Shown here: piece after piece, positions 1-64,000 of the stretch
Layout: each line of letters starts with the position of its first letter
Numbering within the stretch: the stretch's first letter is position 1
Assembly: GCA_001628405.1 (NCBI GenBank)
Contig: LURN01000025.1
Span: forward strand, 120 to 64,119
Reading direction: 5' to 3'
Length of the DNA: 64,000 bases
Source: Candidatus Thioglobus sp. REDSEA-S12_B1
GTDB lineage: Bacteria; Pseudomonadota; Gammaproteobacteria; PS1; Pseudothioglobaceae
Translations under genes and position numbers: made by a program
The notes under the pieces: model-generated
Told to the model about the DNA's origin: nothing
Seen by the model: the letters and a program-made list of their open reading frames with translations, nothing else
The model's database searches: none

Positions 1-179
1 TTTTTGTTAGCCACGATCTTGCTGTCATTAGACAAATGTGTGATAGAGTGATTGTGATGAAAGATGGTCAAGCTTTAGAAAAAGGGAGCAACAAAGATAT
101 TTTTGAATCGCCACAACATAACTATACTCAATCACTTCTCGATTCTATGCCCAAATATAATGGAATGGTTTTAAATTAA
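1..179 (+). CDS. 3' end of ABC transporter ATP-binding protein (oligopeptide/dipeptide type), partial
   Basis: Hand translation from nt 3: FVSHDLAVIRQMCDRVIVMKDGQALEKG...PQHNYTQSLLDSMP, TAA at 177-179; H-loop SHDL and typical oligo_HPY-like tail. Confidence 0.85.
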   Translation, partial: FVSHDLAVIRQMCDRVIVMKDGQALEKGSNKDIFESPQHNYTQSLLDSMPKYNGMVLN

Positions 180-200
180 AATCTCCTAAGGCTTTATGAT

Positions 201-979
201 TCAAATATCTTGTATTAATGTTTCAATGTCTTTTCGATACTTTGACAACTGTTGACGAAGTTTTTTATCTTGCTTTTCAGTTCTTGAATTTAAAATTTCA
301 ACAAATAGACGCTCATTTACCTCGATATTATGTGAATAAGTTCTCCTATAATTGCTAGCAACCTTATCATCTCTGTGAGTAATGTTTTCAAGATCTAACT
401 CCCAGCCATCGCCTCTTTTAAGAATCACCTTAAGATTTTCAATAAGAGCTTTCCGATTACCCCTATAAAGCGGCGTAAATTCTTTCTTATACGTTTGTAG
501 TTATCATTTTGATAAGTTTGCAAATTGCGACTTAAATATTTATTTTCATTCTGTGCAGTCTTGGTTTGCATTGTCTGAAGAAACTCAGTAATTTGTTCAT
601 TTGATAACTCGCGCGTCATTGGAATCACCCACGCAATCATGTTGTCTTCTAATCGAAACCAAGACTGCTCAACTTCATGTGTGATAGCTTCAATAGAAGC
701 CAGCTCAATTTTTTCATCCAGGATTGACTCAAAGTCTTCAATAATTTTTACATATTTAGGTAATTCTTCCTCTCTATGCCATTCAAAGAATGGCTCTAAT
801 AGTTCATTTAATTTCTGCCTTTGTTCTTGATTTAAGTCAACATAGCTCTCTAGATACCATGGCAATAGAAAGTCAATTCTATTATAAATAAAGGTTGTAG
901 AGCTACACCCAACAAGAAAAATCAAAGAAAATAATAGGATTTTTTTTATAAATGAATTAAGAACTATTGGCGTCTTCAT
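201..979 (-). pseudogene. DUF6279-like lipoprotein, split by a frameshift/deletion at about 460-463 (ORFs 425..979 and 201..428)
   Basis: Lipobox LVGC followed by SSTTFIYNRIDFLLPWYLESYVDL; reading continues in another frame as GNRKALIENLKVILKRGDGW to the stop at 201. Confidence 0.6.
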
Positions 980-1080
980 AAAATTTTTGATAAAAAAATT
1001 ACTAAATTTTTTCTCATGTAATTAAAAACAATTTCTATATTTGTGTTTAAATCATCGCTCAAACTAAAAATATTACTCAA

Positions 1081-2127
1081 ATGATTAATCAAATTCACAA
1101 TACAAATATTGAAAGCGAAACTGTTATCACCTCGCCCATTGAATTAAGGAAGCAAATAAAAGTCAGCAATCAAGGCAAAGATAGTATTTTAAAGAGTCGT
1201 AAAACTGTTAATGAGATTTTTTTAGGCAATGACAAAAGATTAATAGTAATCGTAGGCCCATGTTCAATTCATGACATAAAGGCAGCCAAAGAGTATGCTC
1301 TTAAATTAAAGTCGCTACAGCGAGAAGTTGAAGACTCTATCTATATCATGATGAGAGTATATTTTGAGAAACCCAGAACAACGATTGGCTGGAAAGGTTT
1401 AATTAGTGATCCAGATATGGATGATTCACTCGATGTGGAAAAAGGTCTTCGCCAAGGACGAGAGCTTCTTGTTTGGCTTGCAGAGCAGGGAATACCTACA
1501 GCAACTGAAGCACTTAATCCAATTACTCCTCAATATCTCGCTGACCTCATTTCATGGTGCGCAATTGGCGCAAGGACTACAGAATCTCAAACACATCGAG
1601 AAATGTCAAGTGGACTCTCTATGCCAGTTGGCTTTAAAAATGGCACAGATGGTAACCTAACTATGGCTATCAATGCAATTAAAGCCTGCTCCTCCCCTCA
1701 AAGCTTTTTAGGTATTAATGATAAAGGTCAAATTTCTACCTTTAAAGCCAAAGGAAATAAATCTTCACACATAATTCTTAGAGGAGGAATACAACCAAAC
1801 TATGACAAAGAATCAGTTCTTGCTTGCGAAAAACTTCTGAGAGAAAATGGTTTAGCTGAGAGAATTATGATTGACTGCTCTCATGATAATTCATATCAAG
1901 ACTACAGAAATCAAGGCAATGTGATTGATGATATTAAAAATCAAATCATGTCAGGAAATAAATCAATATTTGGCGTCATGCTAGAAAGTAATTTATTCTC
2001 AGGTAAACAAAAGATACTAGCCAATAAGGATGAGATGCAATACGGGGTTTCAGTTACAGACGGTTGTATTGATTGGGAAGAGACTCAAAGCGTAATTAGA
2101 AATCTTACAAAAGCAAAATTAATTTAA
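1081..2127 (+). CDS. aroG: 3-deoxy-7-phosphoheptulonate (DAHP) synthase, class I
   Basis: GPCSIHD, RVYFEKPRT, IGARTTESQTHRE and DCSHDNS motifs; the aroF/G/H isoform cannot be resolved. Confidence 0.92.
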   Translation: MINQIHNTNIESETVITSPIELRKQIKVSNQGKDSILKSRKTVNEIFLGNDKRLIVIVGPCSIHDIKAAKEYALKLKSLQREVEDSIYIMMRVYFEKPRTTIGWKGLISDPDMDDSLDVEKGLRQGRELLVWLAEQGIPTATEALNPITPQYLADLISWCAIGARTTESQTHREMSSGLSMPVGFKNGTDGNLTMAINAIKACSSPQSFLGINDKGQISTFKAKGNKSSHIILRGGIQPNYDKESVLACEKLLRENGLAERIMIDCSHDNSYQDYRNQGNVIDDIKNQIMSGNKSIFGVMLESNLFSGKQKILANKDEMQYGVSVTDGCIDWEETQSVIRNLTKAKLI

Positions 2128-2141
2128 AAAAATTAATTGGT

Positions 2142-2972
2142 TTATTGTCCAAGAAGCTTTATTACTTTGACAGCAGTTTCTTTTAAATCTGGAATAACTT
2201 TTTGCATGATTTGAATCCTATCAAATAGACTAGGATTTGAATCTAAAGTTGATCTTAACGAATTTCCAAAACTTTTTCTTAATACCGTTCCAACATTGAA
2301 TTTTGTCACTTGGCTTTCTGACAACATTTTAATATCCTTATCTTTTATGCCACTTGTACCATGAACCACCAATGGAATACTTAACGCAGCTCTAAGCTTA
2401 TTAAATCTTTCAACATTAATTTCTACGCATCCTGTCTCTATTCGATGGACATTCCCAATTGAAATTGCAAGTGCATCGGGCTTGCCCTCTCTCTCCATTG
2501 CCAATGCCTCAGAAACCTCAGTAAGCTCTGACTTGATATGATCTCTTCCAGAGGCATAAGGAACCGAACCTACCTCAGCTTCCACTGAAACACCTTTAGG
2601 ATTAGCGTAAGAAACAATATCATGAATCGAAGCAATATTTTCCGAAATAGGCAATTGGGAACCATCAAACATGACTGATGTAAACCCACAATCAATAGCT
2701 TGCTTGACCACATCAACTTCATACGTATGATCCAGATGGATGCAAACGGGAACTTTAGAACTGATAGCCATTGGCTTCAACATTCCAATAATTTGATCCA
2801 TTGTCATAAATTGACGCATATCAAGATTAATTGAAAGAATAACAGAGGCATTTCTTGACTCAGCAGCATCGATGACAGCTCTTGAATCCTCAAAACCAAA
2901 AACGTTAAAACACGCTACAGCATACCCCTGATCTTTTGCGGGTAATAGAATATCTTTAAGATTTGAAATCAT
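2142..2972 (-). CDS. Class II fructose-bisphosphate aldolase family protein, IolJ-like (probable 2-deoxy-5-keto-gluconate-6-P aldolase)
   Basis: HLDH, GNVH and LVVHG Zn-ligand motifs, VEAEVG; last gene of the iol operon. Confidence 0.8.
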   Translation of the reverse strand: MISNLKDILLPAKDQGYAVACFNVFGFEDSRAVIDAAESRNASVILSINLDMRQFMTMDQIIGMLKPMAISSKVPVCIHLDHTYEVDVVKQAIDCGFTSVMFDGSQLPISENIASIHDIVSYANPKGVSVEAEVGSVPYASGRDHIKSELTEVSEALAMEREGKPDALAISIGNVHRIETGCVEINVERFNKLRAALSIPLVVHGTSGIKDKDIKMLSESQVTKFNVGTVLRKSFGNSLRSTLDSNPSLFDRIQIMQKVIPDLKETAVKVIKLLGQ

Positions 2973-3811
2973 TATTTAAATTTGTTAAGCATATCTTGCA
3001 TACCAGGAATTGTTTCGAGTTGATACGCATACTCCTTTTGATAGTTCATATGGAGCGGTCTCTGGCTCTCACCTGCCAAAATAGTAAAGTAATACATCTC
3101 AAATCCTGGGGCTGCAACACAAGGATGATAGCCTTTATCAAAAATAAATGTTGATCCATCACGAACATGGTAGACAGGGCCAAAATCTTCGCCATCAGGC
3201 GTTAAAAATTGAGCACCAAAACCATTAGAAGGGTTAAACCTGAAATTATAAACTTCATTGTGTCTACTCTCATCTGGAAGCATATCAGTTTCATGCTTGT
3301 GAGGAGGAAACCCTGACCAACCACCTTCTCCAACAGTAAACAATTCACTTACTAATAACTTGCCAACTTTTCCAGGTGGATTTTTACCTAAGATATGTTT
3401 AATTTTTCTGTGAGTTTTCGTATCATCAGACCCATACTGAACCTTGTCTATATCATTTTGCCTAATTACAAATGCCTCATAAGTCTCATTATGCTTTGCT
3501 CCAGAAATAAAAACTTCAGCTTTACCACTTTTGCATTTCAATTTAGCTTTTTGATTAACAGGGATATAAACTCCCTCAGGATCGCTCTCCCAAATATGAT
3601 TTCTTTTGCCAACTTCATTAAAATTTCGGCCTTCAACTTCAACATCAATCGTTCCAGTAGCAGGAACAATACAAGTTTCGTATTCACCTAGTTGATAACT
3701 AAACTCCTCTCCAGCAGAAAGTTTAATGATATTGAAATAACATAGAGGCACTATTTCATTATTGCAATCTACAATAGGTTCGTTATTATTTTCGTGTTGG
3801 GGGATATGCAT
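2972..3811 (-). CDS. iolB: 5-deoxy-glucuronate isomerase family (IolB/KduI), second copy
   Basis: GGWSGFPPHKHETD, HNEVYNFRF and GYHPCVAAPG motifs; start placed at ATG 3811 behind a GGAG RBS rather than 3823. Confidence 0.8.
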   Translation of the reverse strand: MHIPQHENNNEPIVDCNNEIVPLCYFNIIKLSAGEEFSYQLGEYETCIVPATGTIDVEVEGRNFNEVGKRNHIWESDPEGVYIPVNQKAKLKCKSGKAEVFISGAKHNETYEAFVIRQNDIDKVQYGSDDTKTHRKIKHILGKNPPGKVGKLLVSELFTVGEGGWSGFPPHKHETDMLPDESRHNEVYNFRFNPSNGFGAQFLTPDGEDFGPVYHVRDGSTFIFDKGYHPCVAAPGFEMYYFTILAGESQRPLHMNYQKEYAYQLETIPGMQDMLNKFK

Positions 3812-3813
3812 TT

Positions 3814-4809
3814 TTAACTCCACTCTGTTTTTGGTTCGATGGTCATAGCATCTTGCAAAGACTTTATTTCTTTAGCTGTAGGCATCGCACTAGCACAGCC
3901 CTGCTTTGAAACAACAATAGCCGCAGCAGCACTCCCAGCGTCAATTGCTTTTTCCCAGTCTCCTAAAGACATATAATTCATTATTAAATTCCCAAGAAAG
4001 GCATCTCCAGAACCATATGGTTTCAAAGCCTTTAGTTTATAAATGCCAGCATCTAAATGCCGATCTCCAGAAAATAGAGTGCATCCATTTTGGCCTTTTT
4101 TTAGAATCATTATCTGATTACTGGAAATACATTTTTGAACCTGAATTGTTAGTTCACTATTCAGAATCTTAAACTCCTCCTCATTCCCAATAATAACATC
4201 TGATAGCTCCTCAGCCTTCTGATATGCAGATCGAGTTGTTTCCTCATCGGGCCAATTCCAGTGCCTGTAATCTAGATCTAGCCAAACTTTACAATCATTA
4301 TTTTTGGCATGTTTCATCATTTTCAATACTTGTTTTCTTGAGTGGTCACTTATTAGACTCGTTCCTGTAACTACAAGATTACTACTATTCAAAATTGCCA
4401 ACTTTACATTTTGATCAAAGATGATTTGAAGGTCTGCTGGATTGTTACGATAAATTACAACTTCACAATCAATTGGGCGCTCTTCAGCAATTGCAAGGCT
4501 TGTCCTTTCGTTTCCATGAGTTGTCTGCATTAAATCTATTTCTATACCCTCTTTAACAAGTCGATTTTTAACAAATAAACCAACAGGATCATTTGAAAGT
4601 GCAGAAATCAGGCCAATATTACCACCAGCCCTTTTCATTGCAATAGCTATATTAGCTCCTGAGCCTCCAACATCTGATGCAAATAGTTCAGCAGACGTCG
4701 TTTTTGACCCTGGTGGCTGAGGATAAAGATCAAGACCAGCCCTCCCAACAACAAGTGCGTTCCAATCTCTGGATTCATGATAAATTAAATTTTGGACTTG
4801 ATTAGACAT
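3814..4809 (-). CDS. PfkB-family kinase, stand-alone IolC-like (5-dehydro-2-deoxygluconokinase)
   Basis: GRAGLDLYP, DVGGSGANIA, DLDYR, GNEEEF and GSGDAFLG PfkB motifs; start placed at ATG 4809, overlapping the upstream stop. Confidence 0.8.
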   Translation of the reverse strand: MSNQVQNLIYHESRDWNALVVGRAGLDLYPQPPGSKTTSAELFASDVGGSGANIAIAMKRAGGNIGLISALSNDPVGLFVKNRLVKEGIEIDLMQTTHGNERTSLAIAEERPIDCEVVIYRNNPADLQIIFDQNVKLAILNSSNLVVTGTSLISDHSRKQVLKMMKHAKNNDCKVWLDLDYRHWNWPDEETTRSAYQKAEELSDVIIGNEEEFKILNSELTIQVQKCISSNQIMILKKGQNGCTLFSGDRHLDAGIYKLKALKPYGSGDAFLGNLIMNYMSLGDWEKAIDAGSAAAAIVVSKQGCASAMPTAKEIKSLQDAMTIEPKTEWS

Positions 4810-5929
4810 CAACCCATTGACCAGAAAGGGCAGATCGATCAATTGCATCCATGACTCTTTCTATTTTTAGTCCATCTGAAAAATTGGGCCAAACAGACTG
4901 ACCAGTTTCAATCGCATCAAGAAGATGTTTTAATTCACACACCTTAACATCAATATAACCAAGACTATGGCCAGCATTTGGTAAAAAAGCATCATATGGT
5001 GGTTGAGCTGGACCACTCAAAATTGTTTTAAAGCCCTCCTGTCTTGGATCTTCACTACGAGTATAAAGCTTAATCTCATTTAAACGCTCTTGATCATGGC
5101 ATATCATTCCTTGTGACCCATGAATCTCCCAGCTTAGTCCACACTTTCTACCCCATGCCACTCTGCTAACTCTCAATGTGCCCTTGATTCCGCTCTCAAA
5201 ATGAGCCATTGCAGTACAAACATCATCATTATCAACAACGAGAGTTTGTCCTGGATTTTTTGGATCTGGACGCTGTTTATGAACTGTGTCATAATCACCT
5301 ACTAATCGAGTGATTTCACTTCCAGTCATATAGTGGGCCATACTAACTAGATGGCACATCACGTCAGCATTTGATCCTGTTCCAGACGCTTCCCGACTCA
5401 TACGCCAAGAATGGGGCCTATCTGGATCTGCCTCATTATCTACATCATAAACTCCATAAAACCCTATAACTCTTCCAATTACGCCTTCATCAATAAGTTT
5501 TTTTGCACTTTGAACTGCAGGATTTTGAGTATAGTTATAACCCAGTATTGTTTGAGAACTTGCTGCTTGTTTAGCAGCTTCAAGCATTGCCTCAGAGTCA
5601 GATAAATTGGTTGACATTGGCTTCTCACACCATACATGTTTTCCAAGCTTTAGAGCTGCTACTGAAATTTCTTTGTGCAATGAATTCGGTACGCATACAG
5701 AAATGAGTTCAACTTTTGGATCATTAACCAACTCCATCCATGAGCTAGTACATCTTGAAAAGCCCATTTCCTTTCTCATCACCTCAGCTCTATCAGGGTT
5801 ATAGTCACAAATCATTTCAAGCTTTGGTCTTAATCCGTCACCAAAAACACTTCCTGCTGCAGCATATGCAATCGAATGTGCCTTCCCCATAAAAGCTGTT
5901 CCTATAACTCCTATGCCAATTGTTTTCAT
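4802..5929 (-). CDS. Gfo/Idh/MocA oxidoreductase, scyllo-inositol dehydrogenase (LgdA/pl-sIDH)-like
   Basis: GTAFMG dinucleotide fold, CEKP, GYNY, DxxCH (DVMCH), DQERLNE and GPAQP motifs; located in the iol operon. Confidence 0.8.
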   Translation of the reverse strand: MKTIGIGVIGTAFMGKAHSIAYAAAGSVFGDGLRPKLEMICDYNPDRAEVMRKEMGFSRCTSSWMELVNDPKVELISVCVPNSLHKEISVAALKLGKHVWCEKPMSTNLSDSEAMLEAAKQAASSQTILGYNYTQNPAVQSAKKLIDEGVIGRVIGFYGVYDVDNEADPDRPHSWRMSREASGTGSNADVMCHLVSMAHYMTGSEITRLVGDYDTVHKQRPDPKNPGQTLVVDNDDVCTAMAHFESGIKGTLRVSRVAWGRKCGLSWEIHGSQGMICHDQERLNEIKLYTRSEDPRQEGFKTILSGPAQPPYDAFLPNAGHSLGYIDVKVCELKHLLDAIETGQSVWPNFSDGLKIERVMDAIDRSALSGQWVDV

Positions 5930-6831
5930 CTTTTTTCCTCTATTTCAATTCCAAATTTATCACAATAGCTTGTAATATTTTTATAACCCATAGTTACATA
6001 AGTTAATGGATGTGCTTTGGCAGGATCTTGTTCCGCCTCAACGACAATCCATCCTTTAAAATCATTATCACTAACCATTTTAAATAGCCCAGGAAAATCA
6101 AACATTCCATCACCTGGTACTGTATAAACTCCATTTAAAACTGCATTCAAAAAACTTGAATCGGACTCAAGAGCGTCTTTTAATATATCTTCCCTGACAT
6201 CTTTACAATGAATATGAAGAACCCTGTCACGATGTTTTTTATAAACGCTCAAAGGATCAGCTCCTGCATAAATAAAATGCCCTGTATCAAATACTAAACC
6301 TAAATCATTGCTAGTCATTGCCATTAATTTATCAACCTCTTCTTCAATTTGCACCACTGTCCCCATGTGATGATGGTAAGCAAGTTTCATTCCATGAGAC
6401 AAAGTGTATTTAGCTAACTGGTCTAGTTTTTTTGTCCAATCCTTCCATTGGTCATCATTCAGAATGGGTCGTTTAGAAAGTGGCGAATCAATGTCTCCAT
6501 GAACACATGAATCCATTTCACAATATACAATGACATCTGTCCCAAGTTCTTTCAAAAGTTGCATGTGCGGAGTAATTCTCTCTATTTCTCCTTCAAGAGT
6601 ATCGTTTAACAAGCCCCCACAAAACCAGCTTGAAACAACATCCATATCATATTTTCTGAATAAAGGCTCAAGAACTGAAACTTCCCTGGGCCATTTACCC
6701 CCTAGCTCGAATCCCCGATATCCAGCTTCTCTACCCTCTTGGAGGCATTGCTCCACAGTTGTATCACGACCTAATTCTGGCATGTCATCATTAGTCCATG
6801 ATATCGGACTAACACCAATTTTCACACTCAT
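5926..6831 (-). CDS. iolE: myo-inosose-2 dehydratase
   Basis: GVSPISWTNDDMPELG N-terminus, YHHHMGT, DTGH, HCKD and VVEAEQDP. Confidence 0.95.
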   Translation of the reverse strand: MSVKIGVSPISWTNDDMPELGRDTTVEQCLQEGREAGYRGFELGGKWPREVSVLEPLFRKYDMDVVSSWFCGGLLNDTLEGEIERITPHMQLLKELGTDVIVYCEMDSCVHGDIDSPLSKRPILNDDQWKDWTKKLDQLAKYTLSHGMKLAYHHHMGTVVQIEEEVDKLMAMTSNDLGLVFDTGHFIYAGADPLSVYKKHRDRVLHIHCKDVREDILKDALESDSSFLNAVLNGVYTVPGDGMFDFPGLFKMVSDNDFKGWIVVEAEQDPAKAHPLTYVTMGYKNITSYCDKFGIEIEEKR

Positions 6832-6858
6832 TTATTATCTCCAAATTGTTAGTAATAT

Positions 6859-8037
6859 TTATCTAGCAAGCCTGACTTGCTGTTGCTCCAATAGCTTCAA
6901 TTTAAATTTTTCTGGACTCAAAGAATCCAAAAGTGATTGTTTTGTAAGATCAAACATACTCATACCCTGTAGTTTGGAATCAGAATTTTTGTCAGAATCC
7001 AGGTTTGTCGGAAAAGCATAACCATCTGTTGCGCAAATAAGAACATTCTCAATTAATCTCTCTGACAGGGTTTTGTTTTTTATATGATCTAGCAACGAAG
7101 GATAGATATGGGTAATAATTTTTATATAATCTATATGCTCCATTGTCTTTCCAAAGGCAGATGAAATCTGAAGAAGATTTCCTATTCTATGAAAATTATT
7201 CGTAGTGTTTGCTCCTGCAGCATGAAATATAGCAGGATTAAAGAAAATACCGTCGCCTTTAGACATTGAATTTTGCACCGAATATTTATTAAAAAAATCA
7301 GCAAAATTTGTATCTCTCCATGTCAGGTAGCCCAAATCATATTGTTGTGAATAAGGTAGAACAACAGTAGGACCACTCTCTAAAGGCATATCAGTGTGTG
7401 CAACGCCTCCCTGTAAGGTCAAATAGTTTGAAAGGCGATGTATTGAAATTGGAAATTTTTCAACGACTTCATTTTCTTGAAAACCCAAATGATAGTCTCT
7501 GTGCGGTTTCTGCATTTCACCACCTGGCCTTACAATATTAACCTGAGCAGTCATTTGAGAGTTAGGGCCACACCATGACTCGGCAATAATCTTTACTAAA
7601 TCATTTGAATAGTAATTGATGAATGCCTCTTGGTTTTCCATGGCTACCTTTTGAAAGCTATTCCAGATTCTAGTATTGGTTCCAGCTGCAAAGTGGTCAT
7701 TACTAGAATTGCTTTCATTTTTTACAATTTTTTCAAAAATTGCATTACTCTCATCTATTACATCCTCATTGTATAGATTTCGAACTACAAATACTCCTGG
7801 TCCACTCTCTAAGACATGATGCATCTCTGTTTTCAATTTAATTTCTTCCTCAATATTGCCAACAAATGACCTAAAGTCTTTTGCATCATATATAACAACA
7901 TTATTTGAAATTGAATCAGAAAGCGGATAATTAGCTTCTATAGTTTCTTGGGAGCAGATACTTATTAATTCATCATAATCAATATCAGAATCACTAAAAT
8001 ACACTTGATGATTTAATGAAGAAGATTTTTCTTTCAT
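6859..8037 (-). CDS. Phytanoyl-CoA dioxygenase (PhyH) family Fe(II)/2-oxoglutarate dioxygenase, substrate unknown
   Basis: QVNIVRPGG, HRD facial-triad start (PHRDYHLG), GPT, GDGIFFNPAIFHAAG with the distal His. Confidence 0.8.
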   Translation of the reverse strand: MKEKSSSLNHQVYFSDSDIDYDELISICSQETIEANYPLSDSISNNVVIYDAKDFRSFVGNIEEEIKLKTEMHHVLESGPGVFVVRNLYNEDVIDESNAIFEKIVKNESNSSNDHFAAGTNTRIWNSFQKVAMENQEAFINYYSNDLVKIIAESWCGPNSQMTAQVNIVRPGGEMQKPHRDYHLGFQENEVVEKFPISIHRLSNYLTLQGGVAHTDMPLESGPTVVLPYSQQYDLGYLTWRDTNFADFFNKYSVQNSMSKGDGIFFNPAIFHAAGANTTNNFHRIGNLLQISSAFGKTMEHIDYIKIITHIYPSLLDHIKNKTLSERLIENVLICATDGYAFPTNLDSDKNSDSKLQGMSMFDLTKQSLLDSLSPEKFKLKLLEQQQVRLAR

Positions 8038-8039
8038 TT

Positions 8040-9896
8040 CTAGTAAGGCTGGTTAGTCTTTGATTTCCTATAGGCGCTCAGAACTTCATCGCTCTTTTCA
8101 TTTGAGGAAACCTCAGGCACTGCAACCTCCCACCAGCAGCCTCCTTCAGGGCTTATTTTGTGAGAGTCTGTGACTATACTGATCACATAGGACTTTGTTG
8201 ATAATCTTGCCCTCTCAAGAGCTGAAGCAAGTTCAGTTATATTCTCAACATGCTCAGAGTTAGCACCAAGTGATTTTGCATGCATTGCAAAATTAATTTC
8301 CGGATGACCGTCTTCTATACTTTTGCAGTCTTTGAGTAAATTATTAAAAGAACGATTTCCTGTTGCATTTTGAAGACGATTAATACATGAAAAACCTCTA
8401 TTATCTAGGACAACAGCAATAATTTTTTGACCTAGCATTACGCTTGTGGCAAGCTCTGAATTGAGCATCAGATAGGATCCATCACCCACAAGAACTATTA
8501 CTTCACGTTCTGGCTGAGCCATTTTGACGCCAAGTCCACCTGCAATCTCATAACCCATACAAGAAAAACCATACTCAGAATGATAGCCGCCTGTTTGCTC
8601 TGTTCTCCATAGCTTATGAAGTTCTCCAGGCAAACTTCCTGCTGCACACACTACGATATCGCTAGCATTTCCATTGCGCTTGACTTCTCCAAGCACCTGA
8701 GCATCCGTAGGTAAATTATTGTCTGCATCAGATGAACCATTTATAGATGTTATCTGATCATAATAGTCATTCCAGCTTGAGGCTTCTTTCTCCGACTCTA
8801 GAAACCACTCCTCAGATGCTTTCCAGTCTGAAAGCTGATCATCAAGTTCGTTCATACCAAGTCGTGCATCACCCCATAAAGAAAAGGCATTATGTTTTAT
8901 TGCATCAAACCGAGCGACATTTAATTGAACAAGTTTTTTATCGGAAAATAAAGCTCTCGAGCCTGAGATAAAATCATTTAATCTTGTACCGATTGCCAAA
9001 ACTACATCTGCTTGTCTAGCCAAGTTATTGGCTGCATTAGACCCTGTAACTCCAATGGCACCGACATAGCCTGGATGGTTCCAGGAAACTGCTCCTTTTC
9101 CGGCTGATGTCTCGGCAACTGGTATTTTATATTTTTCAGAAAATTTCTTTAGTGTGTCACAAGCATTAGCATAATGGACACCTCCACCTGCAATAATCAA
9201 AGGTTTTTTTGAATTTTTTAAGATTTCAGTAACACGAACTAACTCCTCATTATCAACCTTTATTTTGCGAATATTATGAACTCTTTTTTTGAAAAAATCT
9301 TCTGGATAATCGAATGCTTCTGCCTGAACATCTTGAGGCAAGGAAAGGGTTACTGGACCACAATTTTCAGGATCCAAAAGCGTTTGCATCGCAACAGGCA
9401 AGCTATTTATAATTTGTTCAGGTCTCATAATCCGATCAAAGTATCTGCTCACGGGTTTGAAGCAGTCATTTACACTCACAGTAGGGTCAGAAAAATCCTC
9501 TAATTGTTGCAGCACTGGATCTGGCGTTCGACTCGCAAAGTAATCACCTGGCAATAATAAAACAGGTAATCGATTTACATGAGCTAGTGCAGCAGCTGTT
9601 ACCATATTCGTTGCTCCAGGACCTATTGAACTTGTACACGCCATCATTCTTTTACGATTATTAGCTTTTGCATATGCAATCGCTGAGTGAACCATTCCCT
9701 GCTCACTATGGCCCCGATAGGTTGGTAACTCATCTTGAATTTCTGTCAGCGCCTGACCTATACCAGCAACATTTCCATGGCCAAAAATTGCAAAGACACC
9801 AGCAAATATTGGCTGAATACCCTCATCAGTCTCAATAAATTGTGAAGACATATATCGAACTATTGCCTGAGTCATTGTTAGTCTAATAGTTTTCAT
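8040..9896 (-). CDS. iolD: 3D-(3,5/4)-trihydroxycyclohexane-1,2-dione acylhydrolase
   Basis: IFGHGNVAG, EQGMVH, TPDPVLQQLE, EYGFSCMGYE and the TPP-binding GDGS...N motif. Confidence 0.96.
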   Translation of the reverse strand: MKTIRLTMTQAIVRYMSSQFIETDEGIQPIFAGVFAIFGHGNVAGIGQALTEIQDELPTYRGHSEQGMVHSAIAYAKANNRKRMMACTSSIGPGATNMVTAAALAHVNRLPVLLLPGDYFASRTPDPVLQQLEDFSDPTVSVNDCFKPVSRYFDRIMRPEQIINSLPVAMQTLLDPENCGPVTLSLPQDVQAEAFDYPEDFFKKRVHNIRKIKVDNEELVRVTEILKNSKKPLIIAGGGVHYANACDTLKKFSEKYKIPVAETSAGKGAVSWNHPGYVGAIGVTGSNAANNLARQADVVLAIGTRLNDFISGSRALFSDKKLVQLNVARFDAIKHNAFSLWGDARLGMNELDDQLSDWKASEEWFLESEKEASSWNDYYDQITSINGSSDADNNLPTDAQVLGEVKRNGNASDIVVCAAGSLPGELHKLWRTEQTGGYHSEYGFSCMGYEIAGGLGVKMAQPEREVIVLVGDGSYLMLNSELATSVMLGQKIIAVVLDNRGFSCINRLQNATGNRSFNNLLKDCKSIEDGHPEINFAMHAKSLGANSEHVENITELASALERARLSTKSYVISIVTDSHKISPEGGCWWEVAVPEVSSNEKSDEVLSAYRKSKTNQPY

Positions 9897-11809
9897 TACT
9901 GGACCTCCTTTCTATATTTTTTCCAAGCTTCAATCAAATCAATGTAATTCATTGAAACAGAATCAACTAACTCATCATCATTGATTTTCTGTTGCATCCA
10001 GAGTTCAGTTGGCTCATAAAAAATCGTTCTACCTACTGTGAATCCCTTGCATATGTCATATTTTGCTGCCACACCAAATGATTTTTTTACAATGTCTAGA
10101 GGGGCAGAAAGACCCAATAATAATACACCTTGGCAGTCTGAGTCATTTGTATTTATGATGCTACTTACTTCATCCCAGGAATTATCACTGAGTGATGGAA
10201 GCTTCCACCAATCAGGCTTTACTTCCAAACTATAAAATCTTTTTAGTATTTTTGGAATAGTTTTTTCATCATCTTTATATTCAGATGGCGGTATAACCTC
10301 AAGCAATAATTGATGACCGCTTTGAAGACACGCATGATAAAGTTCTTTTATTTTTTGTTCTTGCTTAAATTTAAGCTCCTCAGAATCATCTGGATGGTAG
10401 AAAAATAAGCACTTCACAGTATGCGTTAGAGGCCAAGAGTTTATCTTTGAGCCAATCGATTGCTCACCTTCAAACATAAGCGGCCTTGAACTTGGAAGTT
10501 CTACTGGTCTTCCAATCCACCATGATTTTTCAGCAAGTGAATTTAGCGCATCCTCTCCATAGGTATCATCAATTAATACTCCAATATTTTTTTCTGGGAT
10601 CTTTAATTTATCAATAACTTTTTGAGTTGACCTGATGAATAGGTTTTTTATTTTTTTGATTTGTTTAGAATCTACCCCATGCTTCTCAGAAAGATCAAGC
10701 AACTGTTTGCGATGGTCAAACGCAAAACCAAAAATCTCTTGCTCCTGATGAGCTCTAAAGCTAACTCTATGAAGATGATTTAATGTTACGTCTGTACTTG
10801 GATTTGCTATCTTGTGAGCATTTTCTAGATAGTATAGTAACTCTTTTTCCCCAGGAATTGCGGGAGCACAGCCGTGACGAGACACTACTAATGCACCAGC
10901 GGCATTTGCATAATTAGCGCTTTTTTCGAGACTCTCTCCTCTTAGATAACCACGAAGGAAACCTGACATAAATGCATCACCTGCTCCCAGAACGTTTAGA
11001 ATATCCACTTGGTTTCCCTTGATCACTTTGAAGTCATCTGAACTATTTGGAATATCACTAGTAATCACCGTACAACCTAATGGCCCGAGCTTTAGAACGA
11101 TAATGGAGTCACTTAGCTCTCTAATTTTCGTCAATGCAGCAATAGTATCTTCACTTCCACCCGCAATGTGAATCTCTTCCTCAGTTCCAACAACAAGATC
11201 ACAGTAAGGAAGTATGGTTTGCAAGTGACGACTCACATCATCGCTTGCAACAAATCGAGACTCGCCATCGCCTAATTCTGTTAGACCCCAAAGCACAGGT
11301 CGATAATCAATATCAACTATGACTTGAGTGTCAGAGGCTTTTGCATATTCAATTGCCTTCATGCTTGTCTGATATGTATTTTCTGATGAAAAATGTGTTC
11401 CAGTAATTAGTAAAGACCTGCTACTTGCAATAAATTCTTTACTAAAATCCTTTTCGCTAATTGCCATATCAGCACAGTCTTTACGATAGAAGATAAGCGG
11501 AAAGGTTTCTTTATCTTGAATTCCCAAAACGACTAATCCGGTTAATCTCTCTTTATCGGTCACCACATGAGAAGTATCTACACCAACACTTTCTAATTCA
11601 TTTCGAACAAAGCGCCCCATATGCTCATTTCCAACTCGAGTCAGCATAGCTGAATTGAGGCCAAGTTTGGAACATCCATAGGCAATATTTGCTGACGAAC
11701 CGCCTAAATATTTAGCAAAACTTCCCATGTTTTCCAAACTCGAGCCAATCTGTTGACCATAAAAATCAACAGCCGCCCTCCCTAAGCAAATGATATCAAT
11801 TGATTTCAT
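9896..11809 (-). CDS. iolC: Bifunctional 5-dehydro-2-deoxygluconokinase with C-terminal DUF2090 (aldolase-like) domain
   Basis: GRAAVDFYGQQIG, GAGDAFMSG, then AFDHR, GRPVELP, KPDWWK, GFTVGRTIF; start placed at ATG 11809 (TAATG overlap with iolB). Confidence 0.95.
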   Translation of the reverse strand: MKSIDIICLGRAAVDFYGQQIGSSLENMGSFAKYLGGSSANIAYGCSKLGLNSAMLTRVGNEHMGRFVRNELESVGVDTSHVVTDKERLTGLVVLGIQDKETFPLIFYRKDCADMAISEKDFSKEFIASSRSLLITGTHFSSENTYQTSMKAIEYAKASDTQVIVDIDYRPVLWGLTELGDGESRFVASDDVSRHLQTILPYCDLVVGTEEEIHIAGGSEDTIAALTKIRELSDSIIVLKLGPLGCTVITSDIPNSSDDFKVIKGNQVDILNVLGAGDAFMSGFLRGYLRGESLEKSANYANAAGALVVSRHGCAPAIPGEKELLYYLENAHKIANPSTDVTLNHLHRVSFRAHQEQEIFGFAFDHRKQLLDLSEKHGVDSKQIKKIKNLFIRSTQKVIDKLKIPEKNIGVLIDDTYGEDALNSLAEKSWWIGRPVELPSSRPLMFEGEQSIGSKINSWPLTHTVKCLFFYHPDDSEELKFKQEQKIKELYHACLQSGHQLLLEVIPPSEYKDDEKTIPKILKRFYSLEVKPDWWKLPSLSDNSWDEVSSIINTNDSDCQGVLLLGLSAPLDIVKKSFGVAAKYDICKGFTVGRTIFYEPTELWMQQKINDDELVDSVSMNYIDLIEAWKKYRKEVQ

Positions 11810-12606
11810 TATTGCTCTAGCATCCACTCATGATCAGGATGATTATTAAATATCCATTGCCTTTTCGGACCGGCCATAACATTTAAATAATAAGAATCGT
11901 ATCCATGAGGAGCTCCTACAGGATGATATCCTTTTGGTACAAGCACAACGCACTTATCTTCGACTGCCATTGTCTCATCAATTGATAAATCATCGGTATA
12001 AACTCTCTGGAAAACAAAGCCTTGCGGTGGATTGATTCGATGATAATAGGTTTCCTCTAAATAGGTTTCAACTGGAATATTATCTGAGTCATGTTTGTGA
12101 GGAGGATAGCTAGACCAGTTACCTGCAGGAGTTTTTACCTCAACCACAAGTAGACTATCAGCTTCATCTTGTTCAGGCAGTATATTGCAAATAAATCTCT
12201 GATTACTGCCCTCACCCCTTACCTCACTTGACATTTCGCTAGGCTTAATATGTCTGGCTGGAAAGTTATTAAATCCTGGCGCAATTGCTATAGCCAGCTC
12301 TAGTTGTGTTAATGCGGTTACTTTAATTTTTTTGTTGTTTGGAACATATACTGCATGAGGATTTATATCGTCAAAAACACTCATTCTCTCACCAATATTA
12401 TTGAACTCTATTTCTTCGACGCTAATATTAGCAATTCCAGATAAAACCACTAAACAACACTCATTGGATTTATCTTCCCAATTTAGCTCCTCATCTTCTT
12501 TAAGCTCATGGGCCTCAAAACCCACAAAATCCCAATTTGCTGATTGTGGTGTAATTTTCTGATAACAACTATCTTTACTATTTTTTGGTCGACTTAATAA
12601 TGACAT
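11809..12606 (-). CDS. iolB: 5-deoxy-glucuronate isomerase
   Basis: GNWSSYPPHKHD, LEETYYHR, GYHP and YYLNVMAGP. Confidence 0.95.
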   Translation of the reverse strand: MSLLSRPKNSKDSCYQKITPQSANWDFVGFEAHELKEDEELNWEDKSNECCLVVLSGIANISVEEIEFNNIGERMSVFDDINPHAVYVPNNKKIKVTALTQLELAIAIAPGFNNFPARHIKPSEMSSEVRGEGSNQRFICNILPEQDEADSLLVVEVKTPAGNWSSYPPHKHDSDNIPVETYLEETYYHRINPPQGFVFQRVYTDDLSIDETMAVEDKCVVLVPKGYHPVGAPHGYDSYYLNVMAGPKRQWIFNNHPDHEWMLEQ

Positions 12607-13428
12607 TTAATTTCCTTGTTGATGGTAGCCAATTGAAATACATATTGCTTGAACTAGACACATTGTTGCCCCTAAGGATCTAAATGTATGAATTTCAGCT
12701 TCATGAATACTAAATAAATAATCTGCAAGATGAGCGATTGGATTTAGCTCAGTATCTGTCAAAAGAATTACCTTTGAATTAGATTGTTTAGCTATCTTGA
12801 CTGCCTGAGTAGTGTTTTCATTGTAAGGGTTATATGTTATAGCTATAAAAACGGTTTGCTCGTCGAGCCAATTTGATAAATTATCAACTTCACTTGGGTC
12901 ATTAACAATACGGCACCTCATTCCGAGGTTATTTAACATATAGTAAAAATAATTGGCTACTGGTTGGGCTCTATTTGTACCGCATATTATTACTTCAGTT
13001 GCTCCGCATAAGGCCAATACTGATTCTTCCATCAAATCAATGTCAATGTTTTCAGCAAGAAGCTGAGTAGCTTCAACATTTCTTCTGGTTACATCATAAA
13101 ATATATTTGATGAATCAGTATCTGATTCACTGCCAGTAATTTTTTTTACATCCGTAATTCGCTGCTGATAATTTATTGTACTTTGAGCAATCCTTACTTT
13201 AAATAATGATTGCAGTTGAGCAAATCCACTAAAACCAAAGTGTTTCGCAAATCGAACCAATGTCGATGGGTAAACTCCAATATCATCAGCAATGACAGCA
13301 AGTGTATTAATAGCTAAATTTTGAGGCTGATCAACAATATAAAAAGCAATCAACTTCATTTTCTTACTCAAGGAGGGATAACTCTCTTGAAGTAATTGAT
13401 TTAATTCATTTATATTTGATGGGATCAT
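12607..13428 (-). CDS. iolR: MurR/RpiR-family transcriptional regulator (IolR-like)
   Basis: N-terminal HTH (PSTLVRFAKHFGFSGF) plus SIS domain; embedded in the iol operon. Confidence 0.8.
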   Translation of the reverse strand: MIPSNINELNQLLQESYPSLSKKMKLIAFYIVDQPQNLAINTLAVIADDIGVYPSTLVRFAKHFGFSGFAQLQSLFKVRIAQSTINYQQRITDVKKITGSESDTDSSNIFYDVTRRNVEATQLLAENIDIDLMEESVLALCGATEVIICGTNRAQPVANYFYYMLNNLGMRCRIVNDPSEVDNLSNWLDEQTVFIAITYNPYNENTTQAVKIAKQSNSKVILLTDTELNPIAHLADYLFSIHEAEIHTFRSLGATMCLVQAICISIGYHQQGN

Positions 13429-13439
13429 GATAATAATTG

Positions 13440-14420
13440 CTACAAATTTTCTGGCAAGCCAGATTTAAGAGACCTTTGCGCAGCTTCTGCAATTCTTAAG
13501 GCAAGAACTCCATCTTCAATATTCACACTGGGCTTAACCCCCAAATGATAGGACTCCATAAAATGGAGCAATTCATTGTGGTATGCCTTCTCATATCGTT
13601 CTAAAAAAAAATGCTGAGCTTTTGCATGATTAATGCCATCAGCATTACTAAGAACTACTTTGTCTTCTAACTCATTTTTTACCTGCAGCATGCCGCTTTC
13701 TCCAAAAGCCTCAATTCTTTGATCGTAACCAAAGGCAGCTTGTCTTCCATTTAAAATAGTAACTATTGAGCCCTTTTTCATATTCATAATGACGCTAGCT
13801 GTATCAACATCACCCTCTCTTTTGATGTCCTTATCATTTGCTCTGGCAGAAACATAAATACTCTCTGGTAAATCATTTAAAAGCCAACAAGCCATATCAA
13901 AATCATGAATCATCATGTCGTGAAAAAGGCCTCCAGAACTTCGTATATATTCCATCGAAGGCGGAGAAGGATCATGAGAAGTAATCACTAATGATTGAAT
14001 AGAACCAATTAAATTACTATCTAATTTATTTTTCAAGCTTGCCATATTTGGATCAAAACGTCTATTGAATCCAAGCATGCAAACAATTCCACTCTGCTCT
14101 ACAGATTTTGCACAAGATTCAGCTCTATCAAGACTAAGGTCAATTGGTTTTTCACAAAAAACAGGCTTGCCCACTTGTGAACACTTTTCTATAAGGTCAG
14201 CATGAGTTGCAGTGCTGCTAGCGATGATATATGCATCAATATCTGCATTGCTAAATGCTTCATCAATAGTCAAAACTTCGGCGCTATATTTTTTTGCAAG
14301 AGAATCAGCTGCCTCTTGATTAACATCAACTACAGAGTGAAGAGTTGCATTTTGTTCACTTGCAATAGCAATTGCGTGAACAATTCCAATTCTTCCAGCG
14401 CCAATTAAACATATTTTCAT
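13440..14420 (-). CDS. iolG: myo-inositol 2-dehydrogenase
   Basis: GAGRIG, CEKP, GFNRRFD, SGGLFHDMMIHDFD, YDQRIE and FFLERY. Confidence 0.92.
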   Translation of the reverse strand: MKICLIGAGRIGIVHAIAIASEQNATLHSVVDVNQEAADSLAKKYSAEVLTIDEAFSNADIDAYIIASSTATHADLIEKCSQVGKPVFCEKPIDLSLDRAESCAKSVEQSGIVCMLGFNRRFDPNMASLKNKLDSNLIGSIQSLVITSHDPSPPSMEYIRSSGGLFHDMMIHDFDMACWLLNDLPESIYVSARANDKDIKREGDVDTASVIMNMKKGSIVTILNGRQAAFGYDQRIEAFGESGMLQVKNELEDKVVLSNADGINHAKAQHFFLERYEKAYHNELLHFMESYHLGVKPSVNIEDGVLALRIAEAAQRSLKSGLPENL

Positions 14421-14460
14421 AGGATTTTATAATTCATTGTCTCGCAGATCTATCTTGAAC

Positions 14461-15231
14461 TTAGTTTCTAGCTTTGAGTTCAGAGAGTTCTTTGTTGCCA
14501 GACATCATAAATTGTAATTCTTCATAATTAATTTCACCAGCTTTAGCAGTCCCTAGAGTTTCGCCTCTTGACAAAACAGTAAATTTATCTCCAACAGCCA
14601 ACGCATGAGAAACATTATGCGAAATGAAAACTACCGCAACACCTTTTTCTCTTACCTTTTCAATCGTTTTTAAAACATTTGATGTTTGGTAAACCCCAAG
14701 AGCAGAAGTTGGCTCATCCAGGATCAATATCTCGGCACCAAAATATACTGCCCTAGAAATTGCAACAGTTTGCCTTTCACCGCCAGAAAGTGTGCCTATA
14801 GATTGACTTGGATCTCTCAACTTAATACCAATCTTATCCATCTCAGACATTAAGATTGAATTACATTTCTCAAAGTCCATTACAGTAATTGGCCCAACTT
14901 TTTTTGTTAGCTCGCGTCCAAGCCAAAAATTTCGCGCTACAGACATCAATGGAATCAAAGCTAAATCTTGATAAACTGTAGCAATACCCGAATTGATTGC
15001 ATCTCGAGGCCCACTCATTTCGACTGGTCTGCCATCAATCATAATTTCACCTGATGTAGGTTGATGAACACCAGACATAATCTTAATTAAGGTAGATTTA
15101 CCAGCACCATTATCACCAAGTAGACAGTGGCACTCACCTTTCTTAATTGAAATTGATACACCTTTAAGAGCATCAACATTTCCAAAGCTTTTGTGGATGT
15201 TTGAAAGCTGCATTATTGACTTGTCACTCAT
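14461..15231 (-). CDS. Sugar (inositol) ABC transporter ATP-binding protein
   Basis: Walker A GDNGAGKS, LSGGERQ signature, ILDEPT; single-domain ATPase. Confidence 0.92.
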   Translation of the reverse strand: MSDKSIMQLSNIHKSFGNVDALKGVSISIKKGECHCLLGDNGAGKSTLIKIMSGVHQPTSGEIMIDGRPVEMSGPRDAINSGIATVYQDLALIPLMSVARNFWLGRELTKKVGPITVMDFEKCNSILMSEMDKIGIKLRDPSQSIGTLSGGERQTVAISRAVYFGAEILILDEPTSALGVYQTSNVLKTIEKVREKGVAVVFISHNVSHALAVGDKFTVLSRGETLGTAKAGEINYEELQFMMSGNKELSELKARN

Positions 15232-16337
15232 CATTTAGCTCCTGTAATTAATTTACGAACATGTGTATTTAGAATGACTGCGAGCAATAGCAATACGCCA
15301 AGGAAAACTCTAAATAATGAGCTCTCTACTCCAATAAAGAACAGGCCTTGTTGAACTACTCCAAAGATCACAGCACCAAGTGCGGCACCAATCACTGAAC
15401 CATATCCTCCAGTCAAAAGAGCACCGCCAATCACCACCGAGATAATAGCCTCAAATTCCTTAAGAATTCCTCTATCAGCAGAAGCAGAACCAAATTCAAT
15501 CACCTGAGTTGTGGCGAAAACTGTAGCACAAAAAGCAGTAAAAACAAACATCAAAATCTTGACTCTATTTACAGGAACACCAATATGTCGAGCTGCCTGC
15601 GCATCTCCACCAGATGCATAAATCCAGTTACCAAAACGAGTTTTTGTTAATAAAAAATGTGCAAAGATTACAAGTCCTATTGCCCATACTATCATCATTG
15701 GTATACCCGATACAACCGGTTGACCAGCCTTAGTGCCTGCTACAAAAGTTTGAATCAAGCCTTTCTCACCAAGCCAATCAAAAACTCCTGTAAAAATCTC
15801 ACCACCAAAAATTGGAGCTAACCAATCATTTTCAGCGACTTCAGTAACACCGCCAATAATAGTTTTTTTAGTACTAATAATTGCAATAAAGATTGTCATA
15901 CCTCGCAAGATATATAAAAAAGCAAGGCTAACAATAAAAGAGGGTAAATTTGTTCTGACTGTAATGTAGCCAATTAGTGCTCCTATAGACATTGAAACAA
16001 CGAAGGCTGTAATGATACTTAGCCATACGGGCCATCCCCAAACTACTGATGTGACAGCAATAACTATGCCTGCAAAACCAATCATAGATCCTACAGATAG
16101 ATCAAATTCTCCTGCAATCATTAGCAGGCAAGCTCCGACGGCAATAATTATAAATTGGGAAGATACTATACCCCAGTTCATTGAGCCCTCTAGAGAGAAC
16201 ATTCCGGTATCTCGAGCTACTAAAAAAAAGAAAAGGAATACTAAAACAACACCAACTATGGCGCCTAGATCTGGCCTTAACATGACACTTCTAAAATTAG
16301 TTTTAAGGCTTGAATTGTTTTTTACATCATCTGACAT
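15231..16337 (-). CDS. Sugar (inositol) ABC transporter permease
   Basis: GEFDLSVGS, LPSFIVSL, TRFGNWIYASGGD and SVVIGG; multiple TM segments. Confidence 0.92.
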   Translation of the reverse strand: MSDDVKNNSSLKTNFRSVMLRPDLGAIVGVVLVFLFFFLVARDTGMFSLEGSMNWGIVSSQFIIIAVGACLLMIAGEFDLSVGSMIGFAGIVIAVTSVVWGWPVWLSIITAFVVSMSIGALIGYITVRTNLPSFIVSLAFLYILRGMTIFIAIISTKKTIIGGVTEVAENDWLAPIFGGEIFTGVFDWLGEKGLIQTFVAGTKAGQPVVSGIPMMIVWAIGLVIFAHFLLTKTRFGNWIYASGGDAQAARHIGVPVNRVKILMFVFTAFCATVFATTQVIEFGSASADRGILKEFEAIISVVIGGALLTGGYGSVIGAALGAVIFGVVQQGLFFIGVESSLFRVFLGVLLLLAVILNTHVRKLITGAK

Positions 16338-16363
16338 GAGTTTTAATCCACTGAGGTTTTATT

Positions 16364-16409
16364 AAAAAAAATGCTACCCACTTTACTACAATGATCAAGT
16401 GAGTAGCAT
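16364..16409 (-). terminator. Intra-operon hairpin plus U-tract between the binding-protein and permease genes
   Basis: ATGCTAC-C-CACTT / AAGTG-A-GTAGCAT inverted repeat (16371-16409) with an A-run at 16364-16371, read as a U-tract on the minus strand. Confidence 0.6.
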
Positions 16410-16428
16410 CTTTTAGATCAATTAACTT

Positions 16429-17391
16429 TTAACGATATACGCCTGCGTATTTTTCAACTAAGCTAATATTACTCTTAGTGATAAATCCAGGTCCAGAGTT
16501 AATAGCACCAGAAGGCCAAACTCCATAACGTGAAAGGTTAGTTAAGAATACAACTGGAAGGTATCCTTGTAGGTACGGCTGCTGATCAATTGCAAATGAA
16601 ATTACATCAGCCTTAACCGCTGCTGCAATCTCTCCAGAAAGATCAAAAGTACCAAAATAGATATCACCAGTTTTACCCATATCATCCAAAGCTGCAAGTG
16701 TTGGATGAGCTGATGTAGGTCCTAAAGTAAGGATTGCATCTGTAGATGGGTGAGATCTTAGATGTGCCATAACCTTGTTCTTGATTTCTGTAGGATCTTG
16801 TCCTGAATCAATCATTTGATGACCTAAGTCAACACCAAGTGCATCAGCATAGCCCTGGCAACGATCAACAGAAACCGGGTTAGTAAAGAAGTGGTTGACG
16901 CATAAGAATTCAGTTACGCCAGCTGCCTTAGCTCTCTTTCCAGCACCATATCCAGCATCATATTCTGGTTGGCCAATGTGAGCCAATGCTCCAAGTGACT
17001 CAGACTGTTCACGTGTTCCAGAGTTAATTGTTACTACAGGAATTCCTTTAGCTATAGCTGAAGTAATTGGTCCTTTCAAGACGTCGTAGTCAGCAATTGT
17101 AACAATAATACCGTCTGGATTACTTGCAGCAGCTTGCTCTACGATGCGAGCCATATCAGCAAGATCGCCAGTAGTTGGGTTACGATAATCAACATCAACA
17201 CCCATCTGCTCTCCAGCAGTTGAAATTGCATTTTTAATTGTATTCCACCATGAATCAGAATCTGGTGCATGGCTGATTAATACAAATTTCTCTCCAGAGG
17301 CAACTGCGGCAGAACTGCCAAACATTGTTGCTCCAAAAAGAACAGACACTGCTAAAAATACCTTCGCAGTGTTTTTGTAGATTTTAAACAT
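16429..17391 (-). CDS. Sugar ABC transporter substrate-binding protein (probably inositol)
   Basis: Signal peptide; SHAPDSDSWW, GTFDLS and DQQPYLQGY (periplasmic binding fold I); iol context. Confidence 0.9.
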   Translation of the reverse strand: MFKIYKNTAKVFLAVSVLFGATMFGSSAAVASGEKFVLISHAPDSDSWWNTIKNAISTAGEQMGVDVDYRNPTTGDLADMARIVEQAAASNPDGIIVTIADYDVLKGPITSAIAKGIPVVTINSGTREQSESLGALAHIGQPEYDAGYGAGKRAKAAGVTEFLCVNHFFTNPVSVDRCQGYADALGVDLGHQMIDSGQDPTEIKNKVMAHLRSHPSTDAILTLGPTSAHPTLAALDDMGKTGDIYFGTFDLSGEIAAAVKADVISFAIDQQPYLQGYLPVVFLTNLSRYGVWPSGAINSGPGFITKSNISLVEKYAGVYR

Positions 17392-17507
17392 AATGTTTTT
17401 CTCCTATTTATATATAAATTAAATATCAAAATTGATATCAATCTTGAAACAAAAGTTGTCACAAGAAAATTTAGTATACATCAATTAATTTAGGTTGTTA
17501 TATTTTT

Positions 17508-17542
17508 TTCTATTTTTAGAAAAATAGAACATATGTTATAAT
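17508..17542 (+). promoter_or_regulatory. Candidate iolA promoter (extended -10 TGtTATAAT, 17534-17542) overlapped by inverted repeats
   Basis: Perfect TTCTATTTTT-AG-AAAAATAGAA (17508-17529) and near-palindrome TAGAACAT-ATGTTATA (17525-17540). Confidence 0.5.
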
Positions 17543-17652
17543 TTATCTAAGATTAATATCTGCCTAACGATAAAAAATAGCAAGAATTATAAAAAAAATA
17601 ATACTAGAAATGACTTCTTGGTATATTAACTCAATAAATTAAAACAACCCTC

Positions 17653-19152
17653 ATGTCTTCAAACAACCTACAACATATTATTGGTGGAAAGAAACATTCT
17701 GGATCATCAGGTCGAAGCCTGGATGTTTTTAATCCTGCCACCGGCAAAGTCACAAAGTCAATTGAAGCTGCTAGTGCAAAAGATACTGCCAAAGCGATTC
17801 AAGTAGCCAGTGATGCTTTTGAAGATTGGAGTCAAGTCCCCCCCTCTAAACGGGCTCAAATCATGTTTACTTATCGCGAGCTTATTATTAAGCACACCGA
17901 TGAACTCGCAGAACTGATCTCAAAGGAACACGGTAAAACCTTTGCAGATGCTCAAGGTGAAGTGGGAAGAGGGCTTGAGATAGTGGAGTATTGCACGGCA
18001 ATTAATAATCATCTCAAGTCTGACTTTAGTGCGGATGTCTCCAGAGGCATTGATAGCCATAATTTGCGTCAAGCGCTCGGCGTCTGTGCGGGTATTGTTC
18101 CGTTTAACTTCCCTGCGATGGTTCCGATGTGGATGTTCCCAGTAGCGATTGCTTGCGGCAACACCTTTGTTTTAAAGCTCTCAGAGAAAGTACCATCTTG
18201 CGGGTTAAGACTCACTGAACTGATCCATGAAGCGGGTCTTCCAGATGGCGTATTAAATACAATCGTTGGCGATAAAGAAGCAGTCGATGAAATCCTAACC
18301 AACCCTCAAGTGAGAGCAGTGAGCTTTGTTGGCTCGACTGGTGTGGGTGAGTATATTTATCAAGAAGGTTCAAAGAACAACAAGAGAGTTCAAGCATTAT
18401 GCGGTGCTAAAAATCATATGATAGTGATGCCCGATGCTGATCTCGATCAAAGTAGTGATGCAATTATTGGAGCAGCTTATGGCTCTGCAGGTGAGAGATG
18501 TATGGCTATCTCTGTTGTGGTTGCTGTGGGTGATGAGACAGCAGATCAGCTGATTGAGTCACTTATACCCAAAGTTAAGTCACTGAAAATTGGCGCTTAC
18601 GATGAACCTGGTGTTGAGATGGGTCCAGTCGTCTCCAAAGAAAGTCAGGATAAAATCGTCTCTTATATTGACGCAGGACTCAAGGCCGGAGCCGATCTTA
18701 AGGTTGATGGCAGGTCGGAAACTGAAAGAGAGGGTTTTTATGTTGGCGGATGTCTTTTTGACAATGTCAGCTCAGATATGTCCATTTATACTGATGAAAT
18801 CTTTGGCCCAGTTCTCTCTGTTGTTAGAGTCTCAAATTATGATGAAGCGCTCAAGCTGGTCAATGACCATGAGTATGGTAATGGAACGGCTATTTTTACC
18901 AGGGACGGTGATACAGCGCGCCACTTTACAACGAATGTGAAAGTTGGCATGGTTGGCGTTAACATACCCATCCCTGTTCCTGTTGCAATGCACAGTTTTG
19001 GTGGTTGGAAGAGATCTCTTTTTGGCGGCTCCTCGATTCATGGAATGGAAGGAGTAAGGTTTTATACGCAGCTTAAAACGATTACTTCGAGATGGCCATC
19101 TGGCATTCGAAAGGGCGCTCAGTTCAATTTTGAAAGTGGGAAAGACGTTTAA
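17653..19152 (+). CDS. iolA: CoA-acylating methylmalonate/malonate-semialdehyde dehydrogenase
   Basis: PFNFPAMVP, SFVGST, AKNH, GERCMA, EIFGPV and FGGWKRSLFG; divergent from the iol operon (mmsA family). Confidence 0.95.
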   Translation: MSSNNLQHIIGGKKHSGSSGRSLDVFNPATGKVTKSIEAASAKDTAKAIQVASDAFEDWSQVPPSKRAQIMFTYRELIIKHTDELAELISKEHGKTFADAQGEVGRGLEIVEYCTAINNHLKSDFSADVSRGIDSHNLRQALGVCAGIVPFNFPAMVPMWMFPVAIACGNTFVLKLSEKVPSCGLRLTELIHEAGLPDGVLNTIVGDKEAVDEILTNPQVRAVSFVGSTGVGEYIYQEGSKNNKRVQALCGAKNHMIVMPDADLDQSSDAIIGAAYGSAGERCMAISVVVAVGDETADQLIESLIPKVKSLKIGAYDEPGVEMGPVVSKESQDKIVSYIDAGLKAGADLKVDGRSETEREGFYVGGCLFDNVSSDMSIYTDEIFGPVLSVVRVSNYDEALKLVNDHEYGNGTAIFTRDGDTARHFTTNVKVGMVGVNIPIPVPVAMHSFGGWKRSLFGGSSIHGMEGVRFYTQLKTITSRWPSGIRKGAQFNFESGKDV

Positions 19153-19218
19153 TTTTCACTCAAAATTACTTTAGTTTATTAGCTAATTTTTCTTCATAAA
19201 ATAGCTGTGAAAAAACAG

Positions 19219-19247
19219 TTGACAGTTATTTAATTTCGTATCAAAAT
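19219..19247 (+). promoter_or_regulatory. Putative sigma70 promoter for the mttB-gcvT pair
   Basis: TTGACA (19219-24), 17 nt spacer, CAAAAT (19242-47), 30 nt before the ATG. Confidence 0.45.
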
Positions 19248-19277
19248 GTTGTCAATACACAAACTCGTTTCGCGGTT

Positions 19278-20834
19278 ATGACAAGAAGAAAATCTGGCGG
19301 TAGAGAGGCTCGAATTGCTTTAAGAAACGCTCCGTTAAAAGAAGAAGAAAAACCTGTTAATGCTGGAGAAATTGGTGGTAGGTACAAGCCTCTCAGTGAT
19401 AAACAGGTTCAAGATATCGAAAGAAACATTTATAGAATTCTTGAGGAGATAGGATTTGGAGATGCCACGCCTCACTGTATAGAGACCTGTGTCTCCTTTG
19501 GTGCAACTCTTGGCAAAGATGGAAGGCTTAGAATGTCAAGAGAAGTTGTGGATAAAGCAATCAACCTCTCTCAAAGAAATCTAACTCTCTACGGTCAGTC
19601 ACCCAAACACGATCTTGATCTAAGTGGCTCAAGGGTTCACTTCTCAACAGCTGGAGCAGCAGTTCTAATCGCCGACCCTGAAAAAAACGAATACAGAGAA
19701 TCTGTAAGCCAAGATTTATATGACATGGCAAGAATTGCTGACAAATGTGAACACATTCATATGTTTCAGAGAACATGCGTCCTGAGAGATATTGAGAATC
19801 CTCGAGAGATGGATCAAAACTCAGTGTACTGTGTTGCCATGGGCACTACAAAGCATGCTGGTGTTAGTTTTACAGAATCTAAACATGTTACTGATGCTTT
19901 AGAAATGCTTCATATAATTGCAGGGGGTGAAGATAAATGGAGAGAAAGACCTTTTATAAGCATGAGTAACTGTCATGTTGTACCGCCAATGAAGTTCGCT
20001 GAAGAATCTCTTGAGTGTCTGCGTGTTGGCGTTGAGGGTGGAATGCCAGTATTGCTTTTATCAGCCGGTCAAGCTGGAGCTACTGCTCCTCCTCTTCTTC
20101 CTGGAGTAGTGTCTCAGGCTTGGGCTGAATGCCTTGGTGGTCTAGTCTATGTCAACGCAATAAAGCCTGGCGCTCCTGCTATTCTTGGTACATGGCCATT
20201 TGTTTCAGACCTGAGGACTGGAGCAATGTGTGGAGGCTCACCAGAGCAAGGTCTAATTTCTGCAGCATGTGCGCAAATGGGCAATTATTTTAATCTACCC
20301 ACTGGAACTCCTGCAGGTATGACAGACTCTAAATTTCCTGACTTTCAAGCAGGATCTGAGAGAGCCTCAACTCATGCAGTAACGGCTATAGCTGGCTCAA
20401 ATATTGTTTATGAATCTGCAGGAATGTATGCAAGTCTCCTTGGAACTTGTCCTGAAAGTTTACTATTGGATAATGATTTACTGGGAGCCTCAATGAGAAT
20501 GACAAAAGGATTTAGTGATGATAGTGAAGAGTCTCTATGTTTTGAAACAATCAAAGATGTATGCTTGAATGATAAGGCCCACTATCTTGGTTCAGAACAA
20601 ACAATTAATGTAATGCAAAGTGAGTATATCTATCCCGAACTAAGCAATAGAGATAGCCCAAATGACTGGGCTGATATGGGCAAACCTGTTATTTTAGAGC
20701 AAGCAATCCAACAAAAAAATGAAATTTTATCGGAATACTTTCCAAGTCATATCAGTGATGATATTGATCAAAAAATTAGAGACAATTTTAATATTAAGCT
20801 AAGTCGAGATAGTATTGGAAGAAAGCCGTTTTAG
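19278..20834 (+). CDS. Trimethylamine methyltransferase (MttB) superfamily protein, non-pyrrolysine
   Basis: RRKSGGREARIALR N-terminus, GQAGATAP, SDLRTGA, GMTDSK; no in-frame TAG. Confidence 0.88.
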   Translation: MTRRKSGGREARIALRNAPLKEEEKPVNAGEIGGRYKPLSDKQVQDIERNIYRILEEIGFGDATPHCIETCVSFGATLGKDGRLRMSREVVDKAINLSQRNLTLYGQSPKHDLDLSGSRVHFSTAGAAVLIADPEKNEYRESVSQDLYDMARIADKCEHIHMFQRTCVLRDIENPREMDQNSVYCVAMGTTKHAGVSFTESKHVTDALEMLHIIAGGEDKWRERPFISMSNCHVVPPMKFAEESLECLRVGVEGGMPVLLLSAGQAGATAPPLLPGVVSQAWAECLGGLVYVNAIKPGAPAILGTWPFVSDLRTGAMCGGSPEQGLISAACAQMGNYFNLPTGTPAGMTDSKFPDFQAGSERASTHAVTAIAGSNIVYESAGMYASLLGTCPESLLLDNDLLGASMRMTKGFSDDSEESLCFETIKDVCLNDKAHYLGSEQTINVMQSEYIYPELSNRDSPNDWADMGKPVILEQAIQQKNEILSEYFPSHISDDIDQKIRDNFNIKLSRDSIGRKPF

Positions 20835-20849
20835 AAGAGAATCGTTGAT

Positions 20850-23267
20850 ATGAAATCACATGCACAGGTAGTAATTATTGGTGGAGGATCGTTAGGTGTT
20901 AATCTAATGTATCACCTTGGACTTGAAGGTTGGACTGATGTTGTTTTAGTTGAAAAAGGTGAACTTACTAGCGGATCCACTTGGCACGCAGCTGGACTAT
21001 GTCCAAACTTTAATGGCAACCATACATTGTCAAATATTCATGAATATACGGTTAAACTCTATGATGAAATTCTTCCAGAAAAAACAGGTCTCCCTTCTTC
21101 ATTCCATAAGACAGGCTCTCTAAGAGTTGGCTATACTGAAGTAGAGGAACAATGGTTCACAAATGTCATAAGCCGTTCAAATCATATCGGCTGTGAAATG
21201 TATTTTGTTTCTAAGGAGGAAGCTTCAATCATTAATCCAATGATGGACTTTACCAATGCGCGAAATATTTTGTACACACCAAATGATGGTCATGTCGATC
21301 CAACTACAGTAGTTACTCAACTTGCGCAACTTGCAAAAAAAGCTGGGGCTGAAGTGAGTAACTTTAATCGCGTAAAGGATATTAATATTCTTCCAACTGG
21401 TGAATATGAAGTAGTCACCGAACATGGAAACATTATTGCCGAACATGTTGTGAATGCAGGCGGCTGTTTTTCACCTCAAGTGGGCGCTATGGTCGGCTCC
21501 TATGTGCCTCTAGTTAATCTTCAACACCAATATTTGATTACAGATAGTCATCCTGAAATTGCAGCGCTTACCAAGGAGCTTCCTGTTACTCGAGACTCAA
21601 TTGCAGCTTCATACATAAGGCAAGAAGGAAGCGGTTTCTTAATTGGACCCTATGAAACCAGAGGTTCTAAGCCCTGGGCTCTAGATGGTGTTGACTGGTC
21701 ATTTGATCGTGAACTTTTTGAGGGCGACCTAGAAAGACTCATGCCATGGCTAGAAAGATGCATGGATATTTTTCCTCTCTTCAAAGAGGTTGGAATTAGC
21801 ACAGTAATCAACGGCCTTATCACTCATACACCTGACGACAACCTTCTAGTTGGACCGGCGAAAGGTTTAAAGAATTTCTGGAATCTTTGTGGTGCTAGTA
21901 TCGGTATTGCACAAGGCGGAATTGGAAAATATTTAGCGCAATGGATGGTTCATGGTCAAACTGAGCTCAACATGGCTTCACTGGATAGTCGTCGATTTGA
22001 CACCTGGGCAGATAAAACATATTGTACTACTCGCGCAATTGAGTCTTATGAGCGCATGTATGCATATTCAGCACCAAATGAAAACCGACCGCATGGAAGA
22101 CCAATTAGAGTAAGTCCTCTTCATACTCTATTAAGCCAGAAGGGTGCTATTCATACTGTTAATACTGGGTTTGAAAAACCTTCTTGGTTTACCACTGAAG
22201 AAATAAGCAAAGAGACTTTATCCTGGTCACATTCAGAGGCGCATGAAGCAGTAAAAGAAGAGTGTCTCTCTGTCCAAAATTCATGTGGCATCACTGACAT
22301 AAGTGGAACAGCCAAATTTAAAATCACTGGAAAAGATGCTTTTAATTTTCTTGATGGTTTATCTTGTAATAGGCTTCCTTCAAAGAATGGAAGAATTGGG
22401 TTAACTCTTTTTCACGCCCCCAATGGTGGGATTATGGCGGAACAAACAATAAGCCGAATCAATGAAAACGAATTTCTTTTAATGGGCGCTATTGGATCTG
22501 AGGTAAAAGACTATCAATGGCTTGAATGGCATGCAGATGGTCTAGATGTAACCATAGATAATTTAACTGAAGATTGGGGCGGAATTCTATTAACTGGCCC
22601 TGAAGCAAGAAATATATTGAGCCAATGCACACAAGAAGACTTAAGTAATGATGCATTTTCATGGCTCAGTTGCAAAACGATCAAAATAGACTCAGCGGAA
22701 GTTTTTGCTATGCGGGTCTCTTATGCAGGAGAGCTTGGCTGGGAACTGCATATGCCAAGCTGGCAACTGATCTCTATCTATGAATCTTTATTTGAAATGG
22801 GATCACCACTTGGTTTGAGAAACTTTGGAGGCCTAGCTTTCAATAGTATGAGACTGGAAAAAATGTATAGAGCCTATGGTGCTGAATTTACTGAAGAAAT
22901 TTCAGCCCTTGAAGCTGGAATGGATCGCTTTCTTGATTTAAGTCGAAATTTTATTGGCTCTGAAAATATTAACCAACGTAAATTGGATGGCATACAGATA
23001 AAACTAGCTTATCTTATATTTGATGATGATATTCCAGCAGAATGTTTTGGCAATGAAGCTGTTTTTGATGGTGATGATTTGATTGGAATCATTACCAGTG
23101 GTGCATATGGCTTCAGAGTTGGACATAGCATTGCATTTGCTTACTTAAAACCAGGTCACTGTGTTGAGGGACAGCAATTGAGAGTCGACACTTCTTTAGG
23201 AAGTCGCAAATGTCATGTTAGTATGAAAGCTGCATACGACAACAGCAATGAAAAACTTCGTTCATAA
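20850..23267 (+). CDS. GcvT-family FAD-dependent oxidoreductase (dimethylglycine dehydrogenase-like)
   Basis: GGGSLG, TSGSTWHAAG (covalent-flavin His), TPDD, R(V)SYAGELGWELH and MRLEK folate-binding domain. Confidence 0.9.
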   Translation: MKSHAQVVIIGGGSLGVNLMYHLGLEGWTDVVLVEKGELTSGSTWHAAGLCPNFNGNHTLSNIHEYTVKLYDEILPEKTGLPSSFHKTGSLRVGYTEVEEQWFTNVISRSNHIGCEMYFVSKEEASIINPMMDFTNARNILYTPNDGHVDPTTVVTQLAQLAKKAGAEVSNFNRVKDINILPTGEYEVVTEHGNIIAEHVVNAGGCFSPQVGAMVGSYVPLVNLQHQYLITDSHPEIAALTKELPVTRDSIAASYIRQEGSGFLIGPYETRGSKPWALDGVDWSFDRELFEGDLERLMPWLERCMDIFPLFKEVGISTVINGLITHTPDDNLLVGPAKGLKNFWNLCGASIGIAQGGIGKYLAQWMVHGQTELNMASLDSRRFDTWADKTYCTTRAIESYERMYAYSAPNENRPHGRPIRVSPLHTLLSQKGAIHTVNTGFEKPSWFTTEEISKETLSWSHSEAHEAVKEECLSVQNSCGITDISGTAKFKITGKDAFNFLDGLSCNRLPSKNGRIGLTLFHAPNGGIMAEQTISRINENEFLLMGAIGSEVKDYQWLEWHADGLDVTIDNLTEDWGGILLTGPEARNILSQCTQEDLSNDAFSWLSCKTIKIDSAEVFAMRVSYAGELGWELHMPSWQLISIYESLFEMGSPLGLRNFGGLAFNSMRLEKMYRAYGAEFTEEISALEAGMDRFLDLSRNFIGSENINQRKLDGIQIKLAYLIFDDDIPAECFGNEAVFDGDDLIGIITSGAYGFRVGHSIAFAYLKPGHCVEGQQLRVDTSLGSRKCHVSMKAAYDNSNEKLRS

Positions 23268-23313
23268 CGTTTAACTTAACTAAAATATTTTTAAAATTTA
23301 TTATCAATGACTT

Positions 23314-23505
23314 ATGAGTGAACAAGCTAGACTAAAACAAATCAAAAGCCCATGTGTTAGTATTTGTAAATACAACAAAGATAACTTCTGTGTTGGTTGC
23401 AAGCGACACATGAATGAAATTTTTGATTGGTTTGATTTTTCAGATGAGATGAGGTCAGCAATTATGCAAGATTTATTGACTCGTGAAATAGATACAAGCT
23501 GTTAG
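23314..23505 (+). CDS. DUF1289 family small Cys-rich protein
   Basis: SPCVSIC...CVGCKR...EIFDW pattern. Confidence 0.8.
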   Translation: MSEQARLKQIKSPCVSICKYNKDNFCVGCKRHMNEIFDWFDFSDEMRSAIMQDLLTREIDTSC

Positions 23506-23509
23506 CTTA

Positions 23510-24118
23510 TTAAAAATACAAAAGACTAAAGCCAACCCCAATCATTATCACTCCAAAAATCCTGTTTACTCTTAAGGCCATTGTTTCACTTCTAATTAGC
23601 TCACGTAATTTTTTCCCAAGAGCGCCAATAAATAATAAACCAACCAATAGAGCAATCGCAACTGTAGTTATGATTTTTAATCCATTAGAAAAACTGACCT
23701 GATTGAGATTAATTAAAGATGGAAGGACCGACAAATAAAAAATCATTACTTTTGGGTTAGTGCCAGCCAATATGAATCCTGTCAATAATTCTCGCAGATG
23801 CGATTGAACTGAAACTTCTTTATCCATACTAAATTTACCAGCCCTCCATTGGGAGTAGCCCAAATAAAACAAATAACAGGCACCGAAATATTGAACTATG
23901 TTGGTTACTGGCGTAATCAAGTCAGCCAATGCGTTTAATGAAAAAATAACAATGGTCAGATATAACAAATCACCCAGCGTCATTCCAATTGAAAAAAATA
24001 TTGCTGAAGCAAGACCTCTTGAAGTAGAAATTGAAAGCAATGCTAGAGTTCCAGGCCCAGGAGTTATGGCAAAAATAAAAAGAGTAAAGCCTAAGACTAA
24101 GAAAATATTTAGTTCCAT
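23510..24118 (-). CDS. LysE/RhtB family exporter
   Basis: TPGPG motif, NPKVMIFY, six hydrophobic segments. Confidence 0.9.
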   Translation of the reverse strand: MELNIFLVLGFTLFIFAITPGPGTLALLSISTSRGLASAIFFSIGMTLGDLLYLTIVIFSLNALADLITPVTNIVQYFGACYLFYLGYSQWRAGKFSMDKEVSVQSHLRELLTGFILAGTNPKVMIFYLSVLPSLINLNQVSFSNGLKIITTVAIALLVGLLFIGALGKKLRELIRSETMALRVNRIFGVIMIGVGFSLLYF

Positions 24119-24137
24119 AATTGAATTTTGTATAGCA

Positions 24138-25037
24138 CTACCTAAAAGGTATCATATTTTTTAGATTTAATTCATTAAGAAGCGCAAGTGCTGACACAGC
24201 CATTATGATTCCAATGGCATTATAAATAGTAAGAGTTTCTCCAAAGAAAATTGCACCTAATGCGATTGCAAAGAACGGAGTTAAAATTGAAAATGCCGAA
24301 CTTTTTTTTGAACCAATAATCCTCAATCCAGTGTAATATAAAGCTGTAATTGCAGTTCCAGCAATTACCGAAACAAAGAGTATATTAATCCAAAAAATAT
24401 AATTCATATCCCCTAACTTAAAGAGATATTTGCTTTCAAAAGCTAAATTCCAGTCAATCAAAAACCCAAAAAGACAGACATAGAAGTTAATTGTCAATAC
24501 ATGGATATTCTTCATGTATGAAGCCAATACTGTAAATAATGCATAGGTCAATGCAGCTAGAACAAAATAAATATTTCCTCCAGTAACTAATTTTTCCAGG
24601 TTGAATTGATCAAGATCCAACATGAGAGCTACGCCTGTCACCCCAATAGCAAGTGCAAGCCAATCCTTTAAAATAGGTTTTGATTTTTTTGAAAAAATCA
24701 TCATTATGTAAACAAAAATTGGAATTAAAACTGTCACTAAGGCTGCTCCCAAGCCAACCGCTCCCCTCTGCATCCCCATAAAGTAGGTTCTGTAATTTCC
24801 AATAAGAAAAAATGCAAGAAAAATGCATATTAAAAAGTTTTTTAAATTAATTTTCAAAGGAATTTTCATCCAAAGGATTAACGGCAAAGTTGACAGTGCT
24901 GATAGGAAAAATCTATAGACAACCACCTCATCCTCACTGATATAGAAAGACAGATATTTTGCAGATACTCCTGATAACGCCCAAACGAATGGTACAAGAA
25001 GCATTACTAGCGTCATTGTTTTTTCAGATTGAAACAT
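24138..25037 (-). CDS. DMT (EamA) family transporter
   Basis: Ten TM segments in two EamA repeats; P(F)FAIALGAIFFGE. Confidence 0.85.
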   Translation of the reverse strand: MFQSEKTMTLVMLLVPFVWALSGVSAKYLSFYISEDEVVVYRFFLSALSTLPLILWMKIPLKINLKNFLICIFLAFFLIGNYRTYFMGMQRGAVGLGAALVTVLIPIFVYIMMIFSKKSKPILKDWLALAIGVTGVALMLDLDQFNLEKLVTGGNIYFVLAALTYALFTVLASYMKNIHVLTINFYVCLFGFLIDWNLAFESKYLFKLGDMNYIFWINILFVSVIAGTAITALYYTGLRIIGSKKSSAFSILTPFFAIALGAIFFGETLTIYNAIGIIMAVSALALLNELNLKNMIPFR

Positions 25038-25054
25038 TTACCTCCTTCTGTCTA

Positions 25055-25663
25055 TCAGTATAGTCCAACAAAGACGCCCACCAAAATCATTGTGATACCA
25101 GTCACTTGATTAATTCTTTTTATATTATTGGGGTCTTCAATATGTTTTCTAAGTCTAATTCCCAAGATATTTGCTAAGCTTAAAACAAAAAATACTGTAG
25201 CACCAATTGCGACCAAAACCTGCACCTCAGTTCTGAACGATAAATCATTCAAATCAATAAAAACTGGAAGAAAAGACAAATAAAAAATTATAGTTTTTGG
25301 GTTGGTCACTCCAACAATAAACCCGGCTACAAAAAGCATAAAGAAGGAACTTCTCTTACTAGACTGTTCAAAGCTTACCCCTCTTGAGCGATATTGCTGG
25401 TATCCAATAAATATTAAATATGATGCCCCTAAGATTTTGACGTAAAGCATGCTGTTATTAATTAATTCAGCCAAGGCGCTAAGTGCTAGCATGGCTAAAG
25501 CCACATAAATGATATCTCCAATTGTGTGTCCAAGCGAAAGCCAAATAGCTGGAACTGGACCAAATCTAGTTGCTATAGCTAAGACAGCAAATAAACCAGG
25601 GCCAGGTGAAATAGCATAAATAAAAGTTGCTACTATTAGGGAAATTAAGGTAAGCAAATCCAT
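25055..25663 (-). CDS. LysE/RhtB family exporter
   Basis: SPGPG motif and NPKTIIFY. Confidence 0.9.
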   Translation of the reverse strand: MDLLTLISLIVATFIYAISPGPGLFAVLAIATRFGPVPAIWLSLGHTIGDIIYVALAMLALSALAELINNSMLYVKILGASYLIFIGYQQYRSRGVSFEQSSKRSSFFMLFVAGFIVGVTNPKTIIFYLSFLPVFIDLNDLSFRTEVQVLVAIGATVFFVLSLANILGIRLRKHIEDPNNIKRINQVTGITMILVGVFVGLY

Positions 25664-25686
25664 TGCAAGATTATAAACATTGCATC

Positions 25687-25695
25687 TGCTATAAT
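25687..25695 (+). promoter_or_regulatory. Extended -10 element for accA
   Basis: TGcTATAAT 35 nt upstream of the accA ATG. Confidence 0.5.
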
Positions 25696-25730
25696 TATCA
25701 CTATATTTTCTATCGTAATCAGTGCACTAA

Positions 25731-26681
25731 ATGAACCTGAACTATCTAGACTTTGAACAACCAATTGCAGAATTGGAAGATAAGATTGATGCCCTTGAAA
25801 GTGTTAAAGATGATGTCGATATCGCCAAGGAGATGGACGCACTAAAATCCAAGAGTGAGCAGCTAACAAAAAAAATATTTTCTTCTCTGACGGATTGGCA
25901 AATATCCCAACTTGCTAGGCATCCCCAAAGACTTTATACACTGGACTATGTAGATAATATTTTTGATGAGTTTACAGAGCTCTGTGGTGACCGAGCATTT
26001 GCAAATGATCACTCATTGATAGGCGGAATTGCAAAAATGGATGACCTTACGTTTATGTTTATTGGCCAACAAAAGGGTCGCTCCACAAAAGAGAAGATTT
26101 ATCATAATTTTGGAATGACAAGGCCAGAAGGTTATCGAAAAGCACTTAGACTAATGAAAATGGCAGAAAAATTTGGTCTGCCGGTTATTACATTTATTGA
26201 CACCCCTGGTGCCTACCCTGGTATTGGCGCAGAAGAGAGAGGGCAAAGTGAGGCTATCGCCAAAAATCTCTATGAGATGTCTACACTGAAAACTCCAATT
26301 CTTTCAGTGGTCATTGGTGAAGGTGGATCGGGTGGAGCTCTTGCTATTGGACTATGCGATACCATGATGATGTTTGAATATAGTATCTATTCTGTCATTT
26401 CACCTGAGGGCTGTGCCTCGATTCTTTATAAAGATGCTGCAAAAGCACCAATTGCTGCAGAATCTCTTAAGCTTACGAGTAAACATTTAAAGAAAAACAA
26501 GCTAATTGATAAAATTATTCCTGAGCCCTTGGGTGGAATTCATAGAGACCCAGAAAAAGCTTTTAAATTTTTAAAAAAATCATTAATCAAAGAGCTTAAT
26601 AAATTATCAGAACTTCCACTTAACCAGCTTCTTGAAGAAAGGCATGAAAAATTATTAAGTTTTGGAAGATTTAGCGAATAA
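25731..26681 (+). CDS. accA: Acetyl-CoA carboxylase carboxyltransferase alpha subunit
   Basis: [32 protein letters not shown] and SPEGCASIL. Confidence 0.97.
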
Positions 26682-27840
26682 AGACCCTTTTTTAATAGGG
26701 AAAAAAATTGTTGTTGCCTTAAGTGGTGGGGTTGATTCGGTCGTTCTGCTTCACTTTTTGAACACAAATTACTCTGGAAGTGTTCGTGCAGTTCATATTA
26801 ATCATAATCTTTCTGAATTTAGTAATGACTGGAAGGAATTCTGTGAAAACTTATGTGTAATTCATAATATTGAATTTAAATGTATAGATTTAAATATCAT
26901 AAATTCTTCTAACATCGAAGAAAATGCTAGGAAATGTCGCTATAATTCATTAAAATCTGATATATCGGCAGATGAAATTCTTTGCACTGCACACCATCAA
27001 GATGACCAAGCTGAAACACTTCTACTCCAATTGTTTCGAGGGAGTGGTGTTGCTGGTCTTGCCTCTATGCCTAAATTAAAAAAATTTGGTGAATCATTTT
27101 TGTATCGACCTTTATTGAATGTCACAAAACAGCAGATTAATGACTATGCCTCTGAAAACCATTTGGAGTGGGTTGAAGATGATAGCAATAAAAACACTCA
27201 ATTTAAAAGAAATTTATTAAGGCTTGAGCTTATACCAAAACTAAAGTCTGGTTTTGATAGTATCGTCCATAATATTTCGAGAAGCGCTAACCATCAAGCA
27301 GAAGCCTTAAAGCTTATGCACGATCTTGCGCAAATTGATATTGAGAAATACAGACTTGTTGATAACGACAAGATTCAAGTAACACCCTTGCTAAAGCTGC
27401 CATCAAGAAGAATTGCAAACGTCCTTCGATTTTATATCAATCAACGAGACTTTTTGATGCCCACTAATAAAGTGTTAGCTGAACTCATCTCAGTGATGGG
27501 CGCAAAGAGTGATGCGCAAGTACTTTTAAAATGGCACTGCTATGAAGTTAGGCGATTCAATGATGAACTGTATTTCTTTGATACTGAAGATGAAGATAAG
27601 CCATTAGATTGCCCTTACTTCAAAGAGCTTCAGGTTAAATCTAATTTCGAAGTTCGCTATCGAAAAGAGGGTCAGCGGGTAAAACTTAAAGGAAAGAAGC
27701 ACTCTAGTTCTCTTAAAAAAATACTTCAGGAGTCGAGCATCCCGCCATGGCAAAGAGATAAATTACGTATGTATTATATTGATGGAAATCTCAAAGCCAT
27801 GGAGCTGATAGGCGAAATGTCTGAAGTATTGAATAAATAA
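26662..27840 (+). CDS. tilS: tRNA(Ile)-lysidine synthetase
   Basis: PP-loop ALSGGVDS, ARxx[13 protein letters not shown] and RPLL; follows accA; TTG start uncertain. Confidence 0.93.
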
Positions 27841-27841
27841 A

Positions 27842-28420
27842 CTATTGACTGAAATCCCCGCTCAATGCTTGTTGTGATTCAGAATTTAAAATAGTCTCAG
27901 AATCATAGTTTGAGTGAGTTGATCCTATCTTGACAGTCGACCCAGCAACAAAGTCTTGAATCATTTTTTGGTCGAATTCAAATCTCATAAAATGAACTGC
28001 TGACGTCTTAACATCTGTTTCTCTTTCAAGATCTTCATTGCATATTGGAAAAACTTTTTCATGACCTTCTACCTGAAAATAAATACTTTTTTCAACACCA
28101 ATCAATCTTGATAAGGCCTCGATTCTCTCTTCTACATCAGGGTATTCAATCATCATCGTAGCTTTAAGGTTGGCACCATTAGGAACCAGTGCATTATAAA
28201 CATCGAGCTCCTCTTGGATCTCACTTGATTCAAAAATCTTCTCTATTCGAAGCATCTCTTGGATTTGGTATTGAACCGTTTTTCTGTTTTCGAATATTAA
28301 CCTAATATGGTCACCAAGGTGAACCTCTCTAAGTTTTTTTATTTGAATAGTATCATGACGAATCTTTGATCGTTTTTCTGCATACTCTTCTAGAGATAAT
28401 AAATCTTGTTTTTCTAACAT
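27842..28420 (-). CDS. DUF3501 family protein
   Basis: LIFENRKTVQYQIQEMLRIE, ATMMIEY and TSAVHF; third gene of the rubrerythrin cluster. Confidence 0.88.
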   Translation of the reverse strand: MLEKQDLLSLEEYAEKRSKIRHDTIQIKKLREVHLGDHIRLIFENRKTVQYQIQEMLRIEKIFESSEIQEELDVYNALVPNGANLKATMMIEYPDVEERIEALSRLIGVEKSIYFQVEGHEKVFPICNEDLERETDVKTSAVHFMRFEFDQKMIQDFVAGSTVKIGSTHSNYDSETILNSESQQALSGDFSQ

Positions 28421-28439
28421 AATAAGATCCTCAAATTAT

Positions 28440-29744
28440 TTATAAACCATAAGCCATTTTCACCAAGCTAATTGGATGAATGGAATCTATGTCTTGGGAA
28501 GCAATATGCGCAACATGGTTACCAGCCATAACGCAATCGCTTATCACTAAATCGGTATCATCAGTAATTTTTTTTGCAACTGGCATACCTATTTTTACTG
28601 AGTAGGTATGAGTTTCTTTTCTCACGCCATATGTACCGTCATGGCCTGAGCATCTTTCTGCAATATTAACGTCTAATTCTGGAATTAAACTAAGAATTTT
28701 TTTCGTATGTGCGCCAATATTTTGAACTCTTTGATGACAGGCAACTTGATAAAGAACGTCTTTATCAATTGCCTTGAAGTTTTCATCAAACTGATTATTC
28801 TTTATAAGCAATGAAAGATACTCAAATGGATCATAAAATGCTTTTGAAATAGCTTTTATATCATCATTATCAGATAGTATCATTGGCAACTCATTCTTAA
28901 ACATTAGAACACATGATGGTATTGGAGCTATCAGTTTGTAACCATCTTTTACCAATTTGATTAATGGCTCAATATTTGCGTTTGCATATTTGACAACTGA
29001 GTCCAGGTCCCCAAGTTCCATTTTAGGCATACCGCAACATTGAGTCTTGTTGACTAGCTTGACCTCAACCTTGTTATGTCTTAAGACATCAACCAAATCA
29101 ATGACTGTTTTGGGGTCATTATATTCTCCATAGCAGGTACCAAAAATAGCCACCTTGAACTCGCTCTCAGTTTTTTCTTCAACGAATAATTTAGTTAAAT
29201 TCTTTGTGTGATATTTTGGAACAACAGCATCCTCATGAACTCCTAAAACTTTTTGAGTTACCTTTCTAACAACTTTGTTTTTATTTGACCAGTTCACAAC
29301 TGGAGCAATAACTGGCTTAGATGCAATCGAGCCTAATTTTTGGGGAGAAGTTAAAACCTTATGAGATAACTTAGTCTCACCTTTTTTAAATTGTATTGCT
29401 TTTGCTCTCAACATGAGGTGAGGAAAATCTACATTCCATTCATGTGGAGGCACATAGGGGCATTTTGTCATATAGCACAAATCACACAAATAGCACTGGT
29501 CTACGACTTTTTTATAGTCGGCCTTGTCAACACCATCAACCTCAAAAGTTTCTGACTCATCAATTAAGTCAAACAGCGTTGGAAAGGATTTGCATAAACT
29601 AACGCAGCGTCTACAACCATGACAAATATCGAAAACTCTCTCAAGTTCATCATTAAGAGAATTTTCGTCATAGAAATCTTCATCTTTCCAATTTAGAGGA
29701 TGGCGAGTTGGAGCCTCTAAATTACCTTCTTTAAATTTAGACAT
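28440..29744 (-). CDS. Rubrerythrin-associated Fe-S oxidoreductase (4Fe-4S dicluster plus CCG domains)
   Basis: CHGCRRCVSLC, CYLCDLC...CP, CCGMP and CSGHDG. Confidence 0.88.
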   Translation of the reverse strand: MSKFKEGNLEAPTRHPLNWKDEDFYDENSLNDELERVFDICHGCRRCVSLCKSFPTLFDLIDESETFEVDGVDKADYKKVVDQCYLCDLCYMTKCPYVPPHEWNVDFPHLMLRAKAIQFKKGETKLSHKVLTSPQKLGSIASKPVIAPVVNWSNKNKVVRKVTQKVLGVHEDAVVPKYHTKNLTKLFVEEKTESEFKVAIFGTCYGEYNDPKTVIDLVDVLRHNKVEVKLVNKTQCCGMPKMELGDLDSVVKYANANIEPLIKLVKDGYKLIAPIPSCVLMFKNELPMILSDNDDIKAISKAFYDPFEYLSLLIKNNQFDENFKAIDKDVLYQVACHQRVQNIGAHTKKILSLIPELDVNIAERCSGHDGTYGVRKETHTYSVKIGMPVAKKITDDTDLVISDCVMAGNHVAHIASQDIDSIHPISLVKMAYGL

Positions 29745-29768
29745 ACTTATTAATTAATTTTTGAGTTT

Positions 29769-29803
29769 TTTTGCTACCATAGGCTTAGCCCATGGCAGCA
29801 AAG
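29769..29803 (-). other. Stable stem-loop directly 3' of the rubrerythrin stop codon
   Basis: Minus-strand RNA UUUUGCUGCCAUGGGC-UAA-GCCUAUGGUAGCAAAA pairs over 16 bp with two G-U pairs. Confidence 0.6.
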
Positions 29804-29806
29804 ACT

Positions 29807-30226
29807 TTACATATTATCTAAAGCTTTTTGATAACGGTTTGCATGAGAACGCTCGGCTTTTGCCAAAGTTTCAAACCAGTCAGCAATTTCATCGAAACCC
29901 TCTTCTCTAGCCGTTTTAGCCATACCTGGATACATATCAGTGTACTCATGAGTTTCACCATGAACAGCACTTGCAAGCATTTCTTTTACTTCTTTCGCTG
30001 GCATATCAGTACCAGGATCTCCTACTCCGCCCTCAATCAGGTGCTCCATGTGCCCATGGGCATGACCAGTTTCACCCTCAGCTGTTGATCTGAAAAGTGC
30101 AGCCATATCTGGCTCACCTAAAACATCACACTGATTTGCAAAATAAAGATAGCGTCTGTTTGCTTGAGATTCTCCCGCAAATGCATCCTTTAGAGATTGC
30201 TCAGTTTTACTTCCACTTAAATTCAT
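29807..30226 (-). CDS. rbr: Rubrerythrin, short type without a rubredoxin domain
   Basis: [24 protein letters not shown]...MYP and AERSHA diiron motifs; no C-terminal CxxC pair. Confidence 0.92.
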
Positions 30227-30302
30227 AGTTTCCTCCGATAGGTTAAATGAGTGGTAATCATACCACTATTTTTTATAAAAATAAATTGAATAAATATGTA
30301 TA

Positions 30303-30327
30303 TAATATTCGTAAAAAACGAATATTA
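30303..30327. promoter_or_regulatory. LysR-type T-N11-A dyad, candidate OxyR site
   Basis: Perfect TAATATTCG-TAAAAAA-CGAATATTA ending 4 nt before the oxyR ATG, in the divergent rbr/oxyR spacer. Confidence 0.55.
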
Positions 30328-30331
30328 AATT

Positions 30332-31186
30332 ATGCCTTCTTTTAAAAATCTGCAGTATCTTGTTGCACTAAAAAAAACCAATCATTTTTCAAATGCAGCA
30401 AAAGAATGTTATGTTAGCGCATCAACTTTTAGTGCCGGAATTGCCAAACTTGAGAATGAACTTCAAGTTAAATTGGTCGAGAGGGATAATAAGAATGTCC
30501 GTTTTACATCGGCTGGAAATCGAATCGCAAAGCAGGCTATCTCAGTCCTATCTGAACTAAACGTATTAGTAAGCTCCTCAAAGTTAGACTTTTTTGAATC
30601 TGAGATAACGATAGGGATTATTCCAACAATCTCTACGTACATCCTACCAAATTTTTTATCTAATTTAAGTGGCCAATATCCTAAGCTAAAAGTATCCTTT
30701 CGAGAGGATACAAGTGAAAATTTATTGAAACAGCTTGATAGTGCGTCAATCGATTTTGCAATATTTGCATTTCCATATGAACTTCCAAATTATATTGAAA
30801 GTTTTCAAGTTTTTTCTGACCCTATTTATTTAATTCAACATAAAAATCGTAATTCAAAAAAATATGAAAATGAATCAGTATTAATGCTTGAGCAAGGTCA
30901 TTGTCTTCGTTCTCACATATTGCAAAATAACGAGATTCTAAATCAACATATATCTAATTTTTCTTGCACCAGTATTTCTACACTTGTTGCTATGGTTGAC
31001 TCCAATATTGGAGTGAGTTTTCTTCCGAAAATGGCAATTGACTTTGGAATACTTACTCATTACCCTAACATCAATCTTGAAAAGGGTTCTACAAAAGCAA
31101 AACGAGAAATTGGAGTAATTTATAGGAAAAATAACCAGCAGGAAGAAAACATCAAAAAACTAGCTAAACTTTTGATTAGAGACTAG
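30332..31186 (+). CDS. oxyR: OxyR-like LysR-family regulator
   Basis: LysR HTH, GIIPTI, EDTSENL and MLEQGHCLR (peroxidatic Cys motif); divergent from rbr. Confidence 0.8.
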   Translation: MPSFKNLQYLVALKKTNHFSNAAKECYVSASTFSAGIAKLENELQVKLVERDNKNVRFTSAGNRIAKQAISVLSELNVLVSSSKLDFFESEITIGIIPTISTYILPNFLSNLSGQYPKLKVSFREDTSENLLKQLDSASIDFAIFAFPYELPNYIESFQVFSDPIYLIQHKNRNSKKYENESVLMLEQGHCLRSHILQNNEILNQHISNFSCTSISTLVAMVDSNIGVSFLPKMAIDFGILTHYPNINLEKGSTKAKREIGVIYRKNNQQEENIKKLAKLLIRD

Positions 31187-31623
31187 TTATAGGGGTTATC
31201 AATTCCAATTTTGTCTAAATATTCAATCTCAATAGACTCCATTTTATTTGCCGAAGCCATATCAGTGTGATCATGTCCAAGCAAGTGAAGTATTCCATGA
31301 ATTGCCATATGGGTTAGATGATCGGAGAATTTCTTGTTACTCAAAAGAGCCTCTTCTCTAACTACATCGACACAAATAACTACATCGCCAAGCAAAGCCT
31401 CTCCAATTTCTTCGGGTATATCACTTTGAAATGAGAGCACATTTGTAACTTGGTTTTTATCCCTATACTCCTTATTTAGAACCTGAATTTCAACCGGAGA
31501 AACAAGACGTATTAATAACTCACTTTCCTCTACAGAGTTTTCAGTTAAAAAGTCTTGGCAAACTTTAATTAGACTATCTTCATCAATATTCTCATCGTTA
31601 ATGATATTTTGAATGACTACCAT
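31183..31623 (-). CDS. ybeY: rRNA maturation endoribonuclease YbeY
   Basis: LNKEYRDKNQVTNVLSF, LGDVVIC and HGILHLLGHDH. Confidence 0.95.
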   Translation of the reverse strand: MVVIQNIINDENIDEDSLIKVCQDFLTENSVEESELLIRLVSPVEIQVLNKEYRDKNQVTNVLSFQSDIPEEIGEALLGDVVICVDVVREEALLSNKKFSDHLTHMAIHGILHLLGHDHTDMASANKMESIEIEYLDKIGIDNPYN

Positions 31624-31675
31624 GACTAGTTAATATTGATAAAATACTTATTTTATCCCTAAATACTTTTTTATT

Positions 31676-33640
31676 TTGATGCAAATCGCTGAAGTTGCAA
31701 TTCCTGTTCCCTTACACAATACTTTTGATTACCTTTGTGCGGAAAGATTTGAAATTGGCGCAAGAGTCAAAGTTCCTTTTGGACGCAAAAAAGTTACAGG
31801 AGTTGTTCTAGCTCAAAAAGATAAAAGTCATTTTGAAAAACTTAAACAAGTTGAAGAAGTGTTAGATAACGAGGCACTTCTCTCAAATGATATTCTAGAA
31901 TTTTTGATGTGGTCAGCAAACTATTATCATCATCCCGTTGGCGAGGTAATCAATAATGCTATACCAAAAAATCTTAGAAATGGTCATCCTGCTTTAATTA
32001 AAAAACCCGGCGAAAAAAACTATAAATCTTCATCAAATGCATTTGAGTTAACCATAGAACAAATTCATGCAATCAATGAAATTGTAAAAAATTTAGAAAA
32101 TTTTAATGGTTTTTTACTTCATGGTGTAACAGGAAGTGGAAAGACAGAAGTTTATCTTAATATCACTGAAAAAGTGATCCAAGCTGGTGGTCAGGTTCTC
32201 GTATTGGTTCCAGAAATCGGTCTTACGCCTCAAATGATCTCAAGATTTGAAGAAAGAATCGATGGAAGAGTTGTTGCTGTTCACTCCCAACTCAATGAAA
32301 CTCAAAGACAAGATGCTTATCTCATGGCAAAAAATGGTGATGCCAATGTTATCCTTGGAACCAGATCAGCTATTTTTACGCCAATGCCAAATCTTGGTTT
32401 AGTCATTGTTGATGAGGAGCATGACGGATCTTTCAAGCAACAGTCTAATTTTCGTTACTCTGCTAGAGATCTCAGCTTTATGAGAGCAAAATTTGCAAAT
32501 GTGCCGCTCATACTGGGTACCGCAACCCCTTCTTTAGAAACTCTAAAAAATGTTTCAGAAAAAAAACTAACTCGTCTCACATTATCGTCAAGGCCAGGTG
32601 AGGCCATATTGCCTGATGTTCACTTAATTGATATGAGAAGTCAGAATAGTGAAGCGCTTTCCATTCCCCTAATCTCCAAAATAAAACATTACCTTGGATT
32701 AGGCAAGCAGGTTATGCTATTTATCAATCGAAGAGGTTATGCACCAATTTATTATTGTTTAGATTGCGGTTGGCAATCCGAGTGTACAAATTGTGACTCA
32801 AAGCTCGTCTATCATCGAAGCATTAATCGTCTTAAATGTCATCACTGCGGTATAGAGAAGGCGCCTGAATCATCCTGTCCATCCTGCAGAAGTAGTAGTC
32901 TAAAAATTCTTGGTTATGGAACTGAGAGGCTTGAAGAAAATCTAGAAACTCACTTTCCTGAAACTGAAGTCATTAGAATTGACAGAGATACAACTAGAAA
33001 GAAAAAAGCTTTTGCGTCTCACCTAAAAAAAATTAACTCAGGTGAGTCGTGCATCATCGTTGGTACGCAAATGCTTGCCAAAGGACATGACTTTTCAAAT
33101 TTAGCATTCGTTGGAATCTTAGATGTTGATGTTGGCCTGATGTCCACAGACTTCAGAGCTACAGAGCATTTAGCTCAACTTTTAATTCAGGTTTCAGGGC
33201 GTTGTGGACGTGGCGACTATAAAGGGGAAGTGAATATTCAAACCCGCTATCCGCATCATCCAATCTTTAATTATGTAAAAGATTCACGTTACACAGAGTA
33301 TGCAAAAACTCTTTTGTTAGAACGTAAAGAAACTCAATTACCACCTTATGCTCACCAAGCACTCATTTGTGCAAATGCCAAAAGCAAAAAATTAGCCGAA
33401 AATTTTCTTAATGAAATTGCACAACTTATCAACAAAATTGATATTGACTCTGTAGAGATATGGGGGCCTGTCCCTGGAATGATTGAAAAAAAATCAAATT
33501 ACTACTACTTTAATCTTTACCTTCAGTCAAACAATAGGAAAGAGCTTCGAAGATTAATCAAAACTTTTTATCACCATGTAGACAAGATAAAAGTTGCTTC
33601 ATCGGTGAGGTGGTATGTTGATATTGACCCAGTGGAATAA
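31676..33640 (+). CDS. priA: Primosomal protein N' (replication restart helicase)
   Basis: GVTGSGKTEVY, DEEHD, NRRGYA, two Zn CxxC pairs and GTQMLAKGHDF. Confidence 0.96.
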   Translation: MMQIAEVAIPVPLHNTFDYLCAERFEIGARVKVPFGRKKVTGVVLAQKDKSHFEKLKQVEEVLDNEALLSNDILEFLMWSANYYHHPVGEVINNAIPKNLRNGHPALIKKPGEKNYKSSSNAFELTIEQIHAINEIVKNLENFNGFLLHGVTGSGKTEVYLNITEKVIQAGGQVLVLVPEIGLTPQMISRFEERIDGRVVAVHSQLNETQRQDAYLMAKNGDANVILGTRSAIFTPMPNLGLVIVDEEHDGSFKQQSNFRYSARDLSFMRAKFANVPLILGTATPSLETLKNVSEKKLTRLTLSSRPGEAILPDVHLIDMRSQNSEALSIPLISKIKHYLGLGKQVMLFINRRGYAPIYYCLDCGWQSECTNCDSKLVYHRSINRLKCHHCGIEKAPESSCPSCRSSSLKILGYGTERLEENLETHFPETEVIRIDRDTTRKKKAFASHLKKINSGESCIIVGTQMLAKGHDFSNLAFVGILDVDVGLMSTDFRATEHLAQLLIQVSGRCGRGDYKGEVNIQTRYPHHPIFNYVKDSRYTEYAKTLLLERKETQLPPYAHQALICANAKSKKLAENFLNEIAQLINKIDIDSVEIWGPVPGMIEKKSNYYYFNLYLQSNNRKELRRLIKTFYHHVDKIKVASSVRWYVDIDPVE

Positions 33641-33643
33641 AAA

Positions 33644-34885
33644 TTAACTCTCTAAGTTACGAACGACCTCTCTCATTGCATTTGTAATTTTCAACAATTC
33701 TTGATCTGTAATTATAAATGGAGGCATTGTGTAGAGTAACTTGCCATAAGGTCTTAGCCAAACCCCATATTTAATTAGCTTTTCCTGGGTACTTTTCATA
33801 TCTAGAGGTTTCTTTAACTCCAAAACACCTATTGCTCCGATGACTCTTGCGTCATAAACGGATTCATAATTTTTCAGAGGCAATAACTCTTCTGCCAATA
33901 AACTCTGAATTTCGATTATTCTCTTTTTCCAATCATTTTTTAACAGCAAATCAATGCTTGCATTTGCAGCTGAGCATGATAGAGGATTTGCCATGAATGT
34001 TGGACCATGCATCAAAACTCCTACTGTATCCGAAATATTCTGATTGGTTATTGCAGCTGCCATAGTCATGTATCCACCAGTTAAAGCTTTGCCTACACAC
34101 ATAATATCTGGGGATATATCTGCATGGTTGCAACCAAACAACTCACCTGTTCGACCAAAACCAGTTGCAATTTCGTCTACGATTAATAGAACATTGTGCT
34201 TGTCACAAAGATGCCTAACGCCTTTAAGATAGTCCCTATGATAGATGTTCATTCCACCAGCGCCCTGAACAATTGGCTCAAGAATCATTGCGGCAATTTG
34301 TTCATGATTTTTCTTGAGCTGAGAGTCTAGGTCATGAAGAGCCTCTTCAGCGTTATCCATCTTTGGTCTTTCAACAAAAAAATGCTTGGGCAAGACACCT
34401 TTAAATAGATGATGCATTCCATTATCAGGGTCGCAAACACTCATTGCACCAAATGTATCTCCGTGATAACCACCTCTTGGTGTAATAAACTTTGATTTTT
34501 CTTGATAACCTTTATTTTGCCAATACTGAAGTGCCATCTTGAGTGAAACTTCTACTGATACAGAACCTGAATCTGCAAAAAAAACTTTATCAAGACCTGT
34601 GGGTGTTAGGCTGATGAGTTTTTTACATAAATCAATAGCAGGTTGATGAGTAAGACCACCGAACATTACATGCGAGACTTTATCAATCTGGGACTTAATA
34701 GCCTCATTCATAAAATTATTGTTATAACCATGAATCATGCACCACCAAGAGGACATGCCATCAATAACTTGAAGCCCATTTTTAAAATTCAGGTGGACTC
34801 CATCTGCACTCTCTACATGATAAGTAGAAACTTTATTTGGAATGTTGGCATAGGGATGCCAAATATGATCTTCTTCAATATTCAC
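33644..34885 (-). CDS. bioA: Adenosylmethionine-8-amino-7-oxononanoate transaminase
   Basis: IWHPYA, DGMSSWW, DSGSVSVEVSLKMA, YHGDT, DEIATGFGRTG and GKALTGG. Confidence 0.96.
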   Translation of the reverse strand: MNIEEDHIWHPYANIPNKVSTYHVESADGVHLNFKNGLQVIDGMSSWWCMIHGYNNNFMNEAIKSQIDKVSHVMFGGLTHQPAIDLCKKLISLTPTGLDKVFFADSGSVSVEVSLKMALQYWQNKGYQEKSKFITPRGGYHGDTFGAMSVCDPDNGMHHLFKGVLPKHFFVERPKMDNAEEALHDLDSQLKKNHEQIAAMILEPIVQGAGGMNIYHRDYLKGVRHLCDKHNVLLIVDEIATGFGRTGELFGCNHADISPDIMCVGKALTGGYMTMAAAITNQNISDTVGVLMHGPTFMANPLSCSAANASIDLLLKNDWKKRIIEIQSLLAEELLPLKNYESVYDARVIGAIGVLELKKPLDMKSTQEKLIKYGVWLRPYGKLLYTMPPFIITDQELLKITNAMREVVRNLES

Positions 34886-35553
34886 TGTAAATAATCTCGC
34901 AATTGCCTCATCGAATCAATGACTAAATCTGGATTTTCATCAGCAATATTATTGCCATGGTTGTAGCCATATGACATACATATAATGTTGAATCCAGCAG
35001 CTCTAGAGGCTTTGACATCGCTCACTGAATCTCCCAACATTAAGCACTCTTTTGGATTCAATTTAAAAAAGTTGGCACTATGTATTAGTGGAAGCGGGTC
35101 TGGTTTTTTCTTTTCTAGGGTATCACCAGAAATCACTATCTTAAAGTAATCAAAAATACCCAAAGATTTTAAAAGTGGAGTCGTAAACTGCTCGGCCTTA
35201 TTAGTAACACAGCCAATCAAATAGTCCTTTGACATAAGATAATTCAAGCCCTCCATAACACCGTCATACAAATGTGAACGTACACATGAGTTTCTAGAAT
35301 ATAAATCTAAAAAAATTGGAAATGCCTTATCAAACTCATCATTATTTGGAACCCCATCTAACTGACCAGTAAGCGCTCTCTCGACAAGTCTTGGAACGCC
35401 ATTTCCAACCCAAAGCCTAACTCTTTCATTGCCTATTGGAGGCTTACCCAGGGCAATCATCATCTCATCAACGCAGTAGGCCAAATCCGGAACACTGTCT
35501 ACAAGCGTTCCATCGACGTCAATCATGACCAACTTTGGCTGAAATTTTTTCAT
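34882..35553 (-). CDS. gph: Phosphoglycolate phosphatase (HAD)
   Basis: DVDGTLVDS, TNK, KKPDP, GDSVSD and YGYNHG. Confidence 0.9.
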   Translation of the reverse strand: MKKFQPKLVMIDVDGTLVDSVPDLAYCVDEMMIALGKPPIGNERVRLWVGNGVPRLVERALTGQLDGVPNNDEFDKAFPIFLDLYSRNSCVRSHLYDGVMEGLNYLMSKDYLIGCVTNKAEQFTTPLLKSLGIFDYFKIVISGDTLEKKKPDPLPLIHSANFFKLNPKECLMLGDSVSDVKASRAAGFNIICMSYGYNHGNNIADENPDLVIDSMRQLRDYLQ

Positions 35554-35578
35554 TAATGTTCTATATTTATGGCAACTT

Positions 35579-35587
35579 TGGTAGAAT
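35579..35587 (+). promoter_or_regulatory. Extended -10 element for proC
   Basis: TGgTAGAAT 32 nt upstream of the proC ATG. Confidence 0.4.
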
Positions 35588-35619
35588 TGAATTAAGCATT
35601 CATTTCACAGATATTTTAT

Positions 35620-36450
35620 ATGGAAAACAAAACAGTCATTGGATTTATTGGGGCTGGAAACATGGCCTATGCACTAATAAAAGGGCTTATTAGTGATGGC
35701 TTCAATGCAAAAAATATTAATGTCAGTGACTCTAATCAAGAGCTATTAGAAAATCGCAAATCAGAGCTCGGCGTTTCAACCTATTCTGACAATGTCTCAC
35801 TTTTAAAAAATAGTGAGATTATTGTTTTTGCTGTTAAACCTCAGGTTCTATCAAAGGTTTGCCATGAGCTCAATAATCAGGCTAATTCAAGTCAATTATT
35901 TGTTTCAATTGTAGCCGGAATTCAAAGTAAAGACATTACTCGATGGCTTGGAGGAAGTTTTTCGCTAGTCAGGACAATGCCTAACACGCCTGCTCTTTTC
36001 CAGTCTGGTGTTACAGGCCTATATGCAAATGAGCTAGTTACTCCAGATCAAAAAAAATCAGTTAACGTTTTACTATCTTCGGTTGGTGAGTGCTTTTGGG
36101 TGAACGAAGAGAATCTTTTAGATGCTATAACAGCAATTTCAGGCAGCGGGCCTGCGTATTTTTTTCTACTAATGCAATCGATGAAGCAAGCAGCGTTAGC
36201 CCTAGGGTTGGATGAAGAGACTGCTGACTCTTTAAGCATTCAAACAAGTCTGGGAGCAAGCATTATGGCAACTCACTCCGGGAAAGACTCAAAAACTCTT
36301 AGGGCCGAAGTCACCTCCCCAAATGGCACTACCCAAGCTGCAATTGAAACTTTTCAAGATCAGAATTTTGAAGGAATAGTTGCTGCTGCTACTAGGGCGG
36401 CCTATGATAGGGCTAGAGAACTCAGTAAAGAGCTTGGTAATATTGATTAG
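35620..36450 (+). CDS. proC: Pyrroline-5-carboxylate reductase
   Basis: GAGNMA, AVKPQ, RTMPNTP, SGSGPAY and VTSPNGTT. Confidence 0.96.
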   Translation: MENKTVIGFIGAGNMAYALIKGLISDGFNAKNINVSDSNQELLENRKSELGVSTYSDNVSLLKNSEIIVFAVKPQVLSKVCHELNNQANSSQLFVSIVAGIQSKDITRWLGGSFSLVRTMPNTPALFQSGVTGLYANELVTPDQKKSVNVLLSSVGECFWVNEENLLDAITAISGSGPAYFFLLMQSMKQAALALGLDEETADSLSIQTSLGASIMATHSGKDSKTLRAEVTSPNGTTQAAIETFQDQNFEGIVAAATRAAYDRARELSKELGNID

Positions 36451-36464
36451 CCTTTTATTCGACT

Positions 36465-37181
36465 TTAGTCCCCCCATAATAGCTGCATATTTGCAATAGC
36501 AGCTAATGAGGCTGTTTCAGTTCGTAAAATTCTCTTGCCAAGAAGAAGTGACTTATAGCCTGCATTTTCAGCAGTGGTCACTTCTTTTTCAGACAAGCCT
36601 CCTTCTGGCCCAATTAGGATAGTTGCTCTCAAGGACTCTTTAACCTGATTTAAATCTAGAGTTGCCCTATGATGCAAAACAAAACCATTATGACCCGGCT
36701 CATTTAAAAGATCATCAAGAGAAGCTGGCTGAGAGACATTGACTATTACTGAGCGACCAGATTGCTCACAAGCATGATTAGCTATTTTTTGCCAATGATC
36801 GATTTTTTTTTGTATCTTTTCACTCTTTAGTCTAACAACGCAGCGTTCTAAATTCATTGGGATGATTCTTGATACACCTAGTTCGACAGCCTTTTGTATC
36901 AAAAAATCCATTTTCTCTCCCTTAGCAATTCCTTGAGCAAGAGTAAGGTCTAATTTCGATTCAGTATTATTACTATTCTTAGAAATTATATTAATACATG
37001 TGGTTCTTTTTGCACTCTCGACGACTGCTTCATAATCAAAACCATCGCCATTGAATACGATAATATTCTTTCCAACAGGGAATCTCAAAACTTTATTGAG
37101 ATGGTGACTGTTATCATTGTTTAGGTCAACCTTCATACCTTCAGCAAAAGGTGTATTTTGATAAAGTCGTATCGTTTTCAT
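36465..37181 (-). CDS. rsmE: 16S rRNA m3U1498 methyltransferase
   Basis: QKAVELGV, IGPEGG and LGKRILRTETA. Confidence 0.95.
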   Translation of the reverse strand: MKTIRLYQNTPFAEGMKVDLNNDNSHHLNKVLRFPVGKNIIVFNGDGFDYEAVVESAKRTTCINIISKNSNNTESKLDLTLAQGIAKGEKMDFLIQKAVELGVSRIIPMNLERCVVRLKSEKIQKKIDHWQKIANHACEQSGRSVIVNVSQPASLDDLLNEPGHNGFVLHHRATLDLNQVKESLRATILIGPEGGLSEKEVTTAENAGYKSLLLGKRILRTETASLAAIANMQLLWGD

Positions 37182-37228
37182 GGTATCTTTCTTGGGTTGT
37201 TTAACAGTGATTTAATACACCTAATAAA

Positions 37229-38479
37229 ATGATACATCAAAAAAGAAGAGAGGAGTTGTTAAGCCGATTGCCACAAGATGCTGTAGTGATAGTCTCGACA
37301 AATAGTGAGCAAAAAAGAAATAGTGATGTTTGCTACCCTTTTCGTCCAGACAGCAATTTTTGGTATTTAACTGGCTTCGAAGAACCTGATGCAATTGCAG
37401 TATTTAGTCATAAAAACTATTCTATTTTTTTGAGGCCAAAAGATCATACGAAAGAGATATGGAATGGTATTAGACTGGGTGTAGATCTGGCTCCAAAAAC
37501 CTTATTGGCAGATCAAGCTTTTGATATTGCTTTATTTTTTGAGAAAATTGACTCTCTTGTAACTGATGAGTCATCAGTTTATTTTGACGCTCCAGGAAAC
37601 GGAGGTTGGAAGGATAATTCAAGCACCAATGTCCTCAACAAAAAAATACATTCAATCTACAAAGAATCATTACTCCCTCTTAACCCTCATGTTTCAGAAA
37701 TGCGTCTGATCAAAGATGAAAATGAAGTCAGGAATATGCAATATGCCGCAGATATAGCCGCGGAAGCACATTTAAACGCTATGCAGTCATCTCAACCAGG
37801 GCTTTATGAGTATCAAATTATGGCAGGTTTTGACTCTAAGTTTCGACAGGCAAACTGTGACCATGCATATCCTCCCATAGTAGCTAGTGGAAAAAATGCA
37901 TGCATTTTGCATTACACTGAAAACAACAAAGAATTGAAAGATGGTGAGCTCCTTCTTATTGATGCTGGGTGCGAAATCAATGGTTATGCGTCAGATATTA
38001 CGCGAACATTTCCAATCAACGGCAAGTTCACTGCAGCTCAAAAAGAAATTTATGAAATTGTCTTGGATGCGCAAAAATCAGCAATTGATTCTATTCAACC
38101 TGGGGCTAGCTCAAACCTCCCTCATGAAGTTGCATCTGAAGTAATAACAAAAGGCCTGTTAGATATAGGAATCATGAGCTCAGCTGATGACCTAACTAAA
38201 TTTTATATGCACAATACTGGACATTGGCTTGGATTAGATGTCCATGATGTAGGCAATAAATTGATTGATAATACATTTCGAAAATTCAAAAGTGGAATGG
38301 TCACAACGGTTGAGCCCGGCATTTATATCCGCAAGGATGATAAAATTGATTCTAAATACTGGGACATAGGAATCAGAATAGAAGATGATGTTTTGGTAAC
38401 TGAGTCAGGAAATCATGTACTCTCTAATAAGGCTATCAAGGAAATTGATGAAATTGAAAATTTTATGAGTCAGAGATAA
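37229..38479 (+). CDS. pepP: Xaa-Pro aminopeptidase
   Basis: AMP_N domain, LHY, IDAG, SDITRT, HWLGLDVHD, VEPG and RIEDD. Confidence 0.95.
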   Translation: MIHQKRREELLSRLPQDAVVIVSTNSEQKRNSDVCYPFRPDSNFWYLTGFEEPDAIAVFSHKNYSIFLRPKDHTKEIWNGIRLGVDLAPKTLLADQAFDIALFFEKIDSLVTDESSVYFDAPGNGGWKDNSSTNVLNKKIHSIYKESLLPLNPHVSEMRLIKDENEVRNMQYAADIAAEAHLNAMQSSQPGLYEYQIMAGFDSKFRQANCDHAYPPIVASGKNACILHYTENNKELKDGELLLIDAGCEINGYASDITRTFPINGKFTAAQKEIYEIVLDAQKSAIDSIQPGASSNLPHEVASEVITKGLLDIGIMSSADDLTKFYMHNTGHWLGLDVHDVGNKLIDNTFRKFKSGMVTTVEPGIYIRKDDKIDSKYWDIGIRIEDDVLVTESGNHVLSNKAIKEIDEIENFMSQR

Positions 38480-38481
38480 CT

Positions 38482-39498
38482 ATGAATATTAACCAAGCTA
38501 TTAAAGCCGTCATTTCAAGACAGAATCTAGTCGAGAGTGATATGCATGACGTTATGAATAGTATTATGACTGGTCAAACAACAGATGCTCAAATTGGTGC
38601 ATTTTTGGTTGGCTTATCTATGAAGGGTGAGACTATTGAGGAGATTACCGCTAGCGCCAAGGTAATGCGATCGCTGGCAACAGCTGTGAAATTAAAAAGT
38701 ACTGACTTCTTGGTGGATACATGTGGAACTGGAGGAGATGGCTTAGGTTTATTTAATATATCGACTGCCTCAGCTTTTGTTGTAGCAGCAGCTGGTGGCA
38801 AAGTTGCAAAGCATGGTAATCGCTCCATATCTTCAAAATCAGGCAGTGCAGATGTATTAGAGGCAGCTGGAATAAATCTTAATTTAGATCCAGAGACAAT
38901 TAGCCAATGTATTGAGGATATTGGAGTTGGCTTTATGTTTGCACCAGCTCATCATAGCGCTATGAAGCATGCCATTGGTCCGCGTAAGGAGTTAGCCGTT
39001 AGAACTATTTTTAACGTTCTAGGGCCATTAACTAATCCTGCTAAGGCTCCAAATCAAGTTATGGGTGTTTATGACAAAGACCTGGTTGAACCTATTGCAA
39101 ATGTGTTGAAGGGCTTGGAATCTCGCCATGTAATGGTTGTTCATTCTGAAGATGGGCTCGACGAACTCTCAATCGCAAATGAGACTCACGTTGCAGAGCT
39201 TAAAGATGGTCATGTCTCAACCTATACTATTCACCCAAATGATTTTGACATACAACTTGGCGACTTAGAAAAACTCAAGGCAGAAAATGCTAGCGAATCT
39301 CTTGCCTTAATTACTGACGCATTTGCTGGAAATAAAGGCCCTCATAGAGATATCATTGCGCTCAATGCTGGTGCAGCAATATACGTCAGTGGCATTGAAG
39401 ACTCTTTGGATAATGGCATTCTAAAAGCATGCGAATTATTATCTGATGGAGGCGCTCAAGCTAAACTTGATGCCTACATCCTGGCAAGTAATTCTTGA
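38482..39498 (+). CDS. trpD: Anthranilate phosphoribosyltransferase
   Basis: [37 protein letters not shown] and DGLDE. Confidence 0.97.
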
Positions 39499-40049
39499 AG
39501 TTAGTCATGAATAAACAAACAAATCTTATCTGGATTGATCTTGAAATGACTGGATTAATCCCAGAAACTGATGTGATTATCGAAATAGCAACTGTAGTGA
39601 CGGATGCTAACTTAAATATTATAGATGAAGGGCCCTCTTTAGCGATAAGTCAAAATAGTGAACTTCTTGATGGCATGGATGAATGGAATACAAATCAGCA
39701 CAATCGCTCAGGCCTAGTAAAAAGAGTCAAGGAGAGCACTATTTCAGTTGTAGATGCTGAGAATCAAACTCTTGATTTTGTCTCAAAATATGTAGATCCT
39801 GGAGTCTCCCCAATGTGTGGCAATTCAATATGCCAAGACAGAAGGTTTTTATATAACTATATGCCTAATCTTGAGAAATTTTTCCATTATCGACATATTG
39901 ATGTCTCCACTTTAAAGGAGTTAGCAGTGCGCTGGAAGCCTGAAATTGTCTCTAGTTCATTTAAAAAATCTCGACACTTGGCTTTGTCTGATATTTATGA
40001 CTCCATAGATGAATTAAAATATTACAGAGAGCATTTCATAAAAGCTTAA
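39495..40049 (+). CDS. orn: Oligoribonuclease
   Basis: [29 protein letters not shown] and H..LSDI. Confidence 0.96.
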
Positions 40050-40050
40050 A

Positions 40051-40902
40051 TTGATCTATCAATCGCCCGCCAAAATAAATTTATTTCTCCATGTAATCTC
40101 CAAAAGAGATGATGGTTATCATAACCTTCAAACCATCTTTCAGCTATTAGATTTTGGGGATGAATTAAGATTTAATATCAGAAGTGATGGAGATATCGTT
40201 CGTATCTACGGTAATGAAAATATCCCTCAAGAACAAGATCTAATTATTCAAAGTGCTTACAAGTTAAAAGCAAGATTTTCTTGCAGTTTTGGTGCAGATA
40301 TAGGAGTCAAAAAAAATATTCCACCAGGTGGTGGGTTGGGTGGCGGTAGCTCAAATGCAGCAACAACTCTGATTGCCCTTAATCAGCTCTGGAATCTAAA
40401 ATTAACCAAAAAAGAGCTGGTTTCAATTGGAAAAGAGTTAGGTGCAGATGTCCCCGTTTTTATTGAAGGAAGAAGTTCATGGGCAGAAGGGATTGGCGAA
40501 ATTCTTACTCCACTCAATTTACCAGAATACTACTATTTGGTTGTTTCTATCAATAAACAAATATCCACACATGAAATATTCAGGCATAAAGCATTGACAA
40601 TGTCACCGCTACAAAGGAAAATAACTGACTTTTCATTAGTTTCAAATCCACATAACGACTGCTTGGATGCTGCAATTGACTTGGAAGGTGAGATAAAAGA
40701 TGCTTTGATGTATCTGAATTCAACCAAAAAGCATGTTGATGAAGCAAGAATGACAGGAAGTGGTTCATGTGTTTTCGTAGCATTTGAAAATGAAAGTGAT
40801 GCATTGATAGCTAAGAGACAAATGCCATCAAAATGGGTTGGTTTTGTCGCGAAAGCGATTGATAAATCACCACTATACAATTGGGATGTCGCCAAGCGGT
40901 AA
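40051..40902 (+). CDS. ispE: 4-diphosphocytidyl-2-C-methyl-D-erythritol kinase
   Basis: PAKINLFL, GYHNLQT, GGGLGGGSSNAA, GADVP and MTGSGSCVF. Confidence 0.96.
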   Translation: MIYQSPAKINLFLHVISKRDDGYHNLQTIFQLLDFGDELRFNIRSDGDIVRIYGNENIPQEQDLIIQSAYKLKARFSCSFGADIGVKKNIPPGGGLGGGSSNAATTLIALNQLWNLKLTKKELVSIGKELGADVPVFIEGRSSWAEGIGEILTPLNLPEYYYLVVSINKQISTHEIFRHKALTMSPLQRKITDFSLVSNPHNDCLDAAIDLEGEIKDALMYLNSTKKHVDEARMTGSGSCVFVAFENESDALIAKRQMPSKWVGFVAKAIDKSPLYNWDVAKR

Positions 40903-40956
40903 GGCAACGGGTTTTGATCCCGTCATTCGCAGGTTCGAATCCTGCCATCCCAGCCA
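40882..40956 (+). tRNA. tRNA-Gln (TTG)
   Basis: Acceptor TGGGATG/CATCCCA, D arm GCCAAGCGGTAAGGC, anticodon stem ACGGG/CCCGT with TTG, GGTTCGAATCC, encoded CCA. Confidence 0.97.
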
Positions 40957-41062
40957 ATTTTTTTGCAATTCTCCAACAGCACTTCTTCACCTATTAAACA
41001 CTTAAAATCTATTTAAACGGAGTAAAATTTTATTTTTTAATTACAAATAAATTTAACTAAAA

Positions 41063-41545
41063 GTGAGCATATATCAGTTTAATTTTAAAAATATTGATGG
41101 CGAAGAGGTTTCATTTAAAAGCCTCGAGGGAAAAGTAGTTCTAATTGTTAATACTGCTAGCCATTGTGGTTTAACTTATCATTACAAGGGCCTAGAAAGG
41201 CTATATCAAGACTATAAGGATGATGGATTTGAAATTATTGGTTTTCCATGCAATCAATTTGGCAAGCAAGAGCCAGGAACAGCAGATGAGATAAAAAGCT
41301 TTTGTGACCTTAATTATGGTGTTAGCTTTCAGTTATCTGAAAAAATTGAGGTTAATGGCACAAACGCTCATCCAGTCTATCAATACCTAAAATCTGAGCT
41401 AAAAGGTAAATTGAATGATAGCATCAAATGGAATTTTACTAAGTTTCTCGTTGATAGCAATGGAGTACCCTTTAAACGTTTTAGCTCAACAGTTGAACCT
41501 GAAGATATAAAGCCATTTATTGATCAACTTATTGGGAAAAAATAA
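41063..41545 (+). CDS. Glutathione peroxidase family protein (Cys type)
   Basis: NTASHCG, GFPCNQF..QEPG and IKWNFTKFL; GTG start. Confidence 0.95.
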   Translation: MSIYQFNFKNIDGEEVSFKSLEGKVVLIVNTASHCGLTYHYKGLERLYQDYKDDGFEIIGFPCNQFGKQEPGTADEIKSFCDLNYGVSFQLSEKIEVNGTNAHPVYQYLKSELKGKLNDSIKWNFTKFLVDSNGVPFKRFSSTVEPEDIKPFIDQLIGKK

Positions 41546-41634
41546 AAAAAACTTAAATAACGAGAAAAACTACTTAATTCAAGTACATAATTTCTTTGTA
41601 TAATTACACAAACATCCAATAAGAGTCTATTTAG

Positions 41635-42597
41635 ATGTCTTTAGAAAGAATAAAAATCTTTAGCGGTAACGCAAATCCTGAACTTTCTTCTGAAATTATT
41701 GATAATCTGAATATAAGCCAAAGTAAGGCTTTTGTTGGCCAATTTAGTGATGGTGAATCTCAGGTAGAAATTCTTGATAACGTTCGCGGTTGTGATGTTT
41801 TTGTTATTCAACCAACATGCGGTCCTTCGTCTGCAGAGACTTTAATGGAGCTATTGATAATGGTTGACGCGCTCAAACGTTCATCTGCAGGAAGAATAAC
41901 AGCTGTTGTTCCTTACCTTGGTTATTCAAGGCAAGACAGACGATCCCGCCTTACAAGAGTTCCAATAACAGCAAAACTCGTAGCACAAATGATTGAAACA
42001 TCAGGTGTTAACCGAATTCTAACTATGGATCTTCACGCAGACCAAATTCAAGGCTTCTTCAACATACCAATAGATAACATTTATGCTCAACCAGTTCTGG
42101 TGCAGGACATATTAGATCATAACTATGATGATGTTGTTGTGGTATCTCCTGATGTTGGAGGTGTTGCAAGAGCCCGAGCTGCGGCAAAAAGAATTAATGA
42201 TGCTGATCTTGCTATCATTGACAAAAGGCGCCCAGAGCCTAACCTTGTAAGAGTCATGAATGTAATTGGTGATGTATCTGGGAGAACATGCATTATGATT
42301 GATGATATGGTTGATACTGCAGGCACACTCTGTCAGGCAGCTGAAATTTTGAAAGAAAAAGGCGCTAAAAAGGTGGTTGCTTATGCCACTCATGCTGTTC
42401 TTTCAGGTGGCGCTATAGATAATATTTCCAATTCGACGCTTGATGAACTAGTCATTACAAATACCATCCCTTTGAATGGAAATGCAAACAAATGCAACAA
42501 AATAAGACAACTGTCAATCGCTAAAACGCTTGCAGATGTAATTCGAAGAATCAGTGATGAGCAATCTATAAGTAAAATTTTTGCTGAATCTAACTAA
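41635..42597 (+). CDS. prs: Ribose-phosphate pyrophosphokinase
   Basis: [29 protein letters not shown] and DDMVDTAGT. Confidence 0.97.
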
Positions 42598-42685
42598 AAC
42601 ATAGCTCTACCACTAGTCAATTATTGACTAAAAAATATTTTACGAATTAGGTATAATTCGACCTCTGTTTTTAAAAAACAATACT

Positions 42686-44554
42686 ATGAAGACAACTACT
42701 GAAGCTCATAAAATCGCCCTTAATAGTCTTATTGTCATTGGAAAAGAACAAGGCTATCTTACTTATTCAGAAATTAATGACCTTTTACCAGAGGATTTAT
42801 TGACTCCTGAGCAGGTAGAACCAATTGTAACTATTCTTGAAGAGTTAGATATTGTTGTAGCTGACGAAGCACCTGATGCTGATACGTTGGTTATGCACCA
42901 AGGCGGTAAAGCCGAGGCAAATTCAGCAGAAGTTGCAGTTGCTGCACTTGCTGCACTTGATTCAGAATTTGGAAGAACAACTGATCCTGTCAGAATGTAT
43001 ATGCGTGAAATGGGCGTTGTTGAACTTTTAGAACAAAGTGATGAAGTTAGAATCGCAAAGGAAATTGAAGCTGGTGTCTATCAAATCATGCAAGCAATAT
43101 CTCTATACCCTGAGATTGCAGATCACTTCTTTAAGGCTTACACAAGACTTGAGGAAGGTAAATGTAAAATGACTGATGTAGTTATCGGCTACCAAGGAGA
43201 TGCTGAAGAGTTTGAAGAAAAACAAGCACTTATTGTGGAAAAGCAAGCGCTCCTTGATGAAAAACAAGCAAAATTAGAGTCGTTAGATCTAGATGATGAT
43301 GTTGATGAGCTAGATGAGGATGAGGAAGAATTTGATGAGTTAGAATATACAGGGCCTGACGAGGGTGAAGTATATGAGCGCTTTGATAAAATACAAAAAT
43401 CTTATAAAAGCTATGTCAATTCTTGCAAAAAGAATGGCTATCTTGATGCTAAGACAGTTAAAGCAAGACAAAAATTCTCAAACTGTATTTCAGAGCTAAG
43501 ACTTGCTCCAAAACTTGTTAGCACAATGATGGATGTAGTTTCTAGTCGTGTTTCTGTGATTAAAAAGGAAGAAAATATAATACGCAAGGCATGTCTTGAT
43601 GCAGGAATGGCTTCAGAACTTTTTTATAAGTTATTCCCTGGGAACGAAACTAACTTTGATTGGCTCAAAAGCAAAGAGATTGACAAAACAACATTAAAAT
43701 CTCTAGAAAAATACAAGGATGAGATTTACTATTCTCAAAAAAGCCTCTTAGAAAACCAGGAAGCGATGCAAATAACTGTCGGAGAACTTAAAGAAATCAA
43801 CAAAAAACTGAGACAAGGCGACAGGAAAGCTAAAAATGCGAAGAGTCAAATGATTGAAGCTAATTTAAGACTTGTAATTTCAATTGCAAAAAAATATGCA
43901 AACCGTGGCTTGCAATTCTTGGATCTGATTCAGGAAGGAAATGTTGGCCTTATGAAAGCAGTTGATAAATTCGAGTATCGTCGTGGATATAAGTTTTCAA
44001 CTTATGCAACCTGGTGGATTCGTCAAGCTATTACAAGGTCCATTGCTGATCAGGCTCGTACTATCAGAATACCGGTTCACATGATTGAGACAATCAATAA
44101 GCTTAATAGAGTTAGGCGCCAATTACTTCAAAGATTTGGAAGAGAAGCCACGCCTGAAGAGCTCTCTGTAGAAATGGAGCTACCAGAATATAAAATAAAT
44201 AAGATTCTTAAGATTGCTAAAGAGCCACTTTCAATGGAAAATCCTGTTGGTGATGATGAAGACTCTACAATAGGTGATTTTATTGAAGATGAAAAATTGT
44301 CCTCACCCGTTGAGGTAACTACTCGTGAAAGTTTAAAAGAAACTACTGGCGATCTTCTTGCTAATTTATCACCTAGAGAAGCTAAAGTACTTAAGATGAG
44401 GTTTGGAATCGATATGAGCACTGACCATACACTCGAGGAAGTGGGAAGACAATTTGATGTTACGCGTGAAAGAATAAGACAAATTGAAGCAAAAGCACTT
44501 AGGAAATTGCGTCACCCGTCTCGTGCACATAAGCTTCAAAGCTTTTTAGAATAG
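42686..44554 (+). CDS. rpoD: RNA polymerase primary sigma factor sigma70
   Basis: Region 1.1, [11 protein letters not shown], acidic [29 protein letters not shown] and TRERIRQIE. Confidence 0.98.
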
Positions 44555-44564
44555 CTCTTTACCC

Positions 44565-44641
44565 GGGCCTATAGCTCAGTTGGTTAGAGCAGTCGACTCA
44601 TAATCGATTGGTCCTTGGTTCAAGTCCAAGTAGGCCCACCA
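44565..44641 (+). tRNA. tRNA-Ile2 (CAT, lysidine-modified); tRNA-Met is less likely
   Basis: Acceptor GGGCCTA/TAGGCCC, anticodon loop CTCATAA, GGTTCAAGTCC, CCA; position after rpoD as for ileX; lacks initiator features. Confidence 0.9.
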
Positions 44642-44647
44642 AATATT

Positions 44648-44676
44648 AAAAAAACCTAGCTAGGCTAGGTTTTTTT
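44648..44676. terminator. Bidirectional intrinsic terminator
   Basis: A7-CCTAGC-TAG-GCTAGG-T7 between the tRNA and the convergent pepE. Confidence 0.8.
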
Positions 44677-44697
44677 ATGTACTTTGCTTTAAAATCT

Positions 44698-45393
44698 TTA
44701 TAGGTATTTGGGCTCAATAATTGATTCTCTAATAGAACCATCATTATTACTCACATAATATGCTTTAGCGTTGGGTAAAGAGGAAACGCATTGTTTAAGC
44801 TCACCATCAACAAAGTGAGCCGCAACGCCATCATCACACGCTATACCTTCCATCATAGAGCCATTTAAAATTGCTTTATGATATTCTGGTCTTCGATTAG
44901 GTTCACTATCAAAATGTGGGCAGTTACTGTTCGGCAAAAAACCTAAACAATCCAGTGGCAATAATTTTCCAGTCACTGAGTCTGTTAATCCTTTTTCGAA
45001 CCAGCAAATTGAGCCTGCACTCAGGCCTGCCATAATTGCACCTTTATTCCAAGCCTCAAGTAAATATTCATCGAGACCCCACTCTCTCCAAAGAACCATA
45101 AGATTGCGCGTATTCCCGCCACCAACATAAAATATATCTTTATCAAGAACAAACTCTCTTAAATCTCCTTCTGGAGGCCAGAATAGTGAAAGATGGCTCG
45201 TCTCACAGTTTAATTTTTTGTAAGAAGAATAAAACCTTCTTCTATAGCTTTCATCGTCCCCACTTGCTGTTGGTATAAAACATACTTTTGGATTTATTTT
45301 GTCGGTTAAGGATAAAAGATACTTATCTAACTTCAGGTTTTCAGGTTTTGAAGTGAAGCCTCCACCGCCCATAGCTAAAACTTGTTTTTTCAT
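44698..45393 (-). CDS. pepE: Peptidase E / S51 family dipeptidase
   Basis: FIPTASGD, YVGGGNT, GLSAGS nucleophile elbow and CPHFD. Confidence 0.88.
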   Translation of the reverse strand: MKKQVLAMGGGGFTSKPENLKLDKYLLSLTDKINPKVCFIPTASGDDESYRRRFYSSYKKLNCETSHLSLFWPPEGDLREFVLDKDIFYVGGGNTRNLMVLWREWGLDEYLLEAWNKGAIMAGLSAGSICWFEKGLTDSVTGKLLPLDCLGFLPNSNCPHFDSEPNRRPEYHKAILNGSMMEGIACDDGVAAHFVDGELKQCVSSLPNAKAYYVSNNDGSIRESIIEPKYL

Positions 45394-45471
45394 GTTTAAT
45401 TTTTAAAATATCATAAAGCAAATAAATTTTACTTAAGATTCAAGTGGACAAAAAATAAATATGATACTCAA

Positions 45472-45480
45472 TGCTATAAT
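45472..45480 (+). promoter_or_regulatory. Extended -10 element for cysQ (possibly a leaderless or very short leader transcript)
   Basis: TGcTATAAT ending 6 nt before the ATG at 45487; no obvious Shine-Dalgarno in between. Confidence 0.4.
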
Positions 45481-45486
45481 GATTAT

Positions 45487-46242
45487 ATGAGCCCAGAATT
45501 ACTCGCAAAGCTTCTTAATCTTAGTTCTCAAGCTGGTGAAATAATTATGGATTTTCGTAAGAAAAGTCCTGATTATTTAATTAAAGATGACAATACACCA
45601 CTCACACAAGCTGATAAAGCATCACACGAGTTTTTATTGAATGAGCTAACAAAATTAACTCCAAATACTCCTATTCTCTCGGAGGAGTCGTCTCATATTC
45701 CATTCTCTATCAGAGAGTCCTGGGAAGAGTACTGGTTAATCGATCCTTTGGATGGAACCCGAGACTTTATAGATGGCTCTCCTGACTTTTGCATCAGTAT
45801 TGCTTTGATTAAAAATCACTATCCAGACTTTGGATTAATTTATTCACCATTTGATAAAGTTCACTACTATCGATTAAATCAAGGCCCCTCAATCAAATTA
45901 GTGAATAAACAAACACAAAAAATCCTTACATCAAAACCTAAAAGATGGGAAAAAATAGTAGTTGGAAGATACTCAATCAATAATAAAAATCTTAAAGAAC
46001 ATCTTAAATTAAAAACCAATTTTGAAACTTTTAAACTTGGGAGTGCGCTGAAGTTTTGCCTAATCGCTGAAGGAGTCTATCACTATTATCCAAAATTTGG
46101 ACGCTGCTCCGAATGGGACACAGCAGCCGGCATATGTATACTCGAGGGATCAGGTGGAAGAGTGGTTGATCTGGAGAATAAGGCCTTAAAGTTTAATTTA
46201 ACTGATGATATTATCAGTCCTTCCTTTATAGCAACTGCCTAA
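45487..46242 (+). CDS. cysQ: 3'(2'),5'-bisphosphate nucleotidase
   Basis: TPLTQAD, SEE, WLIDPLDGTRDF, GSALKFCLIAEG and EWDTAAG. Confidence 0.93.
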   Translation: MSPELLAKLLNLSSQAGEIIMDFRKKSPDYLIKDDNTPLTQADKASHEFLLNELTKLTPNTPILSEESSHIPFSIRESWEEYWLIDPLDGTRDFIDGSPDFCISIALIKNHYPDFGLIYSPFDKVHYYRLNQGPSIKLVNKQTQKILTSKPKRWEKIVVGRYSINNKNLKEHLKLKTNFETFKLGSALKFCLIAEGVYHYYPKFGRCSEWDTAAGICILEGSGGRVVDLENKALKFNLTDDIISPSFIATA

Positions 46243-47063
46243 TTTAAAAACCTTAATGATAAATCTATCGATTTAATATCTTTTGTGAGTGAGCCAATAG
46301 AAATAAAGTCAACGCCCGTTTCAGCATATTGCAAAATGTTATTTTCATTCATACCTCCAGAGGCCTCGAGCGGGTATATTCCGCTTGAAATCTTAACAGC
46401 CTCCCTGAGATCTTCAATGGAAAAATTATCACACAATACACGATTAATATCTCTCATTGAAAGAGCAGATTGAAGCTCATGAAGAGATTCAACCTCAACG
46501 ATTATAGGTATTTTAGGGAATTTATTAACAGCATTTTTTATGGAGGCTTCAAGAGAACCAATTGCTAAAATATGGTTCTCTTTTAACATAACACAATCAT
46601 ACAGACCCATTCTATGATTGACTCCGCCGCCGCACTTTACAGCATACTTTTGGGCCCTTCTAAGGCCTGGTATTGTTTTTCTTGTATCAAGTAATTTTGC
46701 TTTAGTTCCTCGGATCAATCTTACCAGTTCAGCCGTTTTAGTAGATGTTGCACTTAGTAATTGTAAAAAATTAAGCGCTACTCTCTCAGCAGCAACTATA
46801 TTTTTTGCGGGCCCACTAATTCGACATATCACTTCTCCAGAGTTCACCTCAGAACCATCGGCAACACTCCAATCAATTTGAATATTTCGATCAATTGATA
46901 AAAAACATAGGTTGGCAAATTCAACCCCGCATATAACAGCATTCTCTCTACAAACTATCTCAGCATCTATCATTTTATCTCCAAGCAAACTTGAAGTTAA
47001 ATCTCCATCTCCAATGTCTTCTGAGATTGCTAATTGAACTATTTTTTCGATATCACTTTTCAT
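46239..47063 (-). CDS. nadC: Nicotinate-nucleotide diphosphorylase (quinolinate PRTase)
   Basis: EDIGDGD, ERVALN, DTRKTIPG, HRMGL, KENH and EASGG. Confidence 0.96.
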   Translation of the reverse strand: MKSDIEKIVQLAISEDIGDGDLTSSLLGDKMIDAEIVCRENAVICGVEFANLCFLSIDRNIQIDWSVADGSEVNSGEVICRISGPAKNIVAAERVALNFLQLLSATSTKTAELVRLIRGTKAKLLDTRKTIPGLRRAQKYAVKCGGGVNHRMGLYDCVMLKENHILAIGSLEASIKNAVNKFPKIPIIVEVESLHELQSALSMRDINRVLCDNFSIEDLREAVKISSGIYPLEASGGMNENNILQYAETGVDFISIGSLTKDIKSIDLSLRFLN

Positions 47064-48141
47064 TTATAAAATTAATAATTGCCTCAACTGATTTAGAGCT
47101 TGATTGTTGATTCAATAGGTTATGAATCTTTGCTAATTCTTGAACAAGTTCTGTATTGTCTGACTCTAATAATTTCATAGCATGTCTAGAGATATTCTCT
47201 CCATTGGCATCATCTTGAATCAATTCTGGAACAACACTACGTCCCAATATTTTATTTGGAAGAGATATCTCTTTGGTGTGAATCAGTCTGCTGGCAATCT
47301 GGTAACTAAGAAAAGACAGCTTATAGACTACAATCATTGGTACAGCCAATAATCCAACCTCAAGGGCTGCAGTTCCGGAAGCGACAATAACTAAATCAGA
47401 ATTACAAATTTTTGTATGTGCGTCACCTACACTAAGGCCTATATCTTGCCCATCAATACTATTTTTAACCCAGTCTAATTGCTGATTGTTTGCAAGAGAA
47501 ATATTAAAAATAAGTTCTTCATTTTTATCTTTCATCAATTTAGCTGCTTTAAGCAACTCTGGCAACAAATGTCTAATCTCTGATTCTCTAGAGCCAGGCA
47601 TTAAAAGGACATTTTTAGTAGACTTATAATCTTGCCTGGGCTCTAAAGTTTCGGCTAATGGATGCCCAACAAAGATTGCTTTTTGATTATGTTTTCTAAA
47701 GAAATCAACTTCAAAAGGAAACAGGCATAGAATTAAGTCTGTTGACTTTTTAATTTTTTTAATTCTATTTGAGCGCCAGGCCCAGACAGATGGGCTGATA
47801 AAATGAATCGTTTTAACACCATTTTTCTTTAGAATTCTCTCTAACCTAAAATTAAAGTCAGGTGAATCAATGCCAATAAAAACATCGGGCTTATTTGATA
47901 GGTAGTGTTTAGAAATGAGTTTTCTTAGCTTTAAGATAGATGGTAACTTTCTCAAAACTTCACTAAAGCCCATTACATTGACTTCATTCATGTGCCACAA
48001 TCTTTGGCAACCTGCATCAACCATCTTGTCCCCAGCCAAACCATCAATCAGACAATTTGGGTGATTTTGCTTTAAAGCAACTACAAGTGATGAGGCAATC
48101 AAATCACCTGAAGTTTCTGCAGCACTGAGGGCAATCTTCAT
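47053..48141 (-). CDS. lpxB: Lipid-A-disaccharide synthase
   Basis: ETSGD, IDSPDFN, SPSVWAWR, FVGHPL, PGSR and SGTAALE. Confidence 0.95.
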   Translation of the reverse strand: MKIALSAAETSGDLIASSLVVALKQNHPNCLIDGLAGDKMVDAGCQRLWHMNEVNVMGFSEVLRKLPSILKLRKLISKHYLSNKPDVFIGIDSPDFNFRLERILKKNGVKTIHFISPSVWAWRSNRIKKIKKSTDLILCLFPFEVDFFRKHNQKAIFVGHPLAETLEPRQDYKSTKNVLLMPGSRESEIRHLLPELLKAAKLMKDKNEELIFNISLANNQQLDWVKNSIDGQDIGLSVGDAHTKICNSDLVIVASGTAALEVGLLAVPMIVVYKLSFLSYQIASRLIHTKEISLPNKILGRSVVPELIQDDANGENISRHAMKLLESDNTELVQELAKIHNLLNQQSSSKSVEAIINFINEK

Positions 48142-48191
48142 TTCAATTATATTTACAAGGACATATTAAACTTTATTAAGCTCTTAAAATA

Positions 48192-48491
48192 TTAAGATCT
48201 AGGTAAGATAATATCAGGGTTATCATCAAAAGGCCTGTAAATAACCATGACCCCACCGATAACTTGAACTAATTCTGCATGAGAAAAATCTATGATTCGC
48301 TCAATAATTTTTTGTTTCTCATCACGATCATCCACTCGTAACTTAATTTTTATTAACTCATGTTTGAGCATTGTAGAATCAATTTCAGCCAATACTGAAT
48401 CACTGAGGCCATGTTGACCAATCATCACAAACGGTTTCAAATCATGAGCAATGGATCTTAAATATTTTTTTTGATTATTGGTTAGTGTCAT
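48192..48491 (-). CDS. yhbY: Ribosome assembly RNA-binding protein (CRM domain)
   Basis: LTNNQKKYLRSIAHDLKP, IGQHGL, HELIKIK and QVIG; start placed at ATG 48491. Confidence 0.93.
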   Translation of the reverse strand: MTLTNNQKKYLRSIAHDLKPFVMIGQHGLSDSVLAEIDSTMLKHELIKIKLRVDDRDEKQKIIERIIDFSHAELVQVIGGVMVIYRPFDDNPDIILPRS

Positions 48492-49731
48492 CTTCAAATA
48501 AACTCTCATTCTCAAAAAGAGACTCTATGGTTTCTCTTTTTCGAACTAAACTATGATGCTTACCGCTAATCATTACCTCTGGAACCCTTGGCCTAGAATT
48601 ATAGTTAGAACTGAGAACAAAGCCGTAAGCGCCAGCTGTCATGATTGCAATATAATCTCCTTTTTCTAAAGTAAGATTTCTGTTTTTTGCTAAAAAATCC
48701 GCAGACTCACAAACTGGTCCAACAATATCCCAATTATCATTTATGCCAATCGAGTTATCATCAATTAAGACAGCTTGGTGAAATGACTCATAAAGAGAAG
48801 GTCTAATTAAATCATTCATTGCACCATCAACAATTGCGAAAGATTTCAGATTATTTCGCTTCAAGTACTCTACTCTTGTTACAAATATTCCAGCATTAGC
48901 AACAATTGAACGGCCAGGCTCAACTAGTATCTTCATCTCTTTGGCCCTATTGGTTACAGAATTCAAATAGTCTTCAATATTGATGATTTTTTCATCATCA
49001 TAGCTAACTCCAACTCCACCACCAATGTCCAGGTGCTCAACTAATATATTTTCAGATTTTAGTTTTTCGACAAGCTCTAATGCGCGCTCTAGCGCCTCGA
49101 TGAAAGGAGCTATTTCAGTGATTTGAGATCCAATATGATAATCCAGTCCACAAACTTTTAAACTATCGGATAAAGCTGCCTTTTTGTACATTGATAGGGC
49201 AACATCAGCATCCACACCAAACTTATTTTCAGCAAGTCCTGTAGAAATATAAGGATGAGTATTTGCATCTACATTAGGGTTTACCCTTACAGAAATAGGA
49301 GCCACCGCATTCATGGAGGAAGCAACAAACTCAATACGATCTAACTCATCTTCAGACTCAACATTAAAGCAATAAATTCCATATTCAAGAGCTTTTTGAA
49401 TTGAGATTTCATCTTTTGCAACCCCTGAAAAAACACATTTTTTTGCATCTCCTCCTGCCGCAATAACCCTCTCTAACTCACCCAATGAAACGATATCAAA
49501 TCCAGACCCTAGCTTTGCAAGAATGTTTAACACTGCCAAGTTAGAGTTTGCTTTTACTGCATAACAGATTAAGTACGGATGATCTCCAAAAGATTTTTTG
49601 AATAGCCCCCAATTAGTCTCTATCTGACCTTTTGAGTAGATGTAAAGTGGCGAACCATAGGATCTTATTAAGTCTGAAACAGGAACAGACTCAGCATACA
49701 GTTTTTTATTTTGAAAATTGAATGCGTTCAA
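48475..49731 (-). CDS. lysA: Diaminopimelate decarboxylase
   Basis: YAVKANSN (PLP Lys), HIGSQI, DIGGG, EPGRSIV, GPVCESAD and GAYG. Confidence 0.96.
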   Translation of the reverse strand: MNAFNFQNKKLYAESVPVSDLIRSYGSPLYIYSKGQIETNWGLFKKSFGDHPYLICYAVKANSNLAVLNILAKLGSGFDIVSLGELERVIAAGGDAKKCVFSGVAKDEISIQKALEYGIYCFNVESEDELDRIEFVASSMNAVAPISVRVNPNVDANTHPYISTGLAENKFGVDADVALSMYKKAALSDSLKVCGLDYHIGSQITEIAPFIEALERALELVEKLKSENILVEHLDIGGGVGVSYDDEKIINIEDYLNSVTNRAKEMKILVEPGRSIVANAGIFVTRVEYLKRNNLKSFAIVDGAMNDLIRPSLYESFHQAVLIDDNSIGINDNWDIVGPVCESADFLAKNRNLTLEKGDYIAIMTAGAYGFVLSSNYNSRPRVPEVMISGKHHSLVRKRETIESLFENESLFEDDTNQ

Positions 49732-49739
49732 TTGTTTTA

Positions 49740-49877
49740 TTACGAGTAACTACTAGAATTTGATTGAACAGAGGCTACCTGTGACTCATTGATCGGTACT
49801 AAATCACCCATTCGACCACACGCAGATAAAGTTATTACAAGCGAAACAAGTAAAATAAATTTAATTGGGTTTCTCAT
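49740..49877 (-). CDS. Small lipoprotein, LptM/YifL/LppL-like (45 aa; not in the ORF track)
   Basis: Hand translation MRNPIKFILLVSLVITLSACGRMGDLVPINESQVASVQSNSSSYS*; lipobox LSAC plus CGxxGxL; directly upstream of lysA. Confidence 0.8.
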   Translation of the reverse strand: MRNPIKFILLVSLVITLSACGRMGDLVPINESQVASVQSNSSSYS

Positions 49878-49908
49878 AGCCCACCCTCACTTTGTCAAAG
49901 TTATCATT

Positions 49909-50568
49909 TTACACAAAGGCTTTGAGCTGTTGTATAAACAAGTCTCTGGGTATATTAAACGCTCCTAAGCTTTCAAGATGCTTATTCTCTACCTGACAAT
50001 CTATCAATTTATAGTCACTATTTTGAATAAGATATGCAAGTGCAACTTTTGAAGCATTGTTCTCTAGTGAAAACATTGACTCTCCAAAAAAAACACTTCC
50101 TAATGAAACTCCATATAGACCGCCCACAAGTTTTTTATCATAAAAAACTTCGTAAGAATGGGCATATCCTGCATCATGAAGATCACAGTATGCTTTAATC
50201 ATGTTGTCATCTATCCATGTTCCAGACTGTCCAACTCTAGGTACATTTTGACACTGACTCATTACCTCAGAAAAAACAGTATTGACTGAAACATTAAATT
50301 TTGAGGATTTAATAGTTTTTCTTAAGCTTTTTGAAAGATGAAAGGTATCGGGTGTAATGACCATTCTGGGGTCTGGTGAATACCAAAGTATCGGCTCATC
50401 TTTACCATACCATGGAAAGATTCCTCTTGAGTAAGCATACAATAATCTATCAACAGATAAGTCTCCACCTATCCCAATTAGTCCATTCGGTTCTTTGAGA
50501 GCTAAATCTAATTTTGGAAATTTTATTTCACCCGCATCAAGCAAAAAAGATGATGGTATGTCGATCAC
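49909..50568 (-). CDS. aat: Leucyl/phenylalanyl-tRNA--protein transferase
   Basis: GGDLS, AYSRGIFPW, WYSPDPR, GGLYG, GESMFS, ASKVAL and IDCQ. Confidence 0.95.
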   Translation of the reverse strand: MIDIPSSFLLDAGEIKFPKLDLALKEPNGLIGIGGDLSVDRLLYAYSRGIFPWYGKDEPILWYSPDPRMVITPDTFHLSKSLRKTIKSSKFNVSVNTVFSEVMSQCQNVPRVGQSGTWIDDNMIKAYCDLHDAGYAHSYEVFYDKKLVGGLYGVSLGSVFFGESMFSLENNASKVALAYLIQNSDYKLIDCQVENKHLESLGAFNIPRDLFIQQLKAFV

Positions 50569-51116
50569 TTTTTGCGACTTTTGATAATATCCCTTGCCAT
50601 GTATAGCGCAAGAATACTTCTAGCCTCTGTTAAATCTTCGGTGTAAGTTAATTCCTCTAAATCTGAAAGTTTTTTGTGCACAATCTCAAGAGGCTCTGGC
50701 TCATCACCTTCAGCTGACTCCTCATAAAGGTCCTCAGCAAGAACGATATGAGTCTCACTCGACTGATAGCCAGGTGCAAGGGTGATTGTTTTTAAAAAAG
50801 TTAACTTGTTTGCTCCATAGCCAATTTCTTCTTTTAATTCGCGCCCAGCGGCTTCAACAGGGGTTTCTCCCTTATCAATCTTTCCTTTGGTTAGGCCCAA
50901 TTCATAACGTTCAGTCCCTCCAGAAAATTCATAAATCATTAAAACTGTTTCATCATCTAACATTGGAATAACCAAAACTGCTCCATTTCCTCTAGACATT
51001 AATCTTTCATACACTCGAGTTGCTCCATTAGAGAACTCAACATCCATTGATTCAAGATTAAAAATTCGACTCTGGGCTACAGTATGAATATTTGTCAGTT
51101 TAGGCTTTTTTCTCAT
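50565..51116 (-). CDS. nudE: ADP compounds hydrolase (Nudix)
   Basis: FSNGATRVYERL, Nudix box GETPVEAAGRELKEEIG, LAPGY and EGDEPEPL. Confidence 0.9.
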   Translation of the reverse strand: MRKKPKLTNIHTVAQSRIFNLESMDVEFSNGATRVYERLMSRGNGAVLVIPMLDDETVLMIYEFSGGTERYELGLTKGKIDKGETPVEAAGRELKEEIGYGANKLTFLKTITLAPGYQSSETHIVLAEDLYEESAEGDEPEPLEIVHKKLSDLEELTYTEDLTEARSILALYMARDIIKSRKK

Positions 51117-51170
51117 ACCGAATATTATGCCATCTGTTCTTAAATATTTATCTAATAAAGAACAAATTAA

Positions 51171-51995
51171 TTAATGATTATCTTCCCATAATAAAGGAAA
51201 AAAACTATCATCTAATTTATCAGTATCCTTCATTTTGTACTTTCTGTATATTTTTCCAGTACCGCCAGAGTTGGTTGGATGAAATATAGCATCACTAGGC
51301 ACGCAATGAGCCACTATGGCCCTTCGATTGCTGCTTGATAGATTAACGCCTGATCCATGCCAAGTCATGCCATGATGAAACGAAGCTCCTCCTGCAGGGA
51401 CTTCAACAGCATATTTTTGAAGATGCTTATCATTCATCTTTAGATAGCTATCAAGCTCTTTTGTGTAGTCATCAGGCGCATGAAAATTATCCGAAGGTGG
51501 ACATAGTTGCCACTTATGAGACTCAATGGCGAACTCTAAAGTGCCATTTTCCTTATGTGTCTTATCAAGTGGTATCCAACAAGTTGCCATGGTTTGAGGA
51601 ATAATCCAATCCACATATGCAGCATCCTGATGGAATGCAAGTGACTTTCCTTGGGGGGGCTTCCATAAAACATTATCCTGTATAAGTCTGGCCCCTTTCC
51701 AATTCATTAACTTAGAAATAGTTTGACCTATAATTGGATTGCAAACAACTTGCTTAATGAGACTATCAGATTTCCAACCATTGCAAATTTGCCTTGTTAC
51801 ATTATTAGGATCTCTTCCACTTTTCCAATTCCATTCGTCAGGCTCAATTCCAGTTTCAAACTCTCCCCGAAAAAGCAAATCAATTCTATGCTTTAATTCA
51901 TCAAGATATTTAAGGTTGATAAATTTATCAAGAGTTAGAAAACCATTCTTCTGAAAATCTTTCAATTGGTCTTCAGTGATTGAAGCTTTAATCAT
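51171..51995 (-). CDS. PhyH-family Fe(II)/2-oxoglutarate dioxygenase, substrate unknown
   Basis: GFL, FHQD (HxD), CWIPLD, ENGTL, WHGSG and RRA. Confidence 0.85.
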   Translation of the reverse strand: MIKASITEDQLKDFQKNGFLTLDKFINLKYLDELKHRIDLLFRGEFETGIEPDEWNWKSGRDPNNVTRQICNGWKSDSLIKQVVCNPIIGQTISKLMNWKGARLIQDNVLWKPPQGKSLAFHQDAAYVDWIIPQTMATCWIPLDKTHKENGTLEFAIESHKWQLCPPSDNFHAPDDYTKELDSYLKMNDKHLQKYAVEVPAGGASFHHGMTWHGSGVNLSSSNRRAIVAHCVPSDAIFHPTNSGGTGKIYRKYKMKDTDKLDDSFFPLLWEDNH

Positions 51996-52020
51996 TGGAA
52001 TAAGATTTGAGCGTTAATGA

Positions 52021-52908
52021 TTATTTATTATTCAACTCATCAAAAACCATTAGGGCTGAAGTGTCACTATATTTATGCCCTTTATCCATTAGGTTAATAT
52101 ATCTGTCGTAAACTTCTTGAGTAAAAGTTAAATTAGTTTGATTTCCTTTAGCTTGATCCAAACAATATCCTAAATCTTTTACCATCCACTTGATTGCAAA
52201 ACCAAAATCAAACTCTCTTTGGTGCATTGTTTTACCCCTATTTACCATTTGCCATGATTGTGCTGCTCCACCAGAAATAGCTGCTAACAATTTATCCATA
52301 TCTAAATTTTCTGATTCAGCAAAAAGTAAACCTTCGGATAGCCCTTGCAATAATCCAGCAATACAAATTTGATTAACCATTTTCGCGAGCTGACCAGACC
52401 CAACCTCTCCCATCAAAGTTATACTTTTTGAGTATGTTCTCATGATTGAATCACACGATTCTAAAATATCCGGATCACCTCCAGCCATCACACTTAGAAC
52501 ACCATTAACAGCGCCAGCCTCTCCGCCACTTACCGGGGCATCAATAAAATTAATGTCCTTAGACTTCAAAGACTCATCTAGATGCTTAGCAAGTTTACAA
52601 GAAGTAGTTGTATGGTCAATGAAGATAGACCCGCTTTTGAGAAAAGGCAACATGCCATCGTCTGAAAAAACAATTTCCATCATATCTTCATCCCTTCCAG
52701 TGCATGTGATAACCACATCAGCATCCGATACTGCCTCTTCAATAGTTTGGGCCACCCTTCCTTGGTATTCATCACCCCACTTGGCAGATTTTTCTAGTGA
52801 CCGATTAAAAACACATACATTAAATAGACCGGAATTTGATAGATGTCCTGCCATTGGATAACCCATCGTTCCTAAACCGACAAAAGTTACATTTTTTTTG
52901 CTGCCCAT
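52021..52908 (-). CDS. NAD(P)-dependent oxidoreductase, beta-hydroxyacid dehydrogenase family
   Basis: GLGTMGYPMA, DAPVSGG, GSGQLAKMVNQ and KDLGY. Confidence 0.9.
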   Translation of the reverse strand: MGSKKNVTFVGLGTMGYPMAGHLSNSGLFNVCVFNRSLEKSAKWGDEYQGRVAQTIEEAVSDADVVITCTGRDEDMMEIVFSDDGMLPFLKSGSIFIDHTTTSCKLAKHLDESLKSKDINFIDAPVSGGEAGAVNGVLSVMAGGDPDILESCDSIMRTYSKSITLMGEVGSGQLAKMVNQICIAGLLQGLSEGLLFAESENLDMDKLLAAISGGAAQSWQMVNRGKTMHQREFDFGFAIKWMVKDLGYCLDQAKGNQTNLTFTQEVYDRYINLMDKGHKYSDTSALMVFDELNNK

Positions 52909-52997
52909 ATGTGCACCTTATTTTTTGTTAAATTACTATGAATTATACGACAATGTGTACTATACTAAATCGCCAGTTAAACCAAAATGTCTTCCAT

Positions 52998-53621
52998 ATG
53001 ACTGAACCCAATTACTGGCAAGAATCCAAAGCATTTTTATCTAATGCTGACCCTAGTCTAGCAAAGTTATTCTTGAGATATGCAGACTATAATATTTCCT
53101 CTCGGGGTGAAGCATTAGAAACATTACTTAGGTCCATAGTTGGTCAACAAATATCTGTCCAAGCAGCTGCGAGTGTATGGGGGAAGTTAGCCAATAAAAT
53201 TGGCAAAATAAAGCCAGAAAATGTACTTTTATTGAGCTTCGAAGACCTAAGAACGTGCGGCCTATCTAAGCAAAAGGCTCAATACATTATTAATATTTGT
53301 GATCATTTTATGTCTTTCTCAATTAAAGATCATTCATATTGGGAAGGTCGATCATTCGAGAGCGTTTATCAAGAATTAATCACAATTAAAGGAGTTGGGC
53401 CTTGGACTGCAGAAATGTTTGGTATGTTTTATTTACTCGAGCCAGATATCTTTCCAATCAAAGATATTGGAATTATCAGAGCTATGAATCAAATCTATGG
53501 GCAAGGTAAAACTCTTAGCAAGGATAAGATTATTGAAATTTCTGAACAATGGAAGCCATATAGAAGTGTTGCTTGCTGGTTTCTATGGAAATCGATCGAC
53601 AGTGAGGATGTTCAATACTAA
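52998..53621 (+). CDS. DNA-3-methyladenine glycosylase (AlkA/HhH-GPD family)
   Basis: [14 protein letters not shown], Hh[12 protein letters not shown], FPxxD and WKPYRS; start placed at ATG 52998 (52938 possible). Confidence 0.88.
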
Positions 53622-54691
53622 GATTCTAAAGCCTTAACAACAAGATCGCCCATTTCTTCTGTTCCAACTATTTTTGTACTATCCCCAGCAATATCTCTTG
53701 TTCTGTATCCTTGATCCAAGACATCACTCACAGCAGAATCAATTTTATCAGCCAGCTCTCCTTGGTTAAGTGAGTATCTGAGCATCATAGAGACAGACAA
53801 GATTGTTGCCAATGGATTTGCAATATCTTTGCCAGCTATATCAGGTGCAGAACCATGAATAGGCTCATACATACCAAAGTTATTTTTATCTAATGATGCT
53901 GAGGGCAGCATCCCGATGGAGCCAGTCAGCATTGCTGCACAATCGGACAAAACATCTCCGAAAAGATTGCTCGTAACCATGACGTCAAACTGCTTTGGAT
54001 CTCTCACAAGTTGCATAGCTGCATTATCAACGTATAGATGTGTGAGCTCTACATCAGAATATTCTTTTGACACTTCTTCCATCACATCTCTCCAAAGCTC
54101 GGACACCTCAAGAACATTTGCTTTATCCACAGAACAGACTCTTCTTCCTCTCTTTTGCGCTATTTGAAAAGCAGAATGCCCAATTCTTGCAATCTCAGAT
54201 TCATAATAGGTCGCAGAATTGACTCCAAATCGCTCACCATTTTTGATTTCAACTCCCCTAGGCTGTCCAAAATAGATACCTCCAACAAGCTCACGAACAA
54301 TCATTAGATCAAGTCCAGACACAATCTCATTCTTAAGGCTTGATGCAGAAGCGAGTTGTGGATATAGAATTGCTGGTCTTAGATTTGAAAAAAGTTCTAG
54401 CTCAGAACGTATACCCAACAAGCCTCTTTCTGGCCTAAGGCTTCTTTCTAGTGACTCCCATTTGGGCCCACCAACAGCTCCCAGCAAAATTGAGTCGCAT
54501 TCCCTTGCAATCCTAACAGTCTCATCAGGAAAAGGTGACCCCGTTTCATCATAAGCAGCGCCTCCAAGAAGACCATTAACAAGAGTCATCCCCATAGCAT
54601 GATTCCTGTTTAATGAATCTATGACTTTAACAGCTTGAGCTATAATCTCTATCCCGATGCCATCGCCAGGAAGAATGAGTATTTTTGACAT
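53618..54691 (-). CDS. leuB: 3-isopropylmalate dehydrogenase
   Basis: [33 protein letters not shown] and [12 protein letters not shown]. Confidence 0.97.
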
Positions 54692-54733
54692 TTTAGTTTC
54701 CTAATATACGTTTATAAATAAAATTAGCTGAAG

Positions 54734-54898
54734 TTATATTTCAACCATATCGAAGTCTTCCTTGCCCGAGCCACAAACAGGACACTCCCAGTCTTCAGGA
54801 ACATCTGACCAGGCCGTTCCAGGATCAATTCCTTCATCTGGAGCGCCTTTCTCCTCATCATATATCCATCCACACATGGTACATTGAAATTTTTTCAT
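54734..54898 (-). CDS. Rubredoxin (54 aa; not in the ORF track)
   Basis: Hand translation MKKFQCTMCGWIYDEEKGAPDEGIDPGTAWSDVPEDWECPVCGSGKEDFDMVEI*; two CxxCG motifs. Confidence 0.95.
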   Translation of the reverse strand: MKKFQCTMCGWIYDEEKGAPDEGIDPGTAWSDVPEDWECPVCGSGKEDFDMVEI

Positions 54899-55058
54899 AA
54901 TAAGTTTTATCAACAGGAAAATTTATTAGTGCTGGTAAACTCCATTGCAAGATAATTATACATTTTGTTCATGATATATTGAGAATCAAAATTGATTGCT
55001 AGTTTCCACATTAGAACTAATTTGAGTGGTGTTAGAAAATACAGTATAAAATACTGCA

Positions 55059-56441
55059 ATGCTCAAAATTTATAATACTCTTAGCAAGAAAAAGGAAGAG
55101 TTCCAACCGATTGATGCGAACCAAGTTGGAATTTATGTGTGTGGTATGACCGTTTATGACTTCTGTCATATGGGCCATGCTAGGGTAATGGTGATGTTTG
55201 ATGTCATAACAAGGCATTTGAGACGAAACTTTCCTAGTGTAAAGTACGTAAGAAATATCACAGATATTGATGACAAGATCATCACAAGAGCGATTGAAAA
55301 TAATGAGGATATTTACTCATTAACCAACAGGTTCATCGATGCAATGCATGAAGATGAAAAATCTTTAGGTGTTTTAAGTCCAGATATCGAGCCTAGAGCT
55401 ACTGATTCAATTGACAAGATGATTGAAATGATAGAATCACTTTCAAATAAAGGACTCGCTTATCAAGGAACTAACGGTGACGTATTTTATTCAGTAAGAA
55501 AATTTACAGAATATGGGAAACTATCTGGAAAAAACTTAGACGACCTGATGGCTGGTGCCAGGGTTGATGTTGAAAGCCATAAAAAAGATCCACTTGATTT
55601 TGTTCTTTGGAAAAAAGCTAAATCTGATGAACCTAGCTGGGAATCACCCTGGGGTAACGGTAGGCCCGGTTGGCATATTGAATGCTCAGCAATGTCTAAT
55701 CATTTCATTTCGAATCATTTCGATATACATGGTGGAGGGATGGACTTGACGTTTCCGCATCATGAAAATGAAATTGCCCAATCAGAAGGCGCTAATAATT
55801 GTAAATTTGTAAATACTTGGATGCACGTTGGTTTTGTCAACATTGATGACGAAAAGATGAGCAAATCTCTCAATAATTTTTTTACTATTCGTGATGTATT
55901 AAAAACATATGATGGCGAAGCGCTCAGATACTTTCTGATCAGCAGTCACTACCGATCACCTTTAAACTATAGTGAAACAAACATTGAGAGCGCTCAATCA
56001 GCCTTACTTAGACTTTATAACGCTATAAAAGGGCTAAATCATCATTCTATTGATCCGGAACTTCTTGAGGTTGACTACGAAACAAGGTTTAATGCGGCTT
56101 TAAATGATGATTTTAATACCCCTATGGCTTTGAGTATTCTTTTTGAAATTGCTAAACAAATCAATATAGAAAGAACCACTAATCCCAAAAAGGCCAGTGC
56201 ATTATCAAGCCAACTTGTCAAGCTTGGAAACTACATTGGTATACTAAATCATAATGCTGATGAATACTTAAAGCAAGGATCAGAGCTGTCTGAATCTGAA
56301 ATCTCTAAAAAAATTGATCAAAGAGAAGCTGCAAGAAATTCTAAAGACTTTGCTATGTCAGACCAAATCAGAGATGAACTTTTGGAGCTTGGCATTATTC
56401 TTGAAGACAGTGCAAATGGGACAACTTGGCGAAGAAAATAA
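55059..56441 (+). CDS. cysS: Cysteine--tRNA ligase
   Basis: CGMTVYD..HMGH, GRPGWHIECS, HGGG.DL.FPHHENE and KMSKS. Confidence 0.98.
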   Translation: MLKIYNTLSKKKEEFQPIDANQVGIYVCGMTVYDFCHMGHARVMVMFDVITRHLRRNFPSVKYVRNITDIDDKIITRAIENNEDIYSLTNRFIDAMHEDEKSLGVLSPDIEPRATDSIDKMIEMIESLSNKGLAYQGTNGDVFYSVRKFTEYGKLSGKNLDDLMAGARVDVESHKKDPLDFVLWKKAKSDEPSWESPWGNGRPGWHIECSAMSNHFISNHFDIHGGGMDLTFPHHENEIAQSEGANNCKFVNTWMHVGFVNIDDEKMSKSLNNFFTIRDVLKTYDGEALRYFLISSHYRSPLNYSETNIESAQSALLRLYNAIKGLNHHSIDPELLEVDYETRFNAALNDDFNTPMALSILFEIAKQINIERTTNPKKASALSSQLVKLGNYIGILNHNADEYLKQGSELSESEISKKIDQREAARNSKDFAMSDQIRDELLELGIILEDSANGTTWRRK

Positions 56442-57099
56442 TATAGACCTAGATTGGAATCAAATTGATACAATCCTGCTGGACCTTGATGGAACTATCT
56501 TAGATTTAAACTTTGATTTAGAGTTTTGGTTGGAATATGTTCCTAAGATTTACTCAAAAAAAAATAACATCAGCTATGAGAGAGCTAAAGAAATAATCAT
56601 ATCAAAGATTAATTCTCAAGAAGGGAAGCTTACTTGGTATTGTCTAGATTATTGGGAAAAAGAACTTGAATTAGATATCATGAAACTCAAGACTGACATC
56701 TCTCACTTGATTCAAGTTCATGATCATGCATTAACATTTCTTCAACGTGTGAAAGAAAAAAATAAGCGCATTTATCTAGTTACAAATGCCCACAGAAAAG
56801 GCATTAAACTCAAAATGAAAATGTCTAAAATCGAAGGTTTTTTTGATCAAATTATTTCTTCGCATGACTTTGGTGTTCCAAAACAAAAGCAAAAATTTTG
56901 GAAAGAGCTTGACAAGCAAATCGATTTAAACAAAGAAAGAACAATCTTTTTTGACGACTCTCTTGATGTTTTGGAGGCGGCTGCTAAATTCAACATAAGA
57001 GATGTTATTGCAATTAATAAACCAAGCACTAAGATCGCCAAAAAGAATATACCTGGATACAGGAATATTGAAAATTTTTATGAAGTGACGCCACAATAA
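56416..57099 (+). CDS. yrfG: HAD-family GMP/IMP nucleotidase (YrfG-like)
   Basis: LLDLDGTILDL, WYCLDYW, TNAH, SSHDFG.PK and FFDDS; start placed at ATG 56416 rather than 56314. Confidence 0.88.
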   Translation: MGQLGEENNIDLDWNQIDTILLDLDGTILDLNFDLEFWLEYVPKIYSKKNNISYERAKEIIISKINSQEGKLTWYCLDYWEKELELDIMKLKTDISHLIQVHDHALTFLQRVKEKNKRIYLVTNAHRKGIKLKMKMSKIEGFFDQIISSHDFGVPKQKQKFWKELDKQIDLNKERTIFFDDSLDVLEAAAKFNIRDVIAINKPSTKIAKKNIPGYRNIENFYEVTPQ

Positions 57100-57116
57100 A
57101 TAAGGTGTCATTTTAA

Positions 57117-57164
57117 ATTGCAATTTTGCAATGAAACAAATTGTAACAAACGCATAAAGTATGC
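57117..57164. promoter_or_regulatory. Inverted repeats upstream of the PFK gene
   Basis: ATTGCAA-TT-TTGCAAT (57117-57132) and GCATA-AAG-TATGC (57152-57164). Confidence 0.35.
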
Positions 57165-57320
57165 AATCTAAAATGTAAATTAATCTATTTAAACAAAACT
57201 TTAGAATTATTGAATACTGTATTAATACCAAATGTTATACTTTTTCCTAAGTCTGAAGAAAATCTGTATGCGCCATCAACTTTGCATACTTAACTCTTAA
57301 CCTTTAATAACAAAATAATT

Positions 57321-58565
57321 ATGAAAAATGCCTTTTACGCACAATCCGGTGGGGTAACTGCTGTAATCAACGCATCTGCCAGTGGTGTGATTGAGACAGC
57401 TAGAAAACATTCAGACAAAATTGGTACAGTTTATGCCGGAGAGAATGGAATTATTGGAGCTTTAACTGAAAACCTAATTGATACCTCTCTAGAGTCGGAT
57501 GCTGATATTGCAGCACTTAATCATACACCCTCAGGCGGTTTTGGATCTTGTCGCTACAAGATGAAATCGCTCGAAGCCAACAGAGCTGAATATGAACGCT
57601 TGATAGAAGTCTTCAAAGCCCATAATATTGGTTATTTTTTCTACAATGGTGGAGGTGACTCAGCGGATACTTGCTTAAAAGTTTCTCAATTATCAGAGAG
57701 TATGGGGTTCCCAATTCAAGCAATTCACATACCCAAAACTGTAGACAACGATTTGCCAGTCACCGATAACTGCCCTGGCTTTGGATCTGTTGCGAAATAT
57801 ATTGCTGTTTCCACAATGGAGGCTAGCTTTGATGTTGCCTCAATGGCAGAAACGTCAACAAAAATCTTTGTTTTAGAGGTTATGGGGCGTCATGCAGGCT
57901 GGATAGCCGCGGCTGGTGGGCTGGTAGACTCATCAATACCTGTGGTCATTTTGTTTCCTGAGGTTGAATTTGACAAAGAAAAATTTTTAGCTAAGGTTGA
58001 TAGTAATGTTAAAGAGTTTGGATATTGCACAATAGTTGTTTCAGAGGGTACTAAGTGGCCTGATGGCTCATTCCTTGCAGAACAAGGCACCCGTGATGAC
58101 TTTGGTCATGCTCAACTCGGAGGAGCAGCACCTGTCGTAGCGAATATTATTAAACAATCTCTTGGATACAAGTTTCATTGGGCAGTGGCAGACTATCTTC
58201 AGCGTTCAGCAAGACACTTGGCTTCTAACTCTGATGTTGAACAAGCATATGCCCTTGGTAAAGCTGCAGTCGAAATGGCCCTTGATGGAAAGAATTCAAT
58301 CATGCCATCTATCGTAAGAAAATCAAATAATCCATATCAATGGGAAATTGGCTATGGTGAATTAAAGGACATCGCAAATGTTGAAAAAATGATGCCAGAA
58401 AATTTTATTTCAAAAGACGGATTTTCTATAACTAATTCATGTCGTGAATATCTTCTCCCACTTATTGAAGGTGAAAATTATCCACCGTATAATAATGGTT
58501 TGCCGGAATATGTAGTAATGAAAAAAATTAAGGTAAACAAAAAGCTACCTCCCTTTGAAATATAA
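57321..58565 (+). CDS. pfp: 6-phosphofructokinase, probably pyrophosphate-dependent
   Basis: QSGG, YNGGGDS (Asp in the PPi-determining position), PKTVDND and EVMGRHAGW. Confidence 0.85.
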   Translation: MKNAFYAQSGGVTAVINASASGVIETARKHSDKIGTVYAGENGIIGALTENLIDTSLESDADIAALNHTPSGGFGSCRYKMKSLEANRAEYERLIEVFKAHNIGYFFYNGGGDSADTCLKVSQLSESMGFPIQAIHIPKTVDNDLPVTDNCPGFGSVAKYIAVSTMEASFDVASMAETSTKIFVLEVMGRHAGWIAAAGGLVDSSIPVVILFPEVEFDKEKFLAKVDSNVKEFGYCTIVVSEGTKWPDGSFLAEQGTRDDFGHAQLGGAAPVVANIIKQSLGYKFHWAVADYLQRSARHLASNSDVEQAYALGKAAVEMALDGKNSIMPSIVRKSNNPYQWEIGYGELKDIANVEKMMPENFISKDGFSITNSCREYLLPLIEGENYPPYNNGLPEYVVMKKIKVNKKLPPFEI

Positions 58566-58580
58566 ACAATTAGTGCTCGT

Positions 58581-59234
58581 ATGAATATTATTTTGTTGGG
58601 CCCACCTGGTGCAGGAAAAGGCACTCAGGCGGCACATATTTGTGAAAAATTTAATATTCCCCAGATTTCAACTGGTGACATGTTGCGTGCGGCGGTAAAT
58701 GCTGGCTCACCGATTGGTTTAGAAGCAAAAAAAACAATTGATGCAGGAAAGCTGGTATCTGATGAACTGATTATTTCCCTTGTTAAAGAGAGAATTCATT
58801 TGCCTGACTGCCATAACGGTTATTTACTTGATGGATTTCCTAGGACAATTAATCAAGCCAATGCTCTTAAAATAGAGGGTATTTCAATTAACTATTGTGT
58901 TGAAGTTAAAGTTCCAGATGATGATATCGTCGAAAGAATGTCTGGTCGTCGTGTCCATTTATCTTCAGGGAGAACATACCATATTAAATTTAATCCACCT
59001 AAAGAGGCCAACAAGGACGACATTACCGGTGGCGAACTAATCCAAAGAGTGGATGATAGTGAAGAAATAGTCAGGGGTCGACTGAAAATTTACCATAAAC
59101 AAACCGAACCTCTAGTTAAGTATTATCAAGCTGATTCTGATAACCCTGAAATTGGCACAAAATTTATAGCTATCGATGGTGTCGGGACTCTTGAAGAGGT
59201 CAAAGATAGAATTTCAACTGCACTTTCAAGTTAA
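58581..59234 (+). CDS. adk: Adenylate kinase
   Basis: [25 protein letters not shown] and LID domain. Confidence 0.97.
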
Positions 59235-59243
59235 TACGCTCTT

Positions 59244-59729
59244 CTAAAGATCAATTTTAAACTTGACTCTCTTGGTTCCATCTTCAGAGCCCTTAACCAA
59301 GACTTTATCGTTATTAATATCGTAGGTTAAAGAATCACCACTAAATGAATCAAAGCCTTGGACTAGATAAGCATCACCCACTAAAAAAATCATCCCTTCG
59401 TTGACATCATAAGTAATCAAGGTAGCCGTAGCCTCAATAAATCGCGCCTGATTTTCTTGGCTTTGAATATACTTCGCAGGCTTTTGGAGTGTACCTTTTG
59501 CTACCATCGTTTCAACACCATCAGCGTTGGTTTGGACCTGAATAATTTCAGCAGTCATTATCAAAGAACCTTGCTTGACTTCGGCGTCACCAATAAACTC
59601 ATTGAACCCCGTAGTCTCATCCACCATGACTGATTCAGCCTCTATCTCTATTGGCTGATCAGCATCTTCAGATAATGCAAATGCAAAAGTTGAGAAAAAT
59701 ATAGCCAATAATAAAATCAATTTATTCAT
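59244..59729 (-). CDS. lptA: LPS transport periplasmic protein
   Basis: Signal peptide, ALSEDADQPIEIEA, QGSL, and G..L.YD...V OstA-type beta-jellyroll. Confidence 0.9.
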   Translation of the reverse strand: MNKLILLLAIFFSTFAFALSEDADQPIEIEAESVMVDETTGFNEFIGDAEVKQGSLIMTAEIIQVQTNADGVETMVAKGTLQKPAKYIQSQENQARFIEATATLITYDVNEGMIFLVGDAYLVQGFDSFSGDSLTYDINNDKVLVKGSEDGTKRVKFKIDL

Positions 59730-60672
59730 AAATCGCTACGACCTCATCAGTTAGTTTAAGTTTCTTAGAAATACCATCATAATGCATTTTTTTTGCCTTT
59801 ATGTCAACAGTACTTGACTGAAAATGACTGGGTGAATTCGACATAAAAATCTCACCGCCATTTGACTGATCAATCATCAAATCATAACTCTTAAGAGAGC
59901 TTCCAGACCCATCTAAAATATCAACATTACCAAGAAGTTTTGTGAGCTCAGAGTTCATATTGATATTGATACCGTTGTCAGCATTTACAACACTTTGATT
60001 TGAGCGATAGACAGTAGGCTCTTTACTGATATATTCTTTCATGCCATCTGCTTGATTAATAAATAAATCCTTAGTATTAATTGTTGCTCCCGTGTCTTGA
60101 AGAATCTGAACCTCTCCATTCAAATTCATTATGTCCTTATCAAGATTCATATCCATACCTTCAGCAATAATTTTTGCAGTTTCACCCAAATATACAATCT
60201 TCCGGTTACTATTGATTTGACCATCTTTGACAACCAGTAGCTCGGTATCAATCTCGTGTGAAATGCCACTGAGAGTTTTAATCTCCACCTCTCCAATAAA
60301 GTGAATCGAACCAGATTTGAAAATAACTGCACGATTAGACTTCAAAGTTAAACTCTCCTTTTGAAATTCATCAAAGGTAGTTACTTTTACAGTTTCTAGT
60401 TGAACTGGAGCATTCTTAAAACTTTTATATACATCTGCCTCAATAGTATGCAATAGTACCTGATCATTTGAATACTCTTTGATAATAAAATTATCTATTT
60501 TTTCGAGATATGGTGTATCTTTATCCTGAGTCTCGACCACGTCCACGTCAGAAGTGGTTTTTTTTAAGACAGAAATATTGACTATATTATCTTGAAATAT
60601 CCAAAGAATAGCTACCAAGACTATAATGAAAATTAGAAATGATTGAATTTTCTTAGTTTGAAAAAGTCCCAT
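59722..60672 (-). CDS. lptC: LptC-like LPS export protein, extended (316 aa)
   Basis: N-terminal TM anchor, then LptC-type beta segments repeated about three times; directly upstream of lptA. Confidence 0.75.
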   Translation of the reverse strand: MGLFQTKKIQSFLIFIIVLVAILWIFQDNIVNISVLKKTTSDVDVVETQDKDTPYLEKIDNFIIKEYSNDQVLLHTIEADVYKSFKNAPVQLETVKVTTFDEFQKESLTLKSNRAVIFKSGSIHFIGEVEIKTLSGISHEIDTELLVVKDGQINSNRKIVYLGETAKIIAEGMDMNLDKDIMNLNGEVQILQDTGATINTKDLFINQADGMKEYISKEPTVYRSNQSVVNADNGININMNSELTKLLGNVDILDGSGSSLKSYDLMIDQSNGGEIFMSNSPSHFQSSTVDIKAKKMHYDGISKKLKLTDEVVAIYE

Positions 60673-60675
60673 ACT

Positions 60676-61117
60676 ATGCTAAATCAAAGAATACAAGGGT
60701 TATACGGAATTACTCCAGACAAGGACCTTAATATCGACCTTATTGAGAATGCAATTAAAAAACATAATATCAAAATTCTCTCATGGGATTCACATTGGGC
60801 AATCTGACATAGATGCAAAATCCGCAAGAGAAATACTAGGAGATAAATATATTATTGGTGTGACTTGCCATAATAGCTTAGAGCTTGCTCTTGAGGCTGA
60901 ACTAAATGGTGCTAACTACATTGCTTTAGGAGCAGTCTTTAAATCAAGAAATAAGCCTGAGGCTATTCATTGTTCTCTTTCAAGAATCAAAGAAATTAAA
61001 AAAAATATTTCTATTCCTATAGTTGGTATTGGAGGTATAAATCTGAATAATCAACACCTTGTATATCAATCTGGATGTAGTTCAGTAGCGATGATTGACG
61101 GTCTTTTTATCAGTTAG
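60676..61117 (+). pseudogene. thiE: Thiamine-phosphate synthase with an internal deletion/frameshift at about 60780
   Basis: Frame from ATG 60676 gives MLNQRIQGLYGITPD...KKHNIKIL, stop at 60805; a second frame gives SHGIHIGQSD, GVTCHNS, YIALGAVF, VGIGGI; QxRxK and ND motifs are absent. Confidence 0.8.
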
Positions 61118-62093
61118 ATCTGTGGTTATCTTGATATGAATAACCGCCCATTAAACCTTTTTTTGAAAGAACCAATTGCCATAATTGATTTCTTCTTGCG
61201 CGAAAAGTGCCAGCACACATTAATAAATAATATTCCCACATGCGCTTGAATCTCTGATCATATTTATCTTTCAAGCTTTCATAATTTTTTTGAAAATTTT
61301 CATTCCAAGCCATAAGGGTTGGATCATAGTATTGTCCAAAATTATGCCAATCCTCTACAACAAATAAACCTTGTAAAGATTTACTTATCTGAGCAGGTGA
61401 AGGAATCATTCCATTAGGAAAGATATATTTGTTTGTCCATGGATCTGTTGATCTTGAAGGCGTATTTCTTCCAATGGTGTGAAGTAAGAAAAGCCCTTCA
61501 CCCTCTAAACATCTCTGAGCAACCTGCATATAATTTCTGTAGTTTTTGTATCCTACATGCTCAAACATTCCTATAGAAACGATAGCATCGTACTTTGTAT
61601 TCAACTCTCTATAGTCCTTCAGTTCAAATTTGGTCTCTAGGCCTATACAAGAGCGCTCTGCATAATCCATTTGCTCCTTGGAGACTGTCACTCCATGTTC
61701 CCAATAACCGCATGAGTAGTTCATTCCTTGATCAAGCATTAAGGAAAACAAATCATTACCCGTATCGTAATGCTCCTCACCAACTATATAAGCACGCTTC
61801 TTTGACTGAGCATTTAAAAAGTAGGCCTTTAAAACATGCGCAAGAAACGCAGGATTTTTAACTTTAACTTGTTTATCAATCCTACCCCGGAGCATTTGGT
61901 AACAAAATTGATCCAGTGATTCACAGTCCCACCAGCCATCCATGTAGCTTTCGCCAAGCCCTAACGACTTTCCAGATAGAACGCGCGAGTAAAAAAGTTC
62001 ATTATGTACTTGAATATCAAATGGACGAGAGCCATTAACTTGAATATCTACTGACTCTAATAGATCAGTTACTGTTTTTTTAAAATCGGCCAA
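61110..62093 (-). pseudogene. cfa: Cyclopropane-fatty-acyl-phospholipid synthase with an in-frame internal deletion (SAM-binding motif missing)
   Basis: LGLGESYMDGWW, HYDTGNDLF, YSCGYW, SIGMFEHVG, YIFPNG and RMWEYYL present; no LDIGCGWG between YSCGYW and GVTVS. Confidence 0.75.
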
Positions 62094-62181
62094 ATCTTAG
62101 AAATACCTTACCCCATTTCGAATAAATCTTACCATAGAACAAATCAATTTGGAAATGTCTCATAGTCAGATAAAATTTTGA

Positions 62182-62688
62182 TTAGGCTCTTGATTTAATA
62201 AGCGATATAACACTTAAAAAGAATATTACTAGAAACCAAATAAAAGACCACCCAGCCATGCTAAGACCTAAAAACTGCCATGGAATCTCTGCACAATTAC
62301 CATCGCCCATAAATAATGCATTTAATACATCAGCAAAAGGGAAAACATCAATAATGTATTCCAAAGGGGGGCCGCATAATGGGACCTCATCCTCTGGCAG
62401 TCCTTGCAACCAGATCTGACGACCAGAAATCCAAATTCCAGCTATAGCAAAAAGAGATATCAAAAGTGAATAGACTCTGCTTATAGTGACTCCCGGATTT
62501 TGAAGAAAAGATACAAAAGAGCTTATACCGATAAGACAATAAAAAAACTGCTGCGTAATGCATAGGGTGCATGGCTCAAGTCCTAAAATCTTCATACTGT
62601 AAGCCGCATAACCAAGAAGTGATCCAACAATTAGAAAAATAACTAAGTTAATTTGACGTGATGAAAAGCGGGCTATTGAATAACTCAT
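62182..62688 (-). CDS. dsbB: Disulfide bond formation protein B
   Basis: EPCTLC (CxxC), second Cys pair CGP...GNCAE, WQFLGLSMAGW; four TM segments. Confidence 0.92.
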   Translation of the reverse strand: MSYSIARFSSRQINLVIFLIVGSLLGYAAYSMKILGLEPCTLCITQQFFYCLIGISSFVSFLQNPGVTISRVYSLLISLFAIAGIWISGRQIWLQGLPEDEVPLCGPPLEYIIDVFPFADVLNALFMGDGNCAEIPWQFLGLSMAGWSFIWFLVIFFLSVISLIKSRA

Positions 62689-62703
62689 TTAAATTTCCTT
62701 AAT

Positions 62704-63288
62704 TTAATCTTTGCCATACCTAGCAACCCTCTCTGGGTCATCTAGCTTAGGTCTTGAGAAAAACTCATTAATCATCGGCACAAAAAACTCTAAAGGCTTT
62801 GATTCATAATTGGGGTCGAAGCAATTCTGGTCATAGACATGACAAAATTTTACTGCATCGTCATACCATGGATTGTCTGCAAACGCTTCTCTTGCATTTC
62901 TGTCTCCGCCAGAGAAGTGAGCGTAATAGTACATTTGAAAGACACCGTGGTGCTTAACAATCCAATATATTTTTTCGGATACAAAGGGCCTAAGAATAGC
63001 AGCAGCCATTTCAGAATGAGAATAGGGCGCAAGAGGGTCGCCAATGTCATGGAATAATACTGCCATCACCATTTCTAAGTCTTCTCCTGCCAAAAAAGCT
63101 CTAGTTGCTCCTTGAAGTGAGTGCTCTAATCGACTAATTTGATAACCTGACAGAGAACAATCTAGGGCTTTTAAGGCATCGATGAGACGCAAAGGTAAGT
63201 CTTGAACATACTGATTTTCAAGCTCATCAAGAAAGGCATACTCCTCTGACGTTCCATCCTCCATGCATATAAAATTAACTTTATCCAT
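62704..63288 (-). CDS. HD-domain protein, PhnZ/TmpB/MIOX-like putative diiron oxygenase
   Basis: RLEHSLQ, FHDIG, HSEMAA, KHHG and YDQ give the H-HD-H-H-D ligand pattern; start 63288 or 63297. Confidence 0.75.
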   Translation of the reverse strand: MDKVNFICMEDGTSEEYAFLDELENQYVQDLPLRLIDALKALDCSLSGYQISRLEHSLQGATRAFLAGEDLEMVMAVLFHDIGDPLAPYSHSEMAAAILRPFVSEKIYWIVKHHGVFQMYYYAHFSGGDRNAREAFADNPWYDDAVKFCHVYDQNCFDPNYESKPLEFFVPMINEFFSRPKLDDPERVARYGKD

Positions 63289-63315
63289 GGCTCTCATCTT
63301 ACAGTAATATTGATC

Positions 63316-63903
63316 CTAAATTCTTTTAGCGCTGTCCTTGATTAAACCTGAGACATAATGTGAAAATGAATGCCTAACCATCATAAAGACATTCTTTTTA
63401 TCACGATAAACAAAGACTGGTGCTTGCCCAAAAGTAGTTGAAACAGCTTTTCCATCTGTTAGAGCTCCCTCAAGATCATAGCTCATCCATCGACTTAAAA
63501 ATTCATTAGTTTTCGGTCCTTTAAACTCAAGAGTGCCATATGCAGCAGAATTATCAGTAATTGAGACTCCCAACGGTAGCTTGAAAAACTTCTGTTCTAT
63601 TTGATGCATTTGCGGAGAATTAAGTGAAACCCAAAACTCATCTGGACTGATCCAAAAGCACTTTAAATCGGCATCACCAGTTGTCATTTGTAATGTGCCT
63701 GGTAGCTCGATATTAAAAATGTCCTTTGCGGCTTTGATATTCTTTTTTGAGTCTTTAGATGTTCTTAGGATAAGCAGAGATTTGCCTGTAATTTCCTGAC
63801 AACTGATATCATCTTGATTAACTAAAAAACCTGCTTCATCAACAAGCGGATTAAAAGTTGATCTAAATTCTGGCTCTATATTTTCAATACTATTTTTACT
63901 CAT
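63316..63903 (-). CDS. soxG: Sarcosine oxidase subunit gamma family protein
   Basis: WISPDEFWV, DNSAAY, MVRHSFSHY; ATG 63903 overlaps the SoxA stop (ATGAGTAA). Confidence 0.85.
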   Translation of the reverse strand: MSKNSIENIEPEFRSTFNPLVDEAGFLVNQDDISCQEITGKSLLILRTSKDSKKNIKAAKDIFNIELPGTLQMTTGDADLKCFWISPDEFWVSLNSPQMHQIEQKFFKLPLGVSITDNSAAYGTLEFKGPKTNEFLSRWMSYDLEGALTDGKAVSTTFGQAPVFVYRDKKNVFMMVRHSFSHYVSGLIKDSAKRI

Positions 63904-64000
63904 TGCCATCGACCTTGTCACCATTAACATCATAAAAAATACTACTAGAAACTTCACACGGTATTTCTTTCAAACCTTGCTTTTCTTGAACTATCTTTAC
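63896..64000 (-). CDS. soxA: C-terminal end of sarcosine oxidase subunit alpha family protein, partial
   Basis: Hand translation ...VKIVQEKQGLKEIPCEVSSSIFYDVNGDKVDGNE*, matching the FYDxxG terminus; directly upstream of soxG. Confidence 0.7.
   Translation of the reverse strand, partial: VKIVQEKQGLKEIPCEVSSSIFYDVNGDKVDGNE

Follow-up and report, generated by a model that had tools for sequence, protein, structure and literature searches.

A probable mosaic operon for inositol uptake and breakdown with an embedded PhyH-family dioxygenase in Pseudothioglobus

On balance, we favour reading the locus described here as a single, regulated mosaic operon that lets the cell take up inositols and degrade them completely, with several cyclitols funnelled into one pathway. 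It lies in a 64 kb stretch of Candidatus Thioglobus DNA (the window) and is predicted to encode an ABC importer and the full canonical inositol route, together with a second set of lower-pathway genes, a second dehydrogenase and a PhyH-family dioxygenase. Of these, the dioxygenase stands out, as it lacks any characterised relative.

Gene content, selection and regulation

Gene identities were assigned from the ORF listing and from Pfam and NCBIfam scans, to which the NCBI curated cut-offs were applied. Fourteen close-packed genes occupy the minus strand between bases 2142 and 17391, with intergenic distances of −47 to +91 nt. The gene order and coordinates of this run and of the divergent iolA given in the earlier note were all reproduced. 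The features are as follows.

17653–19152, plus strand: IolA, CoA-acylating malonate/methylmalonate-semialdehyde dehydrogenase, divergent (TIGR01722, 654 bits; cut-off 448)
17508–17529, no strand assigned: perfect 10-2-10 palindrome TTCTATTTTT-AG-AAAAATAGAA in the iolA/SBP divergent region; candidate operator
16429–17391, minus strand: CUT2-type periplasmic substrate-binding protein (SBP) (Peripla_BP_4, 1.1e-42)
15231–16337, minus strand: ABC permease (BPD_transp_2)
14461–15234, minus strand: ABC ATPase with a single nucleotide-binding domain, 257 aa (ABC_tran)
13440–14420, minus strand: IolG, myo-inositol 2-dehydrogenase (TIGR04380, 388 bits; cut-off 355)
12607–13428, minus strand: RpiR/SIS regulator, IolR-type (HTH_6 and SIS domains)
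11809–12606, minus strand: IolB (type 1), 5-deoxy-glucuronate isomerase (TIGR04378, 348 bits; cut-off 205)
9896–11827, minus strand: IolC-DUF2090 fusion, 5-dehydro-2-deoxygluconokinase and DKGP aldolase (NF047869, 834 bits; cut-off 600)
8040–9896, minus strand: IolD, ring-opening ThDP hydrolase (TIGR04377, 939 bits; cut-off 715)
6859–8037, minus strand: predicted PhyH-family Fe(II)/2-oxoglutarate dioxygenase (PF05721, 87.5 bits)
5926–6831, minus strand: IolE, inosose dehydratase (TIGR04379, 401 bits; cut-off 290)
4802–5929, minus strand: scyllo-inositol-dehydrogenase-like (sIDH-like) GFO oxidoreductase (best PDB match 5ya8, E 8.6e-102)
3814–4848, minus strand: IolC-like kinase (type 2, IolC2), PfkB (TIGR04382, 266.7 bits; under the cut-off of 300)
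2972–3823, minus strand: IolB-like isomerase (type 2, IolB2), KduI/IolB (TIGR04378, 162.8 bits; under the cut-off of 205)
2142–2972, minus strand: class II (zinc) aldolase, IolJ-like (F_bP_aldolase, 1.8e-67)

The first gene set (IolG, IolE, IolD, IolB, IolC-DUF2090 and IolA) scores above the curated cut-offs throughout. In the proposed route IolG would yield scyllo-inosose, which IolE would dehydrate; IolD would then open the ring and IolB isomerise the product, the IolC-DUF2090 fusion would phosphorylate and cleave it to DHAP and malonic semialdehyde, and IolA would form acetyl-CoA. Five further Pseudothioglobus/SUP05 loci show the entire layout, some of them in complete genomes (1.74 and 1.79 Mb), and an assembly accident is therefore ruled out.

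The operon genes are under strong purifying selection (dN/dS of 0.013–0.13 across all 14, with dS partly saturated in the comparisons). The sIDH-like gene (0.02–0.04) and IolB2 are among the most constrained. Marine metatranscriptome contigs span the SBP, IolC-DUF2090, IolE/sIDH, PhyH, IolC2 and IolB2 genes, with a depth of ~154 for the SBP contig in metatranscriptome X5. The suggestion that the added genes are actively retained in a small genome is upheld by their dN/dS values (0.02–0.13) and by this transcript coverage.

The core of the palindrome is retained in the loci L001, L003, L004 and L005 despite divergence of the remaining spacer. No second copy with three or fewer mismatches was found across the 64 kb window. 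The RpiR/SIS regulator would act on this single conserved site in the divergent promoter, probably sensing a phosphorylated intermediate.

The second lower-pathway trio

A recent duplication of the lower pathway was rejected, as the two sets are only ~30% identical (31% between IolC2 and the kinase half of the IolC-DUF2090 fusion; 30% between IolB2 and type 1 IolB). The true start of IolC2 is probably codon 14. The class II aldolase falls below every FBA/TBA equivalog cut-off in NCBIfam, and its zinc/catalytic positions (Asp-His, His and His) match those of AgaY in an alignment. Judged by sequence, the trio is an anciently diverged version of the last three steps of the pathway and belongs to a divergent clade of lower pathways of the IolJ type, with a class II aldolase.

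A counterpart is found on roseobacter plasmids and chromosomes, in a conserved cluster that we label cassette B (ABC importer, LacI, GFO-TIM-GFO and IolD-IolC-IolB-class II aldolase, in some cases followed by IolG). The window SBP is 61–67% identical to cassette-B SBPs (Ruegeria, Paracoccus, Rhizobium WL3, Roseobacter and Shimia), the permease 66–71%, the ATPase 60–65% and the GFO dehydrogenase 42–44%. IolB2 shares 55–60% identity with the cassette-B proteins (52–60% with Photobacterium included), and the aldolase and IolC2 share 33–41% with theirs. The gene order IolC2-IolB2-aldolase is common to both, and in Marinovum and Shimia a PhyH gene adjoins cassette B. The transporter, GFO dehydrogenase and second trio are thus, on these identities, orthologous to cassette B. 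The window differs in lacking the LacI regulator, the second GFO gene and the divergent IolE-like TIM barrel of cassette B, and carries in their place module A (IolG, RpiR, IolB, IolC-DUF2090, IolD, IolE and IolA). With the divergent TIM barrel missing, a stereo-divergent branch becomes less likely for this organism.

The second trio, part of what the earlier note called a candidate undescribed system, is neither new nor unique: the same trio is present in cassette B, and the doubled arrangement is found in Marivivens, Aestuarium and Vibrio coralliilyticus as well. On a second, clearly less probable but still credible reading, the operon is a redundant mosaic in which a canonical iol cluster (module A) and part of cassette B, both acquired horizontally, were fused. 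Both lower sets would then act on the same standard myo-inositol intermediates, scyllo-inositol, entering through the extra dehydrogenase, would be the sole real gain in substrate range, and flux or kinetics would account for the retention of the second trio. Several observations are consistent with it. Directly after IolD, the type-2 trio is the sole lower pathway of cassette B (Ruegeria TM1040, Paracoccus fistulariae, Rhizobium WL3, Roseobacter and Shimia), in Photobacterium it comes after canonical-like IolE and IolD, and the cassette-B IolC exceeds the IolC cut-off (310 against 300). The Phaeobacter inhibens aldolase PGA1_c07220, comparable to that of the window as IolJ-like only, is needed for growth on myo-inositol (PMC9007349). 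Further, the Pfam scan and palindrome search of the window found no dedicated regulator or operator for the second trio. However, both sets are under strong purifying selection in genomes of 1.7–1.8 Mb, in species whose proteins are only 70–90% identical, and independent occurrences of the doubling are seen in Alphaproteobacteria and in two lineages of Gammaproteobacteria. IolB2 and the cassette-B IolE-like barrel (174 bits, cut-off 290) also fall below the curated equivalog cut-offs, and both IolB types occur in a single operon in Vibrio region 1.

We place a separate substrate for the second trio no higher than possible because the trio is the sole lower set in cassette B and the doubling is found elsewhere. 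Within the favoured model of a cyclitol funnel, the trio would work in parallel with the first set, and its substrate would be the 5-deoxy-glucuronate of that set or else a diastereomer derived from an inosose of different configuration.

The sIDH-like dehydrogenase and the PhyH-family dioxygenase

The closest structural match of the sIDH-like protein is LgdA from Paracoccus laeviglucosivorans (5ya8; 344 bits over the full length). Seven of the eight catalytic or substrate-binding residues of Pl-scyllo-IDH are retained (K106, Y135, Y163, R178, D191, H195 and H318), so that the K-D-H catalytic triad is complete and both Arg178 of the loop and the trans-subunit His318 are present; Glu165 is replaced by Val in all Pseudothioglobus copies examined. 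The genomic settings also differ, an iol operon for the sIDH-like gene and an L-glucose pathway for LgdA. Pl-scyllo-IDH favours scyllo-inositol, converts myo-inositol to L-epi-2-inosose and also oxidises L-glucose (PMC5969746). Through the sIDH-like enzyme scyllo-inositol would enter as scyllo-inosose, and the enzyme may oxidise myo-inositol at another carbon too.

Alternatively, the sIDH-like enzyme and the second trio could form a pathway that merely shares the operon and whose substrate is no cyclitol but, for example, L-glucose or a sugar acid of the deoxy or keto type; the activity of Pl-scyllo-IDH on L-glucose speaks for this. One Pfam model covers both the IolB family and KduI, KDG kinase models match IolC2, and the GFO protein matches the levoglucosan dehydrogenase model (319 bits, under the cut-off of 650). 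Against this, IolC2 and IolB2 score best on the iol models of NCBIfam, with lower scores for IolC2 on the KDG kinase models, and the trio lies within an iol cluster, adjoining IolD and/or IolG, in every locus retrieved. The known L-glucose route has different downstream enzymes, and no further sugar-acid dehydratase was found at the window locus in the Pfam and NCBIfam scans. We consider this alternative very unlikely.

The PhyH gene begins 2 nt past iolD and ends 27 nt ahead of iolE. The intact HxD...H/Arg site (H179-x-D181, H272 and R284) is also kept in relatives, and the AlphaFold2 model has a pLDDT of 91.5. An NCBIfam scan of the protein gave zero matches and no characterised relative was found, the Foldseek matches being distant PhyH-type oxygenases (TM-score 0.45–0.5, 13–20% identity). 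We predict an intact Fe(II)/2-oxoglutarate dioxygenase, from an uncharacterised subfamily that is associated with iol genes.

Its relatives adjoin GFO/iol genes in Streptomyces, marine Gammaproteobacteria and roseobacters, and lie within the iol operons of Psychromonas, Saccharospirillum and a Tara MAG. In other genera, 77 loci were surveyed: 60 of them, spanning several phyla, have a GFO/IolG-like dehydrogenase no more than 10 kb away, a LacI-type regulator is present in 64 and an SDR is adjacent in 56. Together with the constant iol context of the trio, these neighbourhoods bear out the proposed tie between the added genes and cyclitol catabolism. The PhyH protein could instead be a chance passenger with no cyclitol link, such as a hydroxylase of an osmolyte or amino-acid derivative, which we regard as very improbable. 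The family is very diverse in function, and neither a GFO nor an iol gene lies within 10 kb in about one fifth of the related loci (for example in Pantoea, Erwinia, Leeia, Commensalibacter and Anaeromyxobacter). Yet even these loci retain a sugar-type LacI regulator and an SDR, with a sugar MFS transporter in Commensalibacter; and the window gene, tightly placed between iolD and iolE, is kept across the genus with a dN/dS of 0.085–0.10.

In the cyclitol reading, the enzyme, with O2 and 2-oxoglutarate, would attack an unactivated C–H bond of a modified cyclitol. The most likely reaction is oxidative O-demethylation of a methyl-inositol, ranked ahead of deoxy-inositol hydroxylation or inosamine oxidative deamination, and the product would be an inositol or inosose usable by the trunk pathway. 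Since the enzyme has no characterised relative, this proposal draws on chemistry and context only. The SDR typically paired with PhyH in other genomes is absent from the window operon, and so its role here may differ.

Comparison with known systems

The iol system of Bacillus subtilis comprises IolG, E, D, B, C, J and A, with IolX, IolW and IolI for other isomers. The window has the same reaction sequence, including an IolJ-type class II aldolase branch, and likewise has extra dehydrogenases, through which scyllo- and D-chiro-inositol enter in B. subtilis. It differs in that its operon also encodes a non-homologous alternative for the aldolase step (IolC-DUF2090), and in having an ABC importer rather than MFS transporters, an RpiR-type rather than a DeoR-type regulator, no IolI, and a 2-oxoglutarate dioxygenase that is absent from B. 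subtilis.

Proteobacterial IolC-DUF2090 loci, for which the aldolase role of DUF2090 was proposed on fitness data (PMC9007349), are of the same kind as module A. They have one lower set and no PhyH, whereas the window adds the type-2 trio, the scyllo-IDH-like dehydrogenase and the dioxygenase.

In V. coralliilyticus, whose iol genes are doubled, one IolB type is 63.5% and the other 31% identical to Salmonella IolB, and the authors speculate that region 1 may act on inositol derivatives (preprint 10.1101/2024.01.16.575920). Shared with the window are the doubling, the two IolB types, an 'idh' GFO gene, a short IolC, IolJ, an RpiR regulator and an iolC-D-E-A region with an ABC importer. In Vibrio, however, the sets occupy two separate regions, IolE and IolD are doubled too and PhyH is unreported, whereas the window holds everything in one operon with a single IolE and IolD.

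Rhizopine catabolism (MocABC and MocDEF) follows a like logic, in that a modified cyclitol loses a substituent to an oxygenase and is then broken down by the iol pathway together with a GFO dehydrogenase and a TIM-barrel enzyme. The rhizopine SBP family is related to the window SBP, which scores 279 bits on the rhizopine-SBP model (under the cut-off of 420). MocDEF is a Rieske/desaturase-type three-component oxygenase rather than a 2-oxoglutarate dioxygenase, and such genes are absent from the window; its action on rhizopine nevertheless provides a precedent for an oxygenase that feeds a methylated cyclitol into the iol pathway.

Layout, conservation and expression of the locus

Inositol catabolism is a known kind of system, and in this locus it takes an unusual fused form. 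Candidatus Pseudothioglobus is the heterotrophic branch of SUP05, and the GC content of the window is about 37%. Every gene listed in the earlier note, with its order and coordinates, was reproduced by ORF listing and by Pfam and NCBIfam scans, including the divergent iolA.

17653-19152, plus strand: iolA (MMSDH), divergent from the operon; TIGR01722, 654 bits against a cut-off of 448
17391 down to 2142, minus strand: operon of 14 genes, in the order SBP, permease, single-domain ATPase, IolG, RpiR/SIS regulator, IolB, IolC-DUF2090, IolD, PhyH, IolE, GFO dehydrogenase, PfkB kinase (IolC2), KduI/IolB-family protein (IolB2), class II aldolase
16429-17391, minus strand: SBP gene, first of the operon
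6859-8037, minus strand: PhyH, dioxygenase gene
4802-5929, minus strand: scyllo-inositol-dehydrogenase-like (GFO) oxidoreductase

The spacing between operon genes ranges from -47 to +91 nt. Module A, the canonical set, comprises IolG, RpiR, IolB, IolC-DUF2090, IolD and IolE. Its enzymes pass the curated NCBIfam equivalog cut-offs of the NCBI, and the window is predicted to carry all of the canonical steps of the myo-inositol pathway (IolG, IolE, IolD, IolB, IolC, DKGP aldolase and IolA).

Table. Scores of the operon proteins against curated equivalog models (protein; score; cut-off; outcome)
IolG; TIGR04380, 388 bits; 355; passes
IolB (first set); 348 bits; 205; passes
IolC-DUF2090; 834 bits; 600; passes
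IolD; 939 bits; 715; passes
IolE; 401 bits; 290; passes
IolC2; IolC model, 266.7 bits; 300; below
IolB2; 162.8 bits; 205; below

The 15-gene layout is also found in five other Pseudothioglobus/SUP05 loci, two of them in complete genomes (1.79 and 1.74 Mb), with proteins that are 70-98% identical to those of the window. Pairwise dN/dS against three of these loci, a rough measure as dS is partly saturated, lies between 0.013 and 0.13 across all 14 operon genes. On the same rough scale constraint is among the strongest for the GFO dehydrogenase (0.02-0.04) and IolB2 (0.03-0.04) and is weakest for IolC2 (0.09-0.13).

Contigs from two genuine marine RNA-Seq runs span the SBP, IolC-DUF2090, IolE and GFO, PhyH, IolC2 and IolB2 genes. 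In metatranscriptome X5 the contig depth, which is only a rough guide to expression, is about 154 for the SBP gene versus 0-5 for the remaining operon genes. Taken together, the conserved 17 kb locus and the depth of the SBP contig suggest that cyclitols are a real carbon source for Pseudothioglobus. A literature search found no paper linking Pseudothioglobus or Thioglobus singularis with inositol.

The divergent spacer between iolA and the SBP gene contains a perfect 10-2-10 palindrome, TTCTATTTTT-AG-AAAAATAGAA (17508-17529), the core of which is kept in four related genomes despite otherwise diverged spacers. It is a candidate operator of the RpiR-type regulator. No second copy is present within the 64 kb window, and the single palindrome in this spacer suggests that the second gene set is not separately regulated. 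Promoter and terminator consensus scans gave counts equal to those of shuffled sequence and therefore say nothing about sub-operons.

Further genes in the window were noted. An MttB-family methyltransferase (19278-20834, plus strand) lies directly after iolA and is followed by a DMGDH/GcvT-like fusion protein (20850-23267, plus strand); the pair (19278-23267) are demethylation genes for methylated amines or glycine betaine. A gene of the inositol monophosphatase family (SuhB-like; 45487-46242, plus strand) lies amid housekeeping genes. A small second PhyH-family protein of 274 residues (51171-51995, minus strand) adjoins an NAD_binding_2 dehydrogenase-like gene (52021-52908, minus strand) and has no relation to the iol locus.

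The PhyH dioxygenase

In the 392-residue PhyH protein, H179-x-D181, H272 and R284 are conserved in 29-32 of 32 aligned relatives. Its structure model (pLDDT 91.5) matches PhyH-type oxygenases in Foldseek with a probability of 1.0, all of them distant (TM 0.45-0.5, 13-20% identity), such as TlxJ, EasH, SptF, AndA and AsqJ. With the iron triad, the 2-oxoglutarate-binding Arg and the double-stranded β-helix fold, PhyH is predicted to be an Fe(II)/2-oxoglutarate dioxygenase. A single-sequence search of the PDB and a comparison with the NCBIfam models gave no match, and a profile search of the PDB gave only weak matches of 36 bits or less. As the profile and Foldseek matches are only to distant fungal and bacterial PhyH-type oxygenases, no function can be transferred to PhyH from them.

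This is a small family: 863 representatives pass E <= 1e-3 in a set of 1.84 billion proteins, and no relative from another genus exceeds about 50% identity. When 185,579 species were scanned, each through one genome, at least 570 stretches proved to encode a relative. The fusion partners of long homologues (multicopper oxidase, HET domain and rhodanese domain) look like fungal gene-model merges or are unrelated, and were set aside as uninformative. No paper on this dioxygenase was found in the searchable literature on inositol or on a pinitol demethylase.

The neighbourhoods of the 77 best PhyH loci outside Pseudothioglobus were compared. An IolG- or sIDH-like GFO dehydrogenase lies within 10 kb in 60 of the 77, a LacI-type regulator is nearby in 64, and an SDR adjoins PhyH in 56; the two adjacent SDRs that were scanned (from Pseudomonas and Streptomyces) match one conserved subfamily, NF004847. 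The Streptomyces module sits amid IolE-like, IolC, IolB, IolD and ABC-transporter genes. In Psychromonas, Saccharospirillum, a Tara MAG and two actinobacterial MAGs, PhyH is in or beside iol clusters and the SDR is absent. The family to which the window PhyH belongs is widespread and iol-associated, and none of its members has been characterised.

Outside marine iol operons, PhyH pairs with a LacI-type regulator and an adjacent SDR (comparison loci L006, L011, L013, L025 and L039), a grouping that is seen in Pantoea, Erwinia, Pseudomonas, Commensalibacter and Streptomyces. In Marinovum and Shimia a PhyH relative of about 40% identity adjoins cassette B, our label for the conserved roseobacter iol cassette with an ABC importer. 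PhyH and the second trio are separable modules, both of which belong to cyclitol loci. In Shimia sp. MIT1388 (L092, 12764-20858) a 392-residue PhyH gene with its own divergent LacI lies directly behind cassette B, and GFO and TIM-barrel genes and a second CUT2 ABC importer follow in an arrangement like that of a moc locus.

By chemical logic, a 2-oxoglutarate oxygenase would be needed only where an NAD-dependent dehydrogenase cannot act, namely at a methyl ether, a methylene carbon or an amine-bearing carbon. The rhizopine (moc) system offers a functional precedent in MocDEF, which demethylates rhizopine ahead of the iol pathway, but the enzyme family is unrelated to PhyH: MocDEF is of the Rieske/desaturase type, and no gene of the window locus has such domains. 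The window SBP also falls below the cut-off for a rhizopine-specific SBP (279 bits versus 420). When pinitol use was studied in Erwinia, the demethylation step was not identified (PMC9788770). By analogy, the chemical logic, the MocDEF precedent and the pinitol gap together favour oxidative O-demethylation of a methyl-inositol as the putative reaction of PhyH, followed by deoxy-inositol hydroxylation and then by inosamine deamination.

The additional dehydrogenase and the second lower trio

The best structural relative of the GFO protein is the scyllo-inositol dehydrogenase of Paracoccus laeviglucosivorans (Pl-scyllo-IDH; 5ya8, E = 8.6e-102). This enzyme prefers scyllo-inositol (Km 3.7 mM), oxidizes myo-inositol at a different carbon to L-epi-2-inosose and also accepts L-glucose (PMC5969746). 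With residue roles taken from the same study, the following five positions are all retained in the GFO protein: the catalytic Lys106-Asp191-His195, the subfamily-specific Arg178 loop and the trans-subunit His318. Of the hydroxyl-binding positions, Tyr135 and Tyr163 are kept, and Val stands in place of Glu165 both in the window protein and in that of a second Pseudothioglobus species (L004); the cassette-B orthologues keep the Glu and have His in place of Tyr163. Membership of the Pl-scyllo-IDH subfamily is well supported by these sequence comparisons, and the preferred substrate is probably scyllo-inositol. A levoglucosan pathway was rejected: the best PDB match of the GFO protein is to scyllo-IDH, and its score on the levoglucosan dehydrogenase model, 319 bits, is below the cut-off of 650.

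The three proteins of the second trio fall short of the curated cut-offs. The class II aldolase matches PF01116 (1.8e-67) and is below every FBA/TBA equivalog cut-off, as IolC2 and IolB2 are below theirs. Identity is 30% between IolB and IolB2, 31% between the IolC domain and IolC2, and 23% between IolG and the GFO protein. Recent duplication is rejected because the paralogous pairs, at just 23-31% identity, are ancient. The aldolase motifs HLDH, VH and HG align with AgaY D82/H83, H180 and H208, the positions of the catalytic Asp and the three zinc-binding His residues. As the class II catalytic Asp-His and zinc-binding His residues are retained, the enzyme is intact. Class II aldolases encoded on Bacillus plasmids share only 33-37% identity with the window aldolase, the gene of which adjoins IolC and IolB in an iol cluster in the window, in all cassette-B loci and in the Photobacterium loci.

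Cassette B and the doubling of the lower pathway

A tblastn search against plasmids found IolB2 orthologues, 52-60% identical, in Photobacterium, in marine Rhodobacterales and on a Rhizobium plasmid. Their neighbour in the nine best plasmid records is a class II aldolase or, in Photobacterium, unannotated sequence. Cassette B is strictly conserved and runs ABC ATPase, permease and SBP, LacI regulator, GFO, TIM barrel and GFO, and then IolD, IolC, an IolB2-type isomerase, class II aldolase and usually IolG. It is complete in Ruegeria sp. TM1040, Paracoccus fistulariae, Rhizobium sp. WL3, Roseobacter fucihabitans and Shimia; a Marinovum plasmid keeps the GFO-TIM-GFO genes and the IolD-to-aldolase core without the flanking importer genes.

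IolB2-type isomerases (L083, 12010-12852, and homologues) from many roseobacter genera, Shimia, Sulfitobacter, Thioclava, Aliiroseovarius, Roseobacter and Tritonibacter among them, share 88-100% identity, which suggests either a recent spread of cassette B or very tight constraint.

The second trio may have a distinct function, but redundancy, in which both trios do the same work, is a serious rival. In favour of redundancy, the only lower set of cassette B is the type-2 trio, which there follows IolD, and in Photobacterium this trio comes after canonical-like IolE and IolD. Price et al. (PMC9007349) report that the roseobacter Phaeobacter inhibens has an IolJ-like aldolase (PGA1_c07220), a possible orthologue of the window aldolase, that is important for growth on myo-inositol; they also report that DUF2090 is the commoner alternative aldolase. 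Phaeobacter is absent from the 120 best IolB2-type matches. Against redundancy, a streamlined genome keeps both sets under strong selection, and both sets co-occur in three further lineages. Moreover, the cassette-B isomerase (154 bits, cut-off 205) and IolE-like TIM barrel (174 bits, cut-off 290) are below the curated cut-offs, while the IolD and IolC of the same cassette pass theirs. Settling the question would fix the annotation of iol gene sets in roseobacters, vibrios and rhizobial plasmids.

A distinct function for the trio is part of a wider reading that we offer tentatively and consider rather doubtful as a whole. The iol-embedded PhyH would represent an as yet undescribed family of cyclitol oxygenases that depend on 2-oxoglutarate and act, for instance, as methyl-inositol O-demethylases or deoxy-inositol hydroxylases, spread over Streptomyces, plant-associated Proteobacteria and marine bacteria; the type-2 trio with the scyllo-IDH-like enzyme would form a stereochemically distinct branch starting from an inosose other than scyllo-inosose. 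If this reading were true, algal cyclitols, which are now uncounted as labile marine carbon, would be used by abundant streamlined heterotrophs of the ocean. Pseudothioglobus is an abundant ocean bacterium, and its genome measures about 1.8 Mb. The lead of most use is the PhyH subfamily, with relatives mostly beside inositol-type dehydrogenases, and assigning its function could fill a known gap such as methyl removal in bacterial pinitol use (PMC9788770).

Doubling of the lower pathway has precedents. Marivivens and Aestuarium plasmids carry module A beside a cassette B that is missing its own IolD. At the edge of the doubled locus on the Aestuarium zhoushanense plasmid (L087, 29633-30861) are Rieske ferredoxin and fatty-acid-desaturase-like (MocE/MocD-like) genes. 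Two iol regions have been described in Vibrio coralliilyticus in a 2024 preprint (10.1101/2024.01.16.575920, also for what follows on Vibrio): region 1 is an operon, iolE-D-idh-iolC-B-J-R-I-B-G, with two IolB types inside, and region 2 is iolC-D-E-A with an ABC importer. Deletion of iolG from region 1 abolished growth on myo-inositol, and V. harveyi, with region 1 only, does not grow on it. The authors concluded that growth on myo-inositol needs both regions and speculated that region 1 may serve inositol derivatives. The Marivivens, Aestuarium and Vibrio cases show that the doubling is recurrent and already noticed. The interpretation of the earlier note, a candidate undescribed cyclitol system, is partly supported.

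Cassette B was compared with the Pseudothioglobus operon. The two share an orthologous importer, a GFO dehydrogenase and the order IolC2-IolB2-aldolase, with identities of 60-71% for the transporter, 42-44% for the GFO protein against one of the cassette-B GFOs, 55-60% for IolB2 and 33-41% for IolC2 and the aldolase. They differ in the LacI regulator, second GFO and divergent IolE-like TIM barrel of cassette B, which are present in L083, L088, L089, L091 and L092 and absent from the window. Judged by this orthology, the Pseudothioglobus operon is evidently a mosaic in which the canonical module A is joined to three parts of cassette B: its importer, one dehydrogenase and its lower trio.
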